A DNA stretch of 64,000 nucleotides. Origin: Fidelibacterota bacterium. GTDB taxonomy: Bacteria > Fidelibacterota > Marinisomatia > Marinisomatales > UBA1611. This document shows positions 1 through 64,000 of the stretch, piece by piece; the first letter of the stretch is position 1; each line of letters starts with the position of its first letter. The translations under genes and the position numbers were made by a program. The stretch lies in assembly GCA_018658715.1 (NCBI GenBank), contig JABHUQ010000006.1:12904-76903 (forward strand), given 5' to 3'. The notes under the pieces were generated by a model. The model was not told the DNA's origin and made no database searches. It saw only the letters and a list, made by a program, of their open reading frames with translations.

Positions 1-666
1 TGTACCCAAACTAATAGTTAACATTTGATATACAACACTCATCATTTCGTCTTTCATTGACTGCAACTTGTCTAAAGTTTCTCCATCTTTGCTCGCATTT
101 CTAAGATCAATGGCAAAGCCACGTAACTTTCTAGTTATCATTCGATTCATTCGCATGGATGCACTACTTTGATATGTCTCTGGCATTTCTGATTTTGGTA
201 CAACACCATATTTTTTAATCAAATTCACAAACATATGCCACTGCCCTCCATCTTGGATAGGATCAGACAATAAATGCATCACTAATCGTCCATCTCTTGG
301 CTCATCAACGGATCTCAAAATGCTTTCCAAAAAGTAATTTGATTTTTCCATTTTATCCCAAAACATGAAATAATTTTGACTGAATTCAAACTCTTTTAGG
401 TTATATCGCCTGCCTAAATAAATGCGAAATAAATTTAGTCCTGCAAAACCCCAACATCTACCACTAGATTTTTGGTTTGTCACTTTCATTTCACCAGTCA
501 CAACATCAGAAAAGTTGTGGTCAATTCGTCTAAAAGCATCCCAATCTAATGCAATATCTACAAAGTTTGATTTTATAGATGCATTTCGCGCCATTCGAAT
601 TTGCGGGTTGGACAATGCTTTATTTTTATAATGTTCTAATGAATCCATTGAAATATGTTTACTCAT
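1..666 (-). CDS. pepC: Aminopeptidase C / bleomycin hydrolase (cysteine peptidase family C1B), N-terminal part; the gene runs off the window start
   Basis: Not in the ORF track because there is no stop in the window. My translation of the minus strand from the ATG at 666-664 gives MSKHISMDSLEHYKNKALSNPQIRMARNASIKSNF...VTNQKSSGRCWGFAGLNLFRI. QKSSGRCW is the C1B active-site Cys motif. Track ORF 422..631(+) is antisense to it. Confidence 0.8.
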   Translation of the reverse strand, partial: MSKHISMDSLEHYKNKALSNPQIRMARNASIKSNFVDIALDWDAFRRIDHNFSDVVTGEMKVTNQKSSGRCWGFAGLNLFRIYLGRRYNLKEFEFSQNYFMFWDKMEKSNYFLESILRSVDEPRDGRLVMHLLSDPIQDGGQWHMFVNLIKKYGVVPKSEMPETYQSSASMRMNRMITRKLRGFAIDLRNASKDGETLDKLQSMKDEMMSVVYQMLTISLGT

Positions 667-677
667 GTTTCCCTCTA

Positions 678-1223
678 TTAATACATGCTCATTATGCCAA
701 GCATTGTTAAAATAAAATACAATACAATGGTAGCCGCACCATCATAATCCTTTGCAAGCCGTTGCCCAAAAAAGAGAGCAATTAATGTAAATGACGAAAT
801 AAGTAATCCATTGAAAATCATCATTGTAGTTTGGTCTGTAATTGCATAAACCACACCATATGCTAGGAGTCCTCCTGCGGTTAGTTCCATAACTGTAATC
901 AATGTTAATGCAATAGAAGAAACTTTACTTAATGGAGAATTCGCAAATTGGTTCTTAAAATAATCTATATTCCCTTTTCTGTCTACAATTTTATCTATAC
1001 CAGATTGTATGAAGGCAATGGATAAAAATATGGCTATTAACATTTGGCCCAATACTAATGGGCCTTTGACGTGTATCCCTAAAATTTCTATTCGTCCGTC
1101 TGGATATTTTTCTTCAATAGTTTGGCCCCCTCTAACTAATCCGGGAATTGAAATTTCAGCAAGCAGATTTGATCCAATCACGATAATTAGTATTGTAATT
1201 ATTAAGGCTGTTTTCTGTTTCAT
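678..1223 (-). CDS. Small integral membrane protein, weakly DoxX-like
   Basis: 181-aa ORF with an N-terminal TM segment plus 3-4 further hydrophobic segments. The family assignment is by eye only. Confidence 0.4.
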   Translation of the reverse strand: MKQKTALIITILIIVIGSNLLAEISIPGLVRGGQTIEEKYPDGRIEILGIHVKGPLVLGQMLIAIFLSIAFIQSGIDKIVDRKGNIDYFKNQFANSPLSKVSSIALTLITVMELTAGGLLAYGVVYAITDQTTMMIFNGLLISSFTLIALFFGQRLAKDYDGAATIVLYFILTMLGIMSMY

Positions 1224-1237
1224 ATGTCCTCCTTTAC

Positions 1238-1951
1238 TTATGAAATGAGTTCTGTTATTTTTGTTCTAATAAGGGATTGAAGTTCTTCCAATGATAAATT
1301 TTTGTATTTGTCGCCCATAATTGGCTCTCCATAATGAATCGTAATTATGCCTGGCTTTAATCGCCAATCAAATTTTTTTTTGGCATCAAATACGCCAATA
1401 AGCCCAACAGGAACGATGGTAACACCTGTATTTTTACTTACATGGAATGGCCCTTTTTTAAAAGGTCCCAATTCGCGAGATAGGGTGCGTGTTCCTTCGG
1501 GAGAAATAAGAAAAGAAATTCCGTCTCGAATAGCATCTTCAGCTTTATTAAGACTGTGGATAGCTTGGCCTAATTCTTTTCTTACAATGGGAATCATACC
1601 ATATTTTTTTACAATAGCCCCATATAAAGGATATTTTAATTGTTCATATGCACCAACTCCTGTTACATAATGTGTACATGTTGCACCTAACATAAAATGG
1701 TCAAACATAGATTCATGGTTAATCATATATAGATAGGGTTCTCCTGAAGGATCTGGCGGTGTCCCTTTTGTTTTTAAATATTGACCTGCTGACAAAAGCA
1801 ATAATCTAGACATTGGTCTTAGAAAATAATGTAAATATTTTTTTGGCAATAACATGATTAAAACATAAAGTATGGAGCCCGTAAATAGAAATGTAGTCAT
1901 AAATAATGGCCACAAAATAATTGATATAATTGTTTTAAATATTCCAATCAT
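1238..1951 (-). CDS. plsC: 1-acyl-sn-glycerol-3-phosphate acyltransferase
   Basis: H(X)4D acyltransferase motif NHESMFD, a PEGTRT motif and an N-terminal TM segment. Confidence 0.8.
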   Translation of the reverse strand: MIGIFKTIISIILWPLFMTTFLFTGSILYVLIMLLPKKYLHYFLRPMSRLLLLSAGQYLKTKGTPPDPSGEPYLYMINHESMFDHFMLGATCTHYVTGVGAYEQLKYPLYGAIVKKYGMIPIVRKELGQAIHSLNKAEDAIRDGISFLISPEGTRTLSRELGPFKKGPFHVSKNTGVTIVPVGLIGVFDAKKKFDWRLKPGIITIHYGEPIMGDKYKNLSLEELQSLIRTKITELIS

Positions 1952-3005
1952 TTTGATCTAAAATTTTAAATAGTTTATGATTCGCTGCAGGGAATGGATA
2001 CTGCTTTATTTCATTTGGAGTAATCCAAGTATTTGGCAATTCTGTTTTAGGTGTTTGTTCATCTATAGAACAATGGAATACAGTTAAATCTATTGAAAAA
2101 TGGCTGAATACATGTTTCACTGCACCAGCCTTACCGTGAATGGTTGGCTCTATGTTGCATTCTTCTTTTAATTCTCGTTTTAAGGCGCCTTCAACAGTTT
2201 CGCCTTTTTCTACTTTTCCGCCTGGGAATTCCCACAATCCACCTAGAAGACTTTTTGCTGATCTTTTTTGGATGAAAAATTTATCATTATCCCAAATAAG
2301 CCCAGCTGCCACATTGTAATGAGGCGATTTTTTCTTTTTTCTTTTTTCTGGGTATAATTCCGGATTACCAGAATCCATAGCAAAACACATTGTATTTATG
2401 GGGCATTGTTTACACATAGGTTTTTGTGGTGTACAAATAGATGAACCTAAATCCATTAATGCTTGGTTAAAGTCTCCGGGGCGATGATGCTCAATTTCTC
2501 TTTCTAAATAATTTCTTATTCTTTTTTGGGCCTGTGCTCCCATCTTTTTCCGACCTAATATCCGAGATGAGACACGGCGAATATTTCCATCAATTGCGGG
2601 GATAGATTTATTGAACGCAATTGACATAACAGCGGCAGCTGTATATGGACCTACACCAGGGAGTCTTAAAAATTCATTGTAATTATTAGGTATTACACCA
2701 TCATAATTTTTCATTACAATCTGTGTAGCCTTTTGAAAATTCCTACACCGAGAGTAGTACCCTAATCCTTCCCACAATTTTAATACTTCTTGCTCTGTGG
2801 CGTTTGCCACATCATTTAATGTGGGAAATATATTTATCCACCGATTAAAATATGGGATCATCGTATTGACCTGAGTTTGCTGAAGCATTATTTCCGACAA
2901 CCATGTAAAATATGGATTCTTTATATCCCTAAATGGTAAACTACGTTTATTCTCATCATACCAAGATAATATACTTTCTTTAAAAGACATATTTGTATTA
3001 TACAA
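1935..3005 (-). CDS. mutY: A/G-specific adenine DNA glycosylase
   Basis: HhH-GPD region (GLGYYSRCRNF), a 4Fe-4S Cys cluster (CTPQKPMCKQCPINTMC) and a NUDIX-like C-terminal domain (GGLWEFPGGKVE). Confidence 0.9.
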   Translation of the reverse strand: MYNTNMSFKESILSWYDENKRSLPFRDIKNPYFTWLSEIMLQQTQVNTMIPYFNRWINIFPTLNDVANATEQEVLKLWEGLGYYSRCRNFQKATQIVMKNYDGVIPNNYNEFLRLPGVGPYTAAAVMSIAFNKSIPAIDGNIRRVSSRILGRKKMGAQAQKRIRNYLEREIEHHRPGDFNQALMDLGSSICTPQKPMCKQCPINTMCFAMDSGNPELYPEKRKKKKSPHYNVAAGLIWDNDKFFIQKRSAKSLLGGLWEFPGGKVEKGETVEGALKRELKEECNIEPTIHGKAGAVKHVFSHFSIDLTVFHCSIDEQTPKTELPNTWITPNEIKQYPFPAANHKLFKILDQNDWNI

Positions 3006-3432
3006 TTTTATTCTTATCCAAAATATATTTTGATAAAGTCCATTGAAAGGAAGACAGGATTTCTCTTACCTCGTCTCGGTCATCCATAGAAACTGTTGAT
3101 TCAATTTTATCTCCTAAAACATCAATATTTGATTCAATTTCTTCCTGAATACTCGTTCCAATTTCGGTTAATCGTACAAGTATGACACGCCTATCGTAGG
3201 GATCTTTTTCTTTTTCTACCCACTTTTTCTTTATTAATCTATCAACCATTCGAGTGGCTGTACTATTATCAATTCCTAAGGTGCTTGAAAAAGTGGACAT
3301 ATTTATTCCGCGATCAGGTATAATTGACATGGCCAGTGCTTGTGGGAGAGAGAGAGAATTGGACGTTACTTCGGTACGATATAATCCCTGAAGGTTTAGT
3401 AAAAACGATTTTAATAATTCCCCAAATTCCAT
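2998..3432 (-). CDS. MarR-family transcriptional regulator
   Basis: 144 aa with a winged-HTH pattern (STATRMVDRLIKKKWVEKEKDPYDRRVILVRLTEIG). Confidence 0.8.
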   Translation of the reverse strand: MEFGELLKSFLLNLQGLYRTEVTSNSLSLPQALAMSIIPDRGINMSTFSSTLGIDNSTATRMVDRLIKKKWVEKEKDPYDRRVILVRLTEIGTSIQEEIESNIDVLGDKIESTVSMDDRDEVREILSSFQWTLSKYILDKNKIV

Positions 3433-3451
3433 ATTTGTATATTACAAATAT
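3431..3451. promoter_or_regulatory. Perfect 9-bp inverted repeat ATATTTGTA-TAT-TACAAATAT abutting the marR start codon; candidate MarR operator
   Basis: Read directly from the sequence. It overlaps the marR ATG (3432-3430) and sits in the 40-bp gap after the lipase gene. Confidence 0.35.
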
Positions 3452-3472
3452 TTATATCATATTCAAAGAAAA

Positions 3473-4678
3473 CTAATCAACAGGTAGATTCTTCAACCTT
3501 TTTGCATGATTGTAATATAATGATTTTGCTTTAGACCACTCTTCAGACGATAATGTATGTCCAATAACACTCCAGTGATCTAAGTCGTATGGCCCTAAAG
3601 TGTACCACTGACCCGGAATTAATAAATCATTTTCCTGATACTCAATAATTGGGTCTGGCCCATTTGCTCCCGTCTTAGGCCCAGTCATAGAAATAGTATT
3701 TACAACACCATCATTATTAAACCAGGTGGAGTCAGTAGATGATCCATCTCTCCAATAAGAAATAGTAGAACCTAATATTTTTGCTCTTGGGCGTATCAAG
3801 AGAGTTGCATCTTGCCTAGGAATATAGAAACCTGTTAATGTGTCTAAATATGTTGCTGTTGTTTGAAATGAAAAATAATAAACATTTGGGTCTACAATTA
3901 AAGACCCATTTAATTCTTTCGCGCCTTCTAAGCTTAAATCCCAAGCACAAATATTTTTTGTTCCCCACGCTGGATGATCTTTCATCCTACGTCGATAAGA
4001 TGACCATGTCTCATTTTCTTCTCTAGAAAAACCCCAATGTTCTAAATCAAAATCATAAAATCCAGATCCAACAACATTAGCAATTCCAATGATGTTTTGA
4101 AGGTATGGAAAAGTTTTTATCACAATATTTGCTAAAGTTGTACCATCGTGTGGTGTAGAAATACTTGTAATGGATGCTATCCATCCATTTTGTTCTTTAC
4201 CAAGTAATTCACTTTGTTCAAGTTCATTGTTCGTAGTGTCAGAAATAACAACCTGAGATAATTGATATTGTAACATTCTTATTGTTTGCCCGCCCATACT
4301 ATGACCCATTAAATGAACAGGATGATTTTCATCCCACTCTGGATACAAACCATCATACTTTTTCCCGGGCTTTTGGATGATTCCATATTCATTAGCATGC
4401 GCTTCACCATAATCAATGTCTCCCCCTTTTAATTGGGTATAAACCTCTATAGCTCGTTCCCAATTAGATGATACAGGACCTACTGATACAGTAAAAACTT
4501 TATACCCCTTTTCTTCTAGTAACGCTTCAATGTCTTGTGGGCCACCCCAATATTTATATCCACCTAATTCCTCTGGTCCCCACCCTAAAAATCCATGGAC
4601 CAAAACAATAGGATAATTATTTTCAGCTTTAAGGAATACAACCAATAAGGCAAATAATAGTATAAATATTTTCTTCAA
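3473..4678 (-). CDS. Secreted triacylglycerol lipase (alpha/beta hydrolase)
   Basis: Signal peptide, oxyanion region PIVLVHGFLGWG and nucleophile elbow GHSMGG. Apparent TTG start overlapping the upstream stop (TTGA). Confidence 0.75.
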   Translation of the reverse strand: MKKIFILLFALLVVFLKAENNYPIVLVHGFLGWGPEELGGYKYWGGPQDIEALLEEKGYKVFTVSVGPVSSNWERAIEVYTQLKGGDIDYGEAHANEYGIIQKPGKKYDGLYPEWDENHPVHLMGHSMGGQTIRMLQYQLSQVVISDTTNNELEQSELLGKEQNGWIASITSISTPHDGTTLANIVIKTFPYLQNIIGIANVVGSGFYDFDLEHWGFSREENETWSSYRRRMKDHPAWGTKNICAWDLSLEGAKELNGSLIVDPNVYYFSFQTTATYLDTLTGFYIPRQDATLLIRPRAKILGSTISYWRDGSSTDSTWFNNDGVVNTISMTGPKTGANGPDPIIEYQENDLLIPGQWYTLGPYDLDHWSVIGHTLSSEEWSKAKSLYYNHAKRLKNLPVD

Positions 4679-5583
4679 AATTTGCCACCAAATTCAATGC
4701 CATTGACCCAACCGCCTGTTCCATAAAAATAAGACCCCATCCCAATACTAAAATCTTTTCCTGAATAGTTTAAACCAAACCCCGTTCCACTTATTGCACT
4801 CTGCGAGACAGATTGTTGAATATTTTGATTAATTCTTTGGGATGAAGTTCCCATACGAATTTGTATTCCATTAGCTAATTTAAATTCACCAGATAATATA
4901 ATATTTAATTTTTCTGTCTGAAATGAATATGGTACTTCTAGCATAATTTGTAAAGGTAAGTGTACCAATGTTTTAGAAATACTAATAGCCACCTGTGCGG
5001 GAAGTGATTCTTTATATTCTGTATAGCTTGATAAAGGTATGCCAAAGTTTTCTACGTTTAATCCAATAAAAGATTGAATACGAGGAATATTTAATAAAAC
5101 ACCTCCATTGAAAGCAATGGCTAAAGATGAATAATTATATAATTGGCTATAAAAAAGTGACGAACTTAAACCCCACCTAATTGGAATATTTGAAATCTTT
5201 TTACTAATAGATCCTGTAACCATTGTTTCGCCGGATTGATATTTACCAGTTTCGTTGGCACTTTCATCGTATCCATCAAAAATTCCAAATGATTGATGTC
5301 TAAAGCTTAAATTTTTAGTCAATCTTTCAGATGGGAACAAGATGGAAAAGGATTCTAAACGAATGTCTGCTGGAAATTGAATTAAGCTTGCATGAAATTG
5401 TCGCTGACTTTCATATGAGAGAACTGCCGGATTAAGGCGATCGCCCTCCGCGCCATACAATATACGACCGCCACCCGCCAAAGCAATTCTAGGCGTATGA
5501 GACCAGGTTAATAAGCCCGGGTAAGAAATATCTCCAAAAACACAGGTTAATCCTAGTGCAATAATTGTTATTATTTTGTTCAT
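4675..5583 (-). CDS. PorQ/PorV-family-like outer membrane beta-barrel
   Basis: Signal peptide. The N-terminal pattern TPRIALAGGGRILYGAEGDRLNPAVL resembles the PorV/PorQ signature (aR.aALGG...D...NPA). Alternating beta-strand pattern with a C-terminal Phe (GGKF). Confidence 0.45.
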   Translation of the reverse strand: MNKIITIIALGLTCVFGDISYPGLLTWSHTPRIALAGGGRILYGAEGDRLNPAVLSYESQRQFHASLIQFPADIRLESFSILFPSERLTKNLSFRHQSFGIFDGYDESANETGKYQSGETMVTGSISKKISNIPIRWGLSSSLFYSQLYNYSSLAIAFNGGVLLNIPRIQSFIGLNVENFGIPLSSYTEYKESLPAQVAISISKTLVHLPLQIMLEVPYSFQTEKLNIILSGEFKLANGIQIRMGTSSQRINQNIQQSVSQSAISGTGFGLNYSGKDFSIGMGSYFYGTGGWVNGIEFGGKF

Positions 5584-7814
5584 TATAATAGACTTAGTGG
5601 ATTTACATTAACACTCATTTTTATATGGTTGGATTTCATTTGTGTTTCAAAAAAGTTTTTTTCCAAAAATGAATGTAACTTTTTTCCATTAGGGTCCAAT
5701 TCCCTTGATATCTTAAAAACAATTTGAGTCCTATAATTTCCTCTAAGTTTTTCAAAATAACATGGTGCTGGTCCTAAAACATCCAATCCTTTAAATCTTC
5801 CTTTTAACATTTGCATCATTTTTAAGGAAGAATTTTCAACTGATTGTTGATTTTGACCTGTAAAAACAACTTTTGCGATCCAACTGAATGGCGGATAGTT
5901 CAGCTCCTTTCTTTCACTCATAATTATATTATAATATGCTTTTAAGTCGAGTTTTGCTGCCTTTTTTATAACTGGATTTTCGCTATTATATGTCTGAATA
6001 ACAACTTCACCAAGTTTAGATCTCCTGCCTGCCCTTCCGGAAGCTTGATATATTAATTGAAAAATTCTTTCTCCTGCTCGGAAATCGGGTAAATGGAGTC
6101 CGACATCTGCGTTAATGATTCCAACGAGAGTAGCATTGCTAAAATCCAATCCTTTAGCAATCATTTGTGTGCCAATCAAAATATCAATTTCGCCCTTTTC
6201 AAATGATTGTAATATAGCAGTAATTTTTGCACCAGATTTTGTTGTATCTAAATCTAATCGCTTTATTTTTGCTTTCGGAAATGTTTCTTCAAGTATACTT
6301 TCCACACGTTGTGTGCCAGTCCCGAAAAATTTCATATTTGGAGAATGGCAGGAATTACATGATTCACTTATTCCATCTGGAGAATACCCGCAATAGTGAC
6401 ATATAAGTTTTTTTTTATTTCTATGAAATGTTAATGACACATTGCAATGCCTACAAGAAACAACTTCACCACAATCACCACATCTCATTACTGGAGAATA
6501 GCCGCGCCTATTTTGTAATAAAATAACTTGTTCACCTTTTCCAAGTCTGTCTTCTATTTTGTCTTGAAGTAACCCTGAAAGTATTAGGCCGTATTTACCC
6601 GACTCTTCTTGATCTTTTATCATATCAACAATGTGAGTTTGTGGATATTTTGCACCACCAAATCTTTTTGACAGGTGTAATAAATCTAATTTACCCAATA
6701 TTTGATTATAATAACTTTCCAAACTCGGCGTTGCGCTTGCTAATACTACAGCTGATTTTTCATATCGACCTCGAACCAAGGCAACATCCCTTGCGTGATA
6801 CCGTGGGGCGGGTGCTTCCTGCTTAAAGGAGCTTTCTTGTTCTTCATCTATCACAATAAGACCCACTTTTTTTAATGGGGAAAAAATGGCACTTCGAGCA
6901 CCTATAACAACTTTAAATGTGTCGCTACAAATTTCTTTCCAAGTCCAAGCTCTTTGTGCGGGTGTAAGCTTAGAGTGCCAAAGTGCTACTTCTTCGCCAA
7001 AAACAGAACGAAAACGACCAGCAATCTGAGGGGTTAAACTAATTTCGGGTAATAGAATAATAACCGTCTTCCCTGATTGAATAGCATTGCGAGCAGCTTC
7101 AATATAAATTTCAGTTTTGCCACTTCCTGTAACACCGTGCAACAAAAAAGGTTGGTATATATTATTAGAAATCGCTTTCGATATTTTATCAATTGTTTCT
7201 GCTTGTTCTTTATTAAACTTTATTTTCTTTTGGACTGGATCAAATGTAAATCCTGTAACATCAGGGGGAGAGACTATCTCTGACATTCTTACGAATCCTT
7301 TTGATTTCAGCTTTCTACATATATCTAATGGGTTAGAAACATATTCATTTAACGTAGTTATTAATGTGCGTTTTTTAGAATGATATAGAATTTCAGCAAT
7401 TGTTGCTTGCGCTTTTGCTCTTACTGGTATTGATAATAAATTTTCTTCAGTAAATGAATCACATATTTCGACCATCCATTTTATGGGTGGTTTATATTTT
7501 AGTGATAATGATGCTGGAAGTACACTTTTTGCAACTTGTCCTAAAGGAGTTAAATAATATTGACTCATCCACAGAATGACATTCCAAAGATGTTTACTTA
7601 AAATTGGACTACTATCTACCACATCCGAAATAGACTTGGTTTTTCCTTTAAAAGAATTCATCTTTGAAATACCAACTACAATCCCGACAACCACCCGTTT
7701 CCCAAAGGATGTTTTGACGCGTATACCCACTTGTATGCTCTTCTGAAATGTTTCAGGAACTTTATAAGTGAACGTTTGATAACTAGATATTGGAAATGCT
7801 ACTTGTACAAACAT
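5583..7814 (-). CDS. priA: Primosomal protein N' (replication restart helicase)
   Basis: Walker A GVTGSGKTE, DEEQE box and a Cys-rich zinc-binding insert (CGDCGEVVSCRHC...CHYCGY). Confidence 0.9.
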   Translation of the reverse strand: MFVQVAFPISSYQTFTYKVPETFQKSIQVGIRVKTSFGKRVVVGIVVGISKMNSFKGKTKSISDVVDSSPILSKHLWNVILWMSQYYLTPLGQVAKSVLPASLSLKYKPPIKWMVEICDSFTEENLLSIPVRAKAQATIAEILYHSKKRTLITTLNEYVSNPLDICRKLKSKGFVRMSEIVSPPDVTGFTFDPVQKKIKFNKEQAETIDKISKAISNNIYQPFLLHGVTGSGKTEIYIEAARNAIQSGKTVIILLPEISLTPQIAGRFRSVFGEEVALWHSKLTPAQRAWTWKEICSDTFKVVIGARSAIFSPLKKVGLIVIDEEQESSFKQEAPAPRYHARDVALVRGRYEKSAVVLASATPSLESYYNQILGKLDLLHLSKRFGGAKYPQTHIVDMIKDQEESGKYGLILSGLLQDKIEDRLGKGEQVILLQNRRGYSPVMRCGDCGEVVSCRHCNVSLTFHRNKKKLICHYCGYSPDGISESCNSCHSPNMKFFGTGTQRVESILEETFPKAKIKRLDLDTTKSGAKITAILQSFEKGEIDILIGTQMIAKGLDFSNATLVGIINADVGLHLPDFRAGERIFQLIYQASGRAGRRSKLGEVVIQTYNSENPVIKKAAKLDLKAYYNIIMSERKELNYPPFSWIAKVVFTGQNQQSVENSSLKMMQMLKGRFKGLDVLGPAPCYFEKLRGNYRTQIVFKISRELDPNGKKLHSFLEKNFFETQMKSNHIKMSVNVNPLSLL

Positions 7815-7890
7815 GGTTAAAATTGTTAAAAGATTGGACAGTAATGAAAGGAAAACGTTTGAGTTTTTATATTTATTTTAAATAAAAAAA

Positions 7891-7915
7891 AAGCCTCCAT
7901 ACGGAGGCTTTTTTT
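7891..7915 (-). terminator. Rho-independent terminator after rplI (hairpin flanked by A-run and T-run, so formally bidirectional)
   Basis: AAGCCTCC-ATAC-GGAGGCTT, preceded by A9 and followed by T5. Confidence 0.7.
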
Positions 7916-7929
7916 GCAATGAATTAAAT

Positions 7930-8373
7930 TTATGTTGTAATAACATAAACCTTTATTTCGCCACTTAACTCAGATGTAACTTTTACAGGAATTCGATAAA
8001 TACCCAAAGCTTTAATTGGCTCATCTAATAGAATATTATGTCTGTCAACAGACAATCCTTTTTCTTCTAAACTTTTTTGAAGATCCATTGTTGTAACAGA
8101 CCCAAACATTTTTTCATCGTCACCAACTTGAACTTCAATTGTAATTTCCGTTTTATTTAATTCAGCCAATTGACTTTCAAATGCAGCTGATTCTCTTTTG
8201 ATTCGAGATTTAGCAACTTTTTTTCGTTCATCTGCGATAGCTCTATTTTTCTTTGATGCTCTTAAGGCTAATCCTTCTGGAATAAGTTTATTCCTCGCAT
8301 ATCCGGGTTTTACCCGAATAATGTCACCTGCTTCGCCCAAACTATCTACATCATGTAATAATATAATTTCCAT
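7930..8373 (-). CDS. rplI: 50S ribosomal protein L9
   Basis: MEIILLHDVDSLGEAGDIIRVKPGYARNKLIP is a typical L9 N-terminus. Confidence 0.9.
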   Translation of the reverse strand: MEIILLHDVDSLGEAGDIIRVKPGYARNKLIPEGLALRASKKNRAIADERKKVAKSRIKRESAAFESQLAELNKTEITIEVQVGDDEKMFGSVTTMDLQKSLEEKGLSVDRHNILLDEPIKALGIYRIPVKVTSELSGEIKVYVITT

Positions 8374-8387
8374 TTTTAAATCTCCCT

Positions 8388-8615
8388 TTATTCAACACCA
8401 GTATCAGAAAATGGCATGAGACCAATCATTCTAGATTGTTTGATTGCTCTAACTAATTTACGATGCATTTTTGCGCTTGTTCCTGTTACACGTCTTGGCA
8501 TGATTTTCCCTTGATCGTTTACAAAACGACGGAGAAGTTTCACATCCTTGTAATCAACATCTGAAACGTTGTTTTCTTTAAAATAACAATATTTTCTTCT
8601 CGATGTAAAAGCCAT
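8388..8615 (-). CDS. rpsR: 30S ribosomal protein S18
   Basis: DYKDVKLLRRFVNDQGKIMPRRVTGTSAKMHRKLVRAIKQSR. Confidence 0.9.
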   Translation of the reverse strand: MAFTSRRKYCYFKENNVSDVDYKDVKLLRRFVNDQGKIMPRRVTGTSAKMHRKLVRAIKQSRMIGLMPFSDTGVE

Positions 8616-9187
8616 TATTCAGTCTCCTTTTCTGTATCATCTGATTCAGTTACTTCTTCTGGTGCTTCTTCGGTTTCAACAGTTTCTTCAGATGTTTCCT
8701 TTTCTTCTGCAACCACTTCTTGAACGTCATCATCAATTGATTCATCTTCACTTGATTCTGGTGCTTCTTCTGGCGCTTCTTTGGTTTCAACAGTTTCTTC
8801 TGTTTCTAGAGTAGGTTTTTCTGTTGCTTTTTCTTCAGTTTTTTCAAAAACAGGAGCATCAATCTTAGGTGGCTCAACTTCTAAACGCGTCGTTAAATGA
8901 CGTAACACAGATGTATTTAATTTCAGCCATGTATCAAATTCAGCCATAGACCCTGTTTCTCCTCCTGCATATTGCATAAGAATAAAAGTGCCGTACTTTT
9001 GTTTCTGAATAGGGTAAGCTAAACGTTTTTTACCCCAAACATGGTGGTTAATTGTTTTTGAATTAGTTTTTTGTAACTCTACACCAACTTCTGAAATAAT
9101 TGTTTCTACTCTTTTATCTTCAAAATTGGGATTTACGATATACAACGTTTCATAATATCTCATTGTTTTTTTCCTTTCACTAGGCAA
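8615..9187 (-). CDS. rpsF: 30S ribosomal protein S6 with a ~85-aa encoded acidic C-terminal extension
   Basis: S6 core ([11 protein letters not shown]...KRLAYPI) followed by an E/T/D-rich tail. rpsF-rpsR-rplI order without ssb. Confidence 0.85.
8653..8800 (-). repeat. In-frame 111-nt-period duplication inside the rpsF acidic tail
   Basis: The 37-nt blocks 8653-8689 and 8764-8800 are 35/37 identical. They encode [13 protein letters not shown] and [13 protein letters not shown]. Confidence 0.7.
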
Positions 9188-11321
9188 TCAATGGTGCAAT
9201 TACCAATGATACCACAGACATTAATTTGATCAAAATATTTAGCGATGGTCCGGACGTATCTTTAAAGGGGTCCCCAACAGTGTCGCCTACAACCGAAGCC
9301 TTATGTGCGTCAGACCCTTTTTGAAGTGTTTCGCCGTTTACATCCACGCCTTCTTCAATCATTTTTTTAGCATTATCCCATGCCCCTCCAGCATTGGATT
9401 GAAATATGGCCATTAAAACACCTGTCACTGTTACACCGGCAAGTAATCCGCCTAATGTTTCTGCTCCAAATACAAAACCAACAAAAACTGGTGATGAAAT
9501 AGCTAATAGGCCAGGCAAAACCATTTCTTTAATTGCAGATTGAGTGGATATTTCTACACATTTTCCGTGTTCAGCTTTCCCTAATGCATCTTCATACATA
9601 GCTCGATCATCTTCGTCCCAATCATTTTCATCTTTTAGATTTAAGAGATCTAAAGCTTTTTTTAATTCAGGGATATCACGAAATTGGCGCCTAACTTCTT
9701 CAATCATGGCCATTGCCGCACGTCCCACAGCTCCCATCGCCATTGATGAGAATAAGAATGGTAACATTCCTCCTACAAATAAACCAGCCATAACCATTGG
9801 GTTTGAGATATCAATAGAATCAATATCTGTTTGAACCATAAATGCTGCAAATAAAGCTAATGCTGTTAAAGCTGCAGACCCAATAGCAAAACCTTTTCCT
9901 ATAGCTGCTGTTGTATTTCCAACCGCATCTAATTTATCAGTTCGTTCGCGAACTTCTGCTGGCAATTCTGCCATTTCAGCAATACCGCCAGCATTATCAG
10001 AAATGGGACCATAGGCGTCCACAGCAAGCTGAATTCCTGTGTTTGCTAACATTCCAAGTGCCGCCATTGCAATTCCATATAATCCAGCAAAATGATGTGC
10101 GCCCATTATACCGGCGGCTAAAATCATAATCGGTACAGCAGTTGATTGCATTCCAACACCTAATCCAGCAATAATATTAGTAGCGGGGCCAGTTAAAGAT
10201 TGTTTAACTATTGATAATACGGGTGAAGTTCCTGTCCCTGTATAATGTTCAGTAATAAGCCCAATACCCAAACCTGCAATTAAACCGATTACTGTCGCAT
10301 AGAAAACACCCATACTTGTAAAAGCAACACCTCCCTGAACAAATGTATCAGGAAGAAATGATTGAATTAAAAAATAAATTGCCGCAATCATTATTGCCGA
10401 ACTACCAAATTCGCCTTGGTTTAATGCTTTTTGCGGGTCACCACCTTCTTTGACAGATACCATAAATGTTCCAATAATAGAAACTATGATTCCTGAAGCT
10501 GCAATAAATAGAGGCAATAAAACAAAGTTAATATTAAATACTCCTGCAGCTAAAATACTTGCTCCTAGCACCATAGAACCGACAATTGAACCTACGTAAG
10601 ATTCAAATAAGTCTGCTCCCATTCCTGCTACATCACCCACATTATCTCCCACATTATCTGCAATAGTAGCAGGATTCAATGGATGATCTTCAGGTATTCC
10701 AGCTTCAACTTTACCAACTAGGTCAGCACCTACATCGGCAGCTTTAGTATAAATACCTCCACCGACACGAGCAAATAATGCAATAGAAGATGCGCCTAAG
10801 GAAAATCCTGAAATTACATTTAATACAATTTTAATATTTATTGGATCATAACCGAAGTGATTAGAATAATAAATAAATAAACCACCCAATCCAAGAACGC
10901 CTAATCCAACTACACTTAATCCCATAACAGAACCGCCAGTAAAGGCAACATTTAATGCTGTTGCTAAACTTGTTCTTGCAGCATGCGTAGTTCGGTTATT
11001 TGCTTTCGTAGCCACTTTCATTCCTAAAAAGCCCGCTAAAGCAGAAGCAATAGCTCCCACAATAAACGATAAAGAGATTAAAATACTAGAATCTTGTCTT
11101 CCGGCGTTTGCAAACCCAAGCAATACGGCTACTGCAATAACAAATATACTTAATACACGATATTCAGCTTTTAAAAAAGCCATCGCACCATCAGCTATAC
11201 TAGCACCAATTTGCTTCATTCGGTTGGTACCTTCATTTTGTTTGTTAATCCATGTTGTTTTCCAAAATGAAAACAACATGGCTATTGCGCCTGCACCAAC
11301 AACTAAAAATAAATTATTCAT
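9180..11321 (-). CDS. hppA: Membrane-integral ion-translocating pyrophosphatase (K+-dependent subfamily signature)
   Basis: [28 protein letters not shown] and many TM segments. [10 protein letters not shown] has Ala rather than Lys after GNTT, which is the K+-dependent-type marker. Confidence 0.9.
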
Positions 11322-11342
11322 TAATATCTGATCCTTTGTCCA

Positions 11343-11897
11343 TTAGTTAAAATTATTCATTGTTTTATTTAAACCATTTCTCAAAATTGATTCTACCGCA
11401 TTAGCTGTGTCTACAATTTTTTCATCAGCTAACACTGAATCCTTTTTTTTGAATGGTTTCAGAACATATTTTTCGGAAGGTCTTAATTTTTCACCTTCAA
11501 CTGCTATACCAAACCGAATGCGTGGGAAATGGGTATTCCCTAACTGATAAATAACAGATTCCATCCCACGATGACATCCGTCTCCACCTTTAGGTCGAAT
11601 TCGTATCGACCCCAAAGGAAGATCAACATCATCTAAAATAATAAATAGTTCAGATAAATCTATTCCCCATCGATGTACAACATCTTTAACGGGAATTCCA
11701 CTTCCATTCATTCCGATTATAGGCTTCACAAGCAAAAAACTTCTTTTTTTATCTTCTGCAAAAACATATTGACCCTGCCCTGGCTGAAAATTGATTTTCC
11801 AGCGACGTGCAAGTTCATCCACAACCCAGAAACCTGCATTATGTTTCGTTTTTGAGTATTCATGCCCCGTATTCCCTAGACCGACAAATGCGATCAT
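11343..11897 (-). CDS. pth: Peptidyl-tRNA hydrolase
   Basis: GLGNTGHEYSKTKHNAGF motif; prs-ctc-pth synteny. Confidence 0.9.
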   Translation of the reverse strand: MIAFVGLGNTGHEYSKTKHNAGFWVVDELARRWKINFQPGQGQYVFAEDKKRSFLLVKPIIGMNGSGIPVKDVVHRWGIDLSELFIILDDVDLPLGSIRIRPKGGDGCHRGMESVIYQLGNTHFPRIRFGIAVEGEKLRPSEKYVLKPFKKKDSVLADEKIVDTANAVESILRNGLNKTMNNFN

Positions 11898-11899
11898 AA

Positions 11900-12571
11900 T
11901 TATTTGGTTTCTTCTCCAGATCCATCATCAGATGAATCTTCTTCGGAGTCACCATCACCGCTTACTTCACCATCTTCATCCATTTCATCATCAAGATCAA
12001 TTTCAGGCTCTTCTTCAACTGCTGGCGGATGAATTGATGCAACATTAATATCGTTGCTTGTTAAAATTTCAATATCATCATTTCCTGTGCTTACATCAGC
12101 AATACTTATACTTGTATTTAATTCAAGTTCTGATATATCAACTACAATTTGTTCAGGAACATCAGTTGGGAAACACTCAATTTCTATAGACACTAATTGT
12201 TGAGATAATACACCGCCTTCTTTAATGCCAATTGCTTCACCCTCCAAAACTAGTGGAACAGTAATGCTGATTTTTTCTGATCTTCTGACACGCATAAGAT
12301 CTAAATGAACCACATCATCTGTTACTGGGTGATATTGCATTTGTTTAATCATTGCAAATTGCGTTTCTCCTCCTGTTTCAATTTCAAAAATATGTTGACC
12401 AGAATGAAGGGCATGAAATAAATCCCCACTATCAATACTTAGGTTTACATTTTCTGTTCCAGCATAATACAAAATTGCAGGGACTTGGCCTTCGCGACGC
12501 ATAGCTCTGGCAAATTTGCCACCTGTTGTTGTTCGTTCTTTAATGTTTAGCTTGTAATAAGATGAAGCCAT
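11900..12571 (-). CDS. rplY: 50S ribosomal protein L25 / general stress protein Ctc, with an acidic C-terminal tail
   Basis: RREGQVPAILYY...VHLDLMRV pattern; the tail is EEEPEIDLDDEMDEDGEVSGDGDSEEDSSDDGSGEE. Confidence 0.85.
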   Translation of the reverse strand: MASSYYKLNIKERTTTGGKFARAMRREGQVPAILYYAGTENVNLSIDSGDLFHALHSGQHIFEIETGGETQFAMIKQMQYHPVTDDVVHLDLMRVRRSEKISITVPLVLEGEAIGIKEGGVLSQQLVSIEIECFPTDVPEQIVVDISELELNTSISIADVSTGNDDIEILTSNDINVASIHPPAVEEEPEIDLDDEMDEDGEVSGDGDSEEDSSDDGSGEETK

Positions 12572-12585
12572 TTTTTATCTCCTAT

Positions 12586-13536
12586 TTAAAATTCGAAAAG
12601 GGCACTAACAGATTCACCGTGGTGAATCCTTCCTAGTGCTTCTCCAAAAACTTTTGATACTGTTACTATTTCCATATTTGGTAATATTTTTTCATCTGAT
12701 AATAATATAGTATCAGTTACTATTATTTTTTTAATTGGCGCGTTACTAAGTCTTTCAATAGCTGGCCCAGATAAAACTCCATGGGTGGCTACTGCCGTTA
12801 CACTTCTCGCCCCTTCTTTCATTGCCGCTTCAGCTGCATTTGCAGTTGTACCGGCTGTATCAATCATATCATCTATGATTAAAACATCTAGCCCCTTTAA
12901 TTCTCCAATCAAATGACTAATCTTTGCTTGATTCGGTTTAAATCGACGTTTGTCAATAAGCGCAAAATTCATTCCAAATCGTTTTGCGTAAGATTGCCCC
13001 ATTGGCGCAGACCCAATATCTGGTGCTAATACAACGCTTTCTTCATAGTTGAATCCTTGTGAAGAAATAGCATCCAATAATACCATACGACTATACAAAT
13101 GGTCGAATGGAATAGTAGCAAACCCCTGTATCTGGGTTGAGTGTAAATCCATACTAATAATTCTGTCTGCTCCTAGAGTAGAAATAACATCTACCATTAC
13201 CCGAGATGATATTGGGACTCTTGGCTGATCTTTTCGATCCTGTCTTCCGTACCCAAAGTATGGAATTACAACCGTCACGCGTTCTGCTGACGCGCGGACT
13301 GCTGCATCAATCATAAGAAATAGTTCCATTAAATTTTCTGACGGCCCATTCGTAGATTGAATCAAAAAAACATCTTTTCCTCTAATATTCTCTTCATAAC
13401 GAACCCATAATTCTCCATCCGAAAATGTTCGTATGGATATTTGGCCAAGATTATGCCCCATTGAGGATACAATTTTCTCCGCTAAAGCCGGATTACTACG
13501 GCCTGAAAAAAGTTTCATATTGTTTTGTGTTGTCAT
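12586..13536 (-). CDS. prs: Ribose-phosphate pyrophosphokinase
   Basis: DLHSTQIQGF and the PRPP-binding loop VLIIDDMIDTAGT. Confidence 0.9.
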   Translation of the reverse strand: MTTQNNMKLFSGRSNPALAEKIVSSMGHNLGQISIRTFSDGELWVRYEENIRGKDVFLIQSTNGPSENLMELFLMIDAAVRASAERVTVVIPYFGYGRQDRKDQPRVPISSRVMVDVISTLGADRIISMDLHSTQIQGFATIPFDHLYSRMVLLDAISSQGFNYEESVVLAPDIGSAPMGQSYAKRFGMNFALIDKRRFKPNQAKISHLIGELKGLDVLIIDDMIDTAGTTANAAEAAMKEGARSVTAVATHGVLSGPAIERLSNAPIKKIIVTDTILLSDEKILPNMEIVTVSKVFGEALGRIHHGESVSALFEF

Positions 13537-13541
13537 GATTG

Positions 13542-13612
13542 CTGGGGCGTAGGGAATCGAACCCCAACTACCTGGACCAAAACCAGGTGTCCTACCGTTA
13601 GACGACGCCCCA
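13542..13612 (-). tRNA. tRNA-Gln (anticodon UUG)
   Basis: The reverse complement is TGGGGCGTCGTCTAACGGTAGGACACCTGGTTTTGGTCCAGG...GGGGTTCGATTCCCTACGCCCCAG. It has a 7-bp acceptor stem, an anticodon stem CCTGG/CCAGG with loop TTTTGGT, and a T-loop GGTTCGATTCC. No CCA is encoded. Confidence 0.85.
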
Positions 13613-13630
13613 ATTAATTTTTGGGCTTAA

Positions 13631-14521
13631 TTACAACAATCTTTGTATAGGGTAAGTAAGAACGGTACGATATTCGGATGATATTTCTGACTCGGCTTTT
13701 ATTGCATCGGCTTCCTCGTCAAAGATTCCGAACACAGTCGAGCCACTTCCCGACAGACTGGTATATTTTGCTCCATAAGCTTGAATCAATTCCTTGATTC
13801 TACCAATCTCTGGATATGTTGGAATTACTACTAATTCAAAATCATTCTCAAAAAGCTCAAGAGGACTTTCATCCCCCTGAAAAAGGTTGGCGAAATTATG
13901 AGGATCAGTTTCTCTCTCCAAGTGCTTTTTTACCTGCGAATATGCTTGAGATGTATCAATTGAGATGTCTGGAATTACAAGTAAATATGTTCCAGTGATT
14001 GGGTTTTCTATTGATGTAAGTTTATCACCAATACCTTCTCCCAACTGAGTTCCGCCTTGAATAAAAAAAGGTACATCCGCTCCAATTGATTTCCCCAAAT
14101 TCATTAATTTGTGATCTGTACCATTTGTTTTATATAAAGTATTTAAACCTTTTAAAATAGTGGCAACGTTTGATGAGCCTCCACCAAGACCTCCTCCCGC
14201 TGGTATTTTTTTATTTAATTCAATAGACACGCCAGTCGGTATTTGATAATAGTCCGAAAACACATCCCATGCTTGTACGCATAGATTTGAAATATCATTT
14301 TTAAGCCATTCGACATTGGATGAGAATTTACACCCATGGTTTATTTTAGTTAAAGAGATAGAGTCGCAAAACGATATTTCTTGAAAAATAGATTGAATAT
14401 TATGGTAGCCATCTGGTCGTTTACTGACAATCCGAAGACCAATATTTACTTTAGCGCATGATTTTAAAGTGAGTGTATTTTTCAACGAGATGATAGTGTA
14501 GCAATACTTTGAACTGCCCAA
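13631..14521 (-). CDS. ispE: 4-diphosphocytidyl-2-C-methyl-D-erythritol kinase
   Basis: AKVNIGLRIVSKRPDGYH and the GHMP kinase loop PAGGGLGGGSSNVA. A TTG at 14485 forming a TTGA overlap with the ispF stop is a likelier start than the ATG at 14521. Confidence 0.85.
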   Translation of the reverse strand: MGSSKYCYTIISLKNTLTLKSCAKVNIGLRIVSKRPDGYHNIQSIFQEISFCDSISLTKINHGCKFSSNVEWLKNDISNLCVQAWDVFSDYYQIPTGVSIELNKKIPAGGGLGGGSSNVATILKGLNTLYKTNGTDHKLMNLGKSIGADVPFFIQGGTQLGEGIGDKLTSIENPITGTYLLVIPDISIDTSQAYSQVKKHLERETDPHNFANLFQGDESPLELFENDFELVVIPTYPEIGRIKELIQAYGAKYTSLSGSGSTVFGIFDEEADAIKAESEISSEYRTVLTYPIQRLL

Positions 14522-14958
14522 CCTTTTCCTTCACCAATGTACCCTAAATAATCAGTCGTTGTTGCTTTGATTGATACTTGATTTTCATCTACCTGAAGTA
14601 TATATGATAATTTGTATTTCATTTCAGCGATAAAGCTTGAAATTTTTGGCTGTTGTAAAATAATAACACTATCAATATGGTTTATATCAAATCCAGCATC
14701 GCGGATTTTATTAGCGACTTCAGTTAAAAAATAACTACTCGCCATCCCTTTCCAAGACGTATCATCGCTTGGAAAATATTGGCCAATATCACCCAAGGAT
14801 GCTGCTCCTAATAAAGCATCTATAATTGCATGAATAAGCGCATCGCCATCTGAGTGACCTACAGATCCTTTTTGACTGGGGATTTCAACACCTCCAATAA
14901 TGAGCTTTTCTCCTTCAGCTAACTGATGTGCATCATACCCAATACCGGTCCTAATCAT
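14482..14958 (-). CDS. ispF: 2-C-methyl-D-erythritol 2,4-cyclodiphosphate synthase
   Basis: RTGIGYDAHQL and GHSDGDALIHAI motifs. Confidence 0.9.
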   Translation of the reverse strand: MIRTGIGYDAHQLAEGEKLIIGGVEIPSQKGSVGHSDGDALIHAIIDALLGAASLGDIGQYFPSDDTSWKGMASSYFLTEVANKIRDAGFDINHIDSVIILQQPKISSFIAEMKYKLSYILQVDENQVSIKATTTDYLGYIGEGKGWAVQSIATLSSR

Positions 14959-15653
14959 ATTTGTTCCTTCTTTACCATAATTTGAATTGCTAATTCCCAG
15001 TCTTCTTGTGTTGTTATTTTCATATTCCGAGACGACCCTTTGATTATCCCAATATTATAACCCGCATGTTCCATAATAGATGATTCATCTGTCCCAACAA
15101 AGTTTTTTTCATGAGCTAAATCAAAAGCTTGAATTAATTTAACTTTGTGAAATGTTTGAGGAGTTTGAGCCTGCCAGAGAATTGTACGGTCTATAGTCGA
15201 CTGAATAGTAAATCCATCTGATTGCTTTATTGTGTCTCGCGCAGGAATTGCAACAATAGCTCCATCCATAGATGTGCATTTGTTGATAGTATCTCGGATC
15301 ATTGAATCTGATACAAAAGGCCTAGCCGCATCATGAATACATACACATTCAGAATCATTCGAAGAAGCTTTAATTCCATTCATAACTGATTCCTGTCTCA
15401 ATTTTCCTCCTTCAATTACTTTAACTTTTTTTGTCGGAAATATAGAAACAACTTCTCTCATTACCTGATGTCTATCGATTGATGGAACTACAAGAATAAC
15501 TTCATCAATCCACTGAGAATTGATAAAAGGCCTAATGGTGTAGTAAAGGAGTGGTCGACTCCCAAACAACTTAAACTGTTTGGTTTCTCCAAATCGCGAA
15601 CCGCTTCCTGCAGCTGGAATAATAGCGCTAACTTTAAACGGAGATTGAATCAC
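14955..15653 (-). CDS. ispD: 2-C-methyl-D-erythritol 4-phosphate cytidylyltransferase
   Basis: AIIPAAGSGSRFG N-terminal motif; contiguous with ispF. Confidence 0.85.
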   Translation of the reverse strand: MIQSPFKVSAIIPAAGSGSRFGETKQFKLFGSRPLLYYTIRPFINSQWIDEVILVVPSIDRHQVMREVVSIFPTKKVKVIEGGKLRQESVMNGIKASSNDSECVCIHDAARPFVSDSMIRDTINKCTSMDGAIVAIPARDTIKQSDGFTIQSTIDRTILWQAQTPQTFHKVKLIQAFDLAHEKNFVGTDESSIMEHAGYNIGIIKGSSRNMKITTQEDWELAIQIMVKKEQI

Positions 15654-15655
15654 TA

Positions 15656-16708
15656 CTAAACTATTATCATCGAATCCCCATAACTGAGGAAACGATAATC
15701 GTTTTTCTTCGCTTCGCGATAAGCCTTCATCATTAAATCTCGATCCGAAAATGCGGAAACCATCATCATTAATGTAGATTTTGGTGTATGAAAATTGGTT
15801 ATCATCCGATCTACCATTTTAAAATCATATGGAGGATAAATAAATTTATCCGTCCAACCGCGTTTTGGAGATACTTGAAAACCCGATACAACAACCGTCT
15901 CTAAAGCACGAACAGTAGACGTACCTACAGCAACAATTCGTCTATGTTTTTTCCGTGCTTCGTTAATTGCTAATGCCACTTTTGGTGATACTTCAAAATA
16001 CTCTGAATCCATTTGGTGACGATTTAAATCTTCTACTTGAACAGGTCGAAATGTGCCCAACCCAATATGAAGAGTTATATATTCTATTTTTACTCCCTTT
16101 TTTTCTAATTTCTTAAGAAGGGGTGGGGTAAAGTGCAACCCTGCGGTTGGAGCCGCGACTGCGCCTCGTTCTTCTGCATAAACGGTTTGGTATCTCTTTT
16201 TATCAGATGTTTCAGCATCTCGGTTTATGTATGGTGGAAGGGGTGAAATACCAATTTTATCAATCATGCTATGAAGATCATCGCCATCATATTCAAAGCG
16301 AACAACGCGTCCACCAGAAACAGTATTATCAATAACATCACATTGCATTTTTGGAGTAAACATCAATTTATTTCCAATTCGAACTTTTCTAGCGGGCTTT
16401 ACCATTACTTCCCAAAGGTCGTTGGATAATTCGCGTAATAGAAAAACTTCTACCTTCGCGTCGGTTCTGTCTTTTGTTGCAAACAACCGCGCTGGGAACA
16501 CTTTTGTTTTATTCAGTATTAATAAATCATTTTTCTTTAAATAATCTACGACATTGGAAAATTTCTTATGTTCAATCGTTTTTTCTTCACGATTAACTAC
16601 CATCATTTTTGCTTGATCTCGTTTAGTTTCTGGGTATTGGGCAATATATTTTTTTGGTAATGCATAATCAAAATCAGCCAATTTATATTTTTTCTTTTTT
16701 TCTATCAT
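15656..16708 (-). CDS. queA: S-adenosylmethionine:tRNA ribosyltransferase-isomerase
   Basis: [18 protein letters not shown]-terminus, [11 protein letters not shown], and length 350 aa. Confidence 0.9.
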
Positions 16709-17727
16709 TCAAATAACCTCTGTTGTTCTTTTTTTATTGTTTTTCCTAATAATTTGAAAGCGGACTCTTGTGCTAATCTTCCTCTTGATGTCCGTTGTAA
16801 AAATCCATTCTTAATTAAAAAAGGTTCATATACATCTTCTATTGTGTTAGGGTCTTCTCCTATGGCTACAGCCAATGACTTCACGCCAACAGGGCCTCCG
16901 TCAAACTTATCGATTAGTATTTCAAGGATTTTCCTATCCATATCATCAAGTCCAATTTTATCAATCCCCAATGTATCTAGTGCTCCTTTTGCAACATCCA
17001 TATCAATTTTACCATTTGCTTTAACTTGAGCAAAATCTCTAGTTCTTCTTAAGATACGGTTAGCCACTCGGGGAGTTCCCCTGCTTCTTCTTGCAAGCTC
17101 CATGGCGCCATCATCATCAATTTCTACTTCTAAAATATCAGCGGATCGATTGATAATATGAAATAAATCTTCTGGTTCATAATAATTCAACCTTAATACA
17201 ACACCAAACCTGTCACGCAAAGGTGATGTTAAATTTCCTAATCGCGTTGTTGCCCCAATGAGTGTAAATGGTTCAATACTTAACTGAACGCTCCTAGCGC
17301 TTGGCCCTTTATCAATCATAATGTCAATCGAATAATCTTCCATTGCTGAATAAAGATATTCTTCAACCACACTATTAAGTCGGTGTATTTCATCTATAAA
17401 AAATACATCTCTGTGCCCAAGATTTGTTATCATACCCGCCAAATCACCAGCACGCTCCAATACAGGACCGGATGCTTGCTTAATATTGGCATTCAATTCT
17501 TTCGATATAATATTAGCCAAAGTTGTTTTACCAAGCCCAGGAGGCCCGAACAATAACACATGATCTAAAGCATCTCCGCGATTGTTTGCTGCTTCAATAT
17601 ATAACTTAAGATTGTCTACCAAATCTTTTTGTCCGATAAATTCATCAAAGCAAGATGGTCGGAGTGATTTCTCTACAACAAGGTCATCATCAAATGGGGT
17701 TGGGTCTGTAATATGTATTTCTGTCAC
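16705..17727 (-). CDS. ruvB: Holliday junction branch migration helicase RuvB
   Basis: [12 protein letters not shown], Walker [12 protein letters not shown] and Walker B FIDEIHRL. Confidence 0.95.
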
Positions 17728-17818
17728 AATGAAATAATCAATAATCGATCAAAAACTAGTCTTGAAGATACAAAATTGCTCAAGGGGGTTGTCAAGGGGG
17801 GGATGAATTTATTTTTTA

Positions 17819-19009
17819 TTATATTTTCGATAATGATTGTTCAATATCATCAATAAGATCGTCGGGCGATTCAATACCAACAGAAAAGCGAATTAAATTT
17901 TCACTAATTCCTACTCTTTCTCGTTCTTTTTGTGTCATTCCGATATGAGAACTTACTGCTGGTCTTGTAATTAATGAATCTACACCGCCAAGGCTAGGCG
18001 CATCAATCGGAAGGGCTAAATTAGAAATAAAATCATCAGAATTTTGAACAGTCCCTTCTACAACAAAACTCATCATTCCTCCAAAGCCATCAAATAAAGA
18101 TGTTGCTGTTTGATAATTGGGGTGAGACACTAAACCGGGATAGTTTACTTTGCTTACTTTTGGGTGTAACTCTAAGAATCTCGAAATTTTAAGAGCATTT
18201 TCATTTTGTCTTTCTATACGAAGAGATAAAGTTTTCATCCCGCGATGTAATAAAAAACATGCATGAGGGTCTAGGCTTCCACCATAATGATCTAAATGGA
18301 ATTTTATTTTATCTATAATATCATGGCTCCCGATTACGGCACCTGCTACAATATCCGAATGACCATTTAAATATTTTGAACCACTATGAATAGAAATATC
18401 AAATCCCCATTCGATCGGCCTAAAGTTAACAGGGCTTGCAAATGTATTATCAATGATTGATATAAGGTTGTTATTTTTTGCGAATTGCACAATAGCTTCT
18501 AAGTCTGCGACTTGTAAAAGCGGGTTTGACATAGTTTCAACATAGATTAATCGCGTATTTTCCTTTACTGCACTTTTCCAAGTTTCCGGTTTATTCCCGT
18601 CAATAAAATCAAAAGTAATTCCCCTTCGAGGAAAATCCTTACTCATTAATGTGTGGGTTCCTCCATAAAGAGAATCTTGTGCTAAGAAATGATCTCCTTG
18701 AGACAATAAGGTATATAGAGTGGTTGATATAGCTGCCATTCCGCTAGCGGTTACAATAGCATCTTCACCATTCTCAATTGATGCTAACTTTTTATGAAGT
18801 ACAATTTGATTTGGAGTATTATTAAGTCGAATATATCGTACATCATGGTAGCTAGTTTCACCTGCAGATTCAAAAGTAGATGATTGAAATATTGGCATGC
18901 TAACTGATCCAAGGATTTTTGGCTTTGGTTCACCACTATGAATTAATTTAGTATCAATAGGCTTCTTTTTATCTACCATTATATTTCTTTCAAGTATTTT
19001 GAATAACAC
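17819..19009 (-). CDS. Cys/Met-metabolism PLP-dependent enzyme (cystathionine gamma-synthase / beta-lyase / methionine gamma-lyase family)
   Basis: PLP-lysine motif HSGSKYLNGHSD plus overall family pattern. The exact activity cannot be assigned. Confidence 0.8.
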   Translation of the reverse strand: MLFKILERNIMVDKKKPIDTKLIHSGEPKPKILGSVSMPIFQSSTFESAGETSYHDVRYIRLNNTPNQIVLHKKLASIENGEDAIVTASGMAAISTTLYTLLSQGDHFLAQDSLYGGTHTLMSKDFPRRGITFDFIDGNKPETWKSAVKENTRLIYVETMSNPLLQVADLEAIVQFAKNNNLISIIDNTFASPVNFRPIEWGFDISIHSGSKYLNGHSDIVAGAVIGSHDIIDKIKFHLDHYGGSLDPHACFLLHRGMKTLSLRIERQNENALKISRFLELHPKVSKVNYPGLVSHPNYQTATSLFDGFGGMMSFVVEGTVQNSDDFISNLALPIDAPSLGGVDSLITRPAVSSHIGMTQKERERVGISENLIRFSVGIESPDDLIDDIEQSLSKI

Positions 19010-19042
19010 TTATTTAAGTTTTTTGTATTTATCTGTATTAGT

Positions 19043-21352
19043 TTAAGAAATATTGAAAACAGATTTAACTTTTTCTAGTCTTTCTTTACGTTCATTTGCA
19101 AATCGAGTTATAGCTTTCCATTGCCATTCTGCAGATAAATGAGCCTCATCAATTACATCATCCAGCGTTCCCCCTGAACGCCAACGGTTATCCCAATCAG
19201 CAGAAACAGAGTATTCTTTTACAATTAGATATTTTGTCCAATTACTCATATTCGCAATACTTGTATTTGTAATTATCATTGCATCTACCCATTCAGTGTC
19301 TGAAATAACAGAAATTTGATATTCCTTTGATTGCATTTCAAATAATCCATATGATAAAACGGCTACAATTTTCACATTGGGGCCATCTTCACCAAATTGA
19401 CTCAATAAAGTTAATAATTCATCAATAACCTTTGTGCCACGAACAAGCACTACTCCTTCATGTGGGCGATTATTATCATAATTTCTAATAATATATGCAC
19501 CTTTTGCTGCATCGAAATGGCTCGCCATTCCCAATGCTTCTCTATTTGGTATTTCCACCCCGGGGCGTGTTAAATGGAGAGCAATAATTGGAATGTCTGT
19601 AGCTAAAGCTGCACCCAACATTGCTGGAACTTCATTATACTCATATGGGTGCAAATTTAGCACATGTCCTTTAGGAAATAATTGAGTTACACCAGGAGAA
19701 AATATTCCAAAATGCGTTCTACTATCCTCAGCTGTTTCGGGACCGCTATGTCCTGCCACCCAGATTGTTTTACCAACTTTCAACTGAGAATCTTGAGCAA
19801 CTTGACTAAATAAGCGATACGCTCCGTACTTTAAATACGAAAAAGAACCATATGTGCTAGATGCCGTATAAAAACCATTAAAATCATCGAATCCATCTTC
19901 GGAAAAGTTTACCGAACTAATTCCAACATTGATACCCGCATTCGCAAATTCAGTAATTCCTTGAGGCATTAAGGAACCTTTTGGATTATTATCACGATGA
20001 TACATACCGGAGTCGGGAACATTGCCGTATCCTTTTGAAAAACCAGCGATATTAGTTGATCCTGCCAAATCTGCAGAATTTACAAGGAATAATGGGCGCC
20101 CATATTTTTCCTGAGTATAAGAATTTATCCAAGAACCAAAATCTCCAAATCCGGCTCTATTAGGTGCTATTTCACCGGATTTTTTATAAAAAGGATAATT
20201 TTTATAATCAAATAATACAGGATCATTTAAAGGATTTTCCTTGAATTTATTTTCATCTTCTGACTCCACATTATCACCCAATTCAATTAATCGATCTGCT
20301 AGATAGTCCAGTAAACCTTCTTGCTTGTCAAATAATGATAAAACTGATTGAAGCACATCTGCCATTTGTCCTTTATTCGTTTCATAGTCGACTTCAGATG
20401 TATCGCCTATGTGTGGGATTTCTATTCCATATTTATTCGAATAATCTGATTTCGTTTCCCAAAATTCAGACGAATTTCTCTTATGCGGCGCTCCGTGACT
20501 AGGGGCATCAAATTTACCATACCCCCGACCTTTTCTCATTTTCATATAGATCATTTTCGGTTGATGTGGATTATCGTTATCCATTAGCCGGCAATAAGCC
20601 TCCATCAGCTCTCCCCAGTTTTCACCATCTTCAACTCCTTCTACAGCCCAACCATACGGCTCAAACCAATCGCGAGGCGTTCCAGCCACAACATCGCTAA
20701 AGGGACGACCATCAATTCCAAAATCATTCCAATCCACTAGGGTAATAAAGTTGCCCAATCCTAATCCATATGCAGAATTTTTTGTTTCGTGAATAACACC
20801 TGGGGTTAAACCGCCCTCTCCCTCAATTGTAAATACTTTTACCTGATTCATGCCCGCGTATTTCAAGGCAAATGCTTGTCCCGCAGCAATAGGAAACCCG
20901 TGTCCGCTTGGCCCAGTGTTTGATTTAAAAAATAATGTTTTTCCTTCCATTTCTGCATGTCCCGGTAGTCCGCCTCTGCGCCGTAATGTTAAAACATCTT
21001 CCCATGTAAGGGTAAATTTTTGTCCTAATGGATTTAAATATTTATCATTCCCAGTTTGTTGGTATTTTCTACGCAATGCTTCATTAAACACTGCTAGTGT
21101 GGCGTAAACAACTGGGTTTGCATGCCCTGCGCTTAATATAAATCTATCTCCAAATCGCTTACCTGGATTTCGAATATCCCACGACATTGCTCCAGATAAT
21201 AACGTTGAAACTAACGCATAAACTTTTGATCGGCTTCCACCGGGGTGACCACTCTGACTTAAATTCAACATGACATCAATATGTTGATCAATCATATCTT
21301 TAATTGATTCCCAATATTTAAAATTGGGTTTTAATTCAGCGAGCGTTTTCAT
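19043..21352 (-). CDS. Transketolase-family thiamine-diphosphate enzyme (long, divergent form)
   Basis: SGHPGGS N-terminal motif, GPSGHGF, and a ThDP/Mg motif that reads GEGG...N instead of GDG...N. Length 769 aa. Confidence 0.7.
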   Translation of the reverse strand: MKTLAELKPNFKYWESIKDMIDQHIDVMLNLSQSGHPGGSRSKVYALVSTLLSGAMSWDIRNPGKRFGDRFILSAGHANPVVYATLAVFNEALRRKYQQTGNDKYLNPLGQKFTLTWEDVLTLRRRGGLPGHAEMEGKTLFFKSNTGPSGHGFPIAAGQAFALKYAGMNQVKVFTIEGEGGLTPGVIHETKNSAYGLGLGNFITLVDWNDFGIDGRPFSDVVAGTPRDWFEPYGWAVEGVEDGENWGELMEAYCRLMDNDNPHQPKMIYMKMRKGRGYGKFDAPSHGAPHKRNSSEFWETKSDYSNKYGIEIPHIGDTSEVDYETNKGQMADVLQSVLSLFDKQEGLLDYLADRLIELGDNVESEDENKFKENPLNDPVLFDYKNYPFYKKSGEIAPNRAGFGDFGSWINSYTQEKYGRPLFLVNSADLAGSTNIAGFSKGYGNVPDSGMYHRDNNPKGSLMPQGITEFANAGINVGISSVNFSEDGFDDFNGFYTASSTYGSFSYLKYGAYRLFSQVAQDSQLKVGKTIWVAGHSGPETAEDSRTHFGIFSPGVTQLFPKGHVLNLHPYEYNEVPAMLGAALATDIPIIALHLTRPGVEIPNREALGMASHFDAAKGAYIIRNYDNNRPHEGVVLVRGTKVIDELLTLLSQFGEDGPNVKIVAVLSYGLFEMQSKEYQISVISDTEWVDAMIITNTSIANMSNWTKYLIVKEYSVSADWDNRWRSGGTLDDVIDEAHLSAEWQWKAITRFANERKERLEKVKSVFNIS

Positions 21353-24204
21353 TATTTCTTTCCTCTAACTTTGAATATTTTGTTTAAATAGTGCCCAGTG
21401 TATGAATTCTTAACTTTAGCGACTTGTTCGGGTGTTCCAACTGCTAAAACTGTTCCACCTTCGTCACCGCCCTCAGGGCCAAGGTCTATAACCCAGTCTG
21501 CTGTTTTTATTACATCTAGATTGTGTTCAATGACAATAACCGAATTCCCTCGGTCTACTAGTTTTTGTAATACATTTAAAAGCATTCTAATATCTTCAAA
21601 ATGTAATCCCGTTGTTGGTTCGTCAAGTATATAAAAAGTTTTTGATGTACTTGTTTTTGATAATTCTGTTGCTAATTTAACGCGTTGGGCTTCACCTCCC
21701 GATAGGGTTGTGGCTTGTTGCCCTAAATGGATATAGCCCAAACCAACCTCATTTAAAGTGGTTAATTTTTTCTTAATTGAAGGTATGTGTTCAAAAAAGC
21801 CTAATGCTTCTGAAACAGACATTTCCAATACTTCAGCAATAGATTTTCCTCTATATTTTATTTCTAATGTTTCGCGGTTATACCTTTTCCCATTACATAC
21901 TTCACATGTCACATAAACATCTGGGAGGAAATTCATTTCTATTTTTATAATACCATCTCCTTCGCAAGATGCACAACGACCTCCTTTTACATTAAATGAG
22001 AATCGTCCGGGCTTATATCCTCGAATTTTTGCTTCTGGTAATTTAGCAAATAAGTCTCGAATATGTGTAAAAAGGCCTGTATAAGTAGCAGGATTTGATC
22101 GCGGCGTTCTTCCAATAGGCCTTTGATCTATATCAACTACTTTATCAATATATTTTATGCCATCGATTGTTTCATACGAGAGAGGGTATTGGCGAGAATT
22201 TGTAATATGTTTAGCTAAAGCAGGATAAAGCGTTTCGTTTACTAATGTACTTTTACCACTCCCAGAAACACCAGTAACAACTACAAATCGACTCAATGGG
22301 ATTTTAACATTTATCTTTTTAAGGTTATTCCCTGTTGCTCCCTTTAATGTCAAATAATAAGATTCATTACTTCTTCTGTTTGATGGTATTGGTATTTTCT
22401 TTTTTCCTGATAAATACTTTCCTGTAAGAGATTTTTTGCTTTTTAATAAATCAGTCGGCGTTCCAGAAAATGTTATTTCGCCACCATAAATCCCTGCGCC
22501 GGGCCCCAAATCTATAACATGATCTGCTTCCAACATTGTTTCTTCGTCATGCTCCACAACCAAAATTGAATTCCCGATATCTCTCAATGTTTTTAAAGTA
22601 TTTAATAATCTATTATTGTCTCTGGGGTGTAAACCGATAGACGGTTCATCTAATATATACAATACACCCATTAGTTGAGACCCAATTTGAGTTGCCAGTC
22701 GAATTCGCTGTGCTTCTCCTCCAGATAATGTAGTCGCCGAACGATCTAAGGTTAAATAGTTTAACCCAACATTTACTAAAAAACCCAATCGCTGTTTTAA
22801 TTCTTTTATGATTTGTTCCGCAATCTGTTGGTGCATTGTTGATAATTCAATATTTTCAAAAAAAGCATGAATATCTTTAATCGACCTTGATGATAAATCT
22901 CCTAAAGTAATATCATTCACCTTTACGCCTAAAGATTCTTTCTTTAGCCGGCTCCCATTACATTCTGAACAGGGGCGCATACTCATAAATTGCTCTATCC
23001 ATTCGCGTATACCAGCAGACTTAGTTTGTTTATACCGACGAATTAAGTTAGGGATTGCCCCTTCCCACCCTCCAGTATAAGTCCCAGACCATCGCTCAGA
23101 TGAGTATGACATTTCAAATTTTTCTTTTCCTGTGCCAAAAAGGAGAATTTGCCTAATAGCTGTGTCTAGTTTTATCCAGGGTGTTGTAAAATTAAATTCA
23201 TAATGTTTAGCTAAACTTTTTAAAATACTCCCATACCAATTACCTCTAGGCTGTTCACCTAATGGGGCAATTCCTCCCTGAATTAATGATTTTGTTTTAT
23301 CGGGAACTATGAGCTCTGGATCTACTTCCATATGAGACCCTAGTCCATCGCATTTAGGACATGCGCCATAGGGTGAATTAAAAGAAAACATTCTCGGTAC
23401 CATTTCTTCCATACTTACTTCACAATCTGGGCAAGCGAAATGCTCACTAAAAATATGTTCTTTATTTGGTAATTCATGAACCACTATCAGACCGCTCCCA
23501 ATTTTAAGAGCAAGTTCTACGGATTCGGTTAATCTGTCTTGTATTTTTTTCTTAATTTGAATTCGATCTACGACTACTTCGATTGTATGTTTTTTATTCT
23601 TATTAAGAATAATTTTATCATCTACGGAATAGACATCGCCGTCTACACGAACACGAAGAAAGCCTTCTCTACGAACCTCATCTAGGACTCCTTTGTGCTC
23701 TCCCTTCCTTCCGCGGACTAATGGGGCAAGAATATGTAATTTTGTATTCTCGGGAAATTTGGAAACAGTATCTACAATTTGTTGAACCGTTTGTTTTTGG
23801 ATTGGTTTCCCACATTTCCAACAATGAGGAATTCCAATATGAGCATAAAGAAGGCGAAGGTAATCATGAATTTCTGTTACTGTCCCAACTGTTGAACGCG
23901 GGTTTCGAGCTGTAGCCTTTTGTTCAATTGATATGGCGGGGGATAAACCTTCAATGGTGTCCATATCTGGCTTTTCCATCAGGCCGAGAAATTGTCTCGC
24001 ATATGACGAAAGTGATTCTACATAGCGACGTTGACCTTCCGCATAAATGGTATCAAAAGCTAAGGATGATTTACCTGACCCGGATAATCCTGTAATAACA
24101 ACTAACTTATCCCTAGGAATTTCAACATTTATGTTTTTCAGGTTATGTTGGCGTGCGCCTTTAATAATAAGTTTATTGTTTAGAATGCTCATTTTCTCAG
24201 TCAA
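21352..24204 (-). CDS. uvrA: Excinuclease ABC subunit A
   Basis: [10 protein letters not shown], two ABC modules ([18 protein letters not shown]; LSGGEAQR twice) and zinc-finger cysteines. The ATG at 24192 ([10 protein letters not shown]...) is likelier than the TTG at 24204. Confidence 0.95.
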
Positions 24205-24369
24205 ATCGACCTGAAATTTAAGTCTTTTCGATTTATGAACAGATAAACATTTATTGAATATTCAACGATTTTTCTCAACTTAATCTGTTAGAAGATAATT
24301 TTGATGCAGTAATTCAAGAGTAGCATAATTTGAATGCTTAATTCTGAAATATTTTATATGAGATAAGAA

Positions 24370-24951
24370 TTAAAACCCTAATTGATAAAATATTTTCTCT
24401 CCACCCTTCATTTTTGGCGAACAAACCATTTCTACTTCTTTGGGCAGTTTTTTGAAATCATAAACTAATTCCGCATTTATGGATTTGTTTTTAGTCACCC
24501 CGAATAAAACGGTGTTTTTTCCTTCAAACGGGTTCAATTCAGCTTTATTTCCTCCTGCGCCAATTAATTTAATTTGCGTCATAGCAGAAAAATCAAATGA
24601 TTTCTTCCCTAAATTTGTTATCTTAATATTAAGTGTCACTTGATTCCCATTTTTTTTAGCGCTTATTAATTTATATTTTACATTTTCCGCAATTTGTACT
24701 GTCCCAATTGGGAGCGAAACTCGCCCATCGTCCAAAGCGTTTACTGGGATATAAAATTCAATGGTTGCTTTAACATATTTCCCCGATTTATCTAATTTCA
24801 ATTTTGTAATTTGAGTGCCACTAGCCAGTGAACCAATTGAAGAATTTTCATTAGCTTTAATAAATATATCGGTGCTTGACTTTAGTCTGGTTGTTTGACC
24901 GAATAATATTCCTCCAACAAATACTAATAATATCCAACGTATCTTCTGCAT
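24370..24951 (-). CDS. Secreted protein of unknown function (SH3-like N-terminal half, Ig-like/DUF4352-like C-terminal half, by eye)
   Basis: Signal peptide and a 1-nt overlap with the motB-like stop. No catalytic motif seen. Confidence 0.4.
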   Translation of the reverse strand: MQKIRWILLVFVGGILFGQTTRLKSSTDIFIKANENSSIGSLASGTQITKLKLDKSGKYVKATIEFYIPVNALDDGRVSLPIGTVQIAENVKYKLISAKKNGNQVTLNIKITNLGKKSFDFSAMTQIKLIGAGGNKAELNPFEGKNTVLFGVTKNKSINAELVYDFKKLPKEVEMVCSPKMKGGEKIFYQLGF

Positions 24952-25676
24952 TACAAAGTTTCTCCATTTACTTTTTCTTTAATAAAAGCGTCTAAATAAA
25001 TTTCAACTCGCCTGTTTTTCCCACGAGCATCTTGAAGGGCAACGCTATTCTTAATGCCTTCTGTTTCAATGACGGGTCGAAATTTTCCATATCCCATAGC
25101 TGAAAAGAGTTTTTCATCTAATTGTGCATATTTACTTAATAAACGAACCAAGTTTAAAGACCGGGCTGATGATAATTCCCAATTACTAGGAAAAGCTGCT
25201 CGTTTTGGAAGCGGTAAATCATCTGTATGCCCTTCACACCTTATTTCTATATTCAGCATTTCATCGCGTTTTTTAATTAAATCTAATAAAGTTGCATAAT
25301 CTTCGTCGTTATATACATTTAAAACTTTGGATATTCGAATAATACCCCCAATCTGTATTAATAGAGGATAAACTCTCGGGTCAACATCTGCTGACATAGA
25401 TTTAAATAATTTTCCACGCATAGTAATTTTAATCCCCTTAGTAACTCTATCAACTTGGACATAAGACGATGACACATTTTCAGCTAATTCTTCATATGTT
25501 TCATCTAGCAATTTATTTATGACGCGGTCAATATGTTTTTCTGCATCATTCAATATCACTAACAACATTATAAAGAATGTAAGAAGAAGTGTGACTAAAT
25601 CGGCAAATGTGAGCGCCCAGGCTGTAGACTTCGCCCTACGCTCATTAAGGGATATTTCTTTTTTTATTTGAAGCAA
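24951..25676 (-). CDS. motB: MotB-like stator protein (OmpA-like peptidoglycan-binding C-terminus)
   Basis: TM segment with conserved Asp (WALTFADLVTLLLTFF) and an OmpA-like end (NRRVEIYL). Confidence 0.7.
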   Translation of the reverse strand: MLQIKKEISLNERRAKSTAWALTFADLVTLLLTFFIMLLVILNDAEKHIDRVINKLLDETYEELAENVSSSYVQVDRVTKGIKITMRGKLFKSMSADVDPRVYPLLIQIGGIIRISKVLNVYNDEDYATLLDLIKKRDEMLNIEIRCEGHTDDLPLPKRAAFPSNWELSSARSLNLVRLLSKYAQLDEKLFSAMGYGKFRPVIETEGIKNSVALQDARGKNRRVEIYLDAFIKEKVNGETL

Positions 25677-25684
25677 GTGTCTGC

Positions 25685-26482
25685 TTATTCGGTGCGTAAA
25701 TTAGATGGAATGAAAGTCATCAGTTTTTCGCGTATTAAAATCGGGTGTTCTTTTGAATGAAGGCTAATGATACCTTCAACAATAATATTTTTCATCATTA
25801 ATTCATCCTCTGATTTGCGTTTTAATTTTCCTCCTATAGGGAGAAAAATTAGGTTAGCAAATAAGACACCATAAAAAGTGGTAATAAGTGCAAGCCCCAT
25901 ACCGCCTAGAAGCTCCGCAAATTTCGCAGCAACATCAAAGTCTAATGTTTCATCTCCCGATCCGCCAAAGTTATTCATCATTACAATTAAACCAAGAACT
26001 GTTCCAAGCATTCCAAAAGCTGGCGCATAAGAACCCATGTATAAGAATATCTCCTGACCAGAGATATGGCGATTCATAATATTGTTCATTTCCATTCTTA
26101 AATAATCTCTAAGTCTAGCTGAATCTCGTTCGTTAATGGCAAGCTCAATACCTTTTCTTAAAAATTTACTTTCAATTTGGTCAAGTTCCCCTTCTAGGGA
26201 AAGAATACCATCTTTACGGGATTTTTCCGCTTTTTGAACTAATTGTTCAATAGTTTGGATATAATCGAATCGCTCTTTTACAAATACATTTTTTAATATA
26301 CTCCCAACTCCTAAAAATACTTTAAGTGGATAATTAACTAATGTTGCGGCAATGGTTCCACCTAAAACCAATAAAATTGAATTAACATTTAAAAACCAAT
26401 AAAGTTCGCCTCCACCATTAATGATTCCAACAATAATAACGCCGAAACCTGCTGTGAGACCTATCGCAGTAGCTAAATCCAT
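25685..26482 (-). CDS. motA: MotA/PomA-like proton or sodium channel stator protein (MotA/TolQ/ExbB family)
   Basis: 265 aa, 4 TM segments and the typical C-terminal channel region (APAFGMLGTVLGLI...TTFYGVLFANLIFLPI). Confidence 0.75.
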   Translation of the reverse strand: MDLATAIGLTAGFGVIIVGIINGGGELYWFLNVNSILLVLGGTIAATLVNYPLKVFLGVGSILKNVFVKERFDYIQTIEQLVQKAEKSRKDGILSLEGELDQIESKFLRKGIELAINERDSARLRDYLRMEMNNIMNRHISGQEIFLYMGSYAPAFGMLGTVLGLIVMMNNFGGSGDETLDFDVAAKFAELLGGMGLALITTFYGVLFANLIFLPIGGKLKRKSEDELMMKNIIVEGIISLHSKEHPILIREKLMTFIPSNLRTE

Positions 26483-26570
26483 ATTATCCTATAGTTTATT
26501 TATTGAGTGGGGAAAGATGGGCATTTGCCTATCTTATCATTATAAATCTTATTGAATATTAATTTTTGAT

Positions 26571-27398
26571 TCAATCTTTTTTCTTATGGCGGTGAAGTGA
26601 TTTACTTCCTTCAAATAATGTATCTTTTTCTTCTTGGGTTAATTTGTTAAAACCAACCTGATTGATTTTTTCTAATATACGATTAATATCCATTTCCATT
26701 TTATGACGCTTGTTTATTGTTTTTTCGTGTTGGTGGATTTTATACTCTAATACCTGTTTTCGAATGGTGAATATGGCATCTTTCCACCTAAAATTTGACC
26801 GCAAAATAAAGAATCCAATCAACATCCCAGATAAATGTGTCATATGGCTAATATTTGAGGTATTGCCAAGAGATGAGAAAAAAGCAATTGCTCCAATACT
26901 AATAACAAACCACACAGACTTAATAGGCAATATACCATAAAGATAAATGGTTCGATTTGGATACATAAGTCCATACGCTAATAATACACCATAGACTGCA
27001 CCACTTGCCCCAACAACTGGTATGGTTGAATTAAGGTTTAGAATAAATGTAATCAAACCGGAACCAACACCTGTCATAAAATAATATTTTAAAAAACGCT
27101 CTTTTCCCCACACTTTTTCCAATTCTGTTCCAAACATCCAAAGAACAAACATATTAATCAATATATGCCAAATGCCTCCGTGAAAAAATAAATATGTAAA
27201 AGGTTGCCAAATCATAAACTGAGACCAGACAGATTTGGGAACAAGCCCAAAAAGTTGGAAAAACATTCTTGATTGTCCAGATAAGGTTTGGAAAAAAAAG
27301 ATTGCAAAATTCACTGTTATTAATAATTTAATGGCATCAGTGAATAATTTTGGTTTGAAAGACAAGTCTCCTGAAGGTGATTGAAATTGGTATCTCAT
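26571..27398 (-). CDS. Rhomboid-family intramembrane serine protease
   Basis: HGGIWHILINM and GASGAVYG motifs. Confidence 0.8.
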   Translation of the reverse strand: MRYQFQSPSGDLSFKPKLFTDAIKLLITVNFAIFFFQTLSGQSRMFFQLFGLVPKSVWSQFMIWQPFTYLFFHGGIWHILINMFVLWMFGTELEKVWGKERFLKYYFMTGVGSGLITFILNLNSTIPVVGASGAVYGVLLAYGLMYPNRTIYLYGILPIKSVWFVISIGAIAFFSSLGNTSNISHMTHLSGMLIGFFILRSNFRWKDAIFTIRKQVLEYKIHQHEKTINKRHKMEMDINRILEKINQVGFNKLTQEEKDTLFEGSKSLHRHKKKD

Positions 27399-27618
27399 AG
27401 TTTCTCAAAATTAATAAAATTTCACTCTTTATAGTACTCATTGATAAAAAAAGTTCATTCACAATAGTCTCACCAAAAAATTGTTAATATGATAATTCTT
27501 GCCACGGAACTATAAATTAGAATAATAAAGATTTAGAACTATCATCAGGAAAGGTAATAGATTAATCAAAAAGTAGGTTTTAAATTGATCCCTTATTTAA
27601 TTAACAAATGAGACTATT

Positions 27619-28116
27619 TTGAAAAACTTTAATCCTTTAACTTTTTATTCACAAGATGAATTAAGCCAAGCTTTAAATGAAAGCGCTCAGTCTATTGGTG
27701 GAAAAAATTATTTTTTACTACTATTAGAAGCTGTGCGAGATGCGCAACCTCATCCGCTTTTGGCTAAAAATGCTGAATTTAAATTTTCGGTTGGATCTGT
27801 AAAATGGTCAAAGCCAATTTTTAGAGAAAAGTTTACTTTATTTAAACATCTTAGGTTAAATAATAAAGATGGAAATATTTTCCCTAAAAAAGGAAGTAAA
27901 GGATATAAAAGTATCTTAAATCTCCTTAGAACTCTGAAACCTATTACATTTTCAGTTCAACCTAAAAATAAAAAAGATGGTGATGGTTTCACATTTCAAC
28001 CTTTAAAAATAGTGGACGATAATACAACAGAAATAAACCCGCTTTTTGAAGCGCTTTTTTTTGCACCCGTCTATCAAGTTAAAAAAAGTTTAACTTCAAA
28101 GAAAAAGCCCACTTAG
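27619..28116 (+). CDS. Hypothetical basic protein (orphan)
   Basis: 165-aa ORF with a TTG start, Lys-rich, no recognisable motif. First gene after a strand switch. Confidence 0.3.
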   Translation: MKNFNPLTFYSQDELSQALNESAQSIGGKNYFLLLLEAVRDAQPHPLLAKNAEFKFSVGSVKWSKPIFREKFTLFKHLRLNNKDGNIFPKKGSKGYKSILNLLRTLKPITFSVQPKNKKDGDGFTFQPLKIVDDNTTEINPLFEALFFAPVYQVKKSLTSKKKPT

Positions 28117-28125
28117 TTTTAAAGT

Positions 28126-29415
28126 ATGTCAAAAAGAGTTCTATTTTTCTTTTTCTTTCTTGTATTGTATGGGTGTGGCCCTAAGAATACCCCTGTTTGG
28201 CTAAAAGGGAATATTCATACTCATACTCTTTGGAGTGATGGAGATGCGCCACCTGAAACTGTTGTCAGTTGGTATAAACAAAATGGATACCAATTTTTAG
28301 CGCTATCTGATCATAATATTTTATCTGAAGATGAAAAATGGATACCTGTCGTTGATAAAGAAGATCCAAGTCGCTGGCCTCCTCCCTTTTCAATAGAAAA
28401 ATTAGATAAACTAAAAAAAGAATTTGGAGACGATTGGCCTGAGCTAAGATATGTAGGCGACACACTTCAAATGCGTCTTAAAACATTAAAAGAATTGAAG
28501 GATTATTTTGAAGTTCCTGGGAAATTTTTATTAATACCTGCCGAAGAAATTACAGATGCATTTGAAAAAAAGCCGGTTCATATTAATGCCACTAACATTC
28601 AGTTTCTTATTCACCCACAGGGAGGAAAAAGTGTATTAGATGTGATGCAACGCAATTTAGATGCAATCGCACATCAACGCCAAGAAACAGATCAGCCCAT
28701 ATTAGCTCACGTGAATCATCCAAATTTTGGATGGGGAATTGTAGCTGAAGATTTAATGCAATTAACTGGTGATCCGTTTTTTGAAGTGTATAATGGCCAT
28801 CCTGGAGTTAAAAATTGGGGCGATGATGCACATCCTGGCACTGATCGTATGTGGGATATAATTTTAGCAAATAGACTCCAAGCAAATAAAAGTCTTTTTT
28901 ATGGCGTTGCTACCGATGATTCCCATACTTATTATAAATTTGGAGACAAAGAGTCTAATACGGGTCGGGGCTGGGTAATGGTTCAATCTAGCGTCCTTAC
29001 TCCATCTTCTATTATTCAAGCAATGGAAAAAGGGATGTTTTATTCTTCAACCGGGGTGGTTATAAATGATGTTGAATTATCCAATAATAATTTATCAATA
29101 CATATTCAGGCAGATGATAATATTTCTTACACCACGCAGTTTATTGGGACACTAAAAGGCTTTGATTCCACAGTAACGCCGATTGTCCATAACAATGAAA
29201 ATCCTTCACATATAGCTCATTCATACAGCCAAGAGATTGGTCAAATTCTGCATGAAACATTAGATAACCCAGCTCATTTTTCAATCCCAAGTAATGTCCT
29301 ATATGTACGCGCCAAAATAATTTCTAGTAGAAAACATCCTAATCCCTTCTCAAGGGGAGACGTTGAAATGGCGTGGATTCAACCTCTCTCTCGGGCGGCC
29401 ATAATAAGACAATAA
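28126..29415 (+). CDS. Secreted (lipoprotein-like) PHP-domain metal-dependent phosphoesterase
   Basis: Lipobox-like LYGCG. PHP signature GNIHTHTLWSDGD...LALSDHN, with further His/Asp ligands (HVNHP, TDDSH). Confidence 0.6.
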   Translation: MSKRVLFFFFFLVLYGCGPKNTPVWLKGNIHTHTLWSDGDAPPETVVSWYKQNGYQFLALSDHNILSEDEKWIPVVDKEDPSRWPPPFSIEKLDKLKKEFGDDWPELRYVGDTLQMRLKTLKELKDYFEVPGKFLLIPAEEITDAFEKKPVHINATNIQFLIHPQGGKSVLDVMQRNLDAIAHQRQETDQPILAHVNHPNFGWGIVAEDLMQLTGDPFFEVYNGHPGVKNWGDDAHPGTDRMWDIILANRLQANKSLFYGVATDDSHTYYKFGDKESNTGRGWVMVQSSVLTPSSIIQAMEKGMFYSSTGVVINDVELSNNNLSIHIQADDNISYTTQFIGTLKGFDSTVTPIVHNNENPSHIAHSYSQEIGQILHETLDNPAHFSIPSNVLYVRAKIISSRKHPNPFSRGDVEMAWIQPLSRAAIIRQ

Positions 29416-29417
29416 TA

Positions 29418-30662
29418 GTGGGCCAATCTCTCTTTACAAATGATGCTGTTGTTCTTGGAATTCTGATTGGTATCTTAGCTTTTGTTTTTACTACATCTAA
29501 AAGTAATCACTCGTTTTGGAAAAAGTTTTATACTTTTGTACCAACTTTACTTCTTTGTTACTTTATTCCATCTCTATTCAATTCATTAGGAATTTTTTCT
29601 GGTGAGCATTCAAATCTCTACTTTGTAGCATCGAGATATTTGCTCCCAACTAGTCTGGTTTTGCTTACAATTAGCGTTGATTTACCAAGTATCTTGAAGT
29701 TGGGTCCTAAAGCATTAATAATGTTTTTCACTGGAACTGTGGGTATTATTATTGGAGGGCCATTAGCCATATATATTATTTCATTTTTTGCTCCTGGTAT
29801 TGTTGGCGGCATTGGACCCGAAGCTGTTTGGCGAGGCTTAACTACCGTTGCTGGAAGTTGGATCGGTGGTAGTGCAAATCAAGCAGCTATGAAGGAAGTT
29901 TTTGAAGTGGGTGACCATTTATTTTCGGCAATGATTGCTGTTGATGTTATTATAGCTAATATTTGGATGGCTTTTTTACTCTATGGGGCCGGTATTCAAC
30001 TAAAAATAGATCGTTGGCTTCAAGCAGATACAACAGCTCTTGTTGATTTAAAAGAAAAGATAGACGTGTATCGCGCGCAAATAATTCGAATGCCTGACTT
30101 GACTGACACAATGAAGATAATGAGCGTTGGATTTGGTGTAACTGCGCTTGCTCATATTGGATCAGACATAATAGCGCCCTGGATTTCAACATTTGCTCCT
30201 GAATTAGAAAAATTCAGCCTCACATCTGGTTTCTTTTGGTTAATTGTGTTGGCTACAACAATTGCCCTTGGTTTATCATTTACAAAAGTTCGCAATTTAG
30301 AAGGCGTTGGCGCATCTAGATATGGAAGTTTATTTTTATATATTTTAGTTGCGACTATTGGAATGAAAATGGATTTATTAGCTATTTTTGACCATCCCGG
30401 GTTGTTCTTGGTAGGGTTTATTTGGATGGTGATTCATGCTTTATTGCTCATTGGAGTTGCTAAATGGATTAAAGCACCCTTCTTTTTTATGGCTGTTGGA
30501 AGTCAAGCCAATGTAGGGGGTGCCGCATCAGCGCCCATTGTTGCATCTGCATTTTATCCATCTTTAGCGCCTGTTGGTGTTTTGTTGGCAGTATTAGGTT
30601 ATGCGGTTGGTACTTATGGTGCTTGGTTGTGCGGTATCATTATGCAAATTGCTGCGAATTAA
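29418..30662 (+). CDS. Polytopic membrane protein, DUF819-like
   Basis: About 12 hydrophobic segments. The track ORF begins at 29373 inside the previous gene. A GTG at 29418, 2 nt after the upstream stop, is a likelier start. Confidence 0.5.
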   Translation: MGQSLFTNDAVVLGILIGILAFVFTTSKSNHSFWKKFYTFVPTLLLCYFIPSLFNSLGIFSGEHSNLYFVASRYLLPTSLVLLTISVDLPSILKLGPKALIMFFTGTVGIIIGGPLAIYIISFFAPGIVGGIGPEAVWRGLTTVAGSWIGGSANQAAMKEVFEVGDHLFSAMIAVDVIIANIWMAFLLYGAGIQLKIDRWLQADTTALVDLKEKIDVYRAQIIRMPDLTDTMKIMSVGFGVTALAHIGSDIIAPWISTFAPELEKFSLTSGFFWLIVLATTIALGLSFTKVRNLEGVGASRYGSLFLYILVATIGMKMDLLAIFDHPGLFLVGFIWMVIHALLLIGVAKWIKAPFFFMAVGSQANVGGAASAPIVASAFYPSLAPVGVLLAVLGYAVGTYGAWLCGIIMQIAAN

Positions 30663-30682
30663 TCATTTATTTATCCTTAACC

Positions 30683-31156
30683 TTATTCACTTAGCAGGCT
30701 GAATCCCTTTTGTACATATTTTGGAAAAGTGTTTTGATTTTTTAATTTAGTTATGACATGACGACTATATTGTTCCACACTATCACATAGAGTTTCAAAA
30801 TTTAAATCTACCCAAGCAGAAGGCTTAGTTTGGCTTGATGGGTCTGCCCAAGTATCAGAGTAATGAAAATCTAGGAACAAATCCAACCCTACGCTACTTG
30901 ATCTATCTGCTATTTCAAGAACACTTTCTAAATTATTATAGTTCAGCGATGGTGTGTGCCAAATTTTAATTCGGGCAGTATTAATACCTTTATCCTTGAA
31001 TATTTGAATTGGGTCAATTTGATTTCCATTTTCATAAAAAAGTCCTCCATTTTCTTCTACCTGCTTTAGCATAGATATATCAACCCCATTGATAAATTGA
31101 TTACTTTTAGTAAATGATGACAAAATAAGAAATCCGATAAGAATATATCTTTTCAT
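30683..31156 (-). pseudogene. Truncated glycoside hydrolase family 53 (endo-beta-1,4-galactanase) remnant, N-terminal ~40% only
   Basis: Signal peptide plus GVDISMLKQVEENGG...GINTARIKIWH...LDLFLDFHYSDTWADPSSQTKPSAW matches the GH53 N-terminal half. The ORF stops where the VQ-GNE acid/base motif should be (YVQKGFSLLSE*). Only 20 nt remain before the convergent neighbour. Confidence 0.6.
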
Positions 31157-31177
31157 CTACAAATCTAACCATCATCC
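31142..31177 (-). repeat. Copy A of a shared 36-nt translation-initiation region (pairs with 31893-31928)
   Basis: 30/36 nt identical to 31893-31928. It spans the 5' leader, the ATG and the first codons (MKRYI vs MRRYI). Confidence 0.6.
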
Positions 31178-31183
31178 CACAAA

Positions 31184-31206
31184 CAAAAAACCCCACGAAT
31201 GTGGGG
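31184..31206 (-). terminator. Rho-independent terminator after the 31224..31907 gene
   Basis: On the minus strand: CCCCAC-ATTC-GTGGGG followed by TTTTTTG. Confidence 0.5.
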
Positions 31207-31223
31207 CGAACCAAATAATTACA

Positions 31224-31907
31224 CTATGGTCCGAAGGAAAAGTCACCACTAAGGCTAAAGGTTGCTAAGAAAAAACAATATCCCGCCGCAGCTGTAAGAC
31301 CTAGTAATCCAAAACCCTTAACAATGTTTTTTGATTTTCTCTTTTTAAATTCTTCAGAATAAATCCTTTTGTATCTTTGAATATCTTCAGGGCTTATCTC
31401 TACATCTTGGTTTTTGTCTAAATATTTAAAACCATAATATGGAACAACTAAACCAAAAACACTTATAATCGAAGCTGTAATACTTTCTAACGGGTGATGT
31501 CCAGTAACTACAAAATAACTGCCCGATGAAGCAGCTAAGGTCAAAACTGTTGTTGGGGGATAAAATAACCATTTTTTCGCATCCCCTGCTGCATCATATA
31601 TTGCTTTTTCTTTAGTACTTAATTTTTGATATTCTTCAAGAGAATTTTTTTGATATTCTTCATAAGTTAAAATATCTTTTCCATCTAGAATGATAAATTG
31701 ACCATCTTTTAATTGTAGTGTTTGGATTAGTTTAACAGGAACTGGTTGGAACCCGAATGCATCCTGATGTTTAAAATATACTATCTTTTCTTCAATTTTT
31801 GAATATTCGCCAAAGTATGTAGTACCATCTTTCAAAACTAATGTATCAAAATCAGTCTGTGCCCACACAATGCCTGTAATCAAAAGTAAAACAATATATC
31901 TACGCAT
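31224..31907 (-). CDS. Hypothetical membrane protein (signal peptide plus 3 C-terminal TM segments)
   Basis: The ORF track starts at the TTG at 31913. The ATG at 31907 (MRRYIVLLLITG...) is likelier. Confidence 0.4.
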   Translation of the reverse strand: MRRYIVLLLITGIVWAQTDFDTLVLKDGTTYFGEYSKIEEKIVYFKHQDAFGFQPVPVKLIQTLQLKDGQFIILDGKDILTYEEYQKNSLEEYQKLSTKEKAIYDAAGDAKKWLFYPPTTVLTLAASSGSYFVVTGHHPLESITASIISVFGLVVPYYGFKYLDKNQDVEISPEDIQRYKRIYSEEFKKRKSKNIVKGFGLLGLTAAAGYCFFLATFSLSGDFSFGP

Positions 31908-31928
31908 CTCCAAATCTACACATCATCC
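31893..31928 (-). repeat. Copy B of the shared 36-nt translation-initiation region
   Basis: See copy A. The minus-strand consensus is GGATGATGnnTAGATTTGnAGATGnnnAGATATATT. Confidence 0.6.
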
Positions 31929-32103
31929 TTTAAAAAAAATACTACAAGAATGATTGTCATCCTTTTTCTATCCACCTACCCCACCTTACTAACCCTCTAC
32001 CCTAACACTTTTTAGTTGAAACTGAATAGCCAGTGTATTACCAGTGAATTCAGTCCAATTCAGGCCTTTTTACCACCATTTAGACCAATCCTAGTCTAAT
32101 AGC

Positions 32104-32130
32104 AAAAAACCCCACATAAGTAGGGTTTTT
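32104..32130 (-). terminator. Hairpin plus T-run downstream of the tRNA-like fragment
   Basis: The minus strand reads AAAAACCCTAC-TTAT-GTGGGGTTTTTTG. The stem has one mismatch. The sequence resembles the 31184-31206 terminator. Confidence 0.4.
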
Positions 32131-32144
32131 CGACTGTAGAACTG

Positions 32145-32188
32145 CGGAGAGGGAGGGATTCGAACCCTCGAAGAGGCTATAAACCCCT
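32145..32188 (-). pseudogene. 3' fragment of a class II tRNA (Ser-like): variable arm, T-arm and 3' acceptor strand only
   Basis: The minus strand reads AAGGGGTTTATAGCCTCTT (variable hairpin) then C-GAGGG-TTCGAAT-CCCTC-CCTCTCC-G. No matching 5' acceptor strand (GGAGAGG), D-arm or anticodon arm can be placed upstream. That space is the 3' end of the CDS 32192..33040. Confidence 0.55.
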
Positions 32189-32191
32189 TAC

Positions 32192-33040
32192 TCACTTAGC
32201 AATTAGCCTACTCCTAATATAGTTTTTGGGATTTAGTATTGGAGACATAGCGCTTAAGTCTGCTTCTGGAACCACAAGCTGAGGCATAATAATTTGTTCA
32301 ACTTTTAATGAATTTACTTTTAACAAATGATATGTAGCGCTTATAAATAAATCTCTCGGGAAAATTCCTTTTATTTGGTCGAACCCATACTCGTTAAGCC
32401 CGTCACGAATAATGGTAGAACAACTACGTGTAAATATATTAAACCCAGAATATGCTTCCGGTTCTTTGGGCTTAGGTGGTGTTGATCGAATAACATCTAA
32501 TTGATGTTTGTAAATATTTCCCAATTTTTCTACATCAATTCCTTCTATGCGTAATACATGAATTGTGCGCATGAAATTTCGTCCAAATTTGTCATAATAT
32601 GGTGTGCCATCTTCCAAAATTTCGTATTTACCATTATTGGGTGATGGAGCAAATTCACCAAGGGCTGGGCGATAAAAAAATTCTTCTTCTGTTATAATTT
32701 CATTTTCATTCATTAAATGAGAAAAATTAAATATTTCCCCATTCACATTGATTGCACTATGCCCCAATGTGGATTTTATATATTTGACTAATCGTTGAGC
32801 ATAATATATTTCAACATATGGCTTGGTTGGCTTTGGTCTATCTGGCCATACAATTACAATGGGCAGACTTTTTTCATAATCATATTCTGGTAACAGGCGC
32901 GCAAAAACTGTTTGACCGTTCCAATGGTCTAAATATCCATTCCATAGTCTCTGGTTAGAAAAATATTTAACTCCATCCTCGCCCTCAATAAATGGGTGAC
33001 CATCGTTACGTCTAAGAATTCCTTTAATTGTTGTATTCAT
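32192..33040 (-). CDS. Hypothetical protein; a possible permuted papain-like (His...Cys) hydrolase fold is speculative
   Basis: 282-aa ORF with a 1-nt overlap with recO. Contains GHSAINVNGEIFNFSH and FNIFTRSCSTIIRDGL. Confidence 0.4.
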   Translation of the reverse strand: MNTTIKGILRRNDGHPFIEGEDGVKYFSNQRLWNGYLDHWNGQTVFARLLPEYDYEKSLPIVIVWPDRPKPTKPYVEIYYAQRLVKYIKSTLGHSAINVNGEIFNFSHLMNENEIITEEEFFYRPALGEFAPSPNNGKYEILEDGTPYYDKFGRNFMRTIHVLRIEGIDVEKLGNIYKHQLDVIRSTPPKPKEPEAYSGFNIFTRSCSTIIRDGLNEYGFDQIKGIFPRDLFISATYHLLKVNSLKVEQIIMPQLVVPEADLSAMSPILNPKNYIRSRLIAK

Positions 33041-33726
33041 TATAGTAATATTTGTTTTAATACATCTAAAGATTTTAATTGGCCTAATGTATCAAAATGA
33101 TAAAATAGATTTGCTCTAATATAATCAGAAATAACTTGATTGTCTTTTGGAAGAACTTCTATATCTTCAATAGAAGCAATTTCTTCTCTCATTAATAATT
33201 CTAAAATTGTTCTGCTTTTGGGTCCATCATTTGGGTCTGGCAACATGAGCCCCGGCAATTCGCGCTGATCTAAATCAGGCTGAAAACCTAAATGTGATAA
33301 TAAAGCTAATTCATAATACCAAAACAATGTATTTAGGTTGTTTTTTTCTTTATTAAAGGCACGAAAAACATCACATAATACTTTAAATAATCCTGAGTGT
33401 GGATCCTCATCAGATAACGTTTTGTCTGTCATTTCAATTATAGAGAGCGCAAATGAAATTCGTTTTAGATCGTTTTGAATATTTGGCCACGTTTCTATAA
33501 AACTTCTTTTTGAAATGATATGAAGATTTCTTGATTCTTTATAATTAAAAATGAGTTCAATGTGACTCATGGGCTGGAATAAGGCAGCACTTCCGGATTT
33601 TTTTGACCGAGCACCTTTTATAATGAAACTCATTTTCCCTTTTTCAAGAGTAAAGCAACGAGCAATTAAACTTGTATCACCATATGGAAAAGATTTTAAA
33701 ACAATGGCGGAAGTTTGAATAATCAT
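33040..33726 (-). CDS. recO: DNA repair protein RecO
   Basis: OB-fold N-terminus (AIVLKSFPYGDTSLIARCFT) with typical length and pattern. Confidence 0.8.
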   Translation of the reverse strand: MIIQTSAIVLKSFPYGDTSLIARCFTLEKGKMSFIIKGARSKKSGSAALFQPMSHIELIFNYKESRNLHIISKRSFIETWPNIQNDLKRISFALSIIEMTDKTLSDEDPHSGLFKVLCDVFRAFNKEKNNLNTLFWYYELALLSHLGFQPDLDQRELPGLMLPDPNDGPKSRTILELLMREEIASIEDIEVLPKDNQVISDYIRANLFYHFDTLGQLKSLDVLKQILL

Positions 33727-33757
33727 TGGAAAGATTTATTCATAAAACTGGTTATCG

Positions 33758-35224
33758 TTAATATGCTTTAGCGTAAATGACCTCGTGCAAGGCAGGCTTC
33801 CCAGAATAAATACAGGTTAAACCTTCAGGATTTTCATCTAATGGGATGCATCGTATGGTTGCTTTTGTTTCACCTTTAATAGCTACTTCAGTTTCATCGC
33901 TACCATCCCAACCGCACTTTACAAATCCGCCTTCTTTTATTTGTTTTTTAAAGGCGTCATAATTATCTACAGAATAAGTATTTTCATTTTGGAATTGTAA
34001 TGCTTGCGAAAAAAGTCCATCTTGAATTTCATCTAATAAGGGGGGAATAAATGAAATAGCTTCATCTAGTGATAGTACACTTTTTTCACCTGTGTCTCTT
34101 CTTGCTAAAACTGCCTTACCATTTTCAACATCTCTTGGCCCAACTTCTAACCGGAGCGGGACTCCTTTCATTTCCCATTCGTTAAATTTAAATCCTGGGG
34201 AACTATCTGTCCAGTCTTCATAAAAACGAACATTTTTTTCTGCTAAAGATTTACGAATAGGTTCCAAATAATTTTTTACTGCTGTTTGCTGTTCGTCATT
34301 TTTTGCGATAGGTATAATGACAACTTGTATGGGAGCAATTTTCGGAGGAAGTCGTAACCCTTTATCATCCCCATGTGTCAATATAACCGCACCGACTAAT
34401 CGGGTACTAACACCCCAACTTGTAGCATAAACTAATTCCTCTTTATTATCTTTTGTCTGAAATGTAACATTAAATGCTTTTGCAAAATTTTGACCTAAAT
34501 TATGAGATGTTCCTGCCTGTAATGCTCGTTTGTCTCCCATCATAGCTTCAATGCAGTATGTTTTATCCGCTCCCGCAAATTTTTCTGATTCCGTTTTAAT
34601 ACCTGTTATTACAGGCATCGCTAAATAGTCTTCAGCTAATTGCCGATATAATTCTAAAATATCTAAAGTTTCCTTCTGGGCTTCATCTGCTGTGGCGTGA
34701 GCTGTATGCCCTTCTTGCCATAAAAATTCAGATGTACGTAAAAATAATCGAGTACGCATTTCCCACCGAACAACATTTGCCCATTGGTTGATTAACAATG
34801 GCAAATCGCGATAAGATTGAATCCACTTTTTATACATAGACCAAATGACCGTTTCAGATGTAGGTCGAACAATAACTTCTTCATCAAGTTTTGATTCTGG
34901 ATCTACAACAACACCATGTTCTGGATCTGATTTTAGGCGCGTATGCGTTACCACAGCACATTCTTTAGCAAACCCTTCAACATGTTCTGCTTCTTGCGCT
35001 AAAAATGATTTTGGAATAAATAGAGGAAAATATGCATTTACATGCCCTGTCGCCTTTATCATTTTATCAAAAATATCTTTTATATTATCCCAAAGCTGAA
35101 ATCCGTATGGTTTAATAACCATTGTTCCTTTCACAGGACCATGCTCAGCAAGACCCGCTTTTGAAACAACTGCATTATACCAGGATGAAAATTCTGTATC
35201 TCTTGAAGGTAATCCTTTACTCAT
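33758..35224 (-). CDS. proS: Prolyl-tRNA synthetase, archaeal/eukaryote-like type (no bacterial editing insertion)
   Basis: 488 aa with class II motifs and the conserved C-terminal Tyr (…IYAKAY*). Confidence 0.9.
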   Translation of the reverse strand: MSKGLPSRDTEFSSWYNAVVSKAGLAEHGPVKGTMVIKPYGFQLWDNIKDIFDKMIKATGHVNAYFPLFIPKSFLAQEAEHVEGFAKECAVVTHTRLKSDPEHGVVVDPESKLDEEVIVRPTSETVIWSMYKKWIQSYRDLPLLINQWANVVRWEMRTRLFLRTSEFLWQEGHTAHATADEAQKETLDILELYRQLAEDYLAMPVITGIKTESEKFAGADKTYCIEAMMGDKRALQAGTSHNLGQNFAKAFNVTFQTKDNKEELVYATSWGVSTRLVGAVILTHGDDKGLRLPPKIAPIQVVIIPIAKNDEQQTAVKNYLEPIRKSLAEKNVRFYEDWTDSSPGFKFNEWEMKGVPLRLEVGPRDVENGKAVLARRDTGEKSVLSLDEAISFIPPLLDEIQDGLFSQALQFQNENTYSVDNYDAFKKQIKEGGFVKCGWDGSDETEVAIKGETKATIRCIPLDENPEGLTCIYSGKPALHEVIYAKAY

Positions 35225-35368
35225 TTGTTCTCTCTTTATGATTTATAGACTATAAAATTACCGGCGATCAACGGGATGACCAATCATTTTAACTTCAATG
35301 AAAATAATTAAAATTCATTTTAAAATTATTTCTTGAGAGTCCACTAATAAGCATTTATTTTCTCCCCC

Positions 35369-36994
35369 GTGTTCTTATTCAACCGCTTGATTCTCGCTTC
35401 ATTCTTAATCATAACAACCACAATATCAATGGGGAAAACAATCATAACAAATGGCCATTTTTATGGACTCCCAAACGTAACGTCGGTTTTATGTGAAAAT
35501 GGTCGCATTCTTTCTATCACCCCCGATATTTCCCGTACTTATAATAACACGATAGATTTAAAAGGTGGTTGGGCTTATCCCGGCTTTATTGATGGCCATA
35601 TGCATCTAACGGGGTTAGGGTGGTCTCTTGAAACATTAGACCTTGTTGGGACACATAGTAAAAAGTCTATTTTATCCATTATCGAAAAGGCAACTTTAAA
35701 AACACCTACTGGTCATTGGATTCAAGGTCGTGGGTGGGATCAAAATGATTGGCAAAATGCATCTTATCCTACGGCAAAAGATTTAGACAGTGTTTCATCA
35801 GAACATCCTGTTGTATTGAGGCGAATCGACGGTCATGCTCTTTGGGCAAATACACGTGCTATGGAAATTGCTGGCATATCAATTAAAACAATTGAACCCA
35901 AAGGTGGAAATATATTGTATGATGAGTTGAATAAACCGACAGGTGTATTTATAGATAATGCAATGACTTTGATTACTGACTATATCCCAAAATCCACAGA
36001 AAATGATAAGTATCGACAAATAACCAAAGCACAAACATTATTAAATTCCCTTGGGATTACATCTGTTCATGATGCTGGAACAGGTGTCAAAGATATCCGA
36101 GCAATTAAACAATTGATTAAGGAAAACAATCTTTCGGTTCGTGTTTTCGCAATGTTAAATGATACTCCGGAAGATTATGAACCATTCTTAGAAAAAGGAC
36201 CTATAACTCACACTCCATTTTTAACAGTTCGAACTTTAAAAGTATATATGGATGGCGCATTAGGTTCAAGGGGGGCGGCATTATTAGCGCCATATTCGGA
36301 TGATCAACATCAATCTGGATTACTTTTTATGAATAAAGATGAACTTGCGGCAATTGTCCAAACTTTCAATTCCGCTGGATTTCAGGTCAACACACACGGA
36401 ATTGGCGACAGAGCCATTCGAATCATATTAGATGCATATGAAGAATCAGGCATGAAAGAAATGCGTAATCGTATCGAACATGCTCAAATTGTTCATCCAA
36501 TTGATCTAAAACGGTTTAAAAAATTGGGTGTTATACCTGCGATGCAAGCAACGCATTGCACAAGTGATATGCCTTGGATAGGCGAACGATTAGGTGTTGA
36601 AAGATTAAGCCGAGCTTATCCGTGGCAATCTTTTGCTCAATTAGGAAATCCTATCCCCGGTGGTTCGGATGCTCCAGTTGAATTTCCTGACCCACTAGCT
36701 GGAATATATGCTGCAATTACTCGGCAAGATTCCTTAGGTTGGCCTGATGGGGGGTGGCAACAACAAGAACGACTTACTCTTAAACAGGCTGTTCAAATGT
36801 ATACTGAGTGGCCTGCCTATGCTTCCTTTGAAGAAAATAATAAAGGTAAAATTGATGTCGGTTATTATGCAGATTTTACTGTATTAGACCGACAGCTTTC
36901 TGATGAAAATCCGAAAATGATTTTAGACACTAAAGTAATTCAAACAATTGTAAATGGAAAAATTGTTTATCAATCTTATAATGAAACAAAATGA
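35369..36994 (+). CDS. Amidohydrolase-family metal-dependent hydrolase (secreted or periplasmic)
   Basis: PGFIDGHMHL metal-binding HxH motif, signal peptide, 541 aa. Confidence 0.75.
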   Translation: MFLFNRLILASFLIITTTISMGKTIITNGHFYGLPNVTSVLCENGRILSITPDISRTYNNTIDLKGGWAYPGFIDGHMHLTGLGWSLETLDLVGTHSKKSILSIIEKATLKTPTGHWIQGRGWDQNDWQNASYPTAKDLDSVSSEHPVVLRRIDGHALWANTRAMEIAGISIKTIEPKGGNILYDELNKPTGVFIDNAMTLITDYIPKSTENDKYRQITKAQTLLNSLGITSVHDAGTGVKDIRAIKQLIKENNLSVRVFAMLNDTPEDYEPFLEKGPITHTPFLTVRTLKVYMDGALGSRGAALLAPYSDDQHQSGLLFMNKDELAAIVQTFNSAGFQVNTHGIGDRAIRIILDAYEESGMKEMRNRIEHAQIVHPIDLKRFKKLGVIPAMQATHCTSDMPWIGERLGVERLSRAYPWQSFAQLGNPIPGGSDAPVEFPDPLAGIYAAITRQDSLGWPDGGWQQQERLTLKQAVQMYTEWPAYASFEENNKGKIDVGYYADFTVLDRQLSDENPKMILDTKVIQTIVNGKIVYQSYNETK

Positions 36995-37727
36995 CCAAAA
37001 AAGAATCCGTTCTTTAAGCCAAAAGAAATATCGGGAAAAGTATGGGCAATTTCAAATTGAAGGTTTACGCCTCGTAGAATCAGCTGTACTATCCCAATCT
37101 AAGAATATTGAATTATACTGGACTAAATTCTTTGAAGATCAACATCCAACATTTGTAAATACTGTAATGAAAAAAGGTGTTGCGGTAACACGTGTAACCG
37201 ATAATGATATTCAGTCCATTTCCCATACTCAAACACCATCTGGCGTTGTAGGTGTTTGCAAAAAGCCTGAATTATCCCAACCTGATTTATTATCAAAAAA
37301 TAATTGGATATACCTTGATAATATATCGGATCCTGGAAACCTTGGTGCAATTATTCGTACAGCAGTGTGGTTTAATGTTAATCATATTGCTCTTTCTCTA
37401 GGATGTGTAGACGCATACAATCCAAAAACTGTGCGAAGCGGTATGGGCGCACACTTTGATATAAATATTTATCCAAGCCAAAATTTAAAATTGTTCACTG
37501 CTGAAGGCTATAAGATAATAGGGGCAGATATGTCTGGAAATAATGTAAGGACAGCTAAAATCCCAAAACCATGGATATTGGTATTGGGAGGAGAAGCACA
37601 TGGACTACAACCTGAGGTTATTAGCCAATGTGACCAAATACTTTCAATTCCTAAATTGGGTAATGGAGAATCATTAAATATTGCTTCTGCATGCTCTATT
37701 ATTATATATGAATTATCAAAATCTTGA
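36981..37727 (+). CDS. SpoU/TrmH-family RNA 2'-O-methyltransferase
   Basis: LVLGGEAHGL and ESLNIASACSIIIYE motifs. The ATG at 36981 is preferred over the track start at 36954. Confidence 0.75.
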   Translation: MKQNDQKRIRSLSQKKYREKYGQFQIEGLRLVESAVLSQSKNIELYWTKFFEDQHPTFVNTVMKKGVAVTRVTDNDIQSISHTQTPSGVVGVCKKPELSQPDLLSKNNWIYLDNISDPGNLGAIIRTAVWFNVNHIALSLGCVDAYNPKTVRSGMGAHFDINIYPSQNLKLFTAEGYKIIGADMSGNNVRTAKIPKPWILVLGGEAHGLQPEVISQCDQILSIPKLGNGESLNIASACSIIIYELSKS

Positions 37728-37802
37728 TCATTCTTTCATCGTTTAGTTTTAACTGATTGCGACGTAAATTTTGGGACATGAAAAAAAAGGATTCAGACTC
37801 TT

Positions 37803-38594
37803 GTGAACCAATCTCTGACAGTACGCAGTGCCTTTGGCATTGTTTTTCTTTCGGTCCTAACTGCTTTCGTTCTAGGCGGTCTGGTCATGGGGATTGCTCT
37901 ATCTACTCCTAATTCTGATCAATCATTATTAACTTATATTTCATTTTTTATTGGGCAGGGATCAATGGTACTGCCTTTATTTTATTATTTAAAAACTCGA
38001 AAACAATCCTTCGTTTATAGTTTAAGATTAAATCCTGTATCTCCGCATATTATTATTCATTCCATTGTTCTGGCGATTGGGTTTAGTATTATAAGTGATG
38101 AGCTTGGCCGAATAATCAACATTATTGTTCCCACGCCGGATTATATTATAGATATTGATAATATTCTTATGCCAGATAACCTGTTTGGGTTTATTATGAT
38201 GGTAATTGTGTTAACAATTATTGCTCCCATTGGAGAAGAATTATTATTTAGAGGCTTTTTACAAAAATTTTTAGAAGATCATTGGAAAGATGTAACTCGG
38301 GCAGTTTTGGTTACGAGTTTATTTTTTGCCTTAATTCACTTGAATCCTTTTTGGGCAATCCAAATATATATTTTAGGAGTTGTTCTTGGGTATGTTGCTT
38401 GGCGTACACAATCTATTTACCCAAGTTTAGTTTTTCACGGAGTCATTAATGGAATGGCGCTACTAATTGGAGTTGGCCCTGAAACAGAACTTGCTTTTTA
38501 TATTTGGAATGAACATGTCGCTCTATGGGTTTTGGTTCCTGCTCTGTTTTTTGTTTACCTCGGGTTAAAGGGTATTAAGCGGAGTACATCATGA
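37803..38594 (+). CDS. CPBP (CAAX) family intramembrane glutamic protease
   Basis: EELLFRGFL, FALIHL and HGVINGM motifs. GTG start. Confidence 0.75.
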   Translation: MNQSLTVRSAFGIVFLSVLTAFVLGGLVMGIALSTPNSDQSLLTYISFFIGQGSMVLPLFYYLKTRKQSFVYSLRLNPVSPHIIIHSIVLAIGFSIISDELGRIINIIVPTPDYIIDIDNILMPDNLFGFIMMVIVLTIIAPIGEELLFRGFLQKFLEDHWKDVTRAVLVTSLFFALIHLNPFWAIQIYILGVVLGYVAWRTQSIYPSLVFHGVINGMALLIGVGPETELAFYIWNEHVALWVLVPALFFVYLGLKGIKRSTS

Positions 38595-39961
38595 AAACAG
38601 AATTATTTGAACACGAAATAACACTTCTTAGAGATACGTTTCGAAGATTACTTCGGAGGCATGCGCGTACAAATCTCGTAAAATTAATTCAAAAAACTCA
38701 TACGGCAGATTTAGCTGTCATTTTTAGATATTTTTCTGATGTTGAGCAAGAACAAGTTTTTAAATTGATGCAGGATGATGAAAGTACTGCAGAATTCTTA
38801 AGTGCTTTAGATGAATCAATTTTAACTAATATATTAGAAAGAGAACAATCTGAACGTATTGCTATGATTGTTCGTGAAGCTGGATCTAATGATCAGGGAA
38901 ATATTCTTAATTCATTGTCTGAAGATAAGACGCAATCCGTTTTAGAATTATTGCGCAGAGATGAACAGGAAGAAATAGAAGAAATATTAGCTTACCCCGA
39001 AGATAGCGCTGGTTCATTAATGTCAACTGACGTCTTTGCGCTTCACCAAGATTCAACATCTAGGGCCGCCTTAAAAGCCCTCCAAGACCAAGATGAAGCT
39101 GAAATGGCTTTCTATATATATGTTACTGATGATGATGAAAGATTAGTCGGAGTCATCAGTTTAAGAACGTTAGCTATTACTCATCCTGAAACACTATTGA
39201 GTGGTATTATGATTAAAAGTGTTCATATGGTTCGCGCAGAAACTGATCAAGAAGATGTAGCACAACTAGTGGCACAATATAATTATCTAGCAGTTCCTGT
39301 TGTGGATGGGGATACACGCTTACTAGGGATTGTAACGGTTGATGATGTTGTTGATGTTATTCGAGAAGAGGCTACGGAAGATTTTCTCCAAATGGCTGGT
39401 GCTGGTAAAGATAGAGAAATACTGAATAAATCAAGCTGGGATAATGCTAAAGCTAGACTCCCTTGGCTTTTTGCTAGCTGGTTAGGTGGAATTTTAGCTG
39501 CAACTGTAATTGGTGTTTATGAAGATGTTCTACAAAGTACCATTGCCCTTGCTGCATTTATTCCTGTCATTATGGGTATGGGTGGAAATATTGGGACTCA
39601 ATCTTCAACCATCGTTGTGCGAGGCATTGCTACAGGGCGTGTTGATTTTGGCAGTGAATTTAAAATTATAATGAAAGAAGTGACTGTTGGGTTTATTCTA
39701 GGTGGTTTATATGGGATCTTACTGGGATTATTTGCCATGTTTCGATTCATTGATGCGCCTGCATATTTAGGGTTAGTTGTTGGTTTAAGTATCGGGTTAT
39801 CCATGTTGGTCGCAGCAGCGGTCGGCACTATTATTCCGCTTTTTCTTAGAAAAGTAGATATTGATCCAGCAATTGCAACGGGTCCATTTGTAACAACAAG
39901 TGTTGATGTTGTTGGTGTATTGCTTTATTTCGTTATTGCTACTTCGTTTTTAAATCTGTAA
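38591..39961 (+). CDS. mgtE: Magnesium transporter MgtE
   Basis: N-domain, tandem CBS region and TM domain with GMGGNIGTQSSTIVVRG. Confidence 0.9.
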   Translation: MKTELFEHEITLLRDTFRRLLRRHARTNLVKLIQKTHTADLAVIFRYFSDVEQEQVFKLMQDDESTAEFLSALDESILTNILEREQSERIAMIVREAGSNDQGNILNSLSEDKTQSVLELLRRDEQEEIEEILAYPEDSAGSLMSTDVFALHQDSTSRAALKALQDQDEAEMAFYIYVTDDDERLVGVISLRTLAITHPETLLSGIMIKSVHMVRAETDQEDVAQLVAQYNYLAVPVVDGDTRLLGIVTVDDVVDVIREEATEDFLQMAGAGKDREILNKSSWDNAKARLPWLFASWLGGILAATVIGVYEDVLQSTIALAAFIPVIMGMGGNIGTQSSTIVVRGIATGRVDFGSEFKIIMKEVTVGFILGGLYGILLGLFAMFRFIDAPAYLGLVVGLSIGLSMLVAAAVGTIIPLFLRKVDIDPAIATGPFVTTSVDVVGVLLYFVIATSFLNL

Positions 39962-39974
39962 CCAAGAAAAGAGT

Positions 39975-41066
39975 ATGGGTTCTCTTCTTTTTTTATCTTT
40001 AGCAATTTATGGTGGGTTTATAATCTATATTATTATTGGTCTTTTCCGATATATTGATAATGACTGGGATGAAATACCGCATAAATCTGTATCAATTGTG
40101 ATTGCTGCACGTAATGAGGAAAATAATCTAGAATCACTTTTGAATGATATTGCTCTTCAAGATTATCCATTAGATTTATTGGAAGTGTCTATTGTGGATG
40201 ATCGTTCTACAGATAAAACATGGGAAATTATTACACAATTTTCTGAAAAATATTCCTTTATCAGGGGAATACAAATTCATGAATTGTCAGAAGAAATGAC
40301 TCCTAAAAAGAATGCCCTAACAAAAGCCGTCGAAATGACATCTGGAGATATAATTGTTACAACAGATGCAGATTGTAGAGTTCCGACAACTTGGGTTTCT
40401 TCGATGGTTAAATCATTAGGTGACAATTATTCTATTTCGATCGGTTATTCTCAAACACTTGTTTCAGCCAATTCCTTATTTCATCGTTTCCAAAATATGG
40501 ACTTTTTAGGGATTATGGTGGCTAATGCGGGTGCTGCTGGATGGAATAACTACTGGTCTGGTTCTGGGCAAAACCTTGCTTATTTAAGATCTGCTTTCGA
40601 AGAAATAGGCGGATTTAAGCCCGTTCATTATCGTATTTCTGGCGATGATATGTATTTAGTTCAATCCATATCCAAGATCGGGAAAGCTACTTTTAATATT
40701 GATTTAGGTGGATCTGTTAAAACAACTCCGACGGAAACAGTAGAACAGTTTGTTAATCAACGATCTCGTTGGGCCTCAAATTCGCGAAGAATGTCAGAAG
40801 GGTCTTACTCTTTCTTTCTATTCTTAGTGGCAGCTTTTTTAAGTAATGTATTTATTTTTATATCATTTTTTTTTGGAATAGGGCCTTTTATTTCAGCATT
40901 TTTGATTAAATTTATATTCGAGGGAAGTGTTCTGTTTTTTGGAGGACAATTGTTTAAAACGCCGACCCCTTTTTATGTGTATATCTTGTGGGCTTTCATT
41001 CAGCCGTTCTATATCCCCGCAATTGCGTTAATGGGTTTGAATGATAAGTTTAAATGGAAGCCTTAA
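39975..41066 (+). CDS. Family 2 glycosyltransferase, membrane-embedded (processive-type QxxRW motif)
   Basis: SIVIAARNEE, DAD C (DxD) and QRSRW motifs, with C-terminal TM helices. Confidence 0.8.
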   Translation: MGSLLFLSLAIYGGFIIYIIIGLFRYIDNDWDEIPHKSVSIVIAARNEENNLESLLNDIALQDYPLDLLEVSIVDDRSTDKTWEIITQFSEKYSFIRGIQIHELSEEMTPKKNALTKAVEMTSGDIIVTTDADCRVPTTWVSSMVKSLGDNYSISIGYSQTLVSANSLFHRFQNMDFLGIMVANAGAAGWNNYWSGSGQNLAYLRSAFEEIGGFKPVHYRISGDDMYLVQSISKIGKATFNIDLGGSVKTTPTETVEQFVNQRSRWASNSRRMSEGSYSFFLFLVAAFLSNVFIFISFFFGIGPFISAFLIKFIFEGSVLFFGGQLFKTPTPFYVYILWAFIQPFYIPAIALMGLNDKFKWKP

Positions 41067-41067
41067 A

Positions 41068-41754
41068 ATGAAAGTTGTTATTGTTCTGATAATTACTTCT
41101 TTTCTTTCAGCGCATCAATATACTGTTTCAATTTTTGGTATTCCAATTGTCAATGTTACAATGATTCAAAATAATGCCACATCTCTTTCATTTGAAACAA
41201 AAACGGTGGGTGTCTTTGATGTCGTTTGGCCTCTTAATAATAAGTATTCTGTTACTTTCGATTCAACATCATTTGGCATACAAACATATGAAAAAAATAT
41301 TGACCAGGGTGAGTTCACTCAGTCACTTTCTGCTGTTTATAATAATAAATTGCATGCTCTAGACTATAAAGATGGTCCTTCTATTTCTAGAGAAAAATCC
41401 TGTAAAACAATTTTATCTCTTTTAGCTTGGGCTCAAAATTCACCATCTGACCGTTCAGATGCAAAATGGTTTCCGATGGAACATGAAGGTGATTTATACG
41501 ATTCTCGCCTTCTTTTAGCTGATACACCATTTTTAAATATTTTTGAAGATTCTACTTTAACTGATCATTATCGATTAGATTTAAAATTAAAAGAGCCTGG
41601 GAAATTCCTTGATAGAACCGATTATTTTATGGAACATATTGTTATGCCAGGAATGGTAAAACAATTATGGATCGAACATGAATACCCTTACCGCATTATA
41701 CAAGCATCTGTTTCGGTTTGGAATTTGGATGTGAAAGCACTGATAAATGAGTAA
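41068..41754 (+). CDS. Hypothetical secreted protein (DUF3108-like by eye)
   Basis: Signal peptide MKVVIVLIITSFLSA. The start lies 2 nt after the GT2 stop. Confidence 0.35.
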   Translation: MKVVIVLIITSFLSAHQYTVSIFGIPIVNVTMIQNNATSLSFETKTVGVFDVVWPLNNKYSVTFDSTSFGIQTYEKNIDQGEFTQSLSAVYNNKLHALDYKDGPSISREKSCKTILSLLAWAQNSPSDRSDAKWFPMEHEGDLYDSRLLLADTPFLNIFEDSTLTDHYRLDLKLKEPGKFLDRTDYFMEHIVMPGMVKQLWIEHEYPYRIIQASVSVWNLDVKALINE

Positions 41755-42130
41755 AATATCTTCCATTAAAAATTATAAAAAACAAATCCTAATGTGGATT
41801 GTTATATTAATTGCAATTGTCGTTGCTCTTCGATCGGGAATTGATGAGAAAATTGTTGTTTTTGTCACATTAGTATTGGGGGTTTTTACACAGATTTTTG
41901 CTGGACTGGGTGCATTAATTGCACTCGTTCCATTTGTGGGCCCACTCATTATCAAAGTTTTAACCATTCCCATTTTTTGGGTATTAAATGCTATGGGATA
42001 TGTAGTTTCGGGGGTAGCCATTAAAAAAGGATATGCTCAAGAATTAGCTAAAAGTCGAATTGTTACATTAGGATTATTAATTGGAATCATTATTGGCTAT
42101 ATCATTGGCCATATTGTTCCGCTACGGTAG
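41747..42130 (+). CDS. Small hypothetical membrane protein (4 TM segments)
   Basis: 127-aa hydrophobic ORF with an 8-nt overlap with the previous gene. Confidence 0.35.
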   Translation: MSKISSIKNYKKQILMWIVILIAIVVALRSGIDEKIVVFVTLVLGVFTQIFAGLGALIALVPFVGPLIIKVLTIPIFWVLNAMGYVVSGVAIKKGYAQELAKSRIVTLGLLIGIIIGYIIGHIVPLR

Positions 42131-42135
42131 AAAAA

Positions 42136-42558
42136 ATGAAATTATTATTACTTCAGGGACCAAACTTAAATCTGTTGGGTGTGAAATCTTTTGAATCGAA
42201 TGACACTCTTACTTTGGATAAATTAAATCGTTCTATAAAAAAATATCTTCATATGAAAGATATTGAATTAAAAATATTACAAACACATAAAACATATCAG
42301 GCAATTAATTTTATTCAAAGGAACCGAAATTGGGCAGATGGTTTAATAATTATCCCAACATCTTGGGCCAAATATGAATGGACTATTCTAGAGACAATCC
42401 AATTAACTAAAATAAAAACGGTTCAAGTAAAGTTTGATCATCCATATTCATTTTCTGATCCTAATGATAAATCTATTTTTGATTCTGTTGTAGATGAAAC
42501 TTTCGTGGAATTACCCATTGAAGCTTGTCATCATGCATTTGATTATTTTTTAAAATGA
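42136..42558 (+). CDS. Type II 3-dehydroquinase (AroQ)-like protein lacking the catalytic residues
   Basis: The N-terminus LLLQGPNLNLLG matches AroQ. The RE..YG Tyr, the NPGAYTHTS motif and the HLSN His motif are all replaced (KSFESNDT; IPTSWAKYEW; VKFDHP). Confidence 0.5.
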   Translation: MKLLLLQGPNLNLLGVKSFESNDTLTLDKLNRSIKKYLHMKDIELKILQTHKTYQAINFIQRNRNWADGLIIIPTSWAKYEWTILETIQLTKIKTVQVKFDHPYSFSDPNDKSIFDSVVDETFVELPIEACHHAFDYFLK

Positions 42559-43295
42559 AAAATGTCATATTTACACTTATAACTTTTTCTACTATTTTTG
42601 GCCAACAAACTATTGGCGAAGACCCTTTGAATTCGCCCATGCATATTTTTGCTCTGCCTCACAAAGCTCCATTACAGAAAATTGAGCCATCTGGAATGCC
42701 TATATTGGCACACTTTGACTCACTTGAATTGTTACTTCCCTGTCGTGGTGTTCCCGTTCCAAAAAGAGCATCTCGCTTACCAAATGCTCCACGTACTTAT
42801 AGGAGTGGGACTCACCGTGGGATTGATTTTTTTGCAAATTGGGGAACATCTATTTTTACTCCTGCGGGTGGTGTTGTAGTGCGGGCAGATCATGATTATA
42901 AAGAAGTTCCTCCCAAGTTTCGTGTAGATTTATTAGAAGAAAGTGCCCAAGTAGGACAAACACCTTCCGATGTGTTTCATAATATTTTATTGGGGAAAGC
43001 CGTTTTTTTGGATCATGGTTTTGATCTCGTTCCCGGATATCGTGTCATTACTATTTACGCTCATATGTCTACAATAGATAAAAATATTATTCCGGGGGCG
43101 CGTGTGGATCGGGGAGATTTTCTCGGAAGAAGTGGAAACACAGGAACAAAAGATTCTACTCTTGGTACGCGCGCAGGCGCTCATCTTCACTGGGAATTAA
43201 TTCTGCAAGATGCAAATGGAGAATATTATATGGGGCAAGGTTTCCCCTATAGTGATTTATATAAAATGTTAAATCGTATTTTTGTTACGGAGTAA
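42555..43295 (+). CDS. M23 (LytM-type) metallopeptidase
   Basis: HRGIDF and GAHLHWEL motifs plus a signal peptide. Confidence 0.8.
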   Translation: MKNVIFTLITFSTIFGQQTIGEDPLNSPMHIFALPHKAPLQKIEPSGMPILAHFDSLELLLPCRGVPVPKRASRLPNAPRTYRSGTHRGIDFFANWGTSIFTPAGGVVVRADHDYKEVPPKFRVDLLEESAQVGQTPSDVFHNILLGKAVFLDHGFDLVPGYRVITIYAHMSTIDKNIIPGARVDRGDFLGRSGNTGTKDSTLGTRAGAHLHWELILQDANGEYYMGQGFPYSDLYKMLNRIFVTE

Positions 43296-44559
43296 TATAT
43301 TTAGGATTTAACCACACTTCGTTAGATGTTAAAATTCTGTTTGATAAAATATCAAACGTTAATCCTTTTTCCGATTTTAATTTTTGACTTAATATTAAAT
43401 TTATAACTTCTGTTTGTTCAATTTGTCTTAATTCTTGATCCAATATTTCTCCTGAGACATATCCTCTATTTATGGCTTCTTTTACACCTAGGTACCGGTA
43501 AGCTATGTCCTGAAATGTTTTTAGTAGAGTGAATCGACTATAAACAGGAGTCCCACTTAACTCTTTTACTAGTTTTGCTTCATTCAAAAACCATGATAAT
43601 AATTTTGGAGTTCCATTTTCAAAACCAATGGGTGGATCAAATGAAATATTTTTTAAATATGAAATAGAAATATTCTTTTTTAATTCCATTTTAATATTTT
43701 GTGAAATTTGAAATAAACTATCAATGGCTTCTTCAGAAAAAGTGAAATTATATTTTTTTACTAATGCTTGTTCTGTTTTATTTTTTTGAACTTCAAATTC
43801 TGGGGTCTTACCAGAACGAATTAAATGAATTATAGATTTTTTTGCTTCGTCAAATGCTGGCTGAGGGGCTGATTTTGTTCCATAAACTCGTATTAAATGA
43901 TAACCAAACCCCGACTCAAACGGACCTATCGTTTTTCGTGGAGGTGCATTCCAAGCTTGATATAATACTTCCGGAAGCATATTCCCCCAATATACAAATC
44001 CCAAATCACCACCTTCAACTTTCATAAGTGGATCATCAGAATAAAACCGAGCAGCTTTTTCAAAATCTAATTCGCCACTTTCTATTTTCGATACAATATT
44101 ATTAGCTATAGAAAGTGCTTCAGTTTTTGTTCTTCTAGTTTTTGTTTTATGAGCCCATTGGTGAGATATTAATATATGTCTCATTCCAACAATTTTTTCA
44201 AGCTTATGGTACGTATCGCGTAGCACACTATCAGATAATGATTTTTTCCATATTACTTTATTAAAAAGAGAATCAATAGCTATTTGGTGTTTCTTAATCA
44301 GAGTCTTTCTTTGAACATATGAGTGATTTTGTAACTCTTTTTCCAAACCTTCATTAAGAAGTATTTCATTAATAGCGCATTGTTTTAATGCCATTTCTCT
44401 TTCGTTGGGTGGCATTTTTTTAAATGAATCTCTTAACGTATTTCTGTATAAAGCATCTTCATAAACAGGGTCATCATTAATGGTTAAAACTGGTTCCTTT
44501 TTTGATGTGCAGGAAAAGAGTAATAATAATATAAATGATTTAATTAGGGGATTTTTCAT
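43285..44559 (-). CDS. Parvulin-type peptidyl-prolyl isomerase, SurA/PrsA-like lipoprotein
   Basis: Lipobox LLFSCTS. PpiC domain (RHILISH...GGDLGFVYWGNMLPEV...GYHLIRV). Confidence 0.7.
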   Translation of the reverse strand: MKNPLIKSFILLLLFSCTSKKEPVLTINDDPVYEDALYRNTLRDSFKKMPPNEREMALKQCAINEILLNEGLEKELQNHSYVQRKTLIKKHQIAIDSLFNKVIWKKSLSDSVLRDTYHKLEKIVGMRHILISHQWAHKTKTRRTKTEALSIANNIVSKIESGELDFEKAARFYSDDPLMKVEGGDLGFVYWGNMLPEVLYQAWNAPPRKTIGPFESGFGYHLIRVYGTKSAPQPAFDEAKKSIIHLIRSGKTPEFEVQKNKTEQALVKKYNFTFSEEAIDSLFQISQNIKMELKKNISISYLKNISFDPPIGFENGTPKLLSWFLNEAKLVKELSGTPVYSRFTLLKTFQDIAYRYLGVKEAINRGYVSGEILDQELRQIEQTEVINLILSQKLKSEKGLTFDILSNRILTSNEVWLNPKYITP

Positions 44560-44610
44560 CGCATAAATTAATGGGTAACTTGGGTGTGAAAAATGAGAAT
44601 AAAAGAATAA

Positions 44611-44641
44611 TAAAAAAGGGGCAAGTTGCCTTGCCCCTTTT
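44611..44641 (-). terminator. Strong rho-independent terminator closing the minus-strand cassette
   Basis: AAGGGGCAAG-TTGC-CTTGCCCCTT. On the minus strand it is followed by TTTTTTATT, 25 nt after the stop of the 44665 gene. Confidence 0.65.
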
Positions 44642-44664
44642 CTTATTTCATCAAATGAATGATC

Positions 44665-47016
44665 TTATTTCAAGAGCATCATTTTCCCAGTCAAGGACTG
44701 CTGACCAGCTTCTACTTGATATATGTAGAGACCAGAAGCAACGGATTGACCAAAGTTGTTTGTCCCGTTCCATGAAACCATGTTGGTTCCAGAAGCAAGA
44801 TTACCGCTTTGGAGTGTTGCAATTTCTTCACCTAAAACGGAGAAGATTCTTACAGTCACATCAGAACGTACATTCAAGTTGAATGCAATGTTCGTAGTTG
44901 GGTTAAATGGGTTTGGATAGTTTCCGAGTAACTCAAAAGATTGAGCCAATGGGTTTGTATCTTCATCACCTACGGATGCATACATGTCAGCCCATACTAC
45001 AGCAGAATGCAATGCACCAAATGACTGAGTACCAATCCAATGATATGGTGTTGAGTTTAAGCATAATGGATCAAAGCTAAGGAAAACAGAATTACTTCCA
45101 TTATCATGTGCTTTGTAAGGTCCAGCAGCATACGCTACAGCATCATCAGAAAGAACACCAAAAGTATCAAGAACTGTTGAGTATGCGTTGAATGAGTTGC
45201 TAAAACCATCAACAACATCAACACCGTCTAACCAGTTACTTATGCCTAATTCATAATTAGGGTCATAGTTCAAGACTAATGAATCAGCTAAGAACGAATG
45301 AAGTGCGCCAGAAATTGCATCGCCTTCAACAGCTTCTAATCTAGAAACACCATCTTGGTCTCCGCTTGCACCATAATTAATATCATTATAGTCAGCATCA
45401 ATACCAAGAACGTCATACTGAAAATCGCCTTCAACATAATCAGTGTTTGCCCAACCAGATTGTGCGCCTAACCATTCATCACCAGCTAGGACGTAGTTTT
45501 TACCACCTTCAGCAAACCATGGACCAACAGCTTCACTGTTTATCACAGATGGGCCACCGCCTGTCATTTCTATCACACTTTCGTATGCTCCCAATAGATC
45601 GCTTGTTGCGGCACCATAATTAGCACCATCCCAGAAATCATATGGATGACTTAAGCCGTACATATAGTATCCTGCAATAAAGGACCCATATTCAGCACTA
45701 TTATAGAAAAACAGTGTTGGTTGTGTTGCTTGGAAAATACTGTAGTACCATTCTGTAGTTTCTGTTTCATTTCCTTCAACGTCTGATGCAGTAATCCACC
45801 AATATATTTCTGTACCAGCATCCATTCCAGGAATTTGGCTAGAATATGTACCATCACCATTATCTGTCATATCAAATGTTTGGTATGCATGAGATGGCAT
45901 TGGGTATACATGTAATACTGCAGAGCCAACACCAGCAGCTCCACCAGATGGGTTATCATCTGCAATAGTAGCTACCACGTCACGTGCATCATTTGACATA
46001 GTTGTGTAAAGAGGTGTAACGCCGCTAATAACTGGAGCACGATCACCTGTTAGTTCAACCGCTAAATTATAGCGAATGAGCCAATGACGAATATGCCAAC
46101 CACCGTTACCAGAAGTACCACCACATCCTGCATAGAACTTCATGAAAGCCCATGGAGAAACAACACCGTTACCTTCTGCATAGAAGAAACCAGTTGCTTC
46201 ATCGTCGCCGCCACCGTCACCAGTGTAAGCAACCATAATACCAACCCATTCACCAGCTAGTAATGCTGGTTCGGAACCAAAGTCTGAAAAGTTGATCCAA
46301 TGGTCAGTAATTCCATCCACAGCATAATCGCCGTGTGTTTCTGGTGTCATTGTTACAGCAGTAACACCGTCTGGCCATACAAGACCCATAACAGGAACTC
46401 CGGGAGGTCCAAAACCTGCCTCGAATCCCAATGGATCTGTTGCGCCTTCTGCAACAGCATTAGCACCATCTGAACAAATACCAACTGTTCCTCCAGCTGT
46501 GTATTCTGAGCCTTCAATAGAAACAGAACCATCTTCAGCCATATCATATCCACCGATCCATCCGTCACCATCAACAGCGTCACTGCTATATGCAGTTTCA
46601 CCATCAGCGGTCATTGGATAAGAAAGCTTATGGACAGACACAGAAAATTCCTGATCGCCAGTACCCCATTCATAAATGGGAATATTTACACCCTTTAGGG
46701 TCGCATCAGCTGGTAATTGATACATCATTAACATAGCATCACCTGGAGATTGGATGAATTGACCACCCCAACCTACTTGTGAATCATATGACATTGTATC
46801 AGCAGTACCACGGTTGAAACGCTGAGTGTATTCCTTACGAGGAAGTACAATCGGTCCCGTTAAAGCATCTGCTTCACCTGTTGAGCCGTTCTCTGAATAA
46901 TGCAATCCTAAGTGGCTTCCAGCGCGGTCTACCGAACCAGATTTTGCTCCTTCTGCAGAAAGAGTCCATGTTAGGACGAGCATTACGCTTAAGAACTTTA
47001 TCACATTCTTACTCAT
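44665..47016 (-). CDS. Secreted ~783-aa protein of unknown function with a T9SS type-A C-terminal sorting domain
   Basis: AAGGAG ribosome-binding site upstream of the ATG at 47016 and signal peptide MSKNVIKFLSVMLVLTWTLSAEG. C-terminus NYPNPFNPTTNIAFNL...VRIFSVLGEEI...SGLYIYQVEAGQQSLTGKMMLLK. The body is G/D/A/Y-rich with no catalytic motif seen. Confidence 0.7.
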   Translation of the reverse strand: MSKNVIKFLSVMLVLTWTLSAEGAKSGSVDRAGSHLGLHYSENGSTGEADALTGPIVLPRKEYTQRFNRGTADTMSYDSQVGWGGQFIQSPGDAMLMMYQLPADATLKGVNIPIYEWGTGDQEFSVSVHKLSYPMTADGETAYSSDAVDGDGWIGGYDMAEDGSVSIEGSEYTAGGTVGICSDGANAVAEGATDPLGFEAGFGPPGVPVMGLVWPDGVTAVTMTPETHGDYAVDGITDHWINFSDFGSEPALLAGEWVGIMVAYTGDGGGDDEATGFFYAEGNGVVSPWAFMKFYAGCGGTSGNGGWHIRHWLIRYNLAVELTGDRAPVISGVTPLYTTMSNDARDVVATIADDNPSGGAAGVGSAVLHVYPMPSHAYQTFDMTDNGDGTYSSQIPGMDAGTEIYWWITASDVEGNETETTEWYYSIFQATQPTLFFYNSAEYGSFIAGYYMYGLSHPYDFWDGANYGAATSDLLGAYESVIEMTGGGPSVINSEAVGPWFAEGGKNYVLAGDEWLGAQSGWANTDYVEGDFQYDVLGIDADYNDINYGASGDQDGVSRLEAVEGDAISGALHSFLADSLVLNYDPNYELGISNWLDGVDVVDGFSNSFNAYSTVLDTFGVLSDDAVAYAAGPYKAHDNGSNSVFLSFDPLCLNSTPYHWIGTQSFGALHSAVVWADMYASVGDEDTNPLAQSFELLGNYPNPFNPTTNIAFNLNVRSDVTVRIFSVLGEEIATLQSGNLASGTNMVSWNGTNNFGQSVASGLYIYQVEAGQQSLTGKMMLLK

Positions 47017-47110
47017 TTTAACTCCTTTGTTTGTTTTTCTTGCTTGCAAGCAACAATAAATAGGAATACAACCTGTATTTTGCCCCACTTATTGCGCCTT
47101 CTACCTTTGT

Positions 47111-48211
47111 TTAAAAGGCGAAGTTTAAAGATAACCAGCTTACTCCACTGAAAAATTCAGCAGATCTATATGCATAGTCTACGGATAAACCTACACCTAA
47201 TAGTTTGGAAAAGTCCAGTCCAAATCCAAAAGACGGACCCCAGATAAAATCTTCAGTTTTTTGTTCCCAAACAACATCATCGCTATCGTCAGTAGTTCCT
47301 TCAATACCATCGTCTCCGAATGGTTCTGGGTCTTGAGCTAATGCCATTCCGCCGCGGAGATAAAGCATTCCCATGGTTTTGACTTCAGCGCCAAAGCGAT
47401 ATTCATCAAATGAAAAATTATTATTTAGAAAGGATGCTGCTAAGATAACGTCATTTCCGGAAAAGGACTTATTATACGCAACACCCATCTCAAATGTTGT
47501 GGGCATTTCAAATTGAGAAGTTCCAACTTGACGTGGCTCGTTGGGAGTCCCCGGGTTTGTTCCCACAGGCTGATGAAATTCATCTAAATCTGATCCACTG
47601 AATTTCATATTTGTTCCAAGGTTTCTGATCGATGCCCCAAGTTGAATATTACTAATATTGTATTGAACACCTGCGTCTACAGCAAAACCCGTAGCTGTTT
47701 CTCGCATAATAGATTCATTCACAATTTTAAACTCAGTCCCAAAACGAATTCGATCTGTTACGCGACGTGCATACATAGCGCCCAGCGTAAAGAATCGAGG
47801 TGAATACATTTCACCTGTTCCATCCGGTTGGAATGCAGTTGTAACTGGGATATCACCAAAGTCGAATGACTTTAAAGATACACCAAACATATTTGCGCCC
47901 ACAGAAGTGGCTACAATACCGTAAGACATATCAATGTCAGCAATCCAATTACTTTGAGAGAACATAGCTTCTCCACTACTTTCCATACCGCCTAGACCAG
48001 CAATATTCCAATGGGCAGCTTCAACACCTGTAATACCGGCAACATAAGCACCTGACATTGCTGTCCCTCGTGAACCGAGTGGCATTAATAGTTCCTGAGC
48101 TCCTGCTGTTCCGCGACGAGCCTTACTCCCCGCTTCTACTGCTGTACTCAGAAAAAAGATTCCGAGCAGAAGCCCTATAGATACATATTTGTAATAAATA
48201 GATTTATACAT
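47111..48211 (-). CDS. PorV/PorQ-family (FadL-like) outer membrane beta-barrel, paralog 1
   Basis: GGAGGA ribosome-binding site before the ATG at 48211 and a signal peptide. GTAGAQELLMPLGSRGTAMSGAYVAGITGVEAAHWNIAGLG matches the family N-terminal signature. C-terminal ...LNFAF. Confidence 0.65.
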   Translation of the reverse strand: MYKSIYYKYVSIGLLLGIFFLSTAVEAGSKARRGTAGAQELLMPLGSRGTAMSGAYVAGITGVEAAHWNIAGLGGMESSGEAMFSQSNWIADIDMSYGIVATSVGANMFGVSLKSFDFGDIPVTTAFQPDGTGEMYSPRFFTLGAMYARRVTDRIRFGTEFKIVNESIMRETATGFAVDAGVQYNISNIQLGASIRNLGTNMKFSGSDLDEFHQPVGTNPGTPNEPRQVGTSQFEMPTTFEMGVAYNKSFSGNDVILAASFLNNNFSFDEYRFGAEVKTMGMLYLRGGMALAQDPEPFGDDGIEGTTDDSDDVVWEQKTEDFIWGPSFGFGLDFSKLLGVGLSVDYAYRSAEFFSGVSWLSLNFAF

Positions 48212-48226
48212 TCTATCCTCCAATGC

Positions 48227-51200
48227 TTAAAATAAGTCCAGCCGCTCTTCAGGCTGGAAGATTGCAAGTTTCATAATTTTTTCTCCAATGGCAGAACCAT
48301 TCTCATCTGATACGGTGATATAAACGATGTATACACCGCTTGCTACAGGAATACCATTGCTATTTCTCAAATCCCAAACAGCGCGATTACCACCCGAAGC
48401 GTTTTCACTTTCAACGCTATGGTCAAATCGTGTTACCAAGTCGCCAGAAATAGTATAAATCCGAATTGTAGATGTACCTACACCTAAATGAGTGAAATAT
48501 ACCATACGTCCCTGCGGATTACTTTCTTCTGGATTTTGTCCAAAATATGGATTTGGAAATACATTGATTTTTTCAATATCAAGTGTGGCATCTGCGCTAG
48601 CCATTGTACCAGTGGGGGTAAATTCATATTTGTCCACACCCTGGACTAATGGGTTGTCAAATACAATTTGGATTTGATCCCCACCCTGCCAAACAGTGTT
48701 ATTTCTATCAAAATTTAATACCCATCCTGTTATGTCTGCGTTATTTTGTGGATGAATTGGTGAAACAGAGCTTGCTTCATAATCCGTATAAACAGGAATA
48801 TATTGGAAATTTGCTGAAAAAGCCCAATGGGTTGCCGTGGTGTCATCATTGTATAACGCACCCTCAACTAGACTGGATGGTTTTGATGCCCCCGCAACCT
48901 GATATGTTAGGACATTAATTTGTCTCTCTTCGCCGTTTTCAACATCCCACAACTCAAATGGAATCATAATTGTATCTGGGTCCATATTCCCACGTAATGT
49001 TTGAATATTGGCATAGGATGCAATTGAACCTCCATCTGTGAACCTAAGTTCAAGATCTCTTTGTTTGTCGTCAACAGTTGGGACACCATTCGCAGGTGAG
49101 AAACCAGCATTAGCTCCATAGGCATCAAATAAGAAATTCATATAATCTGCCCAAGCGCTAAATCCACCTGATCCTAATCCTGAAAAAGCAAGTGCAGAAT
49201 TAGCTGTATCTGCCACAATTTCAGTTGCGCTAGAATAATTATTCACATCCCATAAACCATCTTGAAATGTTAAAATAAATCCATCTGTAATTGTGTTATT
49301 AATATAGACACCATCTGGATCAATACCACCATTCGCATCTTTTAGAGTTGTAAAATAGTCTTGTGTAATTGGGAAAAGAGTATCTTCAGCAACAACTTCT
49401 CCACCACTAGATAAAACCCACTTTGAACGAGTACTATCTGCTTCTTCGACAGTAACGCTATATAATTCACCCGTTAATAAATAAGGGTCAATAACATTTG
49501 GATATATAGATGTACCCGCAGTCCCCGCTGTATGGGTGTATTCTATATTTTCGTTATTACCAATAGCTAAATCAGTCCCAACTCCTGGTGGACTTGGTAT
49601 TGCCGTATACGAATAAATTGGACTTTCAATCACACGTTTTGCTGCGTTGGGGTCGTAAGCATAGGCTGTTACAGCAAAATAATACTCACGATAATTGATT
49701 AATAAGCCACCATCAACATAATCTTGATCAATTTCAATAAAGTGATCAATACCTGTGTCTGTTCCAAATTGAGATGGAAATTCTAATAATTCACCTGTTT
49801 CGTCATCTAAGCCCTGATCGATGATTAATTTAATATCATCAACTAAGTCATATGTTGTAATTCGTTTCCAAGGACCTACGGCAGATTCACCTTGGTAAAT
49901 ATTATACCCTTGAAATCCATAGCCAGCACAAGAATATTCTTCTACTTTTTCTGCGATTTCTTCGAACGAAAGAACTACTTTTCGATCCATTTGAGATATA
50001 ACGATCTCTGGAGCAGGTGGAGAACATACATTAAAGTTTGCATCGAAGGCACCTTGAGCAAAATTATCATAATATTTCATTTTTGTAATAGACTTTTGCC
50101 AATCACCACTTGCAGCAATAATGATAGAGCCAACAACTTCTGCTGTATCGCCCACATTAAATGTAAAAGGACCCGATGTCATCATATAACGACGATCTCC
50201 CTCGGTATTATCTAAATCACCAGCGCCTGTAACAGGGTCCCCTGCGTGACGGAATAATGTTGGTGCGCCTGTACCAGGATCAACAAATTCTTCTCCTGAC
50301 TCACCATTTCTACCATTCATATAGTTCAATGCTTCTTCAGCTGTTTCCGGGTCACCCGCTGATGGGTCACTATTTGTATATTTTGCAAAAGATGTTAAGC
50401 CAAGTCGTTTTTTTCCATTCACTGTTCTGACATAATAACTAGAATCTTGTGACCATGTTAATATAGACGCAGTATCTCCTTCAGATGCCACAAGTGGGCC
50501 TTGAAAGAAATCTGCGCCGGCTGCTGGAACAGCAGCACCATACAACATGTCTGCGCCAGCATTATATGTATAACCAACACTTAATAATGTATCACAGCCG
50601 ACTAAATCGTCACTTGCATCTCCAACATCATCATCATGCCACATAGACACATAGACACTATCTAAATCATCTGTACCTTTATTAATAGCAACCCAGCGAA
50701 CAAACATAATATTTCCCAGGGCGCCTGCTTGGTTAAAACCAAAAACAGACGTTTGAACTTCAACACCCATAGGAACTGTTCCCCATAAATTTTGATGTGT
50801 TGCAGCATCGCCATCATTCATAACATACCAGTGAAACATGTCTCCTAAAATATCAGGATAATCACCATCTTGAATATTATAAACACCATCACCATTTGCA
50901 TCTATCCATGGAGCTCCATCTTCTGCGGGCCAATTTTCAAAATCACTTGTAGGAAAGGATTTTGTTGCAGGCTCTGTAAAAATATTAGCACCATCAATTT
51001 TTGTAATGGGCAATGAAGCACTCATAACACTATAAGTCGCATAGTCATTTTCAAGGAAAGCGTCTAGCTCGGCACGATGGATTTGATAAATATGTCCATC
51101 GCTCGTACCCGACATATTCCCCGGTACAAATTCTGCAGAATACTCAGATGCTGCAGAGCGTACATCGTCTTCCCAAGGTGAATTGCCATCATCTTCATCT

Positions 51201-51520
51201 GATAAGGAAGGGTCATTTGGTCTTGATTTTGCACTTATCATCCAAAGACCAGATTGGAAAATAACAAATTTGCCACTCCCTTTCGGCCATTCAGTTCCTG
51301 AACTTCCTGTTACGTGATAACTTGATACATCGCCATGGTTACCATGTACGGTGGAAATATTATTCCCATCCCACAAGACGTGTTCAGTTACACCGGAATT
51401 TGGAAACATAGACTTGAACAATCCGCTCGCATAGTCTGGGTCTCCCGCTCTATTTGTTGGTTCTGCAGCCATCAGCATTGTACCCATAGCTAACAGAAGA
51501 ATTATTTTTTTAATTTGCAT
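48227..51520 (-). CDS. ~1097-aa secreted protein of unknown function with a T9SS CTD-like C-terminus (giant protein, paralog 1)
   Basis: AGGAGA ribosome-binding site before the ATG at 51520 and signal peptide MQIKKIILLLAMGTMLMAA. FN3-like middle segment. C-terminus INVFPNPYF...IRIYTISGDLV...SGVYIVYITVSDENGSAIGEKIMKLAIFQ. Homologous to 58727..61996. Confidence 0.6.
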   Translation of the reverse strand: MQIKKIILLLAMGTMLMAAEPTNRAGDPDYASGLFKSMFPNSGVTEHVLWDGNNISTVHGNHGDVSSYHVTGSSGTEWPKGSGKFVIFQSGLWMISAKSRPNDPSLSDEDDGNSPWEDDVRSAASEYSAEFVPGNMSGTSDGHIYQIHRAELDAFLENDYATYSVMSASLPITKIDGANIFTEPATKSFPTSDFENWPAEDGAPWIDANGDGVYNIQDGDYPDILGDMFHWYVMNDGDAATHQNLWGTVPMGVEVQTSVFGFNQAGALGNIMFVRWVAINKGTDDLDSVYVSMWHDDDVGDASDDLVGCDTLLSVGYTYNAGADMLYGAAVPAAGADFFQGPLVASEGDTASILTWSQDSSYYVRTVNGKKRLGLTSFAKYTNSDPSAGDPETAEEALNYMNGRNGESGEEFVDPGTGAPTLFRHAGDPVTGAGDLDNTEGDRRYMMTSGPFTFNVGDTAEVVGSIIIAASGDWQKSITKMKYYDNFAQGAFDANFNVCSPPAPEIVISQMDRKVVLSFEEIAEKVEEYSCAGYGFQGYNIYQGESAVGPWKRITTYDLVDDIKLIIDQGLDDETGELLEFPSQFGTDTGIDHFIEIDQDYVDGGLLINYREYYFAVTAYAYDPNAAKRVIESPIYSYTAIPSPPGVGTDLAIGNNENIEYTHTAGTAGTSIYPNVIDPYLLTGELYSVTVEEADSTRSKWVLSSGGEVVAEDTLFPITQDYFTTLKDANGGIDPDGVYINNTITDGFILTFQDGLWDVNNYSSATEIVADTANSALAFSGLGSGGFSAWADYMNFLFDAYGANAGFSPANGVPTVDDKQRDLELRFTDGGSIASYANIQTLRGNMDPDTIMIPFELWDVENGEERQINVLTYQVAGASKPSSLVEGALYNDDTTATHWAFSANFQYIPVYTDYEASSVSPIHPQNNADITGWVLNFDRNNTVWQGGDQIQIVFDNPLVQGVDKYEFTPTGTMASADATLDIEKINVFPNPYFGQNPEESNPQGRMVYFTHLGVGTSTIRIYTISGDLVTRFDHSVESENASGGNRAVWDLRNSNGIPVASGVYIVYITVSDENGSAIGEKIMKLAIFQPEERLDLF

Positions 51521-51552
51521 TGTATTATATCTCCTATTTCCCTGACTCATCA

Positions 51553-54500
51553 TTATAAATCAATCCGGAAACCAATTCGTACTTGTCTTGGTTCTTCCCA
51601 ATTATAAGGATTTGACAGTTTGGAATTATAAAGGTTAGTGGCTTGTTCTTGTGTTGCGTTTCCATTAAAAGCAGCAGTAGTCAACCAGTTAACACCTTCA
51701 TCTGTACCTAGCCAACCATCATTATCAGCTTGGCCAGTTGCAGGATAAATCGTGCTTACATTTCTGATGTCTAAGAGGTTTTTCACCCAGACAAAGAATT
51801 TCATATTGTATTTACCAAAACTCACCCCTTGATCAACTTTTAAATCCACATTCATTGACCAAGGCATATTTGCTGAATTAAAAGCAGCGGTAGGTCGGTA
51901 AGAAATTCCACCTGTTAAAACTTCTGTATCCACTTGGACTGGAGTGTACGGAAGACCGCTACCGAATCTCATTAATAAGTTCATACCAAATAATGGCAAT
52001 CTAGAACGAACCCCTGTGCGGTAATCAAGCGCTATATTTCCGGTGTGACGCTGGTCAAAATCAAGCGGGGAAACATAAGTTAGATTGTTACCACCCTGCC
52101 AAGCAATACGATAATTACCACCTGCGCTTGACCCCGTACCGCCTGCATACTGTAGAGTATAATTTGCATCAACCATTAAGTTGCTCATACGTCGAGTTTT
52201 TAATGATAAGCTTAATCCTTTTACGGTACCATAATCACCATTCACATAAAGAGCGTATCCTACAGGACGCGCAGCAATATTTCGAATTTGCGGGTAACCT
52301 GTCATTTGCTTATAAAAGACGGTAGCATCAATACTTACGTTAGATGAAACCATTTGTTTAAAACCAATTTCGTATTGTGTGTTTTCTTGTGGTTGTAAAT
52401 CTGGGTTTGCAGAAATGGTAAAATTCCCTTGACTCAGATTTTGAACAAATCGAATATAACTTACAAATAAACGATTATTTTCAGGCTGTTGGAAATATTT
52501 TCCATATTGCGCATGAAATACCGTTTTGTCAGAAATTGGAAAAGCCATACCAACCCGCGGACTTATTAAAGACCTTGGCTCTGCATCAATCCGATGTGAC
52601 AGCCCTGTAGCATCTTCATCGGTTGGATCCCAGTATACATATTCTTCTGGATCTAATACGCCATCTTCATCTAAGTCAGATGCATAAACAGTCCCTGCGA
52701 TTTGATTATTATCATTAATAACAATATTGTTTGCTCCACCTGTCTCAGGATTGAAAATTTGATTTGCTGGATCAAAATAGTCATAACGTAAACCTAAATT
52801 TAAAACTAAATCGTTTAACTCAATTTTATCCCGAAGGTAAAATGCTCTGCTGTTAGGACGGCGCGCATCATCTTGACCGCTGTTTACTTCTTCTTCGCCT
52901 GTGATATTGTATCCAATATTTTCGGCATAAGCAGAAGCGTATGCTTGGTGTTTATAATTACCAAAATAATCGTCATAATCTGTGTCGCCATCACCGTCAT
53001 AATCATCATCTTTCCAGGAGTCGCTAGCATCTTGTTCATAATCCAGAATGCCATCCTCACCCATAGTGACAGAAAGCGCGGAATCTAATACAATACCATT
53101 AGAGTCGGTGTCTGTTGCTATCCATTTATAATTCCAAATATCTTGAGTTCCTGAATAGGGAGCATTTACAGAAAAATAGTTTGTAATCGAACGAGAGCGA
53201 CTCAATCTATAATAGCGAATCATGCTATTTGTTATTTCAAATCCTGCTTTCAATTCGTGGTTATTACGCTGCCAAGTTAAAGAGCCTGTAAATGCATCTC
53301 TTGATGTGTTACGTTTTGTATAATTACTTCCATCTGCGCTTGTATACCCAGCTTTAGTATAATATGCCAATTCTAAATCTGGAGTAGGCATTTTTGCATT
53401 TCCATTATAAAGAGGGTTGATATAATTCATATCATCATAACGCATTTCATTATAATGCCAAAATGCTGTTGAATCCCACGCCCAATAAACAGTTGAATCT
53501 TCTGCCCACGGTTGTGTAGCTATATCTACTGTATCAAAATTCCAATAATCATATTCATATACATCTAAAACATTATCATTTGAATCGGTAACTACATATT
53601 GATACACAGGGTCGCTTGTGTAGTCATACATTTTACCTGAATTAATATAAGGTACTTCTAACCCTGATAATGTTCCATCTTCATAAGTGAACTGACCATA
53701 GCTATCATCAAATACAGGATCATAATATTTATAAGAATCTTCTGAATGACTATACTGAACATTAAAAAACATATTATCAAATGCGGGGATAGCACCACTC
53801 AAATTTCCATAGTATGATCGAAATCCGTTATCCGACTTATTAAACCTGCTTATCCAGTCGCCTGTGCCAACTATGTTTGATGTGCTATTTGGACTATACA
53901 CATCAAATAAAGAACGCGAGTGACTATAGTTGGATCGCTCACTACTAAAGTCTGATCCACCAATTTTCAATTTCCACGGGAGTTCAAATAATGGTTGAAA
54001 ATCGATGAGAATATTTCCCGCTAAACTAGATTTTTCTATCCAGTTATTTGGTTTAGGTCCCCAACGATACTCAATGTCATTAGCAGAGATGTTCCTATAA
54101 TCAGGGGCATCATAGGTTCCATTCCCATTCTCATCAGTAAATGGTTCTGCGGGGTCATCCCATTCTTCTTCATATGTACCGCTTCCATTTTTATCAATGA
54201 AATCATCCCAAATAGTATTACCATTATGATCTTCATAAAATTCACCGACATCAGGTCTTCCCGCTAAATCAAGGTCTCCAGTATAATAAGGGACCTTAGC
54301 GTTTGTTGGGCTTGCATCTGCTAAACTAGTCTGTTCTACAGAAAGGAAATATCTTAGCCAGTTCGCTCCGGGGATAGGTCCACCTAATGCAAATGAGCCT
54401 AATTGATATCCGTAAGAATAAGCGAATGGTTTGTCTACTGATGCTTCAGGAGAACCAAAATCTGTAATTGCTTCAACGGTAATATCTAATTCGCTTCCAC

Positions 54501-55197
54501 CAGTTTTAGTTGTTGTTTTAACAATACCAGAGTTAGCAGAACCATATTCAGCTCCAAAACCGCCAGACTGAAAAGAGACCTCTTCTAAACTTAAGTTTGG
54601 CACATCACCCGCACGCCCACTTGTATAAGCATTGTTGACATAAACACCATCAACATAAAAACCAACTTCATCTGTACGTCCACCGCGAATGTGGAGATTG
54701 CCGCTTGCGTCTGTAACAACACCTGTTTGAAGTGCAACAACGTCAGCATATCCACGAACATTCATATTCTGAATATCTTCTGCGCGGACGACGCGAACTT
54801 CGTTTGTAGCATTAATCTCAATAAGTGGTTTTTCAGCAACAACAACAACTTCATCGCCTTCTAGCGCTTCTGATGCAAGCTTTGTTTCAAAAAGATTTGT
54901 GGTTAAATCTGACGTAACACGAACTTGTTCAATAGTAACCGAGCGATATCCGATAAAGCTAAATTTTATATCGTAAAGTCCCGGGGAAACATTTAAAATA
55001 ACAAACGATCCCGATTCAGTTGTTGCAGCGCCATAAGAAGACCCATCAAGCATAACATTTACGCCCGGTAATGGACTGCCACTTTCTTTATCCACAACTG
55101 TCCCTACAACTTTACCCGCGTCACCCGCAAAGATGTGGCTGGTTAAGAGTAGAAACAAAACAACTTTTACGTGGAAAACTCTTTTTAAAGTATCCAT
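51553..55197 (-). CDS. SusC/RagA-like TonB-dependent receptor with an N-terminal carboxypeptidase-regulatory-like domain (paralog 1, 1214 aa)
   Basis: GKVVGTVVDKESGSPLPGVNVML...YDIKFSFIGYRS, a TonB-box-like DEVVVVAE and a plug domain (LHIRGGRTDEVGFYVDGVYVNN). Long beta-barrel with Asp-rich inserts. Confidence 0.85.
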   Translation of the reverse strand: MDTLKRVFHVKVVLFLLLTSHIFAGDAGKVVGTVVDKESGSPLPGVNVMLDGSSYGAATTESGSFVILNVSPGLYDIKFSFIGYRSVTIEQVRVTSDLTTNLFETKLASEALEGDEVVVVAEKPLIEINATNEVRVVRAEDIQNMNVRGYADVVALQTGVVTDASGNLHIRGGRTDEVGFYVDGVYVNNAYTSGRAGDVPNLSLEEVSFQSGGFGAEYGSANSGIVKTTTKTGGSELDITVEAITDFGSPEASVDKPFAYSYGYQLGSFALGGPIPGANWLRYFLSVEQTSLADASPTNAKVPYYTGDLDLAGRPDVGEFYEDHNGNTIWDDFIDKNGSGTYEEEWDDPAEPFTDENGNGTYDAPDYRNISANDIEYRWGPKPNNWIEKSSLAGNILIDFQPLFELPWKLKIGGSDFSSERSNYSHSRSLFDVYSPNSTSNIVGTGDWISRFNKSDNGFRSYYGNLSGAIPAFDNMFFNVQYSHSEDSYKYYDPVFDDSYGQFTYEDGTLSGLEVPYINSGKMYDYTSDPVYQYVVTDSNDNVLDVYEYDYWNFDTVDIATQPWAEDSTVYWAWDSTAFWHYNEMRYDDMNYINPLYNGNAKMPTPDLELAYYTKAGYTSADGSNYTKRNTSRDAFTGSLTWQRNNHELKAGFEITNSMIRYYRLSRSRSITNYFSVNAPYSGTQDIWNYKWIATDTDSNGIVLDSALSVTMGEDGILDYEQDASDSWKDDDYDGDGDTDYDDYFGNYKHQAYASAYAENIGYNITGEEEVNSGQDDARRPNSRAFYLRDKIELNDLVLNLGLRYDYFDPANQIFNPETGGANNIVINDNNQIAGTVYASDLDEDGVLDPEEYVYWDPTDEDATGLSHRIDAEPRSLISPRVGMAFPISDKTVFHAQYGKYFQQPENNRLFVSYIRFVQNLSQGNFTISANPDLQPQENTQYEIGFKQMVSSNVSIDATVFYKQMTGYPQIRNIAARPVGYALYVNGDYGTVKGLSLSLKTRRMSNLMVDANYTLQYAGGTGSSAGGNYRIAWQGGNNLTYVSPLDFDQRHTGNIALDYRTGVRSRLPLFGMNLLMRFGSGLPYTPVQVDTEVLTGGISYRPTAAFNSANMPWSMNVDLKVDQGVSFGKYNMKFFVWVKNLLDIRNVSTIYPATGQADNDGWLGTDEGVNWLTTAAFNGNATQEQATNLYNSKLSNPYNWEEPRQVRIGFRIDL

Positions 55198-55430
55198 AAG
55201 TAACTCCTGACTAACTAATTAATAATGTGTAAAATAATAAAAACATCGCCTATTAGGGGTATAACTATCCCTGGGGCGGGATCGAATATGAAACATTTTT
55301 ACAAATGATTCAAGAAAAATCAGACTAAAGCGCCTAATGAAAATACAAAACTTTTCACTTGATACAATCGTGATTAATGATCTACTTTTGTTCTCATTTT
55401 AAACCTGCGTTATTCTGGAGGAAACGCTTT
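55198..55430. promoter_or_regulatory. Divergent control region between the two TBDR genes
   Basis: 233 bp separate the divergent start codons. Minus-strand candidate sigma-70-type promoter: TTGAAT (55313-55308), 17 nt, CATATT (55290-55285). Plus-strand candidate Bacteroidetes-type -7 element TACTTTTG (55383-55390) with a TTG 21 nt upstream. GGAG and GGAGGA ribosome-binding sites sit at both ends. The motif calls are weak. Confidence 0.35.
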
Positions 55431-58400
55431 ATGAAAAAAACATTACTCTTTTTCATTATTTTATCTTTCCTATTTGCTGGTGATACTGGGAAACTAACAG
55501 GTATTATTACCGACATAACAACTGGTGACCCATTAATTGGCGTAAATATCGTTTTAAAAAACACAACAATGGGAACGGCATCCGGCGAAAATGGCAACTA
55601 TTCAATTATTCATATTTCGGCCGCAAAATACACTGTTTCTGCATCATATATTGGATACAAAACAATTATTGTTCAGGATGTAATTATAAATGCAAACCAT
55701 AACACACAACTGAATTTTAAAATGGCTATATCTGCCGTCGAAGGTGAAGAAATAACCGTGGAAGCCGAAAGGTCGATTATTGTTCGAGATCAAACGGCAA
55801 CAACTATTACAATGGAGGGAGAAAAACTAGAAAATATGCCTATCAATTCTTTCGAAGATGCAATGACGACTATGGCTGGTGTTATCGAAAATGATAATTC
55901 AGAAAGTGGAATCCATTTTAGGGGTGGCCGTACAGGAGAAGTAACATTTCTTGTAGACGGATTTGTTGTGGAAGATGCATTATTTGGAGATATGGGAATG
56001 GATGTTTCTAGAAATGCTATTTCTGAATTATCCGTTATCACCGGGGCATTTAATGCTGAGTATGGAGAAGCTATGAGTGGGGTGGTAAATATTGTTACAA
56101 AAGAAGGTCGCTCAGATTATTCCTGGAACATCCGCGGCGTAACAGACAATCTGTTCAATAGTGATTTTAATGATTGGGATCAGTCTCGTATAGAAGGCAC
56201 ATTAAGTGGGCCATTACTTCCTTTTAAGCCTGATTGGGCTACCTTTTTTGTTTCTGCAGATCGCTTAAATACACGAACGTCTCTTTGGAAAAATAAATTA
56301 CCTTTCAATGTGTGGAAAGATGTAAATGATGATGGAATAGATGGGAATTGGGTTGATTTAAACGAAGATGGTATAGAAGATGAAAATGAAATAGATACAC
56401 TAGCTATGGCTGATATTAATCTAGATGGAGTTCCGGATATACTAAAAGAAGGAACCATTGAACAAACAGGGGCTTATCGTCTTCAAGATCGCATCAATGC
56501 TAAAGTAGTCCTACACCCTGTGTCTAAGCTTAAGTTAACTATAGGATACAATCAGTTCACCAAAGAATCAAAATCGTTTTCTATGGACTATCGACAAATC
56601 CCTAACCGCAGCGGAATTGATTTTGATAAATCATCTGATTTGCAAATCAAGGCCAGTTATGCTATTTCGGAAAACATGTATATAACAGCACGATATCAAG
56701 ATCATAAAACAGAATCGTGGTATGGTTATGAGCCTCTGTTGACCAAAAACCATGAACTGGAAAGTCGCATTATTGAAATCCCTGAAGACTGGGGTGGTTT
56801 TACTCCAGAAACAGTACCCGCAGGCGATGAATATCTATGGCTAGGATATTATGCCGAACCATATGCGGATATGAATGGGGATGGTGTATGGAGTGTGTAT
56901 TCCGCAGAATGGTGGGACGATGAAAATGGAAATGCTGTATGGGATAATGATGAAACTTATAATGATTGGAATAATGATAGTACATGGAACGTATATAACT
57001 GGGCAGATGACAATCAAAATGGAATTTGGGATGAAGAAGAAGCAATTCTTTCTGATGAATATTGGGATATTCAATCCGATAGCAGATCCACAGATCCAAA
57101 TGAATATGATTGGGGAGTAGATGCTCGACTAAGAGAAGGTGATGCATATGACAACACATCTAATTATGAATTTTATGGCAATTACAATATTTATAATATA
57201 TATGGGGATTCCATTCGAGAAGGCATTTCTACCATGCATGACTACACATGGTACAAATCAAATTATAATAGCTTTGGGGGAGACATCACTTGGCAAGTAA
57301 ATAAAAGGCATCAACTTAAAGCTGGATTTGAGAAAAAGTCTTACGACTTAGCCCGTTTTGCAGCGTACGGAATTGGTGGTGGATATTTTGGTAATTCCGG
57401 TGACCCGTCCTTTATTATGTATGAACATCAACCTGAATCTCAAAGTTGGTATATTCAAGATAAAATTGAATACAATGATGTTGTTGTAAATATTGGTATT
57501 CGAATGGACAAACTAGACCCAAAGAGTCAATACCCGGATCCAACGCGTGAATTAGGGTATTATTACACTGAGAGCGGAGAAACAATTTGGATTGAACCTA
57601 GTGATGTAGGGTCTCTCACAGATGAAGATGTTGATGGATTAGGGTGGGGTTATCTTAATCGTGATGATGATGGAAATATCGTGGGTGGAATGCCTGCGCC
57701 AAATGCTGAAATTAAGAGTCAATTTAGCCCAAGGCTTGGTATTGGATATCCAATAACAGATAAAGTTGCTTTTCACTTTTCTTATGGACATTTTTATCAG
57801 TTTCCGGATTTGTACTACATGTATAATTATGGAAACCAAGAAGGTAATAGCATAGCAGCTCCAGGGTGGTCAGAAAATGCAAATTCTATGGCTCAGAATA
57901 ATAATTTATATGGTAATAATTTATTTCCCTTTCCTTACAATTTATCCGATTGGTATATCCCAGAAGTTGGTAGCCCAAACATAAGCCCTCAGAGATCCGT
58001 TCAATATGAAATGGGACTAAGAACGTGGATTGGTGAACATTATGTGTTGAGCTCCACCTTATATTATAAGGATTTGTTTGATTATGCCGCATCTCGTATA
58101 TATGATGCAGACCCACAGCAATATGCTGTTTTTGAAAATATGGATTATGCAAATTCCCGAGGGTTTGAAATATCGTTGGAAAAACTGTTTTCAAACAATT
58201 ATAGTTGGTATATCAATTATGCTATGGCTCGCGCAGAAGGAAATGCGCCTAATTCATCTTACCATTGGGATGTGGCTTATTTAGAGTCCGTCTATGGGTG
58301 GCGTGATTATAATCGTACATTTACTATGGATTGGGATCAAACGCATACCATAAACCTCGGTGTTGACTATCAACATCCAAAAGGATTGGGAATAAATGTA

Positions 58401-58724
58401 TTAGGAAATATTGGAAGCGGGTTGCCCTACACGCCTACAGATTCCAGAGGGCGTCCTATCGACGAACCCAATTCAGGTCGAATGCCGCCTACTGCAAATT
58501 TCAATATGAAAGCATTTTATGATTTACCTGTGAAAAAAACAAAAGCTCGGATATTTATGGATATTACAAATTTGTTTAATAATCAAAATGTGCTTCGCGT
58601 TTTCGGAAATTCAGGACAACCAGATGTAAACCTAAACCCCAATATATCCGCTATGTACTTGTGGCGTCCATACTATTACAGTTCGCCTAGGCATATTGAA
58701 ATTGGCTTAAGTGTAGGAATGTAA
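55431..58724 (+). CDS. SusC/RagA-like TonB-dependent receptor with an N-terminal carboxypeptidase-regulatory-like domain (paralog 2)
   Basis: GGAGGA 8 nt before the ATG at 55431 (the track start 55377 is unlikely). GKLTGIITDITTGDPLIGVNIVL...YTVSASYIGYKT and a plug domain (IHFRGGRTGEVTFLVDGFVVED). D/N/W-rich inserts. Confidence 0.85.
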   Translation: MKKTLLFFIILSFLFAGDTGKLTGIITDITTGDPLIGVNIVLKNTTMGTASGENGNYSIIHISAAKYTVSASYIGYKTIIVQDVIINANHNTQLNFKMAISAVEGEEITVEAERSIIVRDQTATTITMEGEKLENMPINSFEDAMTTMAGVIENDNSESGIHFRGGRTGEVTFLVDGFVVEDALFGDMGMDVSRNAISELSVITGAFNAEYGEAMSGVVNIVTKEGRSDYSWNIRGVTDNLFNSDFNDWDQSRIEGTLSGPLLPFKPDWATFFVSADRLNTRTSLWKNKLPFNVWKDVNDDGIDGNWVDLNEDGIEDENEIDTLAMADINLDGVPDILKEGTIEQTGAYRLQDRINAKVVLHPVSKLKLTIGYNQFTKESKSFSMDYRQIPNRSGIDFDKSSDLQIKASYAISENMYITARYQDHKTESWYGYEPLLTKNHELESRIIEIPEDWGGFTPETVPAGDEYLWLGYYAEPYADMNGDGVWSVYSAEWWDDENGNAVWDNDETYNDWNNDSTWNVYNWADDNQNGIWDEEEAILSDEYWDIQSDSRSTDPNEYDWGVDARLREGDAYDNTSNYEFYGNYNIYNIYGDSIREGISTMHDYTWYKSNYNSFGGDITWQVNKRHQLKAGFEKKSYDLARFAAYGIGGGYFGNSGDPSFIMYEHQPESQSWYIQDKIEYNDVVVNIGIRMDKLDPKSQYPDPTRELGYYYTESGETIWIEPSDVGSLTDEDVDGLGWGYLNRDDDGNIVGGMPAPNAEIKSQFSPRLGIGYPITDKVAFHFSYGHFYQFPDLYYMYNYGNQEGNSIAAPGWSENANSMAQNNNLYGNNLFPFPYNLSDWYIPEVGSPNISPQRSVQYEMGLRTWIGEHYVLSSTLYYKDLFDYAASRIYDADPQQYAVFENMDYANSRGFEISLEKLFSNNYSWYINYAMARAEGNAPNSSYHWDVAYLESVYGWRDYNRTFTMDWDQTHTINLGVDYQHPKGLGINVLGNIGSGLPYTPTDSRGRPIDEPNSGRMPPTANFNMKAFYDLPVKKTKARIFMDITNLFNNQNVLRVFGNSGQPDVNLNPNISAMYLWRPYYYSSPRHIEIGLSVGM

Positions 58725-58726
58725 AC

Positions 58727-61700
58727 ATGAAAAAATATTTAATCCTTACCTTGTTACTTAATATAACAATCCATGCAGGAAATCCATCAACAGGACTTTC
58801 TAAACGTGAATATTATAATCAATTTATTGCGCCATCAAAAGGGCGTGCTCCGCTTGCTAAACCTGCAGCTTATGACGATAGAAAGCGAAGCGTCCTTGAC
58901 AAGGGGAATATGGTTTTACGTTTATCCAATGCAGCTATTTATGGATACGATCGATGGGGATTAAACCATGAATTCCCTGCGGGGAGTATGATGACAAATG
59001 GGTGTTGTACTTATTACTGGACTCAAGCGCCAATGGTTGGTGCACTTAAAAATGGTGTCCCTTCTGTTTCGGTGGGTGTACGTGGCTCTGTCCGAGATTC
59101 AGAAGAAGAGTTTGAACCTCTACCTGGATATGATGCCGGATATAGCGACACGGATCAAAATATTGGAATTGCATTCAGCGATATGGAACAATCTTGGCCA
59201 GCCCAATGGCCAATTGAAGCAGATCCAACAGGAACATTTGCATCCGTTTTGTATGATGCAAACGGGAATGCAAATGATACACTTTATTTCCCGGGAGTTG
59301 AACCTGAACTTGGACCTGAGGGTTTTCCTGATGCCCCATGTTGGTTGGGTGTTCAGGCAGATAGAGAAGCTTATTTTGTTGTAACAGATAATGACCCAAC
59401 AGAGGGAAATACATATGCCAGCAATAATGGTGTTGGACCGCTCAACGTTAGGATCGATACGTGGGTATTAAATTATGCAAATACCTTTGGAAATGATGGT
59501 CTCATTTTTATTCAAAAAATGACAAATGTGGGAAAAGATACCTTAAGAGATTTATATTTCGGAATTGCGGGCGATCCAGATGCGCCCGAACAAGGAAGTG
59601 CAGAGTGGACAGATGATTTATGTATGCTCATTTCTGCGGATGATCCTCATATTGCAGAAAAATTATCCGATACAACAGATGCTCATTTACTCGAAAATTT
59701 AGCTATCGTTTGGGATCCGGATGATGAATCATCTGGATTTGTTTCATCGGGACTTGGATGGATTGGGCTCAAGTTTCTTGAGTGTACAAAATACAATATG
59801 GATGGGTCAATTCAACCATATGATATTTCAACATTTTATACGTATGAATATAGTGAAGATTCCCAAAGCGATAATGATGCATACAATATACAAATGAGCC
59901 ATGGGATTCAAGAACCTCACAACGTAGAACCTCCAGCGAATGATTTATTCCAAAAACCCTATTCTTATGGCCCCGATATAACGTGGATTATTGCTGCAGG
60001 CGGACCAGAACAAGTGACAACAGATGGTGATACTATTCCTGAAATGGCTGTGGCCCCGGGGGAATTTGTTATTTTTACATTTGCCGATTTTATGGGAATT
60101 AATGAAGCGGATTTATTAAGGAATGCAAAAGTTTTTCAATCGTTATATGACAACAATTGTGCTAGCCCTCAGCCACCAAAACCACCTGTTGTGCACGCTG
60201 TTCCGCAAGATGGAAAGGTGGCATTGTTTTGGGATAATAGAAGCGAGCAATCCATTGATCCTGTCACAGGAAATAATGCATTTCAGGGGTATCGAATTTA
60301 TCGAAGCTCAGATAGAGGAAATACGTGGGGTTCTGTGGTTACAGATTTTAATGGTAACCCAACTGATTTTTATAAACCACTGGCTATTTTTGATAAAATG
60401 GATGGAATGAGCGGAGCCTATGCTATGTCTGATCCGCTCATTTATTATAATTTGGGAAATGATGATGGTATCCAATATTCATATATCGATCAAGACTTGG
60501 TCAATGGTTACGAGTATTGGTATTCAATTTCTGCTTATGATGGACCAGATGATTGGTCTGGCGCTGTTGTAGACCCAATGGAAAATGCAAAGGTAAAAAA
60601 TGCATTTATTGATGGTGATAATACTATTTCTATTGTACCTCAAGGTAAATCTCTTGGGCATGAAATTGGTGATAAAAATATTACACATACCGGGTCTGCA
60701 AATGCCATATTAAATGCGATAGATGCAGAAGCCTTTGTTTTTGAATTTTTAGGTGAAGATGAAGTTAGAGAATCAGATTTTGTAAGTAAAGGTTATACCT
60801 ATTCTGTTGACTTTTTTAATGATGGTGTTGCCATTGATTCTTCGGATGAAAATAGTGCAAACTGGGATACGACCACTTTTCCTTATTGGACCCTTACGAA
60901 TACAACAACCAGCGAAACGATTGTAAATCAGGACCCAGATGTTGAGTCGGGACAAATGAAGTATGTGGTTGATGGATTTATTCCTGTATTTAGTGATGCA
61001 TCGTTTATAGTTAGTGGACCAGACACGGTGTTTCAAACCATATTGGATAGCGTTGCTTCCAATTTAGCATTTATGGGCGGAGGTGCGTCTGGGCCAGATA
61101 ATCCTTCTTGGGGCGGGTTTGTAGATTATTTATATGGTAATTATCCAGCATCAGCAGGCTTTTTTCAACCATCAGGAATTATAAGTTATAAAGAATTGGG
61201 TATAGATTTACAAATTCGCTTCATAGAGTCAGGATCCATCGCTTCTTATTATAATTTAAATATATTAAGAGGAAATGCCGAGCCGGACACGATTCAATTA
61301 CCCATTGAAATTTGGGATACGGAAAACGATCAAAGGTTGAACATCGCAGTGTATCAAGTTGCTGGTAATTCAAAGCCGTCTCCGCCATGGGGAAGAGATA
61401 GTTCCGTTGTGATAGACTCTATTTTCACAGATACTGATACAACATTAGATTCGTCTTGGGCTCACTACTATAAGTTAACGACTAACTTACAAATCATTCC
61501 TATTCATGATGTATATACTGGATCATCTGAACCATATCATTTTGCAAATGATGCAGATTTGATGGGTTGGGTGCTCAATTTTAATACAAATAACTTACAC
61601 TTTAATTATGGGGACATGTTGGATATGGTTTTCCCAAATCCAATTGTACCAGGAGAAGATCAATTTGAAATTATTACCACGGAAGATGGGACTTCGCCTG

Positions 61701-61996
61701 ACTTAGATTTAAGTGAAATTTTAGTCGTCCCAAATCCTTATGTGGTAACTTCAGCTTATGAGTATATACAATATCAAAAGGAAATTCAGTTTACCCGACT
61801 TCCTGAAGAATGTATGATTCGTATTTATAATTCTGCCGGAGAATTAGTTCAAATCCTAAACCATAAAAATGGAAGTCCTGGTTATCGAGGAGCTAGTATC
61901 GAAGCATGGGATTTACGAACATATAATAATCAAGATGTAGCTTTTGGGGTTTATATCTTCCATGTGGTATCTGGGGGATTGGAAAGTTTGCGGTGA
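58727..61996 (+). CDS. 1089-aa secreted protein of unknown function with a CTD-like C-terminus (giant protein, paralog 2)
   Basis: The start is 2 nt after the TBDR stop. Signal peptide present. Blocks shared with paralog 1 include IRFIESGSIASYYNLNILRGNAEPDTIQLPIEIWDTENDQRLNIAVYQVAGNSKPS. CTD-like end VVPNPYV...IRIYNSAGELV...FGVYIFHVV. Confidence 0.6.
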   Translation: MKKYLILTLLLNITIHAGNPSTGLSKREYYNQFIAPSKGRAPLAKPAAYDDRKRSVLDKGNMVLRLSNAAIYGYDRWGLNHEFPAGSMMTNGCCTYYWTQAPMVGALKNGVPSVSVGVRGSVRDSEEEFEPLPGYDAGYSDTDQNIGIAFSDMEQSWPAQWPIEADPTGTFASVLYDANGNANDTLYFPGVEPELGPEGFPDAPCWLGVQADREAYFVVTDNDPTEGNTYASNNGVGPLNVRIDTWVLNYANTFGNDGLIFIQKMTNVGKDTLRDLYFGIAGDPDAPEQGSAEWTDDLCMLISADDPHIAEKLSDTTDAHLLENLAIVWDPDDESSGFVSSGLGWIGLKFLECTKYNMDGSIQPYDISTFYTYEYSEDSQSDNDAYNIQMSHGIQEPHNVEPPANDLFQKPYSYGPDITWIIAAGGPEQVTTDGDTIPEMAVAPGEFVIFTFADFMGINEADLLRNAKVFQSLYDNNCASPQPPKPPVVHAVPQDGKVALFWDNRSEQSIDPVTGNNAFQGYRIYRSSDRGNTWGSVVTDFNGNPTDFYKPLAIFDKMDGMSGAYAMSDPLIYYNLGNDDGIQYSYIDQDLVNGYEYWYSISAYDGPDDWSGAVVDPMENAKVKNAFIDGDNTISIVPQGKSLGHEIGDKNITHTGSANAILNAIDAEAFVFEFLGEDEVRESDFVSKGYTYSVDFFNDGVAIDSSDENSANWDTTTFPYWTLTNTTTSETIVNQDPDVESGQMKYVVDGFIPVFSDASFIVSGPDTVFQTILDSVASNLAFMGGGASGPDNPSWGGFVDYLYGNYPASAGFFQPSGIISYKELGIDLQIRFIESGSIASYYNLNILRGNAEPDTIQLPIEIWDTENDQRLNIAVYQVAGNSKPSPPWGRDSSVVIDSIFTDTDTTLDSSWAHYYKLTTNLQIIPIHDVYTGSSEPYHFANDADLMGWVLNFNTNNLHFNYGDMLDMVFPNPIVPGEDQFEIITTEDGTSPDLDLSEILVVPNPYVVTSAYEYIQYQKEIQFTRLPEECMIRIYNSAGELVQILNHKNGSPGYRGASIEAWDLRTYNNQDVAFGVYIFHVVSGGLESLR

Positions 61997-62000
61997 TCAA

Positions 62001-63077
62001 ATGAAGAAATTATTATTTATCTTAACAACGATTGCGGTCCTAAACGGACAATTTGATAATGCATCAACATCGGCGGCTAATTTTTTAAAGGTGGAAGTGG
62101 GCGGGCAGGCCGCAGCAATGGGTGGTGCCTTCACGGCACAAGTAAATGATGTGTCGGCTTTATTTTGGAATCCAGCCGGAATAACTGGAATCGGAAAATC
62201 GGAAGTAATGGTAAGCCAAACAGAGTGGATTGGGGATATTAACCATAATTATCTTGCTGCCGCAGTTAAGTTTGGTAGTCAAGGTTATCTTGGATTAAGT
62301 ATTAACCAAATGGCTTATGGCAACATGACCCGTACTACAGAATTTTCACCTGAAGGAGAGGGCACTTTTACCGCGAATGATTTATCGCTAGGCTTAGCTT
62401 ACGGCACCCGAATCAGCGACAAATTTTCAACGGGTATTCAATTCAAAATTATTCGCGAAACGATCTCCTTTTCGAGTGCTAATGCGGTAGCTGTTGATGT
62501 TGGTTCTCAATATACAACATCATTTTCGGGGTTAAAAATTGGAATGGCAATAACAAACTTCGGAAGCAAAATGACACTATCAGGCACCGACCAAAAAGTG
62601 GATATTGATGCTTATGAAGATTTAAATGGCAATCCAGATGTTATTGCTCAACTTGGCACAGAACAATGGTCGCTCCCAATGACATTTAAAGTTGGGCTCT
62701 CCTTTTCTCCTGTTGGGCCAGATGCGCTTATAAAACAAGAAAAGTTGAGCTTAACTGTGAATGCAGAATACAGTGACCCAAGAGATTTTAATCCAATTTA
62801 TATGGCTGGAGCCGAACTGACAATTATGAAATTGCTTTATCTCAGAGCGGGTGTTAAAAATACTTTTTTGAGATATCCCGATGATTTAGATGATGTATCA
62901 GATAAAGCCTTATCCGACTATGAAGAAGGTAAATATATTAATCGATTTTCAATGGGGTTTGGATTATCCTCAAAGAATTTCCCATTCATTCCCTATCGCT
63001 TAAATCTGGATTATGCCTATTCGGATTTAGGGTTATTGGGTTGGGTTCCGAGACTAACGTTAAGGATTAATTTTTGA
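62001..63077 (+). CDS. PorV/PorQ-family (FadL-like) outer membrane beta-barrel, paralog 2
   Basis: ATG at 62001 (MKKLLFILTTIAVLNG signal peptide). TSAANFLKVEVGGQAAAMGGAFTAQVNDVSALFWNPAGI matches the family signature. C-terminal ...LTLRINF. Confidence 0.7.
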   Translation: MKKLLFILTTIAVLNGQFDNASTSAANFLKVEVGGQAAAMGGAFTAQVNDVSALFWNPAGITGIGKSEVMVSQTEWIGDINHNYLAAAVKFGSQGYLGLSINQMAYGNMTRTTEFSPEGEGTFTANDLSLGLAYGTRISDKFSTGIQFKIIRETISFSSANAVAVDVGSQYTTSFSGLKIGMAITNFGSKMTLSGTDQKVDIDAYEDLNGNPDVIAQLGTEQWSLPMTFKVGLSFSPVGPDALIKQEKLSLTVNAEYSDPRDFNPIYMAGAELTIMKLLYLRAGVKNTFLRYPDDLDDVSDKALSDYEEGKYINRFSMGFGLSSKNFPFIPYRLNLDYAYSDLGLLGWVPRLTLRINF

Positions 63078-63305
63078 CAACTATTTTAAAAATGTAACAA
63101 CAGATATTTCTCTCGTTTTTATTGGTGCTTGGTCTCCATAAGCTCTATACAATAATTCGGAATATCAGCGGTATTAACACATTCTAAATTGTCTGAGTAC
63201 ACATTATTAAATAGGGGTGAAATCAATAATACTATATAGTAAGAATCGGCTGATAGGAACCAAATTTATTCAATTTAAATATTGTTTTAAATTCTTACGA
63301 CAAAA

Positions 63306-64000
63306 TCACTTTCGATCCCACGCCCACTGGAAATCCATAAACGGAACCCACGTTTCGGCCATGGGTAAATAGGGCAATATATGTGTATCTGTTCCAAATG
63401 GATATTCTCCATGGACTAACTTATACCCTAAAGAAATACGGAAATAATCGTTTTTGTTCCAACTAATCATTCCTTTATGCTCTACAGCAAAGGATCCTTC
63501 CATTCCGGGAAGAATCTGAATATCTGCATCTAATAAATAATGAATTTTTTCCGTGACTTTTCCTGTAAAATCAATACCTGTTCTTAATCCATAGCCATTA
63601 TATAATGGAGCAAACCTATGGTATGCTAGTGGCAAATCTATAGTCGATCCTTTTGAAATATTTTCCGCGGCCAATCCAAGTGACACGCCTAGTTTAAATG
63701 TAATATTATATGGTTTTTGTTCTTCCCAGGTAAATAACAATTCATTATAAATGATGACTGCTGCAGGAAAGGTAAATTCAGGAGAAATAATGCCTCCTGT
63801 CCCCTGCCTTGCTAACATATTCAGCAAAGGAGTTGGGTATGAAATTGAGTGTCTAGATGAAACATCAAATTCCCACCAAACATTTCGTGTTTTTTTAAGG
63901 CTCACATTAGGCATCATAAAGAAATAGACAGGATGTGTGGACCATTCTCTTCCTCCAGAAACGCCAATCCTAAGCGGTTGAAATAATCCAATTTCTATTC
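63306..64000 (-). CDS. Hypothetical protein, probably an outer-membrane beta-barrel; the 5' end lies beyond the window
   Basis: The reading frame stays open upstream of the track start (…SGGREWSTHPVYFFMMPNVS…) to position 64000. It shows an alternating beta-strand-like pattern. No family recognised. Confidence 0.4.
   Translation of the reverse strand, partial: IEIGLFQPLRIGVSGGREWSTHPVYFFMMPNVSLKKTRNVWWEFDVSSRHSISYPTPLLNMLARQGTGGIISPEFTFPAAVIIYNELLFTWEEQKPYNITFKLGVSLGLAAENISKGSTIDLPLAYHRFAPLYNGYGLRTGIDFTGKVTEKIHYLLDADIQILPGMEGSFAVEHKGMISWNKNDYFRISLGYKLVHGEYPFGTDTHILPYLPMAETWVPFMDFQWAWDRK

What the first reader, a model, noticed from the sequence alone, without database searches (positions are those of the whole stretch)
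44665..63077. Mirror-image pair of paralogous cassettes: SusC-like TonB receptor, ~1100-aa T9SS-CTD protein, PorV-like barrel (candidate SusD-less surface capture/uptake system)
What the sequence shows:
- Two arms diverge from a 233-bp region at about 55.3 kb.
- Each arm has the same outward gene order: a TBDR with a carboxypeptidase-regulatory N-domain (1214 and 1098 aa), a ~1100-aa signal-peptide protein ending in a T9SS CTD-like domain, and a ~365-aa PorV/PorQ-family barrel.
- Genes within each arm are packed 2-33 nt apart.
- All three gene pairs are clearly homologous but diverged. Examples: AGDAGKVVGTVVDKESGSPLPGVNVML vs AGDTGKLTGIITDITTGDPLIGVNIVL; LRFTDGGSIASYANIQTLRGNMDPDTIMIPFELWDVENGEERQINVLTYQVAGASKPS vs IRFIESGSIASYYNLNILRGNAEPDTIQLPIEIWDTENDQRLNIAVYQVAGNSKPS.
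- The triad has therefore been kept as a unit through duplication.

Established knowledge:
- In Bacteroidetes, SusC-type TBDRs work with a co-encoded SusD lipoprotein lid.
- PorV binds T9SS CTD cargo at the outer membrane.

Inference: no SusD-like gene is present here. A T9SS-exported giant protein, held by a dedicated PorV-like barrel, may act as the surface capture partner of the TBDR. I do not know of this three-component arrangement as a described system.
Basis: partly seen in the sequence, partly recalled or inferred. Interest (0 to 1): 0.85.

Follow-up and report, generated by a model that had tools for sequence, protein, structure and literature searches.

The report
TonB receptor, T9SS protein, PorV-like barrel
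Two head-to-head copies of a three-gene outer-membrane cassette (a TonB-dependent receptor, a ~1100-residue all-beta secreted protein and a PorV-like barrel) are real, and the same gene order recurs in many uncultured FCB-group phyla; it is probably an undescribed way of giving an uptake channel a surface partner, though no physical complex has been shown.

Summary
Window 44665-63077 carries two divergent cassettes around a 233-bp spacer. Each encodes a TonB-dependent receptor (CarboxypepD_reg domain, Plug, barrel), a ~1100-aa signal-peptide protein with no family model, and a PorV/PorQ-family barrel. All three pairs are paralogous.

Corrections:
- The left cassette is a four-gene operon. It has an extra 783-807-aa T9SS-CTD protein and ends at a strong terminator.
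- The right big protein has lost its last CTD strand through a 22-bp deletion specific to this window.
- The receptors are not SusC/RagA members. They share only the Oar/SusC-type N-terminal architecture.

Conservation: the order receptor, big protein, barrel is found in 68 of 89 homologues examined, across at least ten named lineages. Most exceptions are contig ends. The big-protein family has about 5,500 clusters at 50% identity. The three genes co-diverge as a set.

Structure: the big protein models as a chain of beta-sandwich and FN3 domains with no enzyme fold. Its CTD is closest to those of PorU and PorZ, which stay bound to PorV and PorQ.

Best reading (about 0.45): a TonB-powered importer whose surface partner is exported by the T9SS and held by a dedicated barrel. 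No interface, substrate or expression data were obtained. No paper describing it was found.

The parts
44612..44643 (.). Bidirectional intrinsic-terminator-like hairpin (14-bp stem, 6 GC pairs, T tails) just after the fourth gene. It marks the end of the left operon.
44665..47016 (-). Fourth gene of the left cassette: a 783-aa protein (807 aa as the longest ORF, to 47088). It has a signal peptide and a canonical T9SS type A CTD, and the N-terminal ~700 aa have no family. It is conserved at this position in Marinimicrobia L-type cassettes.
   Evidence: (PF18962 29.8 bits vs 27; TIGR04183 35 vs 23)
47111..48223 (-). Left PorV/PorQ-family outer-membrane barrel (370 aa).
   Evidence: NF033709 129 bits vs 90; PorV, PorQ and PorV2 equivalogs below cut-off
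48227..51520 (-). Left big protein (1097 aa from MQIKK). It has an SPI-type signal peptide, an N-terminal beta-supersandwich, an FN3-like domain, further beta-sandwiches, a C-terminal CTD-like sandwich and a conserved tail ending PEERLDLF.
   Evidence: (pLDDT 88.8)
51553..55197 (-). Left TonB-dependent receptor (1214 aa): CarboxypepD_reg N-terminal extension, TonB-box-like DEVVVVA, Plug, barrel, and five DxDxDG-type motifs in its inserts.
55198..55430 (.). 233-bp AT-rich divergent intergenic region, presumed to hold the promoters of both cassettes.
   Evidence: the sigma-70 scan was not above chance
55431..58724 (+). Right TonB-dependent receptor (1097 aa; the ORF opens at 55377). Same architecture as the left one, with six DxDxDG-type motifs.
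58727..61996 (+). Right big protein (1089 aa here, 1099 aa in identical public copies). It is homologous to the left one over its full length at profile level.
61978..61986 (+). Single remaining copy of the 9-bp repeat ATTGGAAAG. It marks a 22-bp deletion relative to L090, L091 and L087. The deletion frameshifts the last 12 codons and removes the conserved final CTD strand GKFAVIK.
62001..63077 (+). Right PorV/PorQ-family barrel (358 aa).
   Evidence: NF033709 180 bits vs 90; PorQ 109 vs 220; PorV 6h3i, E 1.6e-5

Best explanation
Each cassette encodes a three-part outer-membrane uptake module.
- The TBDR is the TonB-energised import channel. It has an Oar/SusC-type architecture: CarboxypepD_reg extension, TonB box, plug and 22-strand barrel.
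- The ~1100-aa all-beta protein is exported through Sec and then the type IX secretion system. It is not released. Its retained C-terminal domain keeps it at the cell surface, bound non-covalently to the co-encoded PorV/PorQ-family barrel, as PorU is held by PorV and PorZ by PorQ.
- From that position its N-terminal supersandwich and FN3 array bind a ligand and present it to the neighbouring receptor. This is the job done by SusD, SGBP or RagB lipoproteins in Bacteroidota and by TbpB-type lipoproteins in Proteobacteria.
- In Marinimicrobia a second T9SS-CTD protein (the fourth gene) joins the left module.

Shown here: gene content, domain families, paralogy, operon-like packing, conservation of the gene order across phyla, co-divergence of the three genes, and the non-enzymatic beta-sandwich fold of the big protein.

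Inferred: T9SS export, CTD retention on the barrel, contact with the receptor, the direction of transport, and the ligand. The ligand is unknown. A glycan or peptide polymer is a guess, based on the fold resemblance to non-catalytic N-domains of carbohydrate-active enzymes and on the lifestyle of these phyla.
For: - Domains: both TBDRs have Plug and barrel above the Pfam cut-offs, plus the CarboxypepD_reg extension. TonB-box-like DEVVVVA and EEITVEA sit between the extension and the plug. Both barrels pass PorV_fam, and the right one matches solved PorV.
- Conservation: the gene order receptor, big protein, barrel, on one strand with gaps of about -4 to 164 nt, is seen in KSB1, Zixibacteria, Ignavibacteriales, a 'Bacteroidetes' MAG and Marinimicrobia. 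It holds for 68 of 89 homologues from 83 loci. Ten more are cut by contig ends, and the assessable side agrees in nine.
- Co-divergence: L-type big proteins always sit with L-type receptors and barrels, and R-type with R-type. This holds even though the window's L set is closer to those of other phyla than to its own R set.
- Fold: the big protein model (pLDDT 88.8, pTM 0.79) is all-beta, with an N-terminal supersandwich, FN3 domains and a C-terminal sandwich.
- Fold matches: Foldseek finds only non-catalytic beta domains, namely GH94/GH116 N-domains, macroglobulin domains and FN3 receptor ectodomains.
- CTD: the best sequence and fold matches of the CTD are PorU (6za2) and PorZ (5m11). Their CTDs are retained and stay bound to PorV and PorQ (PMC10202324).
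- Precedent: cognate cargo-shuttle gene pairs are established for type B CTDs with PorP/SprF (PMC12618676).
- T9SS in these organisms: canonical type A CTD proteins sit in the cassette and in 25 of 66 related loci.
- Expression: Marinimicrobia TBDTs are detected in ocean metaproteomes, but this evidence is generic and not specific to this receptor (PMC5776962).
Against: - No interaction was tested or modelled.
- The CTD of the big proteins is below the curated HMM cut-offs (TIGR04183 20.8 vs 23 for the left protein, none for the right).
- Recurrent neighbours are envelope genes rather than degradative enzymes: a GWxTD protein, lipid A acyltransferase, heptosyltransferase, M23 peptidase and a SurA-like PPIase.
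- The N-terminal domain of the L-type protein is strongly conserved between phyla, unlike the diversifying binding proteins of polysaccharide utilisation loci.
- Ten homologues occur without a receptor or barrel. They are tandem arrays in L033, L034 and L081, second copies in L014 and L058, and L037.
- The right cassette's big protein lacks its last CTD strand in this window.
- Whether genomes carrying the cassette always carry T9SS core genes was not tested.
Confidence: 0.45

Rival explanations
1. The functional unit is only a cargo-shuttle pair. The big protein is a surface adhesin or coat protein secreted by the T9SS, and the PorV-like barrel is its private shuttle or anchor. The receptor gene is co-transcribed for regulatory or unrelated reasons and does not form a complex with the big protein.
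For: - Cognate shuttle barrels next to their T9SS cargo are established (PMC12618676; PMC10202324).
- The big protein looks like a receptor ectodomain or adhesin-like chain of FN3 and beta-sandwich domains.
- Big-protein copies exist without a receptor.
- No catabolic genes are linked.
Against: - The receptor gene is immediately upstream in essentially every assessable locus across at least ten lineages.
- The receptor co-diverges by type with the other two genes.
- It is separated from the big-protein gene by only about 2-90 nt in most loci.
- Conservation this tight over such distances is hard to explain without a joint function.
- The orphan big-protein copies also lack a barrel, so they do not show a pair-only unit either.
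Confidence: 0.2
2. The receptor works outwards. Like Myxococcus Oar, which has the same CarboxypepD_reg-Plug-barrel architecture and is needed for TonB-dependent secretion of the protease PopC, this TBDR exports the big protein. The PorV-like barrel then receives the big protein's C-terminal domain at the surface. The cassette would be a self-contained small secretion and anchoring device.
For: - The domain architecture is that of the Oar subclass (PMC6434023).
- The big protein's CTD is atypical and below the T9SS HMM cut-offs.
- L-type proteins carry an extra conserved C-terminal tail not seen in canonical CTDs.
- The cassette is self-contained and lies next to envelope genes.
Against: - The CTD still has the type A motifs (PNPY, GxY, and a terminal K-x-x-x-[IV] strand) and matches the PorU and PorZ CTDs.
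- NCBI names relatives as T9SS type A sorting-domain proteins.
- Canonical T9SS cargo is encoded in the same operon.
- A ~120-kDa, mostly beta-sandwich protein would have to pass unfolded through a 22-strand barrel.
- Oar itself is a single precedent with an unknown mechanism.
Confidence: 0.1
3. The cassette is a housekeeping envelope component rather than a nutrient system. It could be an outer-membrane biogenesis or LPS- and surface-layer-related complex, in which a FadL/PorV-like barrel holds a large extracellular protein, as BamG holds BamH in the Bacteroidota BAM complex.
For: - Recurrent neighbours are lipid A acyltransferase (13 loci), GT9 heptosyltransferase (11), M23 peptidase (8) and a GWxTD protein (20).
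- The window has a SurA-like PPIase and an M23 peptidase next to the left arm.
- The big protein's N-domain is highly conserved across phyla.
- The BamG-BamH precedent is a PorV-like barrel that binds a surface protein through its loops (PMC12578637).
Against: - The LPS-gene synteny is concentrated in Ignavibacteria and Melioribacter loci and may be inherited gene order.
- The barrels hit BamG only marginally (18.9 bits vs a cut-off of 250).
- A plugged TonB-dependent receptor has no known role in envelope assembly.
- Two or more diverged copies per genome (this window; L064 and L081 come from one MAG) fit transport specificity better than a single housekeeping machine.
Confidence: 0.1

Closest known systems
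SusC/SusD (RagA/RagB) transporter pairs and 'utilisomes' of Bacteroidota
   Same: A TonB-dependent barrel with a CarboxypepD_reg-type N-terminal extension is co-encoded, directly upstream, with a large surface-exposed partner. Multiple diverged paralogous sets occur per genome.
   Different: - The receptors fail the SusC/RagA model (64.6 vs 368 bits, or no hit). In the PDB their profile is closest to Cir, PhuR and YncD-type barrels.
- The partner is not a helical TPR-like lipoprotein. It is a 1100-aa all-beta protein with an SPI signal peptide and a T9SS-type CTD.
- A third gene, the PorV-like barrel, is obligatory.
- No CAZymes or hybrid sensors are consistently linked.
T9SS attachment-complex pairs PorU-PorV and PorZ-PorQ (Porphyromonas gingivalis)
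   Same: A PorV/PorQ-family barrel is paired with a large T9SS substrate whose CTD most resembles those of PorU and PorZ. Those CTDs are retained and serve as the anchor to the barrel (PMC10202324).
   Different: - The big protein has neither the PorU peptidase fold nor the PorZ beta-propellers. Only the C-terminal ~90 aa match.
- The barrels are below the PorV and PorQ equivalog cut-offs.
- The pair is fused into an operon with a TonB-dependent receptor and is duplicated.
Type B CTD cargo with cognate PorP/SprF shuttle (SprB-SprF and others, Flavobacterium johnsoniae)
   Same: A secreted surface protein and a dedicated outer-membrane barrel needed for its delivery and localisation are genetically adjacent (PMC12618676).
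   Different: - The CTD here is type A-like, not type B (CHU_C and type B models not met).
- The barrel belongs to the PorV/PorQ family, not to PorP/SprF (PF11751 16 bits vs 22.3).
- The barrel gene lies downstream of the cargo gene.
- A TBDR is part of the unit.
Oar TonB-dependent transporter of Myxococcus xanthus
   Same: The same subclass architecture: CarboxypepD_reg extension, Plug, barrel (PMC6434023).
   Different: Oar is implicated in export of PopC. It is not described there with a PorV-like barrel or a CTD-bearing partner. Sequence relatedness to Oar was not tested here.
BamG-BamH of the Bacteroidota BAM complex
   Same: A 14-strand FadL/PorV-like barrel holds a large extracellular protein through its loops (PMC12578637).
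   Different: The match to the BamG model is negligible. There are no BamA or BamD genes nearby, and the partner barrel is a plugged TBDR.

Membership tests
TonB-dependent receptor (generic) | Plug domain (PF07715) and TonB-dependent barrel (PF00593) above the curated cut-offs | tested here: met
   Left: Plug 37.6 bits vs 23.9, barrel 84.5 vs 27. Right: Plug 37.5, barrel 88.4.
TonB-dependent receptor (generic) | TonB box N-terminal to the plug | tested here: inconclusive
   DEVVVVA (left) and EEITVEA (right) lie between the CarboxypepD_reg domain and the plug. This is a motif seen by eye only.
SusC/RagA family (TIGR04056) | Full-length match to the family model above its cut-off | tested here: not met
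   The right TBDR scores 64.6 bits vs 368.25 and matches only model positions 2-209. The left TBDR gives no hit; the family profile finds SusC in the PDB only through its isolated N-terminal domain (9hfj).
SusC/RagA family (TIGR04056) | Adjacent SusD/RagB-family gene | tested here: not met
   None of the seven cassette proteins hits a SusD family. The downstream gene product is all-beta.
Oar subclass of TBDTs (architecture class) | N-terminal extension with PF13620/PF13715 followed by Plug and barrel | tested here: met
   (both TBDRs). The class is defined in PMC6434023.
PorV/PorQ family (NF033709) | Match above the subfamily cut-off (90 bits) | tested here: met
   129.1 bits (left) and 179.7 bits (right), both full length.
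PorV proper (NF033710) / PorQ proper (NF033711) | Match above the equivalog cut-offs (250 / 220 bits) | tested here: not met
   PorV: 43 (left) and 69 (right). PorQ: 54 (left) and 109 (right). Pfam PorV: 25.1 vs 27 for the right barrel.
T9SS type A C-terminal sorting domain (TIGR04183 / PF18962) | HMM match above cut-off at the extreme C-terminus | tested here: inconclusive
   Left big protein: TIGR04183 20.8 vs 23, no PF18962 hit. Right big protein: no hit, and its last strand is deleted. Fourth gene: met (35 vs 23; PF18962 29.8 vs 27). Some relatives are named T9SS type A sorting-domain proteins by NCBI.
T9SS type A C-terminal sorting domain (TIGR04183 / PF18962) | C-terminal ~80-90-aa beta-sandwich fold | tested here: met
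   The AF2 model has a seven-strand sandwich at residues ~1007-1087. Foldseek and HMM matches are to the CTD-bearing PorZ 5m11 and PorU 6za2.
T9SS type A C-terminal sorting domain (TIGR04183 / PF18962) | T9SS-dependent secretion; presence of T9SS core genes in the genome | not testable with these tools
   Only a 64-kb window and loci with 8-10-kb flanks are held. No T9SS core gene was seen in the window ORFs scanned.
Type B CTD + PorP/SprF shuttle pair | PorP/SprF family barrel (PF11751) and type B / CHU_C CTD | tested here: not met
   PF11751 16.1 bits vs 22.3 for the left barrel. There is no CHU_C hit in the big proteins.
Polysaccharide utilisation locus | SusC/D pair with linked CAZymes and a sensor/regulator | tested here: not met
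   No SusD and no CAZyme lie in the cassettes. Recurrent neighbours are envelope genes. Reg_prop and LytTR regulators each appear in 7 of 66 loci, in overlapping but not identical sets.

The most novel reading that the evidence does not exclude
Non-Bacteroidota FCB phyla (Marinimicrobia/Fidelibacterota, Ignavibacteriota, KSB1, Zixibacteria, Eisenbacteria, Latescibacterota, Calditrichota and others) lack SusD. These phyla, and some Rhodothermales, may instead equip a large class of TonB-dependent transporters with an extracellular partner that is delivered by the type IX secretion system and clamped to a private PorV/PorQ-family barrel. This would be a third architectural solution for bipartite TBDT systems, and a new physiological role for T9SS and PorV paralogues in nutrient uptake by abundant uncultured marine and sediment bacteria.
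Probability: 0.35. Interest if true: 0.8.

Novelty: new variant of a known kind. Interest (0 to 1): 0.65.

Why it matters
- TonB-dependent transporters are among the most expressed proteins of marine heterotrophs. How the many Oar/SusC-type transporters of non-Bacteroidota FCB phyla recognise substrates is unknown.
- The big-protein family is large. About 5,500 clusters at 50% identity score E <= 1e-30, and at least 577 species-level genomes carry it. It has no Pfam or NCBIfam model and is annotated 'hypothetical'.
- If the three proteins form one machine, that would link two systems usually studied apart, T9SS cargo anchoring and TonB-dependent import.
- It would also give a function to PorV/PorQ paralogues outside the secretion apparatus.
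- It would provide a genomic marker, the three-gene cassette, for predicting surface-exposed uptake systems in MAGs of Marinimicrobia, Ignavibacteriota, KSB1 and others.
- MAGs assigned to Melioribacter carry the cassette. That genus has cultured members, so genetics or biochemistry may be within reach.

Tried and rejected
- Family searches. Pfam and NCBIfam on the big proteins, whole or as halves at E <= 5, gave only weak CTD or FlgD_ig hits and no domain for residues 1-980.
- PDB sequence searches. The big-protein profile found only the PorU and PorZ CTDs. The left TBDR as a single sequence found nothing. The fourth gene found only a CTD.
- Foldseek on both models gave no enzyme fold and no close structural relative (TM <= 0.17 on the query).
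- Paired model of barrel plus CTD. I prepared 69 paired barrel + linker + CTD chimeras for an AF2 interface test.
- A sigma-70 promoter scan of the divergent spacer was no better than shuffles.
- Literature. Ten searches covered Marinimicrobia, Ignavibacteria or Melioribacter with TonB and T9SS, PorV-like with TonB, SusD with PorV, GWxTD, and the phrase 'PorV PorQ family'. None found a description of the cassette.
- The listing of cluster members on ten homologues returned no organism or product names.
- Dockerin idea rejected. The DxDxDG motifs in the TBDR inserts are not a family feature. They are absent from 57 of 69 family members, and there is no dockerin HMM hit.
- PorZ or PorU orthology rejected. 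Only the C-terminal ~90 aa of the big protein match them.

Full report
**What is there**

The region holds seven long ORFs.

| Arm | Strand | Gene | Coordinates | Length |
|---|---|---|---|---|
| Left | - | TonB-dependent receptor | 51553-55197 | 1214 aa |
| Left | - | Big protein | 48227-51520 | 1097 aa from MQIKK; 1108 aa as the longest ORF |
| Left | - | Barrel | 47111-48223 | 370 aa |
| Left | - | Fourth gene | 44665-47016 | 783 aa; 807 aa as the longest ORF |
| Right | + | TonB-dependent receptor | 55431-58724 | 1097 aa; a GGAGGA precedes the ATG |
| Right | + | Big protein | 58727-61996 | 1089 aa |
| Right | + | Barrel | 62001-63077 | 358 aa |

- The spacer 55198-55430 is 233 bp.
- Both receptors pass the Pfam cut-offs for CarboxypepD_reg/CarbopepD_reg_2, Plug and the TonB barrel.
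- Both barrels pass the NCBIfam PorV/PorQ family model (129 and 180 bits against 90). They do not pass the PorV, PorQ or PorV2 equivalogs.
- The big proteins have no Pfam domain. Their only hits are weak, to the C-terminal ends of PorZ and PorU and, for the left one, to the T9SS sorting domain (20.8 bits against 23).
- The pairs are paralogous: 31% identity and E 9e-64 for the big proteins, E 2e-42 for the receptors, E 3e-40 for the barrels.
- BLASTP and a family HMM align only the C-terminal ~640 residues of the big proteins. A profile-profile comparison aligns them over 885 columns (probability 100, E 2e-110). They are therefore homologous throughout.

**Corrections to the observation**

- The left arm has four genes. 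The fourth encodes a protein with a canonical type A T9SS CTD (PF18962 29.8 vs 27; TIGR04183 35 vs 23).
  - It follows the barrel gene in at least eight other Marinimicrobia loci.
  - A 14-bp-stem bidirectional terminator at 44612-44643 comes only after it.
- The right big protein is damaged in this window.
  - Otherwise identical public copies (P0121; loci L090, L091) and an 89% relative (L087) are 1099 aa and end ...GNEHIGKFAVIK (GKEHIGKFAVIK in the 89% relative).
  - The window lacks 22 bp between two copies of ATTGGAAAG. The protein ends ...ESLR and loses the final CTD strand, which is conserved in the relatives examined.
- 'SusC-like' holds only for the architecture.
  - The SusC/RagA model scores 64.6 bits against 368 for the right receptor, over the N-terminal 210 positions only. 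The left receptor gives no hit.
  - A profile of 33 cassette receptors finds Cir, PhuR, PqqU and YncD in the PDB. It matches SusC only through its isolated N-terminal domain.
  - The architecture is that of the Oar subclass of TBDTs (PMC6434023).

**Conservation elsewhere**

- Best hits name the organism as Marinimicrobia, also called Fidelibacterota or Neomarinimicrobiota.
- Homologues of the left big protein occur in many lineages: KSB1, Zixibacteria, Ignavibacteria and Melioribacter, Eisenbacteria, Latescibacterota, Calditrichaceae, Rhodothermales, GN15 and Handelsmanbacteria MAGs.
An exhaustive HMMER search finds 5,465 clusters at 50% identity with E <= 1e-30.
- In eight loci from five lineages with called genes, the order is receptor, big protein, barrel on one strand. 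Gaps run from -4 to about 164 nt.
- My own count covered 89 homologues in 83 non-duplicate loci:
  - 68 have both neighbours;
  - 10 are cut by a contig end, and the visible side agrees in 9;
  - 1 is a split gene;
  - 10 lack both neighbours. These are tandem arrays in L033, L034 and L081, second copies in L014 and L058, and L037.
- The three genes co-segregate by type. L-type big proteins in other phyla sit with receptors and barrels that score higher to the window's left set. R-type sets, found only in Marinimicrobia/Fidelibacterota, are R-type in all three genes.
  - The duplication therefore appears old, and the set has diverged as a unit.
- The head-to-head pairing itself is kept only in close relatives (L087, L090, L091). 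It is absent in more distant Marinimicrobia (L006, L088).

**The big protein**

- AlphaFold2 on a 64-sequence alignment gives a confident model (pLDDT 88.8, pTM 0.79). Its parts are:
  - a signal peptide;
  - a ~430-residue beta-supersandwich;
  - one long helix;
  - an FN3-like domain;
  - further beta-sandwiches;
  - a seven-strand C-terminal sandwich.
- Foldseek finds no close relative (TM <= 0.17 on the query). The matches are non-catalytic N-terminal domains of GH94 and GH116 enzymes, macroglobulin domains, PorZ and PorU.
- The right paralogue models less well (pLDDT 70). It gives FN3 receptor ectodomains and the same GH94-type N-domain.
- The protein therefore looks like a binding or scaffolding ectodomain, not an enzyme.
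- L-type proteins carry a conserved tail after the last CTD strand, [QM]-E-x-[QE]-x-L-D-x-[YF]. The last residue is aromatic in 53 of 66. Canonical CTDs and the R-type proteins lack this tail. I have no tested explanation for it.

**Surroundings**

- Flanking genes in the window are housekeeping: MgtE, a GT2, DHquinase II, an M23 peptidase and a SurA-like PPIase to the left of the cassettes.
- Across 66 related loci the recurrent neighbours are:

| Neighbour | Loci (of 66) |
|---|---|
| Other T9SS-CTD proteins | 25 |
| GWxTD-domain protein | 20, in several phyla |
| Lipid A acyltransferase | 13 |
| GT9 heptosyltransferase | 11 |
| M23 peptidase | 8 |
| Reg_prop sensor | 7 |
| LytTR regulator | 7 |

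- Single loci show a peptidase S9 with a PTR2 transporter (L004) or an M6 peptidase with a CTD (L005).
- This does not look like a polysaccharide utilisation locus, and it gives no clear substrate.

**How it most likely works**

- PorU and PorZ are T9SS substrates whose CTDs are not cleaved and keep them bound to PorV and PorQ. The same review proposes that cognate PorV-like barrels protect CTDs from cleavage (PMC10202324).
- Type B cargo needs adjacent PorP/SprF shuttles (PMC12618676).
- In the Bacteroidota BAM complex, a PorV-like barrel (BamG) holds a surface protein through its loops (PMC12578637).
- By analogy, the most economical model is this:
  - the big protein is exported by the T9SS;
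  - it stays on the cognate barrel through its PorU/PorZ-like CTD;
  - it serves the co-encoded, co-diverging TonB-dependent importer as an extracellular partner.
- The anatomy is shown. Every step of the mechanism is inferred. I put this model at about 0.45.
- The rivals are:
  - a cargo-shuttle pair whose link to the receptor is not physical (0.2);
  - Oar-like export of the big protein through the receptor (0.1; PMC6434023);
  - a housekeeping envelope role, suggested by the LPS and envelope neighbours (0.1).

**Novelty**

- The parts belong to known kinds: a TBDT with a surface partner, and T9SS cargo with a cognate barrel.
- Their fusion into one conserved, phylum-spanning, duplicated unit is not described in anything I could find in ten full-text searches.
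- The big-protein family has no model in Pfam or NCBIfam.
- I file it as a new variant of a known kind.

**Limits**

- No interaction, localisation, substrate or cassette-specific expression evidence was obtained.
- Presence of T9SS core genes in carrier genomes could not be tested with the sequence held.
- The neighbourhood count rests on the best 80 genome loci plus a few metagenome loci. It used my own ORF calls and phmmer assignments.

Noticed in passing
window 61978-61986 (within 58727-61996): There is a 22-bp deletion between two 9-bp direct repeats (ATTGGAAAG), relative to the otherwise identical contigs L090 and L091 and the 89% relative L087. It frameshifts the right big protein and removes its conserved last CTD strand (GKFAVIK). 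In intact copies the stop overlaps the barrel gene's start (ATGA). It could be a strain variant, an assembly slip or loss of the secretion signal.
   Followed up: yes
window 44665-47016 and 44612-44643: A fourth gene in the left operon encodes a 783-aa protein with a canonical T9SS type A CTD and an otherwise unknown fold. The family appears largely restricted to Marinimicrobia/Fidelibacterota (all named hits). Some relatives carry dockerin and cohesin domains (P0394, P0451, P0469). A strong bidirectional terminator follows it.
   Followed up: partly
window 48227-48256 (C-terminus of the left big protein); L001-L086: L-type big proteins carry a conserved 9-10-residue tail after the CTD, [QM]-E-x-[QE]-x-L-D-x-[YF]. 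The final residue is aromatic in 53 of 66, and the model gives the tail low confidence. R-type proteins and canonical CTDs lack it. It may be a docking peptide for the cognate barrel.
   Followed up: partly
window 51553-55197 and 55431-58724: Both receptors carry 5-6 DxDxDG calcium-loop-like motifs in long inserts between the plug and the recognisable barrel. Such motifs are absent from 57 of 69 receptors of the same family in other lineages, and the highest counts are in the window's own receptors.
   Followed up: partly
L001, L015, L016, L019-L022, L029, L038, L039, L048, L051, L052, L054, L058, L061, L066, L070, L079, L082 (mostly downstream of the barrel gene; 3 of 22 copies upstream): A ~450-aa GWxTD-domain protein (TIGR04514, function unknown, no literature found) follows the three-gene cassette in 20 of 66 loci from several phyla. 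It may be a further component. It is not present next to the window's cassettes.
   Followed up: partly
L033, L034, L081: These loci hold tandem arrays of two or three big-protein homologues (854-1349 aa) with no adjacent receptor or PorV-like barrel. The family is therefore not strictly tied to the cassette.
   Followed up: partly
window 48237-48258: A 7-bp-stem hairpin with a T-rich tail lies at the very end of the left big-protein gene, just before the barrel gene. It could modulate the relative expression of downstream genes.
   Followed up: no
window 30683-31156: A 157-aa ORF matches only the first 139 of 340 positions of glycoside hydrolase family 53 (E 1.9e-38). It looks like a truncated or fragmented galactanase gene.
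   Followed up: no
window 24370-26482: A MotA/ExbB-family gene and a MotB_plug/OmpA-family gene lie next to a DUF4352 gene. This stator-like pair could serve a flagellar, Tol or Ton-type motor.
   Followed up: no
window 43285-44559 and 42555-43295: A SurA/PrsA-like PPIC-type peptidyl-prolyl isomerase lies directly beyond the left operon's terminator and an M23 peptidase gene lies beyond that. The same order is seen in the Marinimicrobia locus L006.
   Followed up: partly
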